Source of the DNA: Cylindrospermopsis raciborskii Cr2010
GTDB lineage: Bacteria > Cyanobacteriota > Cyanobacteriia > Cyanobacteriales > Nostocaceae
Direction: 5' to 3'
Length of the DNA: 32,000 nucleotides
Assembly: GCF_003367075.2 (NCBI RefSeq)
Contig: NZ_CP065936.1
Coordinates: 3,660,001-3,692,000 of the forward strand
Under the pieces are notes generated by a model, which saw only the letters and a program-made list of their open reading frames with translations, was not told the DNA's origin and searched no databases. A program made the translations under genes and the position numbers. How positions within the stretch are numbered: the first letter of the stretch is position 1; the number at the start of each line of letters is the position of its first letter. Positions 1-32,000 of this stretch are shown piece after piece.

Positions 1-179
1 TTAAAGGAGGCGGTCAAAAATTGATCTTATTAATTGGTAATTTAATGGCAATTTAGATGAATCTGAATTAAAATTAGACGATGAATTTATTGACTGTGAG
101 TGTGTCCCAAAACTATGTCAGTTACAATACAACTATGGTCCTGGTACTACTTAGTTTTATTAGTTAAGAGGTGTACTAT

Positions 180-821
180 ATGAGTGAGAGTATGGCATTT
201 GTGGGTGGGGTAGCTGTTGCTGGTTTAGCAGCTTTGCTATTGCTGAAAGGAAATAGCACTCCCATACAACAACCCAACTTTAGTATTTCACAATTACCCA
301 ACAATATTGTGCCCTCCCAGGGGATGCAACAGTACCCATCTGGACAGGGGGGATATGGTAACCCCCAACCGGTAGCACCTTTAGACCAGCGATTGGACTT
401 AGAAAAGTTAAAAATTCAAGTAGACAGTTTAAGAGGCGACAACGAGCAGTTACGCTTACAAAATCAACAGCTACAGGGTCAAATTAATGCCTTCAGTTTG
501 AGCCAAAACCAAATGAATTCACTACAACAGCAGCCAACCAGAATGATGCCCACACTGCCTTCTGAAGCGGAAAAATGGTGGAATTCACCCATAATTTGGG
601 CAGTAGGTGGGGCGACTTTAACAGTAGGAGGTGGTATTGTAGTAGCTGGTGTGTTGTCCTTGTTTTCGCCTAGACAACGTCCCTCTCGCACCGTGCAGGT
701 AATTCACCCTTATCACGGAGTAACAGCACCCCTGGGAACCATGCGACGGGCGGAGTTTTTACCACCCTCTCACGCTGAAAGCAGAAGGGTAGAAACAGCG
801 GAATACGACGAATTACACTAA
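180..821 (+). CDS. hypothetical membrane protein (two predicted TM segments flanking a Gln-rich coiled coil)
   Basis: ORF 171-821. I prefer the ATG at 180, 9 nt downstream of AAGAGG (165-170). Hydrophobic FVGGVAVAGLAALLLL near the N-terminus, Q/L-rich heptad-like LRGDNEQLRLQNQQLQGQ, second hydrophobic stretch IIWAVGGATLTVGGGIVVAGVLSLF. No family recognised. Confidence 0.55.
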   Translation: MSESMAFVGGVAVAGLAALLLLKGNSTPIQQPNFSISQLPNNIVPSQGMQQYPSGQGGYGNPQPVAPLDQRLDLEKLKIQVDSLRGDNEQLRLQNQQLQGQINAFSLSQNQMNSLQQQPTRMMPTLPSEAEKWWNSPIIWAVGGATLTVGGGIVVAGVLSLFSPRQRPSRTVQVIHPYHGVTAPLGTMRRAEFLPPSHAESRRVETAEYDELH

Positions 822-841
822 GGTGTAACACAGGGTATCTA

Positions 842-2734
842 CTATGGTTTGGTTTTAGAGTTAGTGTCCGGTTGTGAGTTTTGACTTGGTAAAACCTGTT
901 GAGCAACCTTTTGAGCTGCTTGTTTAAACAATGGTTCCAGTTTATCTTGCCAGTATTTAATATTAGGTAACTTTTCTGGTTGGTTGCGATAGGCCAAGAC
1001 CTTTTCCCATTGTCCACTATCAATAGCGCGATTAATTTCATTAGCCAAAGTCTCAGCTTTGGCCCAGTCTTGTTGCCATTGGTCAATTATCTTCACTTGT
1101 TGACTATTAGAAGTAGTTTTTTGGGGAGCGGATTTCAGTTGAGCTATTGCTCCATTCACATCCCCTGACTGGAATTTTTGTCGAGCTTGTAGAACGATTG
1201 GATCTTGAGACTCTGTATCAGCAGATTGAGACAAGAATGGGGATGGAGAGGTAGTAGTAGATAACTGAGGTTTAGGCACCAATCGAGATGTGATTAGAGG
1301 TAAATCATCAACGATTTGAAGAGAAATACCCTGGTCTCGCAGACAAGAGACCCATTGGTCATTGTTAGTAATCACATCCGAATGAGCCCAAGCCAAACGA
1401 CCAGATTTAAGTTTAACTTCTATCCAACCACGCTTAGTTCTTTTTCCAGTAACTATAAACTCACTAGGATCACCAATACTCTTTAAAATATTATCAGAAC
1501 CAATGGCGCTAGGTTGGGAGCGCACATTAGAATTGGGTGCTACCATAGCCAAGCAATTTTCTGTGCCATTCTTATCCTTCCAATTAGCAGTCAAAGTTTG
1601 AATGTTGGGATATAAATTGGTTACTAAAGCTGCTGCACCACCGACCAAAAATAAACCAATTACCAGTGGTAAGGGATCTGGTTTTTGTTCCTGCTTAGGA
1701 GCAGATACTAGGGGAGGAGTATGAACAGGTGCCAAAGCTAAGGTAGGTTGTGGGAACAATGAAACAGATTGATCATAGGTTTTTATGGGTGATTTTTTTC
1801 CACTGGGTGTAGTGGGTGTGGGAGATAGGGAGTAACCGCAGGATTTAGCATATTCTTTTATAAACTCTCGACAAACTTCTAATGCTTCTGTTGCCGTTTG
1901 ATAACGTTCCTTGAAGTGATAACGCACCATCTTAGTGAGAATTTCTCCCAAATGGGAATTGACAGGTCGAAAATGTTGCCAGAGAATTTCACCAGTATCG
2001 GGATCCTCTGGGAACTGATTAGCAGCTATTCCTGTTAAAGCTTGAATAGCAATGATACCCAAAGCATAAATATCACTACTTGGGCGAGGTTTACCCTGTC
2101 CTTGCTCAGTAGGCATATAACCAGGAGTGCCAACAGCTATAGTGGGATTTAAATGATGTTCTGAAAGAGCAGAAGGACAACGTACTTGTTTAACAGCTCC
2201 AAAATCCACAAGCACCAGTTTGTAATCATCCACACGACGAATCAGATTATCAGGTTTTATATCTCGGTGAATCACCCCCTGTTGATGGACAAACTCCAAA
2301 ACCTCTAAGATTTCCAAGAGCAATTGTATAACTTGGTTTTCACCCCATGGTTGTCCGGGTATAAGTTCCATTGTCAGGGTATGACCATCAATGTATTCCT
2401 GAACCAGGAAAAATTCCTGATTTTCATCAAAATAGGCTAGTAACCGAGGTATTTGATCATGATTACCCAATTTTTCCAAAGTTTCAGCTTCATTATTAAA
2501 CAGACGTTTAGCAGTTGTAAAAATATGCTTGTCATTACTAACCAGTTTTAGATGTTTAACAACACAAATAGGATTACCAGGTCGCCGAGTATCTTGAGCG
2601 ATGTAGGTTTGACTAAATCCCCCAGTTGCTAAAACACGCACAACTTTATATCTATGGTCTAGTAGTTTGCCTATCATGATTTGTTCCCCGGTTCCATACT
2701 TAATCTTGTAATTTTGCCTAGTCAATATCTCCAA
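842..2734 (-). CDS. serine/threonine protein kinase with TM segment and bacterial SH3 domain
   Basis: 630-aa ORF. Hanks kinase motifs: GGFSQTY glycine loop, CVVKHL lysine, HRDIKPDN catalytic loop, DFG, GTPGYMPTEQ. Hydrophobic LPLVIGLFLVGGAAALV. SH3b-like NVRSQPS...GWIEVKLKSGRLAWAHSDVI. Alternative, family-typical start MIGKLLDHRYKV at 2677. Confidence 0.9.
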   Translation of the reverse strand: MEILTRQNYKIKYGTGEQIMIGKLLDHRYKVVRVLATGGFSQTYIAQDTRRPGNPICVVKHLKLVSNDKHIFTTAKRLFNNEAETLEKLGNHDQIPRLLAYFDENQEFFLVQEYIDGHTLTMELIPGQPWGENQVIQLLLEILEVLEFVHQQGVIHRDIKPDNLIRRVDDYKLVLVDFGAVKQVRCPSALSEHHLNPTIAVGTPGYMPTEQGQGKPRPSSDIYALGIIAIQALTGIAANQFPEDPDTGEILWQHFRPVNSHLGEILTKMVRYHFKERYQTATEALEVCREFIKEYAKSCGYSLSPTPTTPSGKKSPIKTYDQSVSLFPQPTLALAPVHTPPLVSAPKQEQKPDPLPLVIGLFLVGGAAALVTNLYPNIQTLTANWKDKNGTENCLAMVAPNSNVRSQPSAIGSDNILKSIGDPSEFIVTGKRTKRGWIEVKLKSGRLAWAHSDVITNNDQWVSCLRDQGISLQIVDDLPLITSRLVPKPQLSTTTSPSPFLSQSADTESQDPIVLQARQKFQSGDVNGAIAQLKSAPQKTTSNSQQVKIIDQWQQDWAKAETLANEINRAIDSGQWEKVLAYRNQPEKLPNIKYWQDKLEPLFKQAAQKVAQQVLPSQNSQPDTNSKTKP

Positions 2735-2855
2735 ATTTTCTGTCCTAATATCCGCTATGTTGAGAAAAGATTTAGACTAAAGTGGCAGTTTTTTTGATTA
2801 ACCTGAAAAATTGTCAATGAGTAAGTCCTAGTTTTTTTAATTATTTTTAAAAAAA

Positions 2856-3347
2856 ATGCCACCTAATATCCCCAATTCTACCATATGGCAACAAGCAGAA
2901 ATTCTCATGCAACCAGCTTTTATCCGCATTATTGATAATATTCGTAAACATCTGGATATATCCAAGTGGAGAGGAAGTTACCACGACGTACTGATTTGGC
3001 CAGCGGGTACAACGGATGAAACTAAATCTATTGTGATCCAGTTATTGGAGGATTCAAAAAACGCCACAGCGGAAGATTTGCTAGCTATTAAGCAAAAACT
3101 GGCTCTTTTACCCATCCCCCATCCGGGATATCATTTGCGCTTGCAATATCAAGAACAGGTGGTGAATATGGATTTATGGGATTTATGTTATCAGGTTTGT
3201 TTTGTGGACTATAGTCCTGAAAATGTCCCAGTTGACATTGATACTAATTTATTAGATGAGTTTGGGGAGGTAGATTGGCAATATTTAGAGAGCAAGACCA
3301 AGGGGTTAGTGCAAAGAATTTTTGATAACCTCATAGACAGGGAATAA
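2856..3347 (+). CDS. conserved hypothetical protein
   Basis: 163-aa ORF with ATG after an A/T-rich tract and no competing ORF. No motif recognised. Its last codons plus stop (GAC AGG GAA TAA, 3336-3347) are repeated at every unit junction of the downstream gene array. Confidence 0.55.
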   Translation: MPPNIPNSTIWQQAEILMQPAFIRIIDNIRKHLDISKWRGSYHDVLIWPAGTTDETKSIVIQLLEDSKNATAEDLLAIKQKLALLPIPHPGYHLRLQYQEQVVNMDLWDLCYQVCFVDYSPENVPVDIDTNLLDEFGEVDWQYLESKTKGLVQRIFDNLIDRE

Positions 3348-3396
3348 ACTGCCTTAACCGACTGGCTCTGTCGCGGGTGATTACATTTATCTTAAT

Positions 3397-4947
3397 TTAT
3401 TCCCAATCCGCTTGAATGAGGTTACGTTTGCTGCGACTAAAAACCAGTCCCACTTCATGGACTGTTTTCCCCGGTTCTCCTCTATACTTTTGTGCATAGT
3501 TACATTCCCGTATCTGTTTTAAGGCTCGGTTCTCTTTCACATTCTCCCCATCTACTACCTTGATTTCCATCACGTAAATATGATCACCCAGGATGGCAGT
3601 TATGTCCGCTTGACCATAGTTGGTGATATCTTCCGGGATGATGCGCGCATTTAAGGAACTCAAGAAAGCATATAGTACAGAAGCGTAGTAACCTTCAAAA
3701 TCAGCTAGGTCATTGTTGGTAAAGTTACGCCAAGGAATACCCGCAAATAGACGCTTTATCGCCTTCACTATTGATTCCAAATCCCCATTCCACATACACT
3801 CATAAAGGATATCTTGAATAGCGCTCTTTTCATTCACCATTCCTGTGTATACGTTGATGAACTGGTCGTTTAATGTCAGGCGAACTTCCATGTTAGGTAT
3901 TTTTAGGGCAAACATGGAACGTCGGTGACGGGTAAAGGTGCGCTCAATGGTCAAATACCCTGATTGGAACAGCAGGGTAACTGGATTGATTTGTTCTATC
4001 TCAAAGGACTTTAAAATCTCCTCAGTTACTTCTAGATGCTCCAAGTTGGGGAGGAAGTAGCGGTTAGTCTGAAACAGCCTAATTAAAAAGGTGGGGTTCC
4101 CCGTTTCAAACCAGTAGTTACCATACTCCATTCCCTCACGGATAAAAAGTAAGATATCATAAGGGTTATATACTGACTCACCACGCCATGAGTATCCATT
4201 ATACCAGAGACGCAGTTCATCCCAGTCCACCCCTTGCAAGTGCTGGGCGAAGGTTTGCTCCAAATCTTCCTGGGTATACCCACAAATAGTAGAAAAGTCC
4301 CTACTGATGGTAATGTCGGTGAGTTGATTTAACCCACTGAAAAGGCTGACTTTAGAGAATTTGGTGACCCCAGTCATGAAGATGAACTGGATGTTGGCAT
4401 CCTGTTGCTTGAGGACTGAGTATAGATTCTTGAGTCCTTCCCTCATTTCCGAAGCAATAGGTGGATTGTCTATATTGTCCAGGATGGGTTTGTCGTATTC
4501 ATCCACCAGCACCACAGCACGTTGTCCATATTTTGCCATGGCTTTACGAATCAAAGTTCCTAATTTTCCCGGTATATCAGTTGACTCATAGGATACACCC
4601 AGATGCTCTGCATTTTCGTGCAAGATATCCAGTATGCGCATATCCAGCTCTTGTCGGTTTTTTAATACCCCACCAGCAAAGTCTATTTTAATCACTGGGA
4701 ATTTTCTACTCCAGTCCCACTGGTCATGGATATAAAGCCCCTCAAATAATTTCTGATTCCCCTCGAAAATCTCCTTGAGGGTATCTACAAACAGACTTTT
4801 GCCAAAACGCCTGGGACGAGACAAAAAGAAAGCTCCAGGCTGTTTTATCAACTGGAAGGCAAGCTGTGTTTTGTCCACATAAACGCAGTTGCTCCCGCGT
4901 AGTTTATCTAGGGTGTTGATCCCCAGGGGAAGATTTTTGGGGTTCAT
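3397..4947 (-). CDS. AAA-ATPase-like P-loop protein with C-terminal PD-(D/E)XK nuclease domain (array 1, copy 1; blocks N1 + a)
   Basis: 516-aa intact ORF. Walker A-like SRPRRFGKS, Walker B VVLVDEYD, C-terminal D...E.K motif (QADITAILGDHIYVMEIKV). The architecture matches what I remember as the AAA-ATPase_like + PDDEXK_9 family. Confidence 0.85.
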   Translation of the reverse strand: MNPKNLPLGINTLDKLRGSNCVYVDKTQLAFQLIKQPGAFFLSRPRRFGKSLFVDTLKEIFEGNQKLFEGLYIHDQWDWSRKFPVIKIDFAGGVLKNRQELDMRILDILHENAEHLGVSYESTDIPGKLGTLIRKAMAKYGQRAVVLVDEYDKPILDNIDNPPIASEMREGLKNLYSVLKQQDANIQFIFMTGVTKFSKVSLFSGLNQLTDITISRDFSTICGYTQEDLEQTFAQHLQGVDWDELRLWYNGYSWRGESVYNPYDILLFIREGMEYGNYWFETGNPTFLIRLFQTNRYFLPNLEHLEVTEEILKSFEIEQINPVTLLFQSGYLTIERTFTRHRRSMFALKIPNMEVRLTLNDQFINVYTGMVNEKSAIQDILYECMWNGDLESIVKAIKRLFAGIPWRNFTNNDLADFEGYYASVLYAFLSSLNARIIPEDITNYGQADITAILGDHIYVMEIKVVDGENVKENRALKQIRECNYAQKYRGEPGKTVHEVGLVFSRSKRNLIQADWE

Positions 4948-4968
4948 ACTAATGGATATGTGCTTATT

Positions 4969-4997
4969 ATCTTAATCCCAGTTTATCTCTAATTCAA
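4969..4997 (-). promoter_or_regulatory. candidate sigma70-type promoter of copy 1 (TTGAAT-N17-TAAGAT)
   Basis: Minus strand: TTGAAT (4997-4992), 17-nt spacer, TAAGAT (4974-4969), 21 nt upstream of the ATG. Conserved upstream of copies 2 and 3. Confidence 0.35.
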
Positions 4998-5038
4998 TCA
5001 CCGGGTTTATTTATGTGAATTTATTTTAAATTAAAAGG

Positions 5039-5105
5039 GCGATTGCAAAGGATTACCCGTGATTTGGTTGAATTAACCCAAACCTAGAGACTGTCCGTGG
5101 GGGAG
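5039..5105. repeat. half unit (67 bp) of a 134-bp hairpin-rich intergenic element
   Basis: gcgattgcaaaggattacccgtgatttggttgaattaacccaaacctagagactgtccgtgggggag. The same sequence ends the 201-bp versions at 6800-7000 and 8695-8895. Confidence 0.8.
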
Positions 5106-5165
5106 ACAGGGAATAAACTCCCTTAACCGACTGGCTTTATCGCGGGTGATTACATTTATCTTAAT

Positions 5166-6728
5166 TTATTTCCAATCCGCTTGAATGAGGTTACGTTTGC
5201 TGCGACTAAAAACCAGTCCCACTTCATGGACTGTTTTTCCTGGTTCTCCTCTATACTTTTGTGCATAGTTACATTCCCGTATCTGTTTTAAGGCTCGGTT
5301 CTCTTTCACATTCTCCCCATCTACTACCTTGATTTCCATCACGTAAATATGATCACCCAGGATGGCAGTTATGTCCGCTTGACCATAGTTGGTGATATCT
5401 TCCGGGATAATGCGCGCATTTAAGGAACTCAAAAAAGCATATAGTACAGAAGCGTAGTAACCTTCAAAATCAGCTAGGTCATTGTTGGTAAAGTTACGCC
5501 AAGGAATACCCGCAAATAGACGCTTTATCGCCTTCACTATTGATTCCAAATCCCCATTCCACATACACTCATAAAGGATATCTTGAATAGCGCTCTTTTC
5601 ATTCACCATTCCTGTGTATACGTTGATGAACTGGTCGTTTAATGTCAGGCGAACTTCCATGTTAGGTATTTTTAGGGCAAACATGGAACGTCGGTGACGG
5701 GTAAAGGTGCGCTCAATGGTCAAATACCCTGATTGGAACAGCAGGGTAACTGGATTGATTTGTTCTATCTCAAAGGACTTTAAAATCTCCTCAGTTACTT
5801 CTAGATGCTCCAAGTTGGGGAGGAAGTAGCGGTTAGTCTGAAACAGCCTAATTAAAAAGGTGGGGTTCCCCGTTTCAAACCAGTAGTTACCATACTCCAT
5901 TCCCTCACGGATAAAAAGTAAGATATCATAAGGGTTATATACTGACTCACCACGCCATGAGTATCCATTATACCAGAGACGCAGTTCATCCCAGTCCACC
6001 CCTTGCAAGTGCTGGGCGAAGGTTTGCTCCAAATCTTCCTGGGTATACCCACAAATAGTAGAAAAGTCCCTACTGATGGTAATGTCGGTGAGTTGATTTA
6101 ACCCACTGAAAAGGCTGACTTTAGAGAATTTGGTGACCCCAGTCATGAAGATGAACTGGATGTTGGCATCCTGTTGCTTGAGGACTGAGTATAGATTCTT
6201 GAGTCCTTCCCTCATTTCCGAAGCAATAGGTGGATTGTCTATATTGTCCAGGATGGGTTTGTCGTATTCATCCACCAGCACCACAGCACGTTGTCCATAT
6301 TTTGCCATGGCTTTACGAATCAAAGTTCCTAATTTTCCCGGTATATCAGTTGACTCATAGGATACACCCAGATGCTCTGCATTTTCGTGCAAGATATCCA
6401 GTATGCGCATATCCAGCTCTTGTCGGTTTTTTAATACCCCACCAGCAAAGTCTATTTTAATCACTGGGAATTTTCTACTCCAGTCCCACTGGTCATGGAT
6501 ATAAAGCCCCTCAAATAATTTCTGATTCCCCTCGAAAATCTCCTTGAGGGTATCTACAAACAGACTTTTGCCAAAACGCCTGGGACGAGACAAAAAGAAG
6601 CGTCCAGGAATGCGTATCAGACGGTGAGCTATTTCGGTTTTGTCCACATAGACGCAATTGTTTTCCCGCAGCACACTTAGGGTGTTGATTCCCAAGGGGA
6701 GATTTTTGGGGTTCATACTAATGCTCAT
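5166..6728 (-). CDS. AAA-ATPase-like/PD-(D/E)XK protein (array 1, copy 2; blocks N2 + a)
   Basis: 520-aa intact ORF with the same motifs as copy 1. From residue ~45 on, the only protein difference from copy 1 is the last residue (K vs E). Possible shorter start MNPKN at 6716. Confidence 0.85.
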   Translation of the reverse strand: MSISMNPKNLPLGINTLSVLRENNCVYVDKTEIAHRLIRIPGRFFLSRPRRFGKSLFVDTLKEIFEGNQKLFEGLYIHDQWDWSRKFPVIKIDFAGGVLKNRQELDMRILDILHENAEHLGVSYESTDIPGKLGTLIRKAMAKYGQRAVVLVDEYDKPILDNIDNPPIASEMREGLKNLYSVLKQQDANIQFIFMTGVTKFSKVSLFSGLNQLTDITISRDFSTICGYTQEDLEQTFAQHLQGVDWDELRLWYNGYSWRGESVYNPYDILLFIREGMEYGNYWFETGNPTFLIRLFQTNRYFLPNLEHLEVTEEILKSFEIEQINPVTLLFQSGYLTIERTFTRHRRSMFALKIPNMEVRLTLNDQFINVYTGMVNEKSAIQDILYECMWNGDLESIVKAIKRLFAGIPWRNFTNNDLADFEGYYASVLYAFLSSLNARIIPEDITNYGQADITAILGDHIYVMEIKVVDGENVKENRALKQIRECNYAQKYRGEPGKTVHEVGLVFSRSKRNLIQADWK

Positions 6729-6729
6729 T

Positions 6730-6758
6730 ATCTTAGCTCTAGTTTATCTCTAATTCAA
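6730..6758 (-). promoter_or_regulatory. candidate promoter of copy 2 (TTGAAT-N17-TAAGAT)
   Basis: Minus strand: TTGAAT 6758-6753, 17-nt spacer, TAAGAT 6735-6730. The -10 ends 1 nt before the first ATG (6728), so a transcript would probably start inside ATGAGCATTAGT and use the MNPKN ATG nearly leaderless. Confidence 0.3.
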
Positions 6759-6799
6759 TCACCAGGGTTATTTATATGAATTTATTTTAAATTAAAAGG

Positions 6800-7000
6800 G
6801 CGATTGGGAAGCACTACTTATGGGATTAACCATAATTGTTTGAATTAACCCATACCTAGAGACTGTCCGTGGGGGAGTTTCGTAGGTTGGGTTGAGGAAC
6901 GAAACCCAACAAACCCACGGGATACATATAAACGCGATTGCAAAGGATTACCCGTGATTTGGTTGAATTAACCCAAACCTGGAGACTGTCCGTGGGGGAG
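6800..7000. repeat. 1.5 units (134 + 67 bp) of the hairpin-rich intergenic element
   Basis: gcgattg recurs at 6800 and 6934. Contains cgtaggttgggttgaggaacgaaacccaac (GTTGGGTT/AACCCAAC hairpin) at 6881-6910. This extra 134-bp unit is the main source of the longer period of units 2 and 3. Confidence 0.85.
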
Positions 7001-7060
7001 ACAGGGAATAAACTCCCTTAACCGACTGGCTTTATCGCGGGTGATTACATTTATCTTAAT

Positions 7061-8623
7061 TTATTTCCAATCCGCTTGAATGAGGTTACGTTTGCTGCGA
7101 CTAAAAACCAGTCCCACTTCATGGACTGTTTTTCCTGGTTCTCCTCTATACTTTTGTGCATAGTTACATTCCCGTATCTGTTTTAAGGCTCGGTTCTCTT
7201 TCACATTCTCCCCATCTACTACCTTGATTTCCATCACGTAAATATGATCACCCAGGATGGCAGTTATGTCCGCTTGACCATAGTTGGTGATATCTTCCGG
7301 GATAATGCGCGCATTTAAGGAACTCAAAAAAGCATATAGTACAGAAGCGTAGTAACCTTCAAAATCAGCTAGGTCATTGTTGGTAAAGTTACGCCAAGGA
7401 ATACCCGCAAATAGACGCTTTATCGCCTTCACTATTGATTCCAAATCCCCATTCCACATACACTCATAAAGGATATCTTGAATAGCGCTCTTTTCATTCA
7501 CCATTCCTGTGTATACGTTGATGAACTGGTCGTTTAATGTCAGGCGAACTTCCATGTTAGGTATTTTTAGGGCAAACATGGAACGTCGGTGACGGGTAAA
7601 GGTGCGCTCAATGGTCAAATACCCTGATTGGAACAGCAGGGTAACTGGATTGATTTGTTCTATCTCAAAGGACTTTAAAATCTCCTCAGTTACTTCTAGA
7701 TGCTCCAGGTTGGGGAGGAAGTAGCAGTTAGTCTGAAACAGCTTAATTAAAAAGGTGGGGTTCCCCGTTTCAAACCAGTAGTTGCCATACTCCATTCCCT
7801 CACGGATAAAAAGTAAGATATCATAAGGGTTATATACTGACTCACCACGCCATGAGTACCCATTATACCAGAGACGCAGTTCATCCCAGTCTACCCCTTG
7901 CAAGTGCTGGGCGAAGGTTTGCTCCAAATCTTCCTGGGTATACCCACAAATAGTAGAAAAGTCCCTACTGATGGTAATGTCGGTGAGTTGATTTAACCCA
8001 CTGAAAAGGCTGACTTTAGAGAATTTGGTGACCCCAGTCATGAAGATGAACTGGATGTTGGCATCCTGTTCCTTGAGGACTGAGTATAAATTCTTGAGCC
8101 CCTCTCTCATTTCCGAAGCAATAGGTGGATTGTCTATATTGTCCAGGATGGGTTTGTCGTATTCATCCACCAGCACCACGGTTCGTTCTCCAAATCGTTG
8201 GCATGCACCCGCAATGATTTCTCCGAAACGACCTTGAATATCCTCTAGTTCATAGTCCACTCCCAGGGATTGGGCAGTTTTTAAAAAAATACCATTAATT
8301 TTTTGGTCCAGCTCTTGTCGGTTTTTTAATACCCCACCAGCAAAGTCTATTTTAATCACTGGGAATTTTCTACTCCAGTCCCATTGGTCATGGATATAAA
8401 GCCCCTCAAATAATTTCTGATTCCCCTCGAAAATCTCCTTGAGGGTATCTACAAACAGACTTTTGCCAAAACGCCTGGGACGAGACAAAAAGAAGCGTCC
8501 AGGAATGCGTATCAGACGGTGAGCTATTTCGGTTTTGTCCACATAGACGCAATTGTTTTCCCGCAGCACACTTAGGGTGTTGATTCCCAAGGGGAGATTT
8601 TTGGGGTTCATACTAATGCTCAT
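7061..8623 (-). CDS. AAA-ATPase-like/PD-(D/E)XK protein (array 1, copy 3; blocks N2 + b)
   Basis: 520-aa intact ORF. Divergent central block QKINGIFLKTAQSLGVDYELEDIQGRFGEIIAGACQRFGERTVV between Walker A and Walker B. Rest near-identical to copies 1 and 2. Confidence 0.85.
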   Translation of the reverse strand: MSISMNPKNLPLGINTLSVLRENNCVYVDKTEIAHRLIRIPGRFFLSRPRRFGKSLFVDTLKEIFEGNQKLFEGLYIHDQWDWSRKFPVIKIDFAGGVLKNRQELDQKINGIFLKTAQSLGVDYELEDIQGRFGEIIAGACQRFGERTVVLVDEYDKPILDNIDNPPIASEMREGLKNLYSVLKEQDANIQFIFMTGVTKFSKVSLFSGLNQLTDITISRDFSTICGYTQEDLEQTFAQHLQGVDWDELRLWYNGYSWRGESVYNPYDILLFIREGMEYGNYWFETGNPTFLIKLFQTNCYFLPNLEHLEVTEEILKSFEIEQINPVTLLFQSGYLTIERTFTRHRRSMFALKIPNMEVRLTLNDQFINVYTGMVNEKSAIQDILYECMWNGDLESIVKAIKRLFAGIPWRNFTNNDLADFEGYYASVLYAFLSSLNARIIPEDITNYGQADITAILGDHIYVMEIKVVDGENVKENRALKQIRECNYAQKYRGEPGKTVHEVGLVFSRSKRNLIQADWK

Positions 8624-8624
8624 T

Positions 8625-8653
8625 ATCTTAGCTCTAGTTTATCTCTAATTCAA
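8625..8653 (-). promoter_or_regulatory. candidate promoter of copy 3 (TTGAAT-N17-TAAGAT)
   Basis: Minus strand: TTGAAT 8653-8648, 17-nt spacer, TAAGAT 8630-8625. Same geometry as copy 2. Confidence 0.3.
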
Positions 8654-8694
8654 TCACCAGGGTTATTTATATGAATTTATTTTAAATTAAAAGG

Positions 8695-8895
8695 GCGATT
8701 GGGAAGCACTACTTATGGGATTAACTATAATTGTTTGAATTAACCCATACCTAGAGACTGTCCGTGGGGGAGTTTCGTAGGTTGGGTTGAGGAACGAAAC
8801 CCAACAAACCCACGGGATACATATAAACGCGATTGCAAAGGATTACCCGTGATTTGGTTGAATTAATCCAAACCTGGAGACTGTCCGTGGGGGAG
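8695..8895. repeat. 1.5 units of the hairpin-rich intergenic element
   Basis: Near-identical to 6800-7000, with a few substitutions (e.g. aaccataatt -> aactataatt, gagacaggg -> gagataggg). Confidence 0.85.
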
Positions 8896-8955
8896 ATAGG
8901 GAATAAACTCCCTTAACCGACTGGCTTTATCGCGGGTGATTACATTTATCTTAAT

Positions 8956-9953
8956 TTATTTCCAATCCGCTTGAATGAGGTTACGTTTGCTGCGACTAAA
9001 AACCAGTCCCACTTCATGGACTGTTTTCCCCGGTTCTCCTCTATACTTTTGTGCATAGTTACATTCCCGTATCTGTTTTAAGGCTCGGTTCTCTTTCACA
9101 TTCTCCCCATCTACTACCTTGATTTCCATCACGTAAATATGATCACCCAGGATGGCAGTTATGTCCGCTTGACCATAGTTGGTGATATCTTCCGGGATAA
9201 TGCGCGCATTTAAGGAACTCAAAAAAGCATATAGTACAGAAGCGTAGTAACCTTCAAAATCAGCTAGGTCATTGTTGGTAAAGTTACGCCAAGGAATACC
9301 CGCAAATAGACGCTTTATCGCCTTCACTATTGATTCCAAATCCCCATTCCACATACACTCATAAAGGATATCTTGAATAGCGCTCTTTTCATTCACCATT
9401 CCTGTGTATACGTTGATGAACTGGTCGTTTAATGTCAGGCGAACTTCCATGTTAGGTATTTTTAGGGCAAACATGGAACGTCGGTGACGGGTAAAGGTGC
9501 GCTCAATGGTCAAATACCCTGATTGGAACAGCAGGGTAACTGGCATGCACCCGCAATGATTTCTCCGAAACGACCTTGAATATCCTCTAGTTCATAGTCC
9601 ACTCCCAGGGATTGGGCAGTTTTTAAAAAAATACCATTAATTTTTTGGTCCAGCTCTTGTCGGTTTTTTAATACCCCACCAGCAAAGTCTATTTTAATCA
9701 CTGGGAATTTTCTACTCCAGTCCCATTGGTCATGGATATAAAGCCCCTCAAATAATTTCTGATTCCCCTCGAAAATCTCCTTGAGGGTATCTACAAACAG
9801 ACTTTTGCCAAAACGCCCGGGACGAGACAAAAAGAAAGCTCCAGGCTGTTTTATCAACTGGAAGGCAAGCTGTGTTTTGTCCACATAAACGCAGTTGCTC
9901 CCGCGTAGTTTATCTAGGGTGTTGATCCCCAGGGGAAGATTTTTGGGGTTCAT
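8956..9953 (-). pseudogene. AAA-ATPase-like/PD-(D/E)XK gene, copy 4 (blocks N1 + b), inactivated by a 553-bp internal deletion
   Basis: Split into ORFs 9510-9953 (N-terminal 139 aa then out of frame) and 8956-9546 (C-terminal ~195 aa). The junction ggtaacTGGcatgcaccc at 9541-9543 joins the equivalents of 7648 and 8202 of copy 3. 553 is not a multiple of 3. Walker B and the central domain are lost. It also has RPRRFGKS -> RPGRFGKS. Confidence 0.85.
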
Positions 9954-10085
9954 ACTAATGGATATGTGCTTATTATCTTAATCCCAGTTTATCTCTAATT
10001 TAATCATCGGGGTTATTTAGGGGTTGCTAAATAAATCTAAAACCCCGGTGAATAAGGAGTTTCAGTCCCAGAAAAAAGGAATAAA

Positions 10086-10373
10086 ATGCAAGAAAAAGGT
10101 GTAAAATGGGTCAAAACCCTTGCACCAAACTATATTGAGATATATCGCAAACAAAAGCAACAAGACACAACACCGGAAGACTTTGAACTATCCCTTGAGG
10201 GAAAAATAGCACCGGATAACCGCTGGGTCATCTTGGCTAAAATAATACCATGGTCACAATTTGAAGCGGAATATGCAGCAATATTTTCAGAAGGAAAAGG
10301 CGCACCAGCAGACATCAGTTATCCTAATAAATTATGTAAAGAATTTCCGCTCCTTTTTATCCTGGGAGGTTAA
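10086..10373 (+). mobile_element. truncated IS5/IS1182-like transposase gene (N-terminal InsH/DUF772-type fragment only)
   Basis: The translation ...KIAPDNRWVILAKIIPWSQFEAEYAAIFSEGKGAPA matches the N-terminal region of IS5-superfamily transposases as I remember them. Similarity stops after GAPA (~10310) and no DDE domain follows. A possible terminal sequence ggggttgctaaataaatc lies at ~10019. Confidence 0.5.
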
Positions 10374-10551
10374 GAATGGCTCGCGCTAAATCCCTAGCTT
10401 CCGACCAGCTTTCATTTAACGCTTCCTGCAAACGAGATGTTAGAGCGGTATTTTGCCTCAAAAGTTTAGCAATAGCTGTGCGTTGAACACGAATAGTTGC
10501 TCGCCAACTATTTGTCTGCTTCCAATAGGGAATTTTTATTAATTTTATCAT
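10357..10551 (-). CDS. hypothetical short ORF / gene fragment downstream of array-2 copy A
   Basis: 64-aa ORF starting 44 nt after the stop of copy A. No family recognised. Its first ~20 nt are duplicated downstream of copy C (14018-14037), where the reading frame immediately diverges. It may be a remnant. Confidence 0.25.
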   Translation of the reverse strand: MIKLIKIPYWKQTNSWRATIRVQRTAIAKLLRQNTALTSRLQEALNESWSEARDLARAILNLPG

Positions 10552-10595
10552 ACCATTTATTTATTCCTGCTAAAAACAGTCAATTTTACAAACAC

Positions 10596-12155
10596 TCAAG
10601 CCCTAATCACAGTAATTCTATATTGATTTTCTGTCACCACCATCTCAGTTGATAATCTTTCTTCCATTGGTAAGGCATTTTTCCGCCTATCAAAGATAAA
10701 TAACCAACCAAAATCTAAACCCAAACGCCCTAAATACGATTCTAATTGTTCAATTCCATCACCTTGAGGATCGCGTTTTTTATCCCGCCACACTTTTAAT
10801 TCAATCCCTAAAATAACATCTTTATACTGCAAACATAAATCCATTCTATCACTACCAATGGCATATTCCCTTTCTAAAACCCCTCCACCATTAACTACAC
10901 GATGTAAAAAAGCCATTAATACAATATGGGGTGCAATTTCATGATATCCTGTGCTACCTAATAATGGTTCTCCATGTTGTCGCCAAAACTTGAGAAATGC
11001 AGTTAATAAAGCATCAATATTTAATTCACCTGCTGATGTTAACCAAGTTGGTGCAATCATCGGTAAAGAAGCCATTGGTGTGACTGTTAAAACTCTGGGT
11101 AACACTTCCCGATAAATGGGATTAGCAATAGTTAATCCTCCATAGGGGTGCATTTTACATAATCCTAAATCTATCACAAATTGAATATCATCATTAGGTA
11201 TATCCCCTAATTCTAAACCTGCTAACATTGGTTCAATAATTGCCTTTATTCTTGGTTCTCTTAACCTTTCTGCTAAACTATCTAAATGAGTATCTTGACG
11301 AATTATTAATATTTCCTTAGCTGTTAAAATATGTTCTTTGGTAATAGCAATACTTCTATCTTTTACCATTTTTTCTACAATTTCCTTAGCTAAAGCATTC
11401 ACTAACCAAGGTTGTCCTTGGGTTAAATCATAGGCTGTTTCTATAGCTTCAGGTGTGAAAATTTGCCCAGTTGCTGCTGTATGTTGTTGATATAATTCTC
11501 CTACTTCTGCAAGATTAAAATTTCTCATAGTCAAAGAAGCAACTTTTATATTAAAAGGACTAGAAGTATTTAATCTGTCACTACCTCCCGATGCTACTTT
11601 ATAATCTCGCACATCTCGTAAACCAATTAATCCTACTGATGAAGGAAAATTTTCCGGACGTTTAGGAAAACCATCTCTTAATTGTCGTAAAACTGAAATT
11701 AATGTTTGGTCTTGTAAAGAATCAATTTCATCTATAAATAATACTATGGGACGATTTATAGCTTTTGCCCAACCTCTTAAAAAAGCTTTAATTCTGCTTC
11801 CTGCTTCTTCCTGTTGCCATTGTTTAGCAGGAGGGTGTAATTCTTGTGGTAAACTATCTTGGATTGTATTATACCATGCCCCTAAAATTGCTAATTCTGC
11901 GGTGGTAGGATCATGATTAAATGCACTGCCTACTTCTACGGATACCATGACTGCGGCATAATTTCCGCTGTCCGTAAGTTGCTGTGCCAGGGATAACATG
12001 GCGGTGGTTTTCCCTGTTTGTCGTGGTGCGTGTAGGACAAAATAACTTTCTTGTTCAATTAACGTTGATAAGTCGGGTAAACGACTGGTGGTTGAGATGG
12101 TATAGTTTTTTTTAGGGTTACAAGGACCTGCAATATTAAACCAGCGATTGATCAT
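10596..12155 (-). CDS. P-loop NTPase (ORC/Cdc6-like AAA) with C-terminal PD-(D/E)XK-like motif (array 2, copy A)
   Basis: 519-aa intact ORF. Walker A HAPRQTGKTT, Walker B IVLFIDEID, C-terminal DRMDLCLQYKDVILGIELKVW (D..E.K). Block haplotype 1-a-1-L (see findings). Confidence 0.85.
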   Translation of the reverse strand: MINRWFNIAGPCNPKKNYTISTTSRLPDLSTLIEQESYFVLHAPRQTGKTTAMLSLAQQLTDSGNYAAVMVSVEVGSAFNHDPTTAELAILGAWYNTIQDSLPQELHPPAKQWQQEEAGSRIKAFLRGWAKAINRPIVLFIDEIDSLQDQTLISVLRQLRDGFPKRPENFPSSVGLIGLRDVRDYKVASGGSDRLNTSSPFNIKVASLTMRNFNLAEVGELYQQHTAATGQIFTPEAIETAYDLTQGQPWLVNALAKEIVEKMVKDRSIAITKEHILTAKEILIIRQDTHLDSLAERLREPRIKAIIEPMLAGLELGDIPNDDIQFVIDLGLCKMHPYGGLTIANPIYREVLPRVLTVTPMASLPMIAPTWLTSAGELNIDALLTAFLKFWRQHGEPLLGSTGYHEIAPHIVLMAFLHRVVNGGGVLEREYAIGSDRMDLCLQYKDVILGIELKVWRDKKRDPQGDGIEQLESYLGRLGLDFGWLFIFDRRKNALPMEERLSTEMVVTENQYRITVIRA

Positions 12156-12225
12156 GATTTTGGTAATAGGTGAACTCTTTAAGTTTAGATCATTTTTGGG
12201 TTAAGGTGTTGGAATAGATCAACAT

Positions 12226-13782
12226 TTATGCCCTAATCACAGTAATTCTATATTGATTTTCTGTCACCACCACATCAGTTGATAACCTTTCTTCCATTGG
12301 TGAGGCATTTTTCCGCCTATCAAAGATAAATAACCAACCAAAATCTAAACCCAAACGCCCCAAATACGATTCTAATTGTTCAATTCCATCACCTTGAGGA
12401 TCGCGCTTTTTATCCCGCCATACTTTTAATTCAATCCCTAAAATAACATCTTTATACTGCAAACATAAATCCATTCTATCACTACCAATGGCATATTCCC
12501 TTTCTAAAATTCCTCCACCATTAACCACACGATGTAAAAAAGCCATTAATACTATATGTGGTGCAATTTCATGATAAGCAGCACTACTTAATAATGGTTC
12601 TCCATGTTGTCGCCAAAATTTGAGAAATGCAGTTAATAAACTATCTATATTTAATTCACCATTTGCAGTCAACCAACTAGGACTAATTAAGGGTAAACTA
12701 TCCTGAGTTCCTTGGACTAAAACACGGGGAATTACTTCCCTATATATGGGGTTAGAAATAACTAATCCCCCCATTGGATCACGTCTTAATAATCCTAAAT
12801 CTATTAAATATTGGCGATCGTCTGCTAAAGTATCAGGTAATGTTTGTCCTGCTAAAATGGGTTCAATAATATTTTTAACTCGGTTTTCTCTAAGTCTTTC
12901 GGCTAAACTATCTAAATGAGTATCTTGACGAGTAATCAATGTTTCCTTAGCTGTTAAAATATGTTCTTTGGTAATAGCAATACTTCTATCTTTTACCATT
13001 TTTTCTACAATTTCCTTAGCTAAAGCATTCACTAACCAAGGTTGTCCTTGGGTTAAATCATAGGCTGTTTCTATAGCTTCAGGTGTGAAAATTTGCCCAG
13101 TTGCTGCTGTATGTTGTTGATATAATTCTCCTACTTCTGCAAGATTAAAATTTCTCATAGTCAAAGAAGCAACTTTTATATTAAAAGGACTAGAAGTATT
13201 TAATCTGTCACTACCTCCCGATGCTACTTTATAATCTCGCACATCTCGTAAACCAATTAATCCTACTGATGAGGGAAAATTTTCTGGACGGTTAGGAAAA
13301 CCATCTCTTAATTGTCGTAAAACTGAAATTAATGTTTGGTCTTGTAAAGAATCAATTTCATCTATAAATAATACTATGGGACGATTTATAGCTTTTGCCC
13401 AAGCTGATAAAAAAGCCTTAATTCTGCTTCCTGGTTCTTCCTGTTGCCATTGTTTAATAGGTGGTTGTAATTCTTTGGGTAAGCGGATATTTATTGTATT
13501 ATACCATGCCCCTAAAATTGCTAATTCTGCGGTGGTAGGATCATGATTAAATGCACTGCCTACTTCTACGGATACCATGACTGCGGCATAATTTCCGGTA
13601 TTAGTAAGTTGCTGTGCCAGGGATAACATGGCGGTGGTTTTCCCTGTTTGTCGTGGTGCGTGAAGAACAAAATAACTACGTTGTTGAATTAACGCCTCTA
13701 AATCTGGTAATCTAACTGTGGGAGATAAGAGATAGTGGATATCGTTTGAACATGGACCTGCAATATTAAACCAGCGAGTCAT
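12226..13782 (-). CDS. P-loop NTPase/PD-(D/E)XK-like protein (array 2, copy B)
   Basis: ORF 12226-13821. I place the start at MTRWFNIAG (ATG 13782), homologous to the MINRWFNIAG start of copies A, C and D. 518 aa. Haplotype 2-b-2-S. Confidence 0.85.
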   Translation of the reverse strand: MTRWFNIAGPCSNDIHYLLSPTVRLPDLEALIQQRSYFVLHAPRQTGKTTAMLSLAQQLTNTGNYAAVMVSVEVGSAFNHDPTTAELAILGAWYNTINIRLPKELQPPIKQWQQEEPGSRIKAFLSAWAKAINRPIVLFIDEIDSLQDQTLISVLRQLRDGFPNRPENFPSSVGLIGLRDVRDYKVASGGSDRLNTSSPFNIKVASLTMRNFNLAEVGELYQQHTAATGQIFTPEAIETAYDLTQGQPWLVNALAKEIVEKMVKDRSIAITKEHILTAKETLITRQDTHLDSLAERLRENRVKNIIEPILAGQTLPDTLADDRQYLIDLGLLRRDPMGGLVISNPIYREVIPRVLVQGTQDSLPLISPSWLTANGELNIDSLLTAFLKFWRQHGEPLLSSAAYHEIAPHIVLMAFLHRVVNGGGILEREYAIGSDRMDLCLQYKDVILGIELKVWRDKKRDPQGDGIEQLESYLGRLGLDFGWLFIFDRRKNASPMEERLSTDVVVTENQYRITVIRA

Positions 13783-13909
13783 AGAATTTTGGTAATAGGT
13801 GAACTCTTTAAGTTTACACATTTATTTGAGAAAATTATGATCTGGCATTATAAAAAGGTTCACTAGTAAGGAGACAGTGTATTTGTCACTGAAACACCAA
13901 CAGGTATTA

Positions 13910-14002
13910 TTATAACTGCTGGTAATCCTGATTTTGAAAAAGCAATGGAGGCTTACCACCACGTTTATTGGGTTCAATTGTGATATAATCTCTGTAATTC
14001 AT
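13910..14002 (-). pseudogene. possible DUF433-like gene fragment in the insertion between copies B and C
   Basis: 30-codon ORF MNYRDYITIEPNKRGGKPPLLFQNQDYQQL. The first 18 aa resemble the (W/R)DYIxxDPxxxxGKP N-terminal motif of DUF433 proteins from memory. The expected CI.GTRI continuation is absent in this frame. Confidence 0.25.
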
Positions 14003-14076
14003 GATGTGATGAGGGCATTTTTATTAATTTTATCATACCATTTATTCCTGCTAAAAACAGTGAATTTTGCAAACAC

Positions 14077-15636
14077 TCAAGCCCTAATCACAGTAATTCT
14101 ATATTGATTTTCCGTCACCACCACCTCAGTTGATAACCTTTCTTCCATTGGTAAGGCATTTTTCCGCCTATCAAAGATAAATAACCAACCAAAATCTAAA
14201 CTCAAACGCCCTAAATACGATTCTAGTTGTTCAATTCCATCACCTTGAGGATCGCGTTTTTTATCCCGCCACACTTTTAATTCAATCCCTAAAATAACAT
14301 CTTTATACTGCAAACATAAATCCATTCTATCACTACCAATGGCATATTCCCTTTCTAAAACCCCTCCACCATTAACTACACGATGTAAAAAAGCCATTAA
14401 TACAATATGGGGTGCAATTTCATGATATCCTGTGCTACCTAATAATGGTTCTCCATGTTGTCGCCAAAACTTGAGAAATGCAGTTAATAAAGCATCAATA
14501 TTTAATTCACCTGCTGATGTTAACCAAGTTGGTGCAATCATCGGTAAAGAAGCCATTGGTGTGACTGTTAAAACTCTGGGTAACACTTCCCGATAAATGG
14601 GATTAGCAATAGTTAATCCTCCATAGGGGTGCATTTTACATAATCCTAAATCTATCACAAATTGAATATCATCATTAGGTATATCCCCTAATTCTAAACC
14701 TGCTAACATTGGTTCAATAATTGCCTTTATTCTTGGTTCTCTTAACCTTTCTGCTAAACTATCTAAATGAGTATCTTGACGAATTATTAATATTTCCTTA
14801 GCTGTTAAAATATGTTCTTTGGTAATAGCAATACTTCTATCTTTTACCATTTTTTCTACAATTTCCTTAGCTAAAGCATTCACTAACCAAGGTTGTCCTT
14901 GGGTTAAATCATAGGCTGTTTCTATAGCTTCAGGTGTGAAAATTTGCCCAGTTGCTGCTGTATGTTGTTGATATAATTCTCCTACTTCTGCAAGATTAAA
15001 ATTTCTCATAGTCAAAGAAGCAACTTTTATATTAAAAGGACTAGAAGTATTTAATCTGTCACTACCTCCCGATGCTACTTTATAATCTCGCACATCTCGT
15101 AAACCAATTAATCCTACTGATGAGGGAAAATTTTCTGGACGGTTAGGAAAACCATCTCTTAATTGTCGTAAAACTGAAATTAATGTTTGGTCTTGTAAAG
15201 AATCAATTTCATCTATAAATAATACTATGGGACGATTTATAGCTTTTGCCCAAGCTGATAAAAAAGCCTTAATTCTGCTTCCTGGTTCTTCCTGTTGCCA
15301 TTGTTTAATAGGTGGTTGTAATTCTTTGGGTAAGCGGATATTTATTGTATTATACCATGCCCCTAAAATTGCTAATTCTGCGGTGGTAGGATCATGATTA
15401 AATGCACTGCCTACTTCTACGGATACCATGACTGCGGCATAATTTCCGGTATCAGTAAGTTGCTGTGCCAGGGATAACATAGCGGTGGTTTTCCCTGTTT
15501 GTCGTGGTGCGTGTAGGACAAAATAACTTTCTTGTTCAATTAACGTTGATAAGTCGGGTAAACGACTGGTGGTTGAGATGGTATAGTTTTTTTTAGGGTT
15601 ACAAGGACCTGCAATATTAAACCAGCGATTGATCAT
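14077..15636 (-). CDS. P-loop NTPase/PD-(D/E)XK-like protein (array 2, copy C)
   Basis: 519-aa intact ORF. Haplotype 1-b-1-L. Private substitution GRLGLDFG -> GRLSLDFG. Confidence 0.85.
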   Translation of the reverse strand: MINRWFNIAGPCNPKKNYTISTTSRLPDLSTLIEQESYFVLHAPRQTGKTTAMLSLAQQLTDTGNYAAVMVSVEVGSAFNHDPTTAELAILGAWYNTINIRLPKELQPPIKQWQQEEPGSRIKAFLSAWAKAINRPIVLFIDEIDSLQDQTLISVLRQLRDGFPNRPENFPSSVGLIGLRDVRDYKVASGGSDRLNTSSPFNIKVASLTMRNFNLAEVGELYQQHTAATGQIFTPEAIETAYDLTQGQPWLVNALAKEIVEKMVKDRSIAITKEHILTAKEILIIRQDTHLDSLAERLREPRIKAIIEPMLAGLELGDIPNDDIQFVIDLGLCKMHPYGGLTIANPIYREVLPRVLTVTPMASLPMIAPTWLTSAGELNIDALLTAFLKFWRQHGEPLLGSTGYHEIAPHIVLMAFLHRVVNGGGVLEREYAIGSDRMDLCLQYKDVILGIELKVWRDKKRDPQGDGIEQLESYLGRLSLDFGWLFIFDRRKNALPMEERLSTEVVVTENQYRITVIRA

Positions 15637-15706
15637 GATTTTGGTAATAGGTGAACTCTTTAAGTTTAGATCATTTTTGGGTTAAGGTGTTGGAATAGAT
15701 CAACAT

Positions 15707-17266
15707 TTATGCCCTAATCACAGTAATTCTATATTGATTTTCTGTCACCACCACATCAGTTGATAACCTTTCTTCCATTGGTGAGGCATTTTTCCGCCTA
15801 TCAAAGATAAATAACCAACCAAAATCTAAACCCAAACGCCCTAAATACGATTCTAATTGTTCAATTCCATCACCTTGAGGATCGCGTTTTTTATCCCGCC
15901 ACACTTTTAATTCAATCCCTAAAATAACATCTTTATACTGCAAACATAAATCCATTCTATCACTACCAATGGCATATTCCCTTTCTAAAATTCCTCCACC
16001 ATTAACCACACGATGTAAAAAAGCCATTAATACTATATGTGGTGCAATTTCATGATAAGCAGCACTACTTAATAATGGTTCTCCATGTTGTCGCCAAAAT
16101 TTGAGAAATGCAGTTAATAAACTATCTATATTTAATTCACCATTTGCAGTCAACCAACTAGGACTAATTAAGGGTAAACTATCCTGAGTTCCTTGGACTA
16201 AAACACGGGGAATTACTTCCCTATATATGGGGTTAGAAATAACTAATCCCCCCATTGGATCACGTCTTAATAATCCTAAATCTATTAAATATTGGCGATC
16301 GTCTGCTAAAGTATCAGGTAATGTTTGTCCTGCTAAAATGGGTTCAATAATATTTTTAACTCGGTTTTCTCTAAGTCTTTCGGCTAAACTATCTAAATGA
16401 GTATCTTGACGAGTAATCAATGTTTCCTTAGCTGTTAAAATATGTTCTTTGGTAATAGCAATACTTCTATCTTTTACCATTTTTTCTACAATTTCCTTAG
16501 CTAAAGCATTCACTAACCAAGGTTGTCCTTGGGTTAAATCATAGGCTGTTTCTATAGCTTCAGGTGTGAAAATTTGCCCAGTTGCTGCTGTATGTTGTTG
16601 ATATAATTCTCCTACTTCTGCAAGATTAAAATTTCTCATAGTCAAAGAAGCAACTTTTATATTAAAAGGACTAGAAGTATTTAATCTGTCACTACCTCCC
16701 GATGCTACTTTATAATCTCGCACATCTCGTAAACCAATTAATCCTACTGATGAGGGAAAATTTTCTGGACGGTTAGGAAAACCATCTCTTAATTGTCGTA
16801 AAACTGAAATTAATGTTTGGTCTTGTAAAGAATCAATTTCATCTATAAATAATACTATGGGACGATTTATAGCTTTTGCCCAAGCTGATAAAAAAGCCTT
16901 AATTCTGCTTCCTGGTTCTTCCTGTTGCCATTGTTTAATAGGTGGTTGTAATTCTTTGGGTAAGCGGATATTTATTGTATTATACCATGCCCCTAAAATT
17001 GCTAATTCTGCGGTGGTAGGATCATGATTAAATGCACTGCCTACTTCTACGGATACCATGACTGCGGCATAATTTCCGGTATTAGTAAGTTGCTGTGCCA
17101 GGGATAACATAGCGGTGGTTTTCCCTGTTTGTCGTGGTGCGTGTAGGACAAAATAACTTTCTTGTTCAATTAACGTTGATAAGTCGGGTAAACGACTGGT
17201 GGTTGAGATGGTATAGTTTTTTTTAGGGTTACAAGGACCTGCAATATTAAACCAGCGATTGATCAT
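15707..17266 (-). CDS. P-loop NTPase/PD-(D/E)XK-like protein (array 2, copy D)
   Basis: 519-aa intact ORF. Haplotype 1-b-2-S, i.e. the N-terminus of A/C joined to the C-terminal half of B. Confidence 0.85.
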   Translation of the reverse strand: MINRWFNIAGPCNPKKNYTISTTSRLPDLSTLIEQESYFVLHAPRQTGKTTAMLSLAQQLTNTGNYAAVMVSVEVGSAFNHDPTTAELAILGAWYNTINIRLPKELQPPIKQWQQEEPGSRIKAFLSAWAKAINRPIVLFIDEIDSLQDQTLISVLRQLRDGFPNRPENFPSSVGLIGLRDVRDYKVASGGSDRLNTSSPFNIKVASLTMRNFNLAEVGELYQQHTAATGQIFTPEAIETAYDLTQGQPWLVNALAKEIVEKMVKDRSIAITKEHILTAKETLITRQDTHLDSLAERLRENRVKNIIEPILAGQTLPDTLADDRQYLIDLGLLRRDPMGGLVISNPIYREVIPRVLVQGTQDSLPLISPSWLTANGELNIDSLLTAFLKFWRQHGEPLLSSAAYHEIAPHIVLMAFLHRVVNGGGILEREYAIGSDRMDLCLQYKDVILGIELKVWRDKKRDPQGDGIEQLESYLGRLGLDFGWLFIFDRRKNASPMEERLSTDVVVTENQYRITVIRA

Positions 17267-17336
17267 GATTTTGGTAATAGGTGAACTCTTTAAGTTTAGA
17301 TCATTTTTGGGTTAAGGTGTTGGAATAGATCAACAT

Positions 17337-18893
17337 TTATGCCCTAATCACAGTAATTCTATATTGATTTTCTGTCACCACCACATCAGTTGATAACCTT
17401 TCTTCCATTGGTGAGGCATTTTTCCGCCTATCAAAGATAAATAACCAACCAAAATCTAAACCCAAACGCCCTAAATACGATTCTAATTGTTCAATTCCAT
17501 CACCTTGAGGATCGCGTTTTTTATCCCGCCACACTTTTAATTCAATCCCTAAAATAACATCTTTATACTGCAAACATAAATCCATTCTATCACTACCAAT
17601 GGCATATTCCCTTTCTAAAACCCCTCCACCATTAACTACACGATGTAAAAAAGCCATTAATACAATATGGGGTGCAATTTCATGATATCCTGTGCTACCT
17701 AATAATGGTTCTCCATGTTGTCGCCAAAACTTGAGAAATGCAGTTAATAAAGCATCAATATTTAATTCACCTGCTGATGTTAACCAAGTTGGTGCAATCA
17801 TCGGTAAAGAAGCCATTGGTGTGACTGTTAAAACTCTGGGTAACACTTCCCGATAAATGGGATTAGCAATAGTTAATCCTCCATAGGGGTGCATTTTACA
17901 TAATCCTAAATCTATCACAAATTGAATATCATCATTAGGTATATCCCCTAATTCTAAACCTGCTAACATTGGTTCAATAATTGCCTTTATTCTTGGTTCT
18001 CTTAACCTTTCTGCTAAACTATCTAAATGAGTATCTTGACGAATTATTAATATTTCCTTAGCTGTTAAAATATGTTCTTTGGTAATAGCAATACTTCTAT
18101 CTTTTACCATTTTTTCTACAATTTCCTTAGCTAAAGCATTCACTAACCAAGGTTGTCCTTGGGTTAAATCATAGGCTGTTTCTATAGCTTCAGGTGTGAA
18201 AATTTGCCCAGTTGCTGCTGTATGTTGTTGATATAATTCTCCTACTTCTGCAAGATTAAAATTTCTCATAGTCAAAGAAGCAACTTTTATATTAAAAGGA
18301 CTAGAAGTATTTAATCTGTCACTACCTCCCGATGCTACTTTATAATCTCGCACATCTCGTAAACCAATTAATCCTACTGATGAGGGAAAATTTTCTGGAC
18401 GGTTAGGAAAACCATCTCTTAATTGTCGTAAAACTGAAATTAATGTTTGGTCTTGTAAAGAATCAATTTCATCTATAAATAATACTATGGGACGATTTAT
18501 AGCTTTTGCCCAAGCTGATAAAAAAGCCTTAATTCTGCTTCCTGGTTCTTCCTGTTGCCATTGTTTAATAGGTGGTTGTAATTCTTTGGGTAAGCGGATA
18601 TTTATTGTATTATACCATGCCCCTAAAATTGCTAATTCTGCGGTGGTAGGATCATGATTAAATGCACTGCCTACTTCTACGGATACCATGACTGCGGCAT
18701 AATTTCCGGTATCAGTAAGTTGCTGTGCCAGGGATAACATGGCGGTGGTTTTCCCTGTTTGTCGTGGTGCGTGTAGGACAAAATAACTACGTTGTTGAAT
18801 TAACGCCTCTAAGTCTGGTAATCTGACTGTGGGAGATAGGACATAGTGGATATCGTTTGAACATGGACCTGCAATATTAAACCAGCGAGTCAT
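17337..18893 (-). CDS. P-loop NTPase/PD-(D/E)XK-like protein (array 2, copy E)
   Basis: ORF 17337-18959. Start placed at MTRWFNIAG (ATG 18893). 518 aa. Haplotype 2-b-1-S. Confidence 0.85.
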   Translation of the reverse strand: MTRWFNIAGPCSNDIHYVLSPTVRLPDLEALIQQRSYFVLHAPRQTGKTTAMLSLAQQLTDTGNYAAVMVSVEVGSAFNHDPTTAELAILGAWYNTINIRLPKELQPPIKQWQQEEPGSRIKAFLSAWAKAINRPIVLFIDEIDSLQDQTLISVLRQLRDGFPNRPENFPSSVGLIGLRDVRDYKVASGGSDRLNTSSPFNIKVASLTMRNFNLAEVGELYQQHTAATGQIFTPEAIETAYDLTQGQPWLVNALAKEIVEKMVKDRSIAITKEHILTAKEILIIRQDTHLDSLAERLREPRIKAIIEPMLAGLELGDIPNDDIQFVIDLGLCKMHPYGGLTIANPIYREVLPRVLTVTPMASLPMIAPTWLTSAGELNIDALLTAFLKFWRQHGEPLLGSTGYHEIAPHIVLMAFLHRVVNGGGVLEREYAIGSDRMDLCLQYKDVILGIELKVWRDKKRDPQGDGIEQLESYLGRLGLDFGWLFIFDRRKNASPMEERLSTDVVVTENQYRITVIRA

Positions 18894-19009
18894 GATGATT
18901 TTGGTAATAGGTGAACTCTTTAAGTTTACACATTTATTTGGAAATGTTGGAGAATTCACTCCCCTACGGCCAACTTTGTAAAGAAGTGTAAATTAATCCC
19001 CATATTTCC

Positions 19010-19038
19010 TTGACTTAATAAAAAAAATTTGATATAGT
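19010..19038 (+). promoter_or_regulatory. near-consensus sigma70-type promoter with no credible downstream ORF
   Basis: TTGACT (19010-19015), exactly 17-nt A-rich spacer, TATAGT (19033-19038). Confidence 0.4.
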
Positions 19039-19238
19039 GAATGTTGGTAAGATAATTAATAGATAGCTGCCCAAATCTAAATAAAATATAAGCCGAACCA
19101 TAAGGTGCAGAGCTTTGACGGTCTACATTATCTCAGTTCGTACCAACCCGACACCCACAGCTACCAGGGTCGAGTGTCAGGGGTTTTCTGTCTCAAGAGC
19201 AGTCACCAATATTATAAAGCGAGTCCCAGCCTCAATAC

Positions 19239-19583
19239 CTATCTAAAAGAGATATTTATCAAAAAATTATCAATAAAATCAGTAATTTCCTGATAAAAAA
19301 CCCGCCCTTTTTCCCTACTACTACTCGCAGTTACTAGTAACCTTAAACTTTCCACCAATGAACTGATAGTAGCATCACAAACCAAATCAAATAACTGATT
19401 TAAATCATCTTGGTTTCGTTGTCCATAGGACAAAGCATGAATATAATCATTACGAATTTGATTATTAATCACGGTTAGTTCTGTAGTGAGATCCCATAGT
19501 AAGTGCTTTGCGATCTCCTGTAAGGAGTGCTTCACAATCGCATTTATATATGTCCCGTTGGTTTGTTGGGTTTCGTGCCTCAA
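19239..19583 (-). CDS. hypothetical protein (predicted all-helical; weak R-x4-H motif)
   Basis: 114-aa ORF. The only ATG (19583) and the first ~19 codons lie inside the first unit of the 154-bp repeat array, so the true N-terminus is uncertain (a GTG at ~19530 is possible). IRNDYIHALSY is faintly HEPN-like (Rx4H), which is not enough to assign a family. Confidence 0.4.
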   Translation of the reverse strand: MRHETQQTNGTYINAIVKHSLQEIAKHLLWDLTTELTVINNQIRNDYIHALSYGQRNQDDLNQLFDLVCDATISSLVESLRLLVTASSSREKGRVFYQEITDFIDNFLINISFR

Positions 19584-20415
19584 CCCAACCTACGATTACC
19601 CACGGTAAAACTAGTCGGTTTACGGGTAATTCCCTTTAAGTATTTAACAATAAGGGGTAATTGGCGAGCTCCCACAGGTATTGCTTCGCAATCGCATTTA
19701 TATATGTCCCGTTGGTTTGTTGGGTTTCGTGCCTCAACCCAACCTACGATTACCCACGGTAAAACTAGTCGGTTTACGGGTAATTCCCTTTAAGTATTTA
19801 ACAATAAGGGGTAATTGGCGAGCTCCCACAGGTATTGCTTCGCAATCGCATTTATATATGTCCCGTTGGTTTGTTGGGTTTCGTGTCTCAACCCAACCTA
19901 CGATTACCCACGGTAAAACTAGTCGGTTTACGGGTAATTCCCTTTAAGTATTTAACAATAAGGGGTAATTGGCGAGCTCCCACAGGTATTGCTTCGCAAT
20001 CGCATTTATATATGTCCCGTTGGTTTGTTGGGTTTCGTGCCTCAACCCAACCTACGATTACCCACGGTAAAACTAGTCGGTTTACGGGTAATTCCCTTTA
20101 AGTATTTAACAATAAGGGGTAATTGGCGAGCTCCCACAGGTATTGCTTCGCAACCGCATTTATATATATCCCGTTGGTTTGTTGGGTTTCGTGCCTCAAC
20201 CCAACCTACGATTACCCACGGTAAAACTAGTCGGTTTACGGGTAATTCCCTTTAAGTATTTAACAATAAGGGGTAATTGGCGAGCTCCCACAGGTATTGC
20301 TTCGCAACCGCATTTATATATATCCCGTTGGTTTGTTGGGTTTCGTGTCTCAACCCAACCTACGATTACCCACGGTAAAACTAGTCGGTTTACGGGTAAT
20401 TCCCTTTAAATATTT
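19527..20415. repeat. tandem array, ~5.8 units of a 154-bp hairpin-rich element
   Basis: Exact 154-bp periodicity (the same motif restarts at 19527, 19681, 19835, 19989, 20143 and 20297). Units differ at only 2-3 positions. Each unit contains the inverted repeats ATTGCttcGCAAT, GTTGGGTTtcgtgcctcAACCCAAC, TTACCCacgGTAAAactagtcggTTTACGGGTAA and CCCTTtaagtatttaacaatAAGGG. Confidence 0.95.
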
Positions 20416-20950
20416 CTGCAATTTCTATGTTGATTGTAGGAAAGGAAAGGGGAAAAATTGTACCTGTTTCTATGGTTAATTCCGACGTGTAATTATTATT
20501 AACCAAATCTCTGAATACCTTTAATTGTAAGTTGTTCAAGTCGACCACCCAATATTCTTTAATACCAGATTCTGCATATATATCTTTTTTTTCTCCTAAA
20601 TCTTTACTAAGGGTTGTTTGGGCAAATTCAATAATCCAAAATATATCTTCTGGGTAAGGATGATGTATTAAATATTCTTTACCTAATGGTTTGACAATGG
20701 CAAGATCTGGTTGGGGTTCCGAATTGTTAGGAAGAGTAATAGGTTTGCCATCTCTTATTTTCACCTGGTTTCCTAATAGGTTTCTCAAATATTCCCCTAC
20801 TTCAGTATTGTAGTAAGCATGAGCTTCTCTTTCCGGAGTCATGACAATAATTTCCCCTCTTAGTAGTTCTACTGCTTCACCGTCAAATACTCCACTATCG
20901 ATCGCCTGATGGTAAGTTTCTGTTGTCCATTCATAAGTAGTTAATGCCAT
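20390..20950 (-). CDS. Uma2-family (DUF820) PD-(D/E)XK endonuclease
   Basis: 186-aa ORF. Family-typical ...EPQPDLAIV...IIEFAQTTLSKDLGEKKDIYAESGIKEYWVVDL. The last 8 codons and the stop are contributed by the terminal repeat unit. Confidence 0.85.
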   Translation of the reverse strand: MALTTYEWTTETYHQAIDSGVFDGEAVELLRGEIIVMTPEREAHAYYNTEVGEYLRNLLGNQVKIRDGKPITLPNNSEPQPDLAIVKPLGKEYLIHHPYPEDIFWIIEFAQTTLSKDLGEKKDIYAESGIKEYWVVDLNNLQLKVFRDLVNNNYTSELTIETGTIFPLSFPTINIEIAEIFKGNYP

Positions 20951-21057
20951 AATATTTACCCTTACATTTCAAGTATAAGTGCGGAGAAAAATGTCCGGTT
21001 ATGGATTTAGGGATATGATAGCATGAGTTTGGGTCTCTTATATGAGGTTAATTAACT

Positions 21058-22368
21058 ATGGAATCAGAATACCGACAACGTCGTGAACAGGTAATGGCAA
21101 AAATCAGTGGGGGGACCGCAATATTCCGCAGCGCTCCCACAGCTGTCATGCACAATGATGTGGAATATGTTTATAGACAAGATAGTGATTTCTATTATTT
21201 AACTGGTTTCAATGAACCGGAAGCAGTAGCAGTTTTGGCACCTCACCATGGGGAACACCGCTTTATCTTATTTGTACAACCTAAGGACAGGGAAAAGGAG
21301 GTGTGGAGTGGTTATCGTTGTGGGGTGGAGGGTGCTAAGGAAATTTATGGCGCGGATATGGCCTACCCTATTACTGAATTGGATGACAAGCTACCACAAT
21401 ATTTACAAAAAGCTGAACGGATATATTATCACCTGGGTAGGGATAGCCATTTTAATGATAGGATAATCAGACATTACCAAAATTTACTTGTTACTCGTCC
21501 TAGAAGGGGTACTGGACCAATCGCTATTGAAGATACGGGTCCTATTCTACATGGTTTAAGATTACATAAAAGCAATTTTGAAGTAGATCTAATGCGCCAG
21601 GCGGCGGATATTGCTGTATTAGCACATAACCACGCGATGAGTATTGCTAGACCTGGCAGTTATGAATATGAAATCCAAGCGGAAATAGAGCACATTTTCC
21701 GCTTGCAGGGTGGTATGGGTCCTGCTTATCCTTCTATTGTCGCAGCTGGTAAAAATGCTTGTGTTCTACACTATATAGAAAACAATTACCAAATGCAAGA
21801 ACAGGAATTGTTACTAATTGATGCTGGTTGTGCCTATAGATATTACAATTCGGATATTACTAGAACCTTTCCTGTAAATGGTAAGTTTACACCAGAACAA
21901 AAGGCTTTATATGAAATAGTATTGGAAGCACAAAAACAGGCAATTCAAGAAGTCAAACCAGGCAATGGATTTGATGCACCTCATAACAAAGCAGTGCAGG
22001 TTCTTACAGAAGGTTTAATAGAGGTGGGTTTACTTAAAGGAGAGGTTAATCAGCTCATACAGGAAGGAAAATATAAACAATTCTATATGCACCGTACTAG
22101 CCACTGGTTAGGATTAGATGTGCATGATGTTGGTGTTTATCAACATGGGGAAGTTCCACAAGTTTTACAACCAGGACAGGTGTTAACCATAGAACCAGGT
22201 CTTTATATTGTACCACATACCCCACCCGCTGAAGGCCAACCCCCTATTGATGACCGTTGGGTAGGAATTGGTATTAGGATAGAAGATGATGTGTTGGTTA
22301 CCCCCCAGGGAAATGAGGTCTTAACTGCGGGAGTTCCTAAGGAAATTGCCGATCTAGAACGAACCTGA
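21058..22368 (+). CDS. pepP: Xaa-Pro aminopeptidase (M24B, aminopeptidase P family)
   Basis: 436-aa ORF. N-terminal AMP_N-like region and M24 metal-ligand motifs LIDAGCAYRYYNSDITRTF, HRTSHWLGLDVHD, LTIEPG, GIRIEDD. Confidence 0.9.
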   Translation: MESEYRQRREQVMAKISGGTAIFRSAPTAVMHNDVEYVYRQDSDFYYLTGFNEPEAVAVLAPHHGEHRFILFVQPKDREKEVWSGYRCGVEGAKEIYGADMAYPITELDDKLPQYLQKAERIYYHLGRDSHFNDRIIRHYQNLLVTRPRRGTGPIAIEDTGPILHGLRLHKSNFEVDLMRQAADIAVLAHNHAMSIARPGSYEYEIQAEIEHIFRLQGGMGPAYPSIVAAGKNACVLHYIENNYQMQEQELLLIDAGCAYRYYNSDITRTFPVNGKFTPEQKALYEIVLEAQKQAIQEVKPGNGFDAPHNKAVQVLTEGLIEVGLLKGEVNQLIQEGKYKQFYMHRTSHWLGLDVHDVGVYQHGEVPQVLQPGQVLTIEPGLYIVPHTPPAEGQPPIDDRWVGIGIRIEDDVLVTPQGNEVLTAGVPKEIADLERT

Positions 22369-22439
22369 GCGCTAAATTAGTAACGGTCAACTATCTGCTA
22401 TGATTGACCTGGCTTTACTAATTTTTGCGGGAGCTGAAA

Positions 22440-23444
22440 ATGGGCAAGAAATATGATGTTTATGGTGTGGGTAACGCTCTGGTAGATATAGAATATGAGG
22501 TATCTACCGATTTATTGGAAAAGTTACACATTGATAAGGGTGTAATGACACTCTTAGATGAAGAAACTCAACATCATATTTTGGAAAATCTCCAACACCT
22601 GGATCATCATAAAAGTTGTGGGGGTTCAGCAGCAAATACGATGGTGGCTATTGGACAACTGGGAGGTAATCCTTTTTATTCCTGTAAGGTGGCTAAGGAT
22701 GAGTTTGGTAAGTTCTACATTCAAGATCTACTTGATTCCCACGTGCAAACTAATCTCCAAAATGCTGATTTACAGTCAGGAGTTACAGGTAAATGTTTAG
22801 TCCTGGTTACCCCCGATGCTGACCGCACTCTCAACACGTTTCTGGGAATCAGTGCGGAGTTTTCTACCCAGGAATTGGTTCCAGAAGCAATTACAGCTGC
22901 TGAATATTTATATATCGAGGGTTATTTAGTTACTTCCCCCACCGCTAAAGCAGCAGCTATTCAAGCTAGAGATATTGCTATAGCTGCTGGTGTGAAAACT
23001 ACCATGTCTTTATCGGACTATAATATGGTACGGTTCTTTGGGGATGGTCTAGTAGATATGATTGGACCTGGTCTGGATTTTATTTTTGCTAATGAAACTG
23101 AAGCTCTGGGTTTGGCACAAACTACGGATTTTCAGGTGGCTATAGATAAAATGAAGCTCCTTAGTCGGGGGTTTGCTATTACTCGCGGATCTCAGGGTTC
23201 TATAGTATTTGATGGCGAACAGTTAATTGAAATCCCTGCACCCCCAGTTCATGCTGTGGACACTGTTGGTGCAGGAGATATGTATGCGGGGGCTTTTCTT
23301 TATGGTATTACCCACGGAATGAGTTATCCCCTAGCAGGAAAGTTGGCATCCACCGCAGCTTCTCAAATCGTCACGGTCTACGGTCCTAGATTGCAAACTC
23401 CTCAACTGCTGCAATTGCTCCAAGGTTTCTCCACTGCTGTTTAA
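22440..23444 (+). CDS. PfkB-family kinase (adenosine kinase-like)
   Basis: ORF 22425-23444 begins with TTG. I prefer the ATG at 22440, 6 nt after [14 protein letters not shown]-terminal motif and [13 protein letters not shown] PfkB signature. Confidence 0.85.
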
Positions 23445-23716
23445 CCACCAGCAACTGCAGTAACAATACTTATCTCGTCTCCATCTTGAAGAACTGTTTC
23501 TGTACCGTCTAAAAAACGAATGTCCTCGCTGTTTACATACAAGTTTAAAAACCTGCGAGGAGTTCCTGTCTCATCACGCAATCTACCCTTAATCCCGGGA
23601 AAGGTTTTTTCTAGGGTGTCTAATAATTCGTTTACACTGCTACCGCTACATTCTACCACCGCTTGGTTATTGGTCTCTTTTTGTAGCATTGTGGGAACTA
23701 AAACTCTTATGGCCAT
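23441..23716 (-). CDS. CysO/MoaD/ThiS-family ubiquitin-like sulfur carrier protein
   Basis: 91 aa ending AVAGG. The pattern VPTMLQ...[14 protein letters not shown]...[14 protein letters not shown] resembles mycobacterial CysO as I remember it. Its stop overlaps the stop of the convergent kinase gene within TTAA (23441-23444). Confidence 0.8.
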
Positions 23717-23839
23717 AGTTAATTTTTGGTTGCTTAGTTGGTTCGTTAATAAATTTAATTAGTTTTTAGTTGGTTAGTTGCATTAATTAGGCATTAATCC
23801 AAAAACCAACACGTCATTCCGATTTGATAGAAAATCCAA

Positions 23840-25144
23840 TTAAACAAGTACTTGTTGCCATTCCAGACGATCTAGAGTGCGAGACCTCTCTAATGCCCGC
23901 TCGAAACTGTCTAGTTTAGCTTCAATCGTCAGCGGTTCACCTACGTAACCCTGTAATGCTTCCTGGGTTTTCAAACCATTACCAGTGATATATACCACTG
24001 TGGTTTCATCTGGATCTATTTTACCAGCTTCCACTAATTTTTTCAACACCGCAATGGTGGTACCACCCGCTGTTTCTGTGAAGATACCTTCGGTTTCTGC
24101 TAGTAGTTTAATTCCTTCGATAATTTCGTTATCATTGACTGACTCTATATTACCACCTGTTTTTTGAGCTATTTCTACTGCATAAACCCCATCCGCAGGA
24201 TTGCCAATGGCAATGGATTTGGCAATTGTATTCGGTTTTACTGGCTGGATAAAGTCCCTACCTGCTTTAAATGCTGTGGCAATTGGTGAGCAACCTTCCG
24301 CTTGCGCACCACTAAAGCGAACTTTTTTACCTTCTACTAAGCCAACTTCTGTAAATTCTTGGAAGCCTTTATAAATCTTGGTGAATAGGGATCCAGAAGC
24401 TAGGGGCGCTACTATATGATCCGGTAATTGCCAACCCAGTTGCTCCGCAACCTCAAACCCAAGGGTTTTAGACCCTTCGGAATAATAAGGACGCAAGTTA
24501 ATATTCACAAACCCCCAACCATGGGTATTAGCTACTTCTGAACACAGGCGGTTCACTTGATCGTAGTTCCCTTTCACAGCCATTAATGTGGGACTATAAA
24601 TTAAACTCCCTAATACTTTACCAGCTTCTAAATCAGCAGGAATAAATACACAACAGTCTAAACCAGCATGAGCCGCGATCGCTGCTGTGGAATTGGCTAG
24701 GTTGCCTGTACTAGCACAGGAAACGGTTGTAAAACCTAGCTCCCTAGCTCTGCTCAAAGCCACGGATACCACCCGATCTTTAAAGCTCAGGGTGGGCATA
24801 TTCACTGCATCATTTTTAATATAAAGTTTATTTAAACCCAGGCGTCGCGCTAAACGGTGAGAACGTACCAGGGGGGTCATCCCTGTCCCCACATCTATAT
24901 AGTTCTCTGTGGCTACGGGTAAAAACTGACGATACCTCCAAATGGAGTTGGGACCAGCTTCAATAGTCGCTCGACTTACAGACTGACGCAAAACATTATA
25001 GTCGTATTTCACTTCTAGCGGACCAAAACAAAGCTCACAAACATGTGTAGCGTTTAGTTCATATTCCGCTCCACATTCCTTACATTTCAGAGCTTTTAAT
25101 ATGCTAGGATTGGCTGTGTTTAGATTTGCGATCGCCTGAGTCAT
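23840..25144 (-). CDS. thrC: threonine synthase family PLP enzyme with N-terminal zinc ribbon
   Basis: 434-aa ORF. CKECG...CELCFG four-Cys ribbon, PLP-lysine motif TLSFKDR, glycine-rich loop. Function as a genuine ThrC versus a sulfur-carrier-dependent paralogue is open (see findings). Confidence 0.85.
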   Translation of the reverse strand: MTQAIANLNTANPSILKALKCKECGAEYELNATHVCELCFGPLEVKYDYNVLRQSVSRATIEAGPNSIWRYRQFLPVATENYIDVGTGMTPLVRSHRLARRLGLNKLYIKNDAVNMPTLSFKDRVVSVALSRARELGFTTVSCASTGNLANSTAAIAAHAGLDCCVFIPADLEAGKVLGSLIYSPTLMAVKGNYDQVNRLCSEVANTHGWGFVNINLRPYYSEGSKTLGFEVAEQLGWQLPDHIVAPLASGSLFTKIYKGFQEFTEVGLVEGKKVRFSGAQAEGCSPIATAFKAGRDFIQPVKPNTIAKSIAIGNPADGVYAVEIAQKTGGNIESVNDNEIIEGIKLLAETEGIFTETAGGTTIAVLKKLVEAGKIDPDETTVVYITGNGLKTQEALQGYVGEPLTIEAKLDSFERALERSRTLDRLEWQQVLV

Positions 25145-25239
25145 AACTACTTTTCCCCGTATATCCGTTGACTATGAAAAAAATACTAACATGACTCAAA
25201 TTACTCGTCAAACATACCCGACTAAAAGAGTCGGATATG

Positions 25240-25500
25240 CTAACCACCACTGACTGGGGGGATGAGCACGACTTCATCTCCATGGTTGAGGATGGTGTCC
25301 GGATCTACAAACATTAGGTTAATGCCAAATCTGGTAAGATCACGCCATTGACTCAGTTGGGGATGTTCCCAGATCATGCGATCGCAAATAGATTTAACGG
25401 GTGTATGTGGAGGAAATTCCCACTCCAGTTCTGTCACTCCGTAGGCTTCTTGGTAGGCGGCAAATAGCTTAATTTTGACCAGAACTAAATTTGAGGACAT
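25240..25500 (-). CDS. moaD: molybdopterin synthase sulfur carrier subunit MoaD
   Basis: 86 aa. KLFAAYQEAYG...GDEVVLIPPVSGG, typical MoaD length and C-terminal GG. Confidence 0.8.
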   Translation of the reverse strand: MSSNLVLVKIKLFAAYQEAYGVTELEWEFPPHTPVKSICDRMIWEHPQLSQWRDLTRFGINLMFVDPDTILNHGDEVVLIPPVSGG

Positions 25501-25518
25501 AGGTATATAAATATATAT

Positions 25519-26397
25519 TTAATCTCCACCAGCTTCTCCCCACTCACGAATAGCGGGAAAAACAGAAGAATAATCATCTTCTGGATAAGACATTTTCATA
25601 GCTGACTGCAAGATATATTTTACGCCCTCAATGCTGCTGAGATTCAAACCTAGGGATTTAGCCTCGCTAATAAACAGATCTATTTCTTTGATTAACTGTT
25701 TAGTAGGTAAATTAGCCTGAGTATAATTACCATGTAACATGCGACTCAGATTTTGATCGAAAGTGGGTGCATAGAGTTTACTCTCCCGCAGGACACGCAT
25801 AAATAATTCCGTGTCTATATTCTGTAACTGAACAAATGCTAAACTGAGAGCGAAACTAGTGGTCAGGGAAGCAATGAGCTGATTGAGTGCGAGGGTGAGG
25901 GAAGATGCGGATCCCACCTCCCCCACATAAACAGGATTAGGTCCAAAATGAGACAATAAATTAACGTGGCGTTCATATTGTTCCCTTTCACCACCCACCA
26001 TAACAATCAGCTGACCTGTTTCAGCTTCGGGAATGCTACCCAGCACGGGTGCTTCTATGTACTCACCACCTGCTGCAACTACAGCATTACGGATTTCTTG
26101 ACTTTCTATGGGAGCAATGGTGCCCATTTGGATTACACTGCGTCCTGATAAGGCGTGCCAAGAGGTATCCGTAAGCAGTAGATGATAAATAGCAGCGGCA
26201 TTAGAGAGCATAAGAATAATACAGTCAGCAGCACGAATGGCTTGACGGGGTTTGACGGCAATTTCTGCACCTGCTGCTTGAAGAGGTGTTAATTTTTCTG
26301 GGGTGCGATTATAAGCAATTAGTTCAATATTAGCTGCTAATAACCGTTGAGCCATTGGTAGTCCCATCAATCCGGTTCCCAGAAATGCCACCTTCAT
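25519..26397 (-). CDS. NAD(P)-dependent oxidoreductase (3-hydroxyisobutyrate/6-phosphogluconate dehydrogenase-like)
   Basis: ORF 25519-26466. Start placed at MKVAFLGTGLMGLPMA (ATG 26397), which puts the Rossmann GxGxxG at the N-terminus with AAGGAA upstream. 292 aa. Confidence 0.85.
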   Translation of the reverse strand: MKVAFLGTGLMGLPMAQRLLAANIELIAYNRTPEKLTPLQAAGAEIAVKPRQAIRAADCIILMLSNAAAIYHLLLTDTSWHALSGRSVIQMGTIAPIESQEIRNAVVAAGGEYIEAPVLGSIPEAETGQLIVMVGGEREQYERHVNLLSHFGPNPVYVGEVGSASSLTLALNQLIASLTTSFALSLAFVQLQNIDTELFMRVLRESKLYAPTFDQNLSRMLHGNYTQANLPTKQLIKEIDLFISEAKSLGLNLSSIEGVKYILQSAMKMSYPEDDYSSVFPAIREWGEAGGD

Positions 26398-26477
26398 GTT
26401 TTGTGTTCCTTTGCTAAATTCTAAGGCGTAGTTAATGTTTGTTGACTGTTGATTTTTAGATATCAAACTCCAAGAAA

Positions 26478-26573
26478 TTAGCCTCCAGCTGCAAAAGTTG
26501 CCATAATTACAACTGAAAGCAAAAGTCCGGGGGTAAGTAGGGTGACTAAAACAATCAAATCATGGGTACTCAT
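26478..26573 (-). CDS. candidate 31-aa hydrophobic peptide (unannotated by the ORF track)
   Basis: ATG 26573, TAA 26478. MSTHDLIVLVTLLTPGLLLSVVIMATFAAGG is a single TM-like helix. Two TATAAT boxes lie on the same strand at 26610-26605 and 26599-26594. No family recognised. Confidence 0.25.
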   Translation of the reverse strand: MSTHDLIVLVTLLTPGLLLSVVIMATFAAGG

Positions 26574-26649
26574 AGTTATTTACCAAGGTTTAGATTATAG
26601 GTAGATTATAGCTACAGCAATTAACACTGCTATGTTAACCATTAACCTG

Positions 26650-27840
26650 TCAAAAAACCACTGGTGTGATAAATCCCTGGAGGGGTAACTGACTTTGGGT
26701 GGTTGTGAGTCCTTTGCTCTGTACTAAAACCCCAAAATTGCCTAATCCTTCTGGGGAAATTAGTTGATGTAGAGCTTCCCGACGTTTTAGCAGTTGTGAT
26801 AGGGGGTGTTGTTGATAGGAGAGGGCGGATATTCTATCACCTAAACCCAAAGCCATCAAAAATAATCCTTGTTGTGTCCAACCCACGGGATTTAACCCAC
26901 ACCGTTTACCCCAGTTTTCTAAAGCTGTGAAATCTATATAGGTGGTAATGTCTTGTTCTCCCACTTTGATATAGGGGTTATGGTGGTAACGGTGTTGGTA
27001 GTAGCACTGTAATGTCCCTTGAGATCTTCGAGGATGATAATATCGAGTTGCAGGGTAGCCATAATCTATTGTTAGCACATAGCCGCGCTGTAAGCAGTTA
27101 GCCACTATACTTAACCAGTCTAAAGCAGCTAGGTTGATTTCACTGCGATAATTTTCTGGATAAGCATTTTGACTGATGTCAATTTCCACCAACTGTAGAT
27201 ATTCTGCTAATTTGGGTGTGGATGGTTCCCCTACTACCTCCATAAATTCTATGGGGTTGCTTGCTCTATAGGTCACATAAATTTCTTGTAATTTGCCTTT
27301 TTCTAAAATGAACTCATGAACGGGGAAAGCATCCACTAGTTCATTGGAAAAAAAACAACCTACCATCGAACCAGGTAGAATTTCTGGTAGATCTAACCAT
27401 TGGACGGAAAATCCCTCCAATCTTTGTTGTTGTTCCCATTTTAATTTGGGGGATTTTTCAATAATAATATATTCTATAATTTCCCAAAAGTCTGGATGGT
27501 GATTTTTTAAAAACTTGAGAATCTGGAATGCCAAAACACCTGTTCCTCCACCCATTTCTACTAGGTGAAAAGGTCTAGGTTGATCTAAATTCTCCCACAT
27601 TTGCAAAAACTGTTTGGCAAGTAATTCACCAAAATCATCACCTAAACTGGGGGAGGTGAAAAAATCACCACCTGCAAAACCAATTTGCCCTGAATGGCTA
27701 GAATAATACCCATATTCACTATGATATAAAACCAAATCCATATACTCTGCAAAAGTAATACGTCTCTGGTCGCTAGTGTCAATATAATCGGCAATAATTT
27801 GATATAAGGGGTTGGCTGCTGTTCGACAATTTCTGGACAT
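26650..27840 (-). CDS. SAM-dependent methyltransferase, MidA/NDUFAF7 (DUF185, COG1565) family
   Basis: ORF 26650-27960. Family-typical ITFAEYMDLVLYHSEYGYY, GDFFTSP and LVEMGGGTG SAM motif. Start at the second Met (27840) is preferred because homologues begin just before this region. The longer start at 27960 cannot be excluded. Confidence 0.8.
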   Translation of the reverse strand: MSRNCRTAANPLYQIIADYIDTSDQRRITFAEYMDLVLYHSEYGYYSSHSGQIGFAGGDFFTSPSLGDDFGELLAKQFLQMWENLDQPRPFHLVEMGGGTGVLAFQILKFLKNHHPDFWEIIEYIIIEKSPKLKWEQQQRLEGFSVQWLDLPEILPGSMVGCFFSNELVDAFPVHEFILEKGKLQEIYVTYRASNPIEFMEVVGEPSTPKLAEYLQLVEIDISQNAYPENYRSEINLAALDWLSIVANCLQRGYVLTIDYGYPATRYYHPRRSQGTLQCYYQHRYHHNPYIKVGEQDITTYIDFTALENWGKRCGLNPVGWTQQGLFLMALGLGDRISALSYQQHPLSQLLKRREALHQLISPEGLGNFGVLVQSKGLTTTQSQLPLQGFITPVVF

Positions 27841-28012
27841 AGCTAGACATTCCTTTCTGTCTGGGTACTTTTTCAGGCATAACTGTAACCGTTTTTGCGA
27901 TGAATAGGCTTGTTTAATTTGGTCGGTTTGACCATTCCTTAGCAATGTGTTCCTCGACAATCAAAAACAGGCTTGTCATGGCGTTAATTTCCCCATTTCC
28001 CCAATCCAAAAA

Positions 28013-29197
28013 CTATCTGTCAACCGAACCCATAATCACGTCAATACTACCGAGAATAACCACAATATCCGCTACCTTAACACCGCGTAATAAACCGGGC
28101 AGAATTTGCAGATTGTTGAAGTCAGCAGGACGAATTTTCCAACGCCAGGGGAAGACATTATTATCACCCACTAAATAAATGCCTAGTTCTCCCTTACCAC
28201 TTTCCACACGGGAGTAAATCTCCCCAGCAGGAATTTTAAAGGTAGGAGCAACTTTTTTGGCCACATATTGATAATCAAAGCTATCCCATTCGGATTTAGG
28301 TCCAGCCATCATGCGTTTCGCTTCTAAATTCTCATAAGGACCACCTGGCAATCCTTTTAGAGCTTGCTTGATGATTTTTACGGATTCGCGCATTTCTCGC
28401 ATTCTTACCATATATCGAGCAAGACAGTCACCTGCGGTTTCCCACTGTACTTCCCAGTCGAAATGGTCATAACACTCATAATGATCCACTTTCCGCAGAT
28501 CCCACTTCACTCCCGAACCCCTTAACATTGGACCTGAAAGACTCCAGTTAATGGCTTCTTCCCGGGTAATTGTCCCAATTCCCTCAATCCGACGACGGAA
28601 GATAGGATTGTTGGTAACTAACCTTTCGTATTCATCTACTTTAGGAAGGAAATAGTCACAAAATTCTTCACATTTATCTACCCAACCATAAGGTAAATCC
28701 ACTGCTACCCCACCAACCCGGAAATAGTTGTTGTTGACCATGCGATAACCTGTCGCTGCTTCCCATAGGTCATAAATCATTTCCCTTTCCCGGAATTGAT
28801 AAAAGAAGGGCGTTTGGGCACCTACGTCCGCCAAGAAAGGTCCAAACCATAATAGGTGGTTGGCAATACGATTTAACTCTAGCATAATTACACGAATGTA
28901 ACTAGCTCGTTTGGGAACTTTAATACCTGCTAGTTTTTCCGGTGCATTGACTGTTACCGCTTCGTTGAACATCCCCGCAGCATAGTCCCAACGACTAACA
29001 TAGGGAACATACATAATAGTTGAGCGGTTCTCGGCAATTTTCTCCATCCCCCGGTGTAAATAACCAATGACGGGTTCGCAGTCAACTACATCCTCTCCAT
29101 CTAGGGTGACTATTAATCTCAACACCCCGTGCATTGAGGGGTGATGAGGACCCATATTTAGCACCATCGGTTCCGTGCGGGTTTCTATTCTACTCAT
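28013..29197 (-). CDS. ndhH: NAD(P)H-quinone oxidoreductase (NDH-1) subunit H
   Basis: 394-aa ORF. NuoD/49-kDa family motifs [22 protein letters not shown], and C-terminus [14 protein letters not shown]. Confidence 0.95.
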
Positions 29198-29418
29198 GGA
29201 TTTTCTCCCATTTTTAACAGTTTGTATTGAACCGCTGCTAATCAGATGCTATTGACCGCATCTGCCCAATTTTAGTTTGTCAGGACAGCAGGATTGCAGT
29301 TGTACTTTTTGGACTTGATGTTTTTGCTTCTCTCATTTTGCCACTCTCGGAGGATTTTAGGCCTAGGTTTAAATCTATTAAATCTATTTAAATACCTAAA
29401 TTGGGAGTTGGGCCCAAT

Positions 29419-30186
29419 CTAAAAATCCTGGTTACGAACCTCTAAGGCATATTTTTCTACAGCCTTGGTAATCTCTTGCCGTAAATCTGTATAAACTTTG
29501 GCAAATGGTGGTTGTTTCTCAGAAAGCCCTAAAACATCTGAAGTAACTAATATCTGACCATTACATTCTTGCCCCGCTCCAATTCCAATAGTAGGAATAC
29601 TCAATTCTTTTGTGATTTTAACCGCTAATTGACTGGGGATATGCTCTAAAACCAGGGCAAACACACCCGCCTGTTCTAGGGCGATCGCCTGATGAAAAAT
29701 TAGGTCGGCGGTCTGGGGGGTTTTGCCTTGTTGTTTGAGACCCAATTGATGTATGGATTGTGGGGTTAAACCCAAATGACCTAGCACGGGAATACCTGCT
29801 TGTACTAATCTGGATATGATATCAATCATGGCGGGATAACCCCCTTCTAATTTTACTCCCTGGGCTCCTGTTTCTTTCAATACCCTCCCCGCTGACTGCA
29901 TGGCTTGGGCTATACTTTCTTGGTAGGTTAAAAAGGGTAGGTCTACTACTAACAAAGCTCGTTTAATTCCGCGCTTTACGGCTTTGGCATGATGGATAAT
30001 CTCTTCTAAGGTCACAGGCAAGGTGGTTTCATAACCCAGAATAACTGACAGAGAATCCCCCACCAGAATTAAATCCACCCCAGCAGCATCTAACAGTTGT
30101 GCGATCGCATAGTCCCAAGCGGTCAAAGCAACAATAGATCTTCCTTGTTGTTTCCACTGTTTTAATTGCTGGGTGTTAATTGGCAT
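29419..30186 (-). CDS. panB: 3-methyl-2-oxobutanoate hydroxymethyltransferase
   Basis: 255-aa ORF. LTAWDY, VGDSL, VKLEGG and GHLGLTPQS motifs typical of PanB. A weak hairpin ATTGGG-N7-CCCAAT directly follows the stop (29418-29400). Confidence 0.9.
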
Positions 30187-30746
30187 AATTGTTTCAAAGT
30201 AGGTAGATGGTAAAAAAGAAAGAAAAGTTAAAAATTTCTTCTCATAAGAAATTTAAATCTATCAATTCCAAAGATTGAAAGAATAAGTGATCCAATTGTT
30301 GATATATTGTGGAACAGGTTACCAAAAGTGCTGGTTAGCCAACCCCAACTAGGAGGGTATTATACTCTAATATTCCACAACAGTTAGGTTATTGGTTAGG
30401 TTCTCGTGGTACCCGTGGCGCAACTTGAGGAAAATTCATCAAATTCCCCAAAGAGCAAAACTCCTCTTGTTGAGGATTGTCCAAAATTCCGTCCTGTGCA
30501 ATTTTTGTCCCCCGGTTCTCTTGATCCAACCAGTAGCAGCTGAAATTTCCACATTCTACGAGTTTAGGGGAGTAGTGGGAGACTAACGTAGTAAAGTCCC
30601 CAAACAGTGCCTTGTGGCCATAAAAACTGACTGTTATATAAGTTTTTCTTATACAGTTGATGAGAAAAGGATCAAAGGAGAGAGTGATAGGAAGTGGCAC
30701 ATAACGTGATTTGATATTAGAAAGAGTGACTTCTTGGAAGAAAAAT

Positions 30747-32000
30747 ATGTCTTACGCGCAAACGAAGACTCAGAGCAAATCTGGGTATCAAGCTGGGGTT
30801 AAAGATTACAGACTAACATACTACACGCCCGATTACACACCAAAGGATACAGACCTTTTGGCTGCATTCCGGATGACACCCCAACCTGGAGTTCCCCCCG
30901 AAGAAGCAGGTGCAGCAGTAGCAGCTGAATCTTCTACAGGTACTTGGACAACAGTTTGGACAGATCTATTGACTGACCTAGATCGTTACAAAGGACGTTG
31001 TTACGACATCGAACCAGTAGCAGGTGAAGACAATCAATATATCGCTTATGTAGCGTACCCCCTGGATCTATTTGAAGAAGGTTCCGTAACTAACATGTTT
31101 ACCTCTATTGTAGGTAACGTGTTTGGATTTAAGGCCCTACGCGCCCTGCGTTTAGAAGATTTACGTATTCCCGTAGCTTACCTCAAGACTTTCCAAGGAC
31201 CTCCCCACGGTATTCAGGTTGAGCGCGACAAGTTGAATAAATATGGTCGTCCTTTATTAGGTTGTACCATTAAACCCAAATTGGGTCTCTCCGCTAAAAA
31301 CTACGGACGTGCAGTATATGAGTGCTTGCGCGGTGGTCTGGATTTCACCAAAGATGATGAAAACATCAACTCCGCTCCTTTCCAAAGATGGCGCGATCGC
31401 TTCTTATTTGTAGCGGAAGCTATTAAGAAGTCTCAAGCAGAAACAGGTGAAATCAAAGGTCACTACCTAAACGTTACAGCTCCTACCTGTGAAGAGATGC
31501 TCAAGCGTGCCGAGTTCGCCAAAGAACTAGAGATGCCCATCATCATGCACGACTACTTGACTGCAGGATTCACAGCTAACACAACCCTAGCTCGTTGGTG
31601 TCGTGATAACGGATTGTTATTACACATTCACCGTGCTATGCACGCCGTAATTGACCGTCAAAAGAACCATGGGATTCACTTCCGGGTACTAGCTAAAGCC
31701 CTGCGTATGTCTGGTGGAGACCATATTCACACCGGTACCGTAGTAGGTAAATTAGAAGGCGATCGCGCGATCACCATGGGTTTCGTAGATTTATTACGTG
31801 AGAATTACGTAGAACAAGACAAATCTCGTGGTATTTACTTTACCCAAGACTGGGCTTCCATGCCTGGGGTAATGGCGGTAGCTTCCGGTGGTATTCACGT
31901 ATGGCACATGCCAGCTCTAGTAGAGATCTTCGGAGATGATTCCGTACTACAATTTGGTGGTGGTACATTAGGTCACCCTTGGGGTAATGCACCTGGAGCC
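30747..32000 (+). CDS. rbcL: RuBisCO large subunit, form IB (5-prime partial, 418 codons, runs off window)
   Basis: ATG at 30747. [36 protein letters not shown]..., [28 protein letters not shown]. Absent from the ORF track only because no stop codon lies in the window. Confidence 0.97.

Follow-up and report, generated by a model that had tools for sequence, protein, structure and literature searches.

Two tandem arrays of paralogous genes

We analyzed a window of 32,000 nucleotides from Cylindrospermopsis raciborskii Cr2010 (contig NZ_CP065936.1, positions 3,660,001 to 3,692,000). Two tandem arrays, one of family A and one of family B genes, span positions 3397 to 18959 of this window (Table 1). 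Together they comprise nine genes on the minus strand, eight of them intact, a count given in an earlier note on this DNA that held when the coordinates and open reading frames (ORFs) were rechecked. The exact A1 protein was found in 6 contigs of C. raciborskii assemblies, and the exact B1 protein is UJS06112.1 of C. raciborskii G7. The true start of A2 is probably an inner ATG, giving a product of 516 aa, and that of B2 is probably the ATG at 13782 (MTRWFN). The B5 ORF extends to a GTG at 18959, but the ATG at 18893 agrees with homologues. In the pseudogene A4, an internal deletion of ∼560 nt has removed everything from Walker B up to and including the middle region, and the Walker A motif has become RPGRFGKS (R to G).

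Table 1. Features of the two arrays and their surroundings (positions within the window)
Feature	Position(s)	Strand	Description	Alleles
A1	3397-4947	−	Intact family A gene, 516 aa, DUF1703 type (AAA-ATPase_like + PDDEXK_9)	block 1 a, block 2 p
A-A spacer, short version	4948-5165		218 nt
A2	5166-6728	−	Intact family A gene, longest ORF 520 aa	block 1 b, block 2 p
A-A spacer, long version	6729-7060; repeat 8624-8955		332 nt
A3	7061-8623	−	Intact family A gene; copy used for the family A model	block 1 b, block 2 q
A4	8956-9953	−	Family A pseudogene, broken into two ORFs	block 1 a, block 2 q
A-B spacer	9954-10595		Between the family A and family B arrays
B1	10596-12155	−	Intact family B gene, 519 aa, CyrO-like: AAA_35 ATPase + winged helix + PD-(D/E)XK (predicted)	block 1 x, block 2 unique allele, block 3 m
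B-B spacers	12156-12225; 15637-15706; 17267-17336		70 nt each, mutually 100% identical
B2	12226-13821	−	Intact family B gene	block 1 y, block 3 n
Sub-array junction	13822-14076		255 nt, separates the two B sub-arrays
B3	14077-15636	−	Intact family B gene	block 1 x, block 3 m
B4	15707-17266	−	Intact family B gene	block 1 x, block 3 n
B5	17337-18893	−	Intact family B gene	block 1 y, block 2 b, block 3 m
Strain-variable island edge	19192-20937 (Uma2 gene 20390-20950)	−	114-aa ORF + Uma2-family (PF05685) gene

The arrays arose through tandem and segmental duplication. B1 and B3 are 98.0% identical and B2 and B4 are 97.2% identical, and the sub-array junction, which carries a DUF433-like N-terminal fragment, repeats the flank seen downstream of B1, indicating segmental duplication of a two-gene unit (B4-B3 to B2-B1). 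The complete identity of the B-B spacers points to tandem duplication or unequal crossing-over, and the gene backbones have been held near-identical by gene conversion or unequal crossing-over. Within the long A-A spacer lie a stretch of ∼114 nt that is duplicated internally and a hairpin rich in G+C. The A-B spacer contains the downstream flank shared with B3 and the remnant of an IS-transposase N terminus on the plus strand, and most of it is covered by a window-specific segment (8905 to 10526).

Near-identical repeats of 1.6 to 3.4 kb are hard for short-read assembly, and collapsed or misjoined repeats could give the appearance of such arrays. That they did so here is extremely unlikely. 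Another C. raciborskii strain (L001) carries the same array of five B and three A genes, 99.0 to 99.8% identical, at the syntenic site of an independent 4.07-Mb contig, with equal order and copy number (the pseudogene A4 is missing there). A related array is present in the complete chromosome of C. curvispora, several assemblies repeat the exact proteins, and no two copies combine their alleles in the same way. The array is thus real; the earlier note had named an assembly artefact as a possibility. Copy number differs between species (5B+3A versus 1B+5A).

The accessory-island setting proposed earlier is supported. At the island edge, L001 has DUF29-Fic-DUF29 where the window has the 114-aa ORF and the Uma2 gene. 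The family B half has a GC content of 0.356 and a third-position GC content (GC3) of 0.20, and the family A half has values of 0.428 and 0.48, compared with a GC3 of 0.29 to 0.35 in host genes. The region had been described as AT-rich, which is correct for the B half but not for the A half, whose GC3 exceeds that of the host; we count the GC3 values in favor of a foreign composition. Similarly, the HIP1 octamer is absent from the array, as had been observed, but its absence is not array specific and extends throughout positions 1 to 24000, flanking core genes included. The statement that the region lacks partner genes is only loosely true, given the Uma2 gene, the DUF433 fragment, and the IS remnant in or beside the array; other strains carry Fic/DUF29 beside it.

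Domain architecture of the two families

In both families, a P-loop ATPase at the N terminus and a D...E-x-K domain at the C terminus had been recognized from the sequence, and both domains were confirmed by Pfam matches and invariant residues. Family A matched PF09820 over the full profile (positions 1 to 201; E = 1e-60; 204 to 212 bits against a cut-off of 26.1) and PF08011 with E = 1e-17 (64 bits against a cut-off of 25.5). A1 to A3 carry the Walker A motif SRPRRFGKS and the Walker B motif VDEYD, and residues E422, D452, E465, K467, and Q482 are invariant among 28 homologues. Family B matched AAA and AAA_35, the latter (PF14516) by a thin margin (31 to 36 bits against a cut-off of 27; profile positions 13 to 277 of 331), and its C terminus gave weak Pfam matches to DpnII-MboI and NucS_C. 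Its residues E406, D439, E452, K454, and Q470 are invariant among 64 homologues. Both families share an unusual Walker A of the form PR-x-x-GK[ST]. The catalytic motifs are identical across all intact copies in the window, as the first reading of the sequence had it.

In the AlphaFold2 (AF2) model of B1 (pLDDT, 81.4; pTM, 0.74), the C terminus folds as a helix (residues 405 to 421), four strands (426 to 430, 439 to 444 with D439, 447 to 456 with E452 and K454, and 482 to 489), and a second helix before the last strand (464 to 478 with Q470). Judged by this model and the invariant residues, the domain belongs to the PD-(D/E)XK superfamily and is a predicted nuclease. The best PDB matches of the B model were 2qen (E = 1e-9; TM score, 0.65, normalized to the target), 2fna, RuvB, and the Orc1/Cdc6-DNA complex 2qby. 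The A3 model was poorer (pLDDT, 71.5), with a mediocre middle region and values below 50 at residues 252 to 292, and matched Apaf-1, ORC2, and Cdc6. Both families consist of an AAA+ ATPase of the archaeal-ATPase/Orc1-Cdc6/RuvB type, followed by a lid, a winged helix, and a C-terminal PD-(D/E)XK domain.

The two families had been taken as unrelated, with no obvious similarity, a view that fails at the profile level. In profile alignments (hhalign), the nuclease domains matched with 89% probability (E = 2e-6) and the D/ExK/Q motifs in register, with PDDEXK_9 on the A side. For the ATPase domains, the alignment spanned 205 columns at 47% probability (E = 2e-4) and likewise kept the motifs, PRxxGK[ST] and Walker B, in register. 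By this comparison, families A and B are distant homologues, the ATPase domains giving weaker support than the nuclease domains. Inclusion of family B in DUF1703, the family defined by PF09820 and PF08011, was ruled out by Pfam, as neither model matched family B (the C terminus not even at E ≤ 10); it is a remote homologue only (hhalign).

Variation is concentrated in recombining cassettes

To characterize the differences between copies, we examined how they are distributed along the genes. The proposal that variation sits in discrete, reshuffled blocks was confirmed: the blocks are two-allele blocks, and the differences are strongly clustered (dispersion index, 9 to 18, versus a maximum of 2.7 in 5,000 permutations). 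In each family, all four allele combinations of two blocks are found, so that the four-gamete test indicates recombination. The synonymous divergence (dS) between cassette alleles is 0.2 to 1.4, compared with 0.03 to 0.07 in the backbone, and ω is below 1 in the cassettes and 0.09 to 0.16 in the backbone. High cassette dS combined with ω below 1 shows that old alleles have been reshuffled by recombination rather than hypermutated. The same cassette alleles circulate in Microcystis, Aphanizomenon, and Dolichospermum, and cassette alleles are 96 to 99% identical to proteins from other genera. Each cassette had only two or three alleles among 22 copies.

In the models, the three short cassettes lie before Walker A, in a helical insert between strand β2 and the Walker B strand, and in the winged helix with its linker. 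These segments are also the most variable parts across each whole family, and they occupy homologous positions in families A and B, which diverged long ago. By analogy with Orc1/Cdc6 and judging from the fold topology of the models, the insert and winged-helix cassettes are at putative DNA-contacting positions.

The gene conversion invoked in the earlier note is visible between strains, as block 2 of B5 carries allele b in the window and allele c in two other Cylindrospermopsis loci (L001 and L002). Apart from this single cassette difference, the arrays of the window and the second strain are almost identical, so diversification is slow.

Relationship to known families and systems

The arrays had been put forward as a novel system, but both families are large and already catalogued. 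By its Pfam matches, family A is assigned to DUF1703, an uncharacterized family described in 2007 (Knizewski et al., PMC1913061), in which RPRRFGKS as Walker A and DEYD as Walker B are an atypical hallmark. Family A has both Pfam domains, both of these motifs, the helical middle region, and the E/D/ExK/Q motifs. An expansion of DUF1703 paralogues with intragenic recombination has been reported from Cardinium cCpun (Siozios et al. 2019, PMC6387759), where the mean amino acid identity is 39%, whereas the copies in the window are young tandem duplicates with 92 to 97% nucleotide identity. Unlike in that report, variation in the window is organized as discrete cassettes at defined structural positions. 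Family A has expanded independently elsewhere in the same genome and in other phyla (see also PMC6387759).

Family B belongs to the AAA_35 (CyrO-like) family, for which a search at E ≤ 1e-30 gave 773 cluster representatives. Clustering at 90% identity places B1 together with PNK11878.1 and PNK18176.1, both named "polyketide biosynthesis operon protein CyrO" by NCBI, so that the link to CyrO is by name and not via the AWT205 CyrO itself. CyrO is the terminal ORF of the cylindrospermopsin (cyr) cluster of C. raciborskii and a proposed regulator or DNA-binding protein (PMC2885083). Its gene also occurs in a nontoxic strain; in Raphidiopsis it is separate from the cyr cluster, and other producers lack it. 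The authors who described this doubted that CyrO has a role in toxin synthesis (PMC3922686). The published cyrO has a GC content of 43%, compared with ∼36% in the B genes here, and unlike the CyrO setting, the window locus has no cyr genes. To the literature's AAA-like putative regulator, our analysis adds a predicted PD-(D/E)XK C terminus, a winged helix, and kinship with DUF1703.

In its ATPase-lid-winged-helix part, family B is structurally most similar to proteins described in 2014 and predicted to act in defense or on plasmids (PMC4158269). Like family B, these combine an AAA+ domain, a helix-turn-helix, and a PD-(D/E)XK-type nuclease in one polypeptide and are multicopy and found in islands. 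Family B differs in its nuclease subfamily and in having no significant sequence match among PDB chains. With Orc1/Cdc6 and RuvB, the window proteins share the fold of the ATPase module and the domain order; in the models, the likeness to Orc1/Cdc6 would extend to a winged helix that comes after the lid and to a helical insert located, like the initiator-specific motif, between strand 2 and Walker B. Unlike those proteins, they have a nuclease domain, are patchy, multicopy, and horizontally mobile, and have no link to origins of replication or to Holliday junctions. What they share is mechanism, not family membership.

RADAR RdrA, PARIS, and Old have been listed with PF09820-like ATPase matches (PMC10952713). 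The window arrays have no RdrB- or AriB-like partner, in contrast to RADAR and PARIS, and no PADLOC-DB v2 model matched family A; for family B, nothing significant was found in that database, the only hit being mad8 (E = 1e-4), a weak P-loop match of ∼40 residues around Walker B. Avs/AVAST proteins, which are STAND NTPases with Mrr-like effectors, similarly couple an NTPase switch to a nuclease effector in an island setting, but the window proteins have the effector at the C terminus, in reversed domain order, and no long repeat sensor.

In type I restriction systems, for instance at phase-variable hsdS loci, conserved backbones of hsdS genes let recombination swap diverged specificity cassettes among co-resident copies. 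The arrays would resemble hsdS in this evolutionary mode only. They have no methyltransferase, HsdR, invertase, or inverted repeats, and the copies are complete and on the same strand.

Genomic neighborhoods

The two families had also been proposed to form a functional unit, which was not borne out. Of the 92 loci examined, those with A next to B all come from Cylindrospermopsis (the window, L001, and L002). Homologues of B occur as a single B gene in 81 of the 86 loci scanned, with no A gene within 10 kb in 84 of these 86 and no partner gene conserved across them. We infer that A and B came to lie together by chance in this lineage, through use of the same insertion hotspot, and that each gene acts alone.

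Family B is found within the hupL excision elements of at least five Nostocales species and of PCC 7120, which also carry TIR-SEFIR and PIN/Phd genes. Other neighbors of B or A include Fic-MazE, Uma2, a resolvase, HicAB, PIN, ParE/RelB, and AlbA_2 genes, as well as GmrSD, NsnA, DndD/PbeC, a restriction enzyme, and bSEFIR. On Pseudanabaena plasmids, DISARM DrmA, BrnTA, a NACHT protein, and CHAT-TPR proteins lie alongside. The neighborhoods are suggestive but mixed, with housekeeping GTPases beside defense and toxin-antitoxin genes. Plasmid records hold B in 18 cases (8 of them Pseudanabaena plasmids) and A in 68. Family B proteins of Microcystis share 86 to 92% identity with those of Nostocales, pointing to recent horizontal transfer.

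Proposed role

On balance, we favor as the somewhat more probable reading that the locus is a strain-variable accessory island with two tandem arrays of predicted stand-alone ATP-dependent nucleases that take part in mobile-element conflict. By analogy with Orc1/Cdc6 and RuvB, ATP binding would drive assembly on nucleic acid. The substrate would be touched by the winged helix and by the insert, which would sit where initiators have their specific motif, and the nuclease domain would then cut. The cassettes may set substrate or trigger specificity or allow escape from inhibitors, and with a bank of paralogues the coverage would be broader. The most likely role would be conflict with mobile genetic elements, as host defense or as competition between elements. 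Context and architecture fit a role in conflict or defense, and it is from them that we infer defense; a literature search found no experiment on any member of either family. Also weighing against this reading are the PADLOC-DB v2 result, the mixed neighborhoods, the small number of alleles per cassette, ω below 1 in the cassettes, and the slow divergence of the arrays between two strains. More tentatively, and with considerable doubt, DUF1703-type and CyrO-type proteins might constitute one large superfamily of single-protein, ATP-gated antiphage or antiplasmid nucleases whose target or trigger specificity is set by exchangeable cassettes (the insert and the winged helix), the arrays being a recombining bank. 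Innate immunity would then have its own version of HsdS domain shuffling, on an Orc1/Cdc6-like chassis.

The genes could instead serve the elements that carry them, by excluding competitors, by addiction, or by processing element DNA, with the chromosomal arrays as leftover cargo amplified at a hotspot. We consider this unlikely, although the presence of B in hupL excision elements, the many plasmid records of both families, the high identity of B between Microcystis and Nostocales, the nearby IS remnants and recombinases, and the atypical composition are all in line with it, and a plasmid-gene alternative was allowed for the structurally matching proteins (Makarova 2014, PMC4158269). Yet no terminal repeats or dedicated recombinase accompany the gene, the plasmids inspected have no replication or partition genes adjacent to it, and the array sits at the identical chromosomal site in two strains. 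This explanation also overlaps heavily with defense, and the two are hard to separate because many defense genes ride mobile elements. It is rather less likely still that the arrays are recent duplicates under neutral amplification with no selected bank, the mosaic being a gene-conversion by-product of two or three old co-resident lineages. The small number of alleles per block (two or three), ω below 1 in the blocks, the decay of A4, the near-static arrays of two strains, the variable copy number between species, and the sufficiency of one B copy in most genomes are as expected under such a process. Against it, eight of the nine ORFs are intact, every catalytic residue is kept, and the backbone is under strong purifying selection. 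The variable blocks, moreover, coincide with the most variable segments family-wide and lie at homologous positions in two families, which is unexpected from random conversion tracts, and neutrality is also hard to square with the further expansions that family A has undergone independently, both in this genome and in other phyla.

A cellular role, as a regulator of cylindrospermopsin synthesis like that proposed for CyrO (PMC2885083) or as a DNA repair or replication factor, seems very improbable. It would account for the CyrO name on close relatives of B and for an ATPase fold like that of Orc1/Cdc6 and RuvB. The distribution of cyrO and the doubt expressed by its own investigators (PMC3922686) run counter to it, as does the lack of cyr genes in the window. 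The family is also patchy, multicopy, plasmid-borne, and strain-variable, unlike housekeeping factors, and a conserved nuclease active site is unexpected in a pure regulator.

Two related ATPase-nuclease families

All nine genes of the array lie on the minus strand. Family A has the DUF1703 architecture, a domain family defined in 2007 (PMC1913061). Its members match PF09820 (E = 1e-60) and PF08011 (E = 1e-17) and carry the motifs RPRRFGKS and DEYD, as in Knizewski et al. 2007 (PMC1913061). Family B matches AAA_35 barely over the cut-off, and its residues E406, D439, E452, K454, and Q470 are invariant among 64 homologues that are 59 to 92% identical to B1. Other searches gave less: NCBIfam held no model for either family, PDB sequence searches with single proteins and with profiles returned nothing meaningful for A or B, and PADLOC gave no match for A and a weak P-loop match alone for B. 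A lenient Pfam scan of the winged-helix segment of B found no match, and the Pfam matches of the B C terminus were all below threshold, to restriction-enzyme and NucS models. The Walker A lysine is K49 in B and K54 in A, and the nuclease residues of A include D452 and K467. At the level of structure, the closest matches to the ATPase-lid-winged-helix part of B are two archaeal ATPases (2qen and 2fna), followed by RuvB and an Orc1/Cdc6-DNA complex. The weaker family A model (pLDDT, 71.5) matches Apaf-1, ORC2, and Cdc6.

Coordinates of array genes, bordering features, and variable blocks (genes and open reading frames [ORFs], window positions; blocks, CDS nucleotides)
Feature	Position	Strand	Description
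Ser/Thr kinase gene	842-2734		On A-array side, with 163-aa ORF
163-aa ORF	2856-3347	+	Borders A array; no Pfam match
A1	3397-4947	-	Family A, intact
A2	5166-6728	-	Family A, intact
A3	7061-8623	-	Family A, intact
A4	8956-9953	-	Family A; ~560 nt lost internally; Walker A R->G
B1	10596-12155	-	Family B, intact
B2	12226-13821	-	Family B, intact
B3	14077-15636	-	Family B, intact
B4	15707-17266	-	Family B, intact
B5	17337-18893	-	Family B, intact
114-aa ORF	19239-19583	-	Borders B array; no Pfam match
A block 1	30-129		{A1,A4} vs {A2,A3}
A block 2	240 to about 445		{A1,A2} vs {A3,A4}
B block 1	64-171		{B1,B3,B4} vs {B2,B5}
B block 2	246-576		{B1} vs other B copies
B block 3	908-1339		{B1,B3,B5} vs {B2,B4}

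The earlier note took the two families to be unrelated, a view that the profile comparison contradicts. With shallow profiles (28 sequences, 83 to 97% identity), hhalign recovered the P-loop alone; with deeper profiles, the nuclease domains of A and B aligned at 89% probability (E = 2e-6) with their motifs in register, and the ATPase domains aligned over 205 columns at 47% probability (E = 2e-4), placing PRQTGKT opposite PRRFGKS and lining up the Walker B motifs of the two families. The middle regions gave no alignment in this comparison. Judged from these profiles, families A and B are distant homologues.

The literature describes CyrO only as an AAA-like putative regulator (PMC3922686, PMC2885083); cyrO also occurs in a nontoxic strain, and toxin synthesis does not require it (PMC3922686). 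A literature search for PF14516/AAA_35 returned unrelated papers only. A description as an AAA+/winged-helix/PD-(D/E)XK nuclease with kinship to DUF1703 probably suits CyrO better than that of a regulator of cylindrospermopsin synthesis, the putative role long given to it.

Mosaic structure of the copies

Differences between copies are strongly clustered (dispersion index of 9 to 18, versus ≤2.7 in 5,000 permutations) and fall into the discrete blocks of the table. Each family has two blocks that appear in all four possible allele combinations, which shows that recombination between blocks has happened. When the arrays of two other genomes were added, each block had two to three alleles, and a third hot block emerged in family A (nucleotides 1021 to 1230), where divergence reaches ~50% per 60-nt window next to near-identity. 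Intragenic recombination is also known among the 25 DUF1703 paralogues of Cardinium, and ~10% of DUF1703-carrying species have at least 10 copies (Siozios et al. 2019, PMC6387759).

The blocks have a dS of 0.2 to 1.4, against 0.03 to 0.07 in the backbone, and an omega of 0.22 to 0.55, against 0.09 to 0.16. This contrast identifies the blocks as old alleles in a homogenized backbone and led us to reject local hypermutation as their origin. No positive selection was detected in the cassettes by dN/dS, a weak test here with dS near saturation in some blocks. Cassette alleles cross genus boundaries: block 3 of B2 and B4 shares 96 to 98% identity with proteins of Microcystis, and block 3 of B1, B3, and B5 shares 99% with an Aphanizomenon protein. 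Between the window and the two other genomes, one cassette differs (block 2 of B5), showing conversion on a recent time scale.

Positions of the cassettes in the fold

In both families, block 1 lies upstream of the Walker-A strand, and block 2 fills a helical insert that separates strand 2 from the Walker-B strand (residues 91 to 135 of B and 106 to 148 of A); in the profile comparison, these segments of A and B are aligned. The amino acid changes of B block 3 (301 to 375) cover the winged helix (helices 291 to 329, hairpin 333 to 343) and the linker to the nuclease, and the third block of A occupies the equivalent prenuclease region. Across each family at large, the cassette segments are also those of highest entropy. 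Orc1/Cdc6 proteins touch DNA through the winged helix and through an insert at this place, the initiator-specific motif. The cassettes occupy homologous positions in A and B that, by analogy, probably contact nucleic acid.

Three elements are new: the remote homology between A and B, the assignment of nuclease and winged-helix domains to CyrO-like proteins, and the mapping of old exchangeable cassettes to these positions. The locus is a compact natural experiment, with near-isogenic paralogues differing only in two or three cassettes. B1 and B2 are unlike in all three blocks, B3 and B4 essentially in block 3 alone, and A2 and A3 in block 2 alone. If the cassettes set substrate specificity, swapping them would be a direct route to what the nucleases recognize.

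The array in other strains

The array is real, as an independent 4.07-Mb contig of a second C. raciborskii strain (L001) carries five B and three A genes at the same site. Identity between the two strains is 99.85% on the A side and 99.04% on the B side. The second strain lacks a 1.6-kb segment (window positions 8905 to 10526) with the A4 pseudogene and the insertion sequence (IS) remnant, and in place of the 114-aa ORF and Uma2 gene (19192 to 20937) it has DUF29-Fic-DUF29. Exact array proteins recur in C. raciborskii strains such as G7, and the nearest relatives likewise assign the window to Cylindrospermopsis (Raphidiopsis) raciborskii. The complete chromosome of C. curvispora has one B and five A genes; the 163-aa gene is retained beside the A array in L001 and not in C. 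curvispora.

A second four-copy A array lies at ~1.67 Mb on the complete C. raciborskii chromosome CP073250 (locus L096, 1 to 10551), which also encodes the exact A3 protein. Next to it come DUF29, three Uma2 genes, and DUF4351, in this order. ORFs between its copies (317, 194, and 522 aa) gave low-complexity pseudo-matches alone and may be repeat DNA and not genes; the interleaved 522-aa ORFs are not family B.

Distribution and gene neighborhoods

Each family is a very large block of genomic "dark matter," with at least 8,000 candidates spread across bacteria, archaea, and plasmids. Family B comprises 773 cluster representatives (50% identity, E ≤ 1e-30). It occurs in no fewer than 595 species genomes, most of them cyanobacterial; the remainder include Sorangium and other Polyangiales, Acidobacteriota, Chloroflexota, and Planctomycetota. 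Among 86 loci scanned, 81 have a single B copy, 3 have two, and 1 (Pseudanabaena minima) has three; both five B copies and the presence of A beside B were confined to Cylindrospermopsis. The earlier note had proposed a novel two-family system. Its observation of the array stands, with corrections; the proposed system does not, as the families were already known, are mutually related, and, among the loci scanned, adjoin each other in this genus only. What the locus shows is two known, related, uncharacterized ATPase-nuclease families that have undergone lineage-specific tandem expansion, within a variable island where toxin-antitoxin and nuclease genes abound. We infer conflict or defense as the best-supported function.

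Neighbors of family A include Uma2, DUF29, AlbA_2-HATPase, HicAB, PIN/Phd, ParE/RelB, and nucleotidyltransferase genes, and the family occurs on 68 plasmid records. Neither family was found in annotated phage genomes; the sole phage-labeled matches to A are unannotated fecal "Bacteriophage sp." fragments (30 to 34% identity). Near B, all-against-all clustering of neighbors from ~80 genomes found no conserved partner gene. Its neighbors are Fic-MazE, Uma2, and resolvase in Microcystis and, elsewhere, DUF433/DUF5615, GmrSD, NsnA, DndD/PbeC, and integrases. In two Pseudanabaena strains, B is found on eight large plasmids (plasmid matches H4 to H11), on one of them at two places, with proteins 60 to 63% identical to B1. 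On the two inspected (L093 and L094), B lies beside CHAT-TPR or beside DISARM DrmA/DUF1998, BrnTA, and NACHT genes, not beside replication or partition genes, and the idea of a replication initiator was dropped.

One setting of B recurs, the hupL excision element of Nostocales. In PCC 7120, B lies between the split hupL halves with XisC, PIN, and TIR-SEFIR genes. This repeated placement makes CyrO-like/DUF1703-related genes recurrent cargo of a developmentally excised element in heterocystous cyanobacteria. B is likewise inside the element, between the hupL halves, in Nostoc linckia NIES-25 (L003, 4355 to 11551) and in a complete-genome relative of Anabaena/Nostoc PCC 7120 (L088, 6564 to 17594; exact protein also BAB72642.1). 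At least three further Nostocales have B in the element, and HupL N-terminal fragments adjoin B at loci L007, L011, and L012. The hupL-element B loci also hold XisC and PIN or TIR-SEFIR-GUN4 genes.

B proteins of Cylindrospermopsis, Dolichospermum/Aphanizomenon, and Microcystis are 86 to 92% identical (window 10596 to 18959 versus proteins P0008, P0009, P0062, and P0075). Microcystis belongs to a different order than Cylindrospermopsis. We judge this identity unusually high between orders; it suggests recent gene flow among bloom-forming cyanobacteria and points to active exchange among these genera.

Array layout, borders, and composition

The three 70-nt B-B spacers are mutually identical. 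Downstream sequence common to B1 and B3 indicates that the two-gene unit B4-B3 was duplicated to B2-B1. The B3/B2 junction (13822 to 14076, 255 nt) holds an N-terminal fragment of a DUF433-type gene (MNYRDYITIEPNKRGGKP); B genes of other genomes are flanked by intact DUF433/DUF5615 pairs. The A-A spacers share one sequence, in versions of 218 or 332 nt. The longer ones (6729 to 7060 and 8624 to 8955) have an internal duplication of ~114 nt that the 218-nt spacer (4948 to 5165) lacks, and a hairpin (GTTGGGTTTCGTTCCTCAACCCAAC) without an Rfam match, which may be a small dispersed repeat. On the plus strand, the A-B spacer (9954 to 10595) contains a remnant of an IS transposase N terminus (MQEKGVKWVKTLAPNYIEIYRKQKQ...DNRWVILAKIIPWSQFEAEY). 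The other border of the array has a Uma2 gene and then aminopeptidase P. Neither an Rfam family nor a tRNA gene was found as a marker at the island borders, and a promoter/terminator scan was uninformative (18 promoter-like sites versus 49 expected).

Array composition is atypical, in opposite directions for the two families: GC3 is 0.20 in B and 0.48 in A, versus 0.29 to 0.35 in host genes. The HIP1 octamer (GCGATCGC) is absent from positions 1 to 24000 and occurs seven times between 24675 and 31766, within the final 7.3 kb. HIP1 is also lacking from apparent core genes closer to the array (the kinase, aminopeptidase P, and a PfkB kinase), so its density is uneven beyond the island itself. 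A PALP-domain (threonine-synthase-like) protein at 23840 to 25144 matches the phage NinF family (PF05810, 31.6 bits) over a small N-terminal stretch, which probably reflects a short zinc-ribbon-like motif and not phage origin.

Follow-up and report, generated by a model that had tools for sequence, protein, structure and literature searches.

A block-mosaic tandem array of five ATPase genes with a probable nuclease domain in Cylindrospermopsis raciborskii

Shuffling of target-recognition domains in HsdS of type I restriction-modification systems places divergent modules within a conserved recombination substrate, and rRNA operons, duplicated tuf genes and plant NLR clusters are tandem families that evolve in concert through gene conversion and unequal crossing-over. 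In the Orc1/Cdc6 proteins, both a helical insert of the ATPase domain and the winged helix touch DNA. The DUF1703 family (PF09820 plus PF08011) is made up of uncharacterised stand-alone proteins of ~520 amino acids whose N-terminal part is a P-loop ATPase and whose C-terminal domain is of the PD-(D/E)xK type; it undergoes paralogue expansions, and 25 paralogues are found in Cardinium cCpun, where their variation was attributed to mutation and recombination (PMC6387759).

Here we describe a second tandem array of this general kind, Array 2, in a window of 32,000 nucleotides (the whole stretch of DNA that was analysed) from Cylindrospermopsis (Raphidiopsis) raciborskii. Its neighbour, Array 1 (3397-9953, minus strand), is of the DUF1703 type (AAA-ATPase_like plus PDDEXK_9), contains three intact copies and a fourth with an internal deletion, is also a block mosaic and differs in copy number between strains. 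The Array 2 proteins share with DUF1703 the stand-alone length, an N-terminal ATPase ahead of a probable nuclease domain, the uncharacterised status and the paralogue expansion, and the nuclease motifs of the two can be aligned in register. They differ in that the ATPase part of DUF1703 has no detectable similarity to Array 2 past the P-loop, in that Array 2 matches AAA_35 and not PF09820 or PF08011, and in having a predicted winged helix that separates the ATPase from the probable nuclease domain.

All five genes of Array 2 are intact open reading frames on the minus strand, with the stops given in a preliminary description recovered as the lower coordinate of each range and the ATG start as the upper one. 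In the direction of reading they are copy E (17337-18893; 518 amino acids from MTRW; head 2, block IV type 1, tail S), the first gene of the whole array, whose mechanical reading frame extends to a GTG at 18959; copy D (15707-17266; 519 amino acids; head 1, block IV type 2, tail S); copy C (14077-15636; 519 amino acids; head 1, block IV type 1, tail L); copy B (12226-13782; 518 amino acids from MTRW; head 2, block IV type 2, tail S); and copy A (10596-12155; 519 amino acids; head 1, block III type a, block IV type 1, tail L). An alignment of the five copies (1560 columns) contains 191 variable columns, and the 188 variable sites are clustered in discrete blocks as had been described by eye; nucleotide divergence inside the variable blocks is 10-34%, and stretches of up to 331 nt between them are identical.

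The blocks divide the copies in different ways, each in line with the earlier reading. Block I, the head (nt 1-108), separates B and E from A, C and D; type 1 lies at 12048-12155 in A, 15529-15636 in C and 17159-17266 in D, and type 2 at 13678-13782 in B and 18789-18893 in E. Around block III copy A alone deviates (nt 183-513), and its block III proper (nt 294-513; 11643-11862) is the sole "a" allele, found in no other copy of the array. Block IV separates B and D from A, C and E at nt 845-1276, with 112 sites and ~26% divergence; codons 282-426, taken as its extent, correspond in type 1 to 10878-11312 (A), 14359-14793 (C) and 17619-18053 (E) and in type 2 to 12508-12942 (B) and 15989-16423 (D). 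The tail (nt 1484-1559) groups A with C and B with D and E. The longest stretch identical in all five copies, described before as ~0.33 kb, measures 331 nt (nt 514-844, aa 172-281), and the Walker A, Walker B and D...ELK motifs do not vary among the copies.

The clustering is far from random. Adjacent variable sites share the same partition pattern in 163 cases against 75 +/- 5 under permutation (none of 10,000 permutations reaches 163), and the density of variable sites in bins exceeds that of all 10,000 permutations. The alignment holds 3700 incompatible site pairs. The four-gamete test demands one exchange only (Rm = 1), so the claim of five different haplotypes, right as to a mosaic of allelic blocks, suggests more events than are needed. 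Mosaicism is evident mostly from the extreme heterogeneity of divergence and from the comparison between strains.

The spacing of the genes shows how the array is built. Identical 70-nt spacers separate B from A (12156-12225), D from C (15637-15706) and E from D (17267-17336), whereas the junction between C and B (13783-14076, minus strand like the spacers) is 294 nt long, which contradicts a uniform 1630-bp unit. This junction includes the region upstream of B, a remnant of a DUF433-type gene (MNYRDYITIEPNKRGGKP) and a terminator-like hairpin (13962-13942), and the first ~65 nt past the C stop codon (14012-14076) share homology with the 3' flank of A (10527-10595, minus strand; GTGTTTG.AAAATT.ACTGTTTTTAGCAGGAATAAAT...), a flank that marks the end of a sub-array. 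Type-1 heads always stand directly after the 70-nt spacer and type-2 heads after long upstream regions, while L tails stand before the common ~65-nt flank and S tails before the spacer. Because head and tail types are tied in this way to position, the array is composed of two sub-arrays, E-D-C and B-A, with E and B as their first genes and C and A as their last, and the same dependence points to unequal crossing-over. The D-C pair and the B-A pair are 97.3-97.5% identical over 3.3 kb, and copy D, with head 1, block IV type 2 and tail S, has the pattern expected of an unequal-crossover hybrid.

The array occupies one fixed chromosomal site in five C. raciborskii genomes. Four of them carry all five copies, which are orthologous copy by copy: the window, strain KLL07 (CP091284), CP195152 and JBPFSD01. 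A phage of KLL07, Cr-LKS3, exists. Orthologous copies in the four genomes differ at 0-10 sites, copy E at up to 31; the window and KLL07 are 99.78% identical over 15.2 kb free of gaps, and 25 of their 34 mismatches fall inside the array genes. The fifth genome (VHLJ01000003) has three copies only, E-D-A. The array segment varies between strains and its GC content is low (34-37% versus 41-44%). C. curvispora, whose assembly combines PacBio and Illumina reads with a subread N50 of 12.5 kb (PMC7679094), has an independent five-copy array at another location with the same block mosaic, and there all four gametes are present between block III and block IV. Judged from these assemblies, Array 2 appears to be a real, inherited five-gene tandem array of C. 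raciborskii.

Comparison between strains also reveals paralogue-like tracts: copy 2C carries A-type sequence at nt 156-188, at the left border of block IV (nt 845-885) copies 2D and 1B are of type 1, and copy wD deviates at nt 1365-1425 towards the state of A, C and E. From strain to strain the block borders move by tens of bases, as short conversion tracts. The core (aa 136-281) has a dS of 0-0.02 within the array against 0.25-0.34 between genera. With a homogenised core, incongruent segments, paralogue-like tracts and three versus five copies, the locus has the marks of concerted evolution by gene conversion and unequal crossing-over. It resembles the known concerted families in its homogenised segments, closer within a genome than orthologues are between taxa, and in its junction hybrid genes, copy-number polymorphism and preserved islands of divergence; it differs from them in consisting of uncharacterised prokaryotic ATPase-nuclease genes and in that the islands are trans-genus dimorphic modules and not lineage-specific variants.

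The earlier label of NTPase-nuclease holds for its first half. The P-loop AAA+ ATPase is recognised by Pfam AAA_35 (PF14516; 31.1 bits for A and 36.3 for B, cut-off 27) and AAA (PF00004; 29.3 and 30.4 bits, cut-off 21.2), and APRQTGKTT and IVLFIDEID are constant in all five copies; no NCBIfam model matches the protein. For the nuclease half the motif, the secondary structure prediction and profile matches below threshold are weak indications. The putative residues D439 and E452-L-K454 lie among predicted elements H408-422, E426-430, E437-444, E447-456, H463-478 and E482-489, which hhalign places in register with PDDEXK_9 of Array 1 (E 0.0029, probability only 10.6%), and the matches to Pfam DpnII-MboI (E 0.12) and Cas4 4ic1 (E 0.2) fall below threshold. 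Modelled alone, the domain gave an unusable pLDDT of 48. We regard it as a probable PD-(D/E)xK nuclease.

An AF2 model of the full-length protein, moderate in quality (pLDDT 68, pTM 0.43), has an ATPase domain at 39-211, a lid at 215-286, a winged helix at 292-356 and an alpha-beta-beta-beta-alpha-beta unit at 408-518, and the winged helix was predicted again in a separate C-terminal model (pLDDT 80-83). Foldseek matched RuvB (E 4.8e-8), Orc1/Cdc6 (2qby_A, E 5.9e-7) and 2qen, the archaeal Walker ATPase PABY2304 (TMq 0.39, TMt 0.52). The predicted architecture is that of Orc1/Cdc6, RuvB (1in4) and PABY2304, in which AAA+ core, lid and winged helix follow one another likewise. Sequence identity is low (14-18%), TM-scores are modest (0.26-0.52), and Array 2 differs from all three in its extra C-terminal nuclease-like domain and from Orc1/Cdc6 and RuvB in having no link to replication or branch migration. 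For the initiator clade of AAA+ (Orc1/Cdc6/DnaA), whose mark is a DNA-contacting helical insert after alpha-2, the protein is at most a candidate: between the strand at 67-74 and the Walker B strand at 137-145 lie the extra helices 83-101, 112-115 and 121-132, and RuvB scores as well as Orc1/Cdc6. On the model, block III would fall within this helical insert of the ATPase domain, past strand beta-2 and ahead of the Walker B strand, and block IV would cover the winged helix and linker and run into the first helices of the probable nuclease domain. The winged helix accounts for 23 of the 69 residues at which A and B differ, the head for 15, the linker for 11 and block III for 9, leaving 11 among the 344 residues elsewhere. 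The two largest internal variable blocks occupy positions that correspond to the DNA-contact elements of Orc1/Cdc6; since the full-length model is only moderate, this placement is by analogy.

The block types extend well beyond this locus. The family numbers 773 representative clusters at E <= 1e-30, and protein identity between genera is 83-97%; such high cross-genus conservation is unusual for a defence gene. In block IV, distances are bimodal, with 72 sequences of type 1 (as in A, C and E) and 19 of type 2 (as in B and D). Between the types dS is 0.70, dN 0.23 and dN/dS 0.33, whereas within a type, between Cylindrospermopsis and Microcystis or Dolichospermum, dS is 0.34-0.40. The block alleles are ancient module types common to several cyanobacterial genera and not local alleles.

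We propose the following history. The array started from at least two old, diverged module lineages, a "first gene" lineage with head 2 and tail S and a "last gene" lineage with head 1 and tail L, distinct in the winged-helix block as well. Neighbouring copies then crossed over unequally, producing hybrids such as D and also altering copy number (five in four genomes, three in another), and adjacent copies convert each other often, so that the conserved core stays identical. Three cassettes remain divergent, namely the N-terminal head, the ATPase-domain insert and the winged helix together with the linker; these move as whole units only, because exchanges begin and finish in identical flanks. 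Each of these steps is either visible in the comparisons of sequence or a direct consequence of them. General homologous recombination with no dedicated diversifying machine is probably what made the mosaic, and taken whole this is the explanation that we judge best.

It is plausible that the variable blocks serve as shuffled specificity modules in a conflict system. As in HsdS shuffling, whole modules appear to be swapped between tandem or nearby copies, bringing old types into new combinations, though unlike HsdS and other cassette systems the array has no site-specific recombinase and no inverted copies, its copies are full-length and presumably expressed instead of silent, its arrangement is stable among strains and does not switch, and its role in specificity is putative. 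Our favoured but tentative reading is that the cassettes are DNA- or ligand-contacting specificity determinants of an ORC/Cdc6-like module that directs the nuclease, that their types are kept by selection, and that the array is a small specificity repertoire in a mobile-element-linked family most likely engaged in genetic conflict (defence or selfish maintenance). Members of the family are carried on hupL excision elements (28 of 73 loci) and on cyanobacterial plasmids. Against this reading, divergent blocks could persist just because ~26% mismatch stops the extension of heteroduplex. A search of PADLOC-DB v2 gave no significant full-length defence match, the only hit being mad8 (E 3.6e-4) over the 37 residues 125-161 in the Walker B region, and no phage homologue was found in our search. 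A wider version, in which the family is a new single-gene ORC-like ATPase-nuclease conflict system of cyanobacteria whose ATPase insert and winged helix, as two exchangeable DNA-contact modules, set its targets, with balancing selection that has preserved at least two winged-helix specificities since before the bloom-forming genera diverged and arrays that act as recombination workshops for new combinations of specificity without a dedicated recombinase, seems to us doubtful.

The strongest competitor, somewhat less probable than the specificity reading, is neutral concerted evolution, in which the blocks are leftovers of old paralogues that conversion cannot erase because 26-34% divergence bars heteroduplex formation, and the five combinations are a historical accident. 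It agrees with the single exchange strictly needed by the four-gamete test and with array position, which fully accounts for head and tail types; dN/dS between types (0.33-0.57) is below 1 and so gives no direct sign of positive selection. Both block IV types occur together in 6 of 12 other multi-copy loci, which is not clearly above the ~1/3 expected for independent draws (estimated from 72:19). It sits poorly, however, with the strong purifying selection on each block type across genera (dN/dS 0.04-0.10), with the persistence of the block IV types as discrete classes, separated by a gap in distance, in four genera (Microcystis, Dolichospermum, Sphaerospermopsis and Cylindrospermopsis), with the recurrence of the same three variable regions in 94 family genes, and with the intactness of all 28 copies examined in six genomes (23 of 23 in C. 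raciborskii, 5 of 5 in C. curvispora).

AAA+ proteins work as oligomers, and the paralogues might be subunits of one hetero-oligomeric machine, in the manner of Orc1/Cdc6 heterodimers or RFC, with the blocks as subunit-specific interfaces and the array as an operon of different subunits instead of a repertoire. The best structural matches include an Orc1/Cdc6 heterodimer on DNA (2qby_A), the block IV types run 1-2-1-2-1 from gene to gene, multi-copy loci are commonly mixed in type, and the 70-nt spacers and few promoter-like sites are compatible with co-transcription. Yet ~60 of 73 loci are single-copy, copy number ranges from 3 to 5 between strains with all reading frames kept, the ratio of types is 3:2 in the window and 2:3 in C. 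curvispora, and several gene pairs have one block IV type in common, so that we think this improbable. Equally unlikely in our estimation is a self-propagating or addictive ATPase-nuclease, homing- or restriction-like, whose own activity multiplies copies and whose cross-genus identity reflects recent horizontal spread. Such an element would suit the dS of only 0.25-0.40 between Microcystis (Chroococcales) and Cylindrospermopsis (Nostocales), which is not above the Dolichospermum value, the several copies at scattered sites in Microcystis chromosomes, the copies on eight plasmid records from two Pseudanabaena strains, the carriage of the gene as cargo of the hupL interruption element (28 of 73 loci) and the variable neighbours, toxin-antitoxin remnants among them. 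Against it, terminal repeats, target duplications and a transposase-like domain were looked for and none was found, the array is fixed at a single locus in C. raciborskii, and homologous unequal crossing-over accounts for the duplication junctions.

Discrete cassettes set between identical sequence are reminiscent of hsdS or pilin cassette systems, but programmed diversification, be it through phase variation, a diversity-generating retroelement or a shufflon driven by a site-specific recombinase, is largely refuted and very improbable: all copies are direct, inverted matches are weak (17-22 nt, 77-83% complementarity) with none at a block border, the called genes of the window and the orthologous loci include no recombinase or reverse transcriptase, all twelve base changes and not those at adenines alone are seen in block IV, the arrangement is the same in four strains, and the block borders shift between them. 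Although an 8.3-kb array with identity runs to 331 nt is difficult for short reads, chimeric or mis-collapsed repeats from two loci or strains, the artefact that the preliminary description had named as its refutation, are the least credible explanation of all, given the same five orthologous copies in four independent assemblies, the long-read array of C. curvispora and the presence of both block alleles as complete genes in other genera.

The array offers a clean natural case in which every step of paralogue evolution is legible in the sequence, from hybrids tied to junctions and homogenised cores to conversion tracts that vary among the sequenced strains and a three-versus-five copy polymorphism, in an ecologically important, bloom-forming cyanobacterium. 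It also draws attention to a very large, highly conserved and uncharacterised family of ATPase-nucleases with a trans-genus dimorphic winged-helix module. Should the modules set specificity, the family would represent a modular nuclease system of a new kind, and if the reading as a conflict system is true, it would provide a prokaryotic parallel to NLR gene clusters and to the domain shuffling of HsdS.

Each of the five minus-strand copies of the array is an open reading frame running from the ATG of its MINRW or MTRW start to its stop (A, 10596-12155, stop at 10596; B, 12226-13782, stop at 12226; C, 14077-15636, stop at 14077; D, 15707-17266, stop at 15707; E, 17337-18893, stop at 17337), and the opposite strand holds no reading frame of at least 100 amino acids inside the array. 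A MAFFT nucleotide alignment of the five copies, in which 191 of 1560 columns are variable, places B and E against A, C and D at nt 1-108 (the head), sets A alone apart at nt 183-513 (taking in block III), places B and D against A, C and E at nt 845-1276 (block IV; 112 sites, ~26% divergence) and A and C against B, D and E at nt 1484-1559 (the tail). The stretches between blocks are the same in all five copies, the longest being 331 nt (nt 514-844). Adjacent variable sites share a partition pattern 163 times, against 75 +/- 5 when permuted (none of 10,000 permutations gets as high), and the clustering of variable sites is far above chance. The four-gamete test on five copies gives Rm = 1, formally needing one exchange; the juxtaposition of 0% with 26-34% divergence is the stronger evidence of mosaicism. 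The reading frames and alignment bear out the block memberships, the five different haplotypes and the invariant Walker A, Walker B and D..ELK motifs of the preliminary description, while its repeat unit of 1630 bp holds everywhere except from B to C, where the C-B junction, at 294 nt in place of 70, lengthens the unit to 1851 bp.

AAA_35 and AAA are the Pfam domains over threshold in the encoded protein, which no NCBIfam model matches and for which the sole PADLOC match is mad8, over 37 residues. An AlphaFold model (pLDDT 68) comprises an AAA+ core (39-211), a lid (215-286), a winged helix (292-356) and a C-terminal alpha-beta-beta-beta-alpha-beta unit (408-518) that holds D439 and E452-L-K454, with Foldseek matches to RuvB, DNA-bound Orc1/Cdc6 (2qby_A) and the archaeal Walker ATPase 2qen. 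Convergent evidence hints weakly at a C-terminal nuclease domain: in a profile alignment the D and ExK line up with the PDDEXK_9 domain in the protein of the neighbouring DUF1703-type tandem array, Array 1 (E 0.0029, probability 10.6%), and there are matches to DpnII-MboI (E 0.12) and to Cas4 4ic1 (E 0.2). A domain-only structure prediction of aa 282-519 reached pLDDT 48, and the fold search was made without it. An hhalign comparison of a shallow alignment with the Array 1 protein picked up the P-loop and nothing more, a sequence search of the PDB with the single protein gave no relevant match, the same database searched with the family profile gave just P-loop matches, and a viral fold library returned only generic clamp-loader or RFC ATPases. 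The 69 residues that differ between A and B are distributed as 15 in the head, 9 in block III, 23 in the winged helix, 11 in the linker and 11 in the other 344 residues. In the model, block III lies among additional helices that separate strand 67-74 from the Walker B strand. Orc1/Cdc6 proteins carry a DNA-contacting insert between the same elements of the ATPase domain, and by analogy block III may be its equivalent. A literature search on AAA_35/PF14516 and on tandem ATPases in Cylindrospermopsis found nothing relevant.

The protein has at least 8000 close relatives, the best 120 of which are all cyanobacterial (83-97% identity), and 773 representative clusters match at E <= 1e-30. In a family set of 94 genes, drawn from 73 loci in other species and from the Cylindrospermopsis loci, the variable regions (aa 11-40, 91-140 and 301-390) are the blocks of the window. 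Block IV distances are bimodal (0-0.20 and 0.24-0.34) and define two main classes (n=72 and n=19), both of which pair with numerous different types of head and block III and both of which are held by each of Microcystis, Dolichospermum, Sphaerospermopsis and Cylindrospermopsis. Between block IV types 1 and 2, dS is 0.70 and dN 0.23 (dN/dS 0.33), as against a dS of 0.34-0.40 and a dN/dS of 0.04-0.10 for the same type compared between Cylindrospermopsis and Microcystis or Dolichospermum; for aa 136-281, dS is 0-0.02 inside the array and 0.25-0.34 between genera. Taken with the trans-genus classes, these sequence comparisons indicate that the cassettes are older than the family's spread through these genera and that each is conserved, the scaffold having been homogenised locally. 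A purely neutral origin of the block mosaic is conceivable, given that dN/dS stays below 1 and that diverged sequence in itself blocks conversion, but it leaves the discrete, conserved, trans-genus dimorphism unexplained. The block alleles also occur in other arrangements in related genomes: in the array of C. curvispora GIHE-G1 (CP060822; 10001-18099 of locus L077 in our sample), which has 78-84-nt spacers, with a Rieske-protein gene on one side and an HSP70-like gene on the other, the block IV types run 1-2-1-2-2 with the same borders (nt 841-1260), block III and block IV occur in all four gametes, and two copies carry a third block III allele (IEDSLPAELQPQTWVYNVPGQRIAENLRAW). The two block IV types are found together in 6 of 12 other multi-copy loci.

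Synonymous divergence between the copies of Microcystis (Chroococcales; loci L005, L007-L012, L022, L032, L035, L045 and L047) and those of Cylindrospermopsis (Nostocales) is 0.25-0.40, near the value against Dolichospermum and below that against Calothrix (0.7-1.6), which suggests horizontal exchange among planktonic bloom-formers. A selfish element would fit some of the evidence, namely this low divergence across orders and the scattered copies, although no transposition signature is seen. Of the 73 loci, 28 have the family gene within the hupL interruption element, where it is flanked by hupS with a 5' hupL fragment and by an XisC-like recombinase; the usual order in heterocystous Nostocales is hupS, the 5' hupL fragment (~175 codons), one to three family genes as first cargo and the recombinase (e.g. 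L017, 8196-17583), a position from which the family gene would be excised from the heterocyst chromosome. A survey of interruption elements (hupL and others) does not identify this gene and names an unrelated element-specific ATPase in nifD elements. Plasmid copies (eight records, 60-63% identity) come from two strains, Pseudanabaena sp. ABRG5-3 and P. galeata CCNP1313, and have unrelated neighbours, CHAT/TPR genes in one case and an integrase and transporters in another. No partner gene is conserved across the loci or plasmid neighbourhoods, and tblastn found no family homologue in phage genomes. Locus L036 holds three family copies with a 2947-bp period, and a divergent HSP70/MreB-like gene (~530-630 aa) adjoins family genes in eight Microcystis loci (L005, L007-L009, L011, L012, L022 and L045) and the C. 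curvispora array (L077).

The array itself has a GC content of 34-37%, against 41-44% in its flanks. HIP1 octamers (GCGATCGC) all lie past 24.6 kb (7 of 7 at 24675-31766; 0.04 expected by chance), and the 21 kb taken up by the two arrays with their nearest neighbours contains none. Array 1 (3397-9953, minus strand; DUF1703 family, AAA-ATPase_like plus PDDEXK_9) adjoins the five-copy array and has three intact copies and one carrying a ~550-nt internal deletion (8956-9953), and its block patterns conflict, nt 1-120 joining a1 with a4 against a2 with a3 (0110) and nt 301-480 joining a1 with a2 against a3 with a4 (0011). Three intact Array 1 copies are present in each of CP195152, JBPFSD01 and VHLJ01 (one in VHLJ01 called shorter, 502 aa), and two intact copies plus the deleted one in KLL07. 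Upstream of E the content depends on the strain, being either Uma2 with a 154-bp tandem repeat or Fic with DUF29. The repeat (19528-20415, 5.8 copies, 99% identity), whose unit has short internal palindromes, lies between copy E and the Uma2 gene and is present in KLL07, while CP195152 lacks it and has Fic and DUF29 instead; no Rfam family matches in the window, the repeat included. A DUF29 fragment also lies downstream of A (10357-10551) and is called in KLL07 as a 64-aa ORF.

Two complete chromosomes, CP195152.1 and CP091284.1 (C. raciborskii KLL07; PMC9303873), encode a protein identical to that of copy A, and they and a third genome (JBPFSD010000001) hold five copies at the same locus. Each window copy differs little from its own orthologue in each strain (A 0-1, B 1-6, C 4-9, D 4-10 and E 7-31 differences), and the window matches KLL07 without gaps at 99.78% identity over 15,222 nt, 25 of the 34 mismatches in these 15.2 kb being in array genes. 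A fifth genome (VHLJ01000003) has three copies, the counterparts of E (7 differences), D (5) and A (3). That the copies are subunits of a hetero-oligomer is weakened as an explanation by the fact that single-copy loci predominate and that copy number varies. C. curvispora GIHE-G1, assembled from PacBio (subread N50 12.5 kb) and Illumina reads (PMC7679094), carries an independent five-copy array with unrelated genes on either side, and every one of the 28 copies examined across six genomes is intact. The preliminary description had considered that the block alleles might be assembly chimeras, a reading ruled out because other genomes carry the five copies as orthologues, copy by copy, and C. 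curvispora an array of its own.

Orthologous copies differ between strains in short tracts that match another paralogue, and the block borders shift because of them. With the prefix w for the window and 1 or 2 for other C. raciborskii strains, the A state is found in 2C at nt 156-188, block IV is of type 1 at its left edge in 2D (nt 845-885) and 1B (nt 845-854), and at nt 1365-1425 wD has the A/C/E state and 1D and 2D the B state. Such moving borders are as expected of homologous, not site-specific, exchange. Copy E of CP195152 (L001, 3263-4819) and of JBPFSD01 (L076, 6744-8300) has ~25 private differences, all within nt 153-711, and the CP195152 patch matches no donor among the 94 sampled family genes; because the same stretch in the window and KLL07 is identical to B-D, it was either homogenised in their lineage or imported in the other. 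Programmed diversification is rejected, as all copies are direct, no recombinase or reverse transcriptase is among the genes called at the locus, every substitution class occurs in block IV and the arrangement is stable.

Homologous exchange can also be read from the anatomy of the array. Its three 70-nt spacers are identical and each stands just before a type-1 head (A, C and D), while the long regions upstream of the type-2 heads (B and E) are alike only in their last ~45 nt; a spacer follows each S tail (B, D and E), and a common ~65-nt flank each L tail (A and C). This pattern divides the array into two sub-arrays, E-D-C and B-A, and the D-C and B-A pairs are 97.3-97.5% identical over 3.3 kb. 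Between the sub-arrays, the C-B junction carries a terminator-like hairpin and, within 13783-14011, the remnant of a DUF433-type antitoxin-like gene, its first 18 codons (MNYRDYITIEPNKRGGKP); intact DUF433 and DUF5615 pairs stand beside family members in 18 and 12 other loci. The putative operon structure is drawn from spacing and this one hairpin only, because a promoter scan gave fewer sigma-70-like sites (12) than shuffled sequence (38.5). The array fits a history in which an ancestral pair, the first gene having head 2 with an S tail and the last head 1 with an L tail, and the two differing in block IV, would have given by unequal crossing-over a hybrid that joined head 1 to a type-2 block IV and an S tail, exactly D; duplication of the pair would have come next, and later conversion events may have altered, for example, block IV of E. 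The polymorphism of three against five copies fits one more unequal exchange, D x B or C x A.

Mosaic tandem paralogues produced by conversion and unequal crossing-over are of a known kind, and the fusion of an ATPase to PD-(D/E)xK is a known though uncharacterised architecture; for the DUF1703 paralogues of Cardinium, expansion with recombination is on record (PMC6387759). New here are the family itself, an example of this quality and a winged-helix module that is dimorphic across genera. The comparisons establish a real array, shaped by homologous unequal crossing-over and gene conversion, of ancient conserved cassettes in a homogenised scaffold, and we infer that the cassettes may serve as specificity modules for an ATP-dependent, DNA-directed nuclease engaged in genetic conflict.
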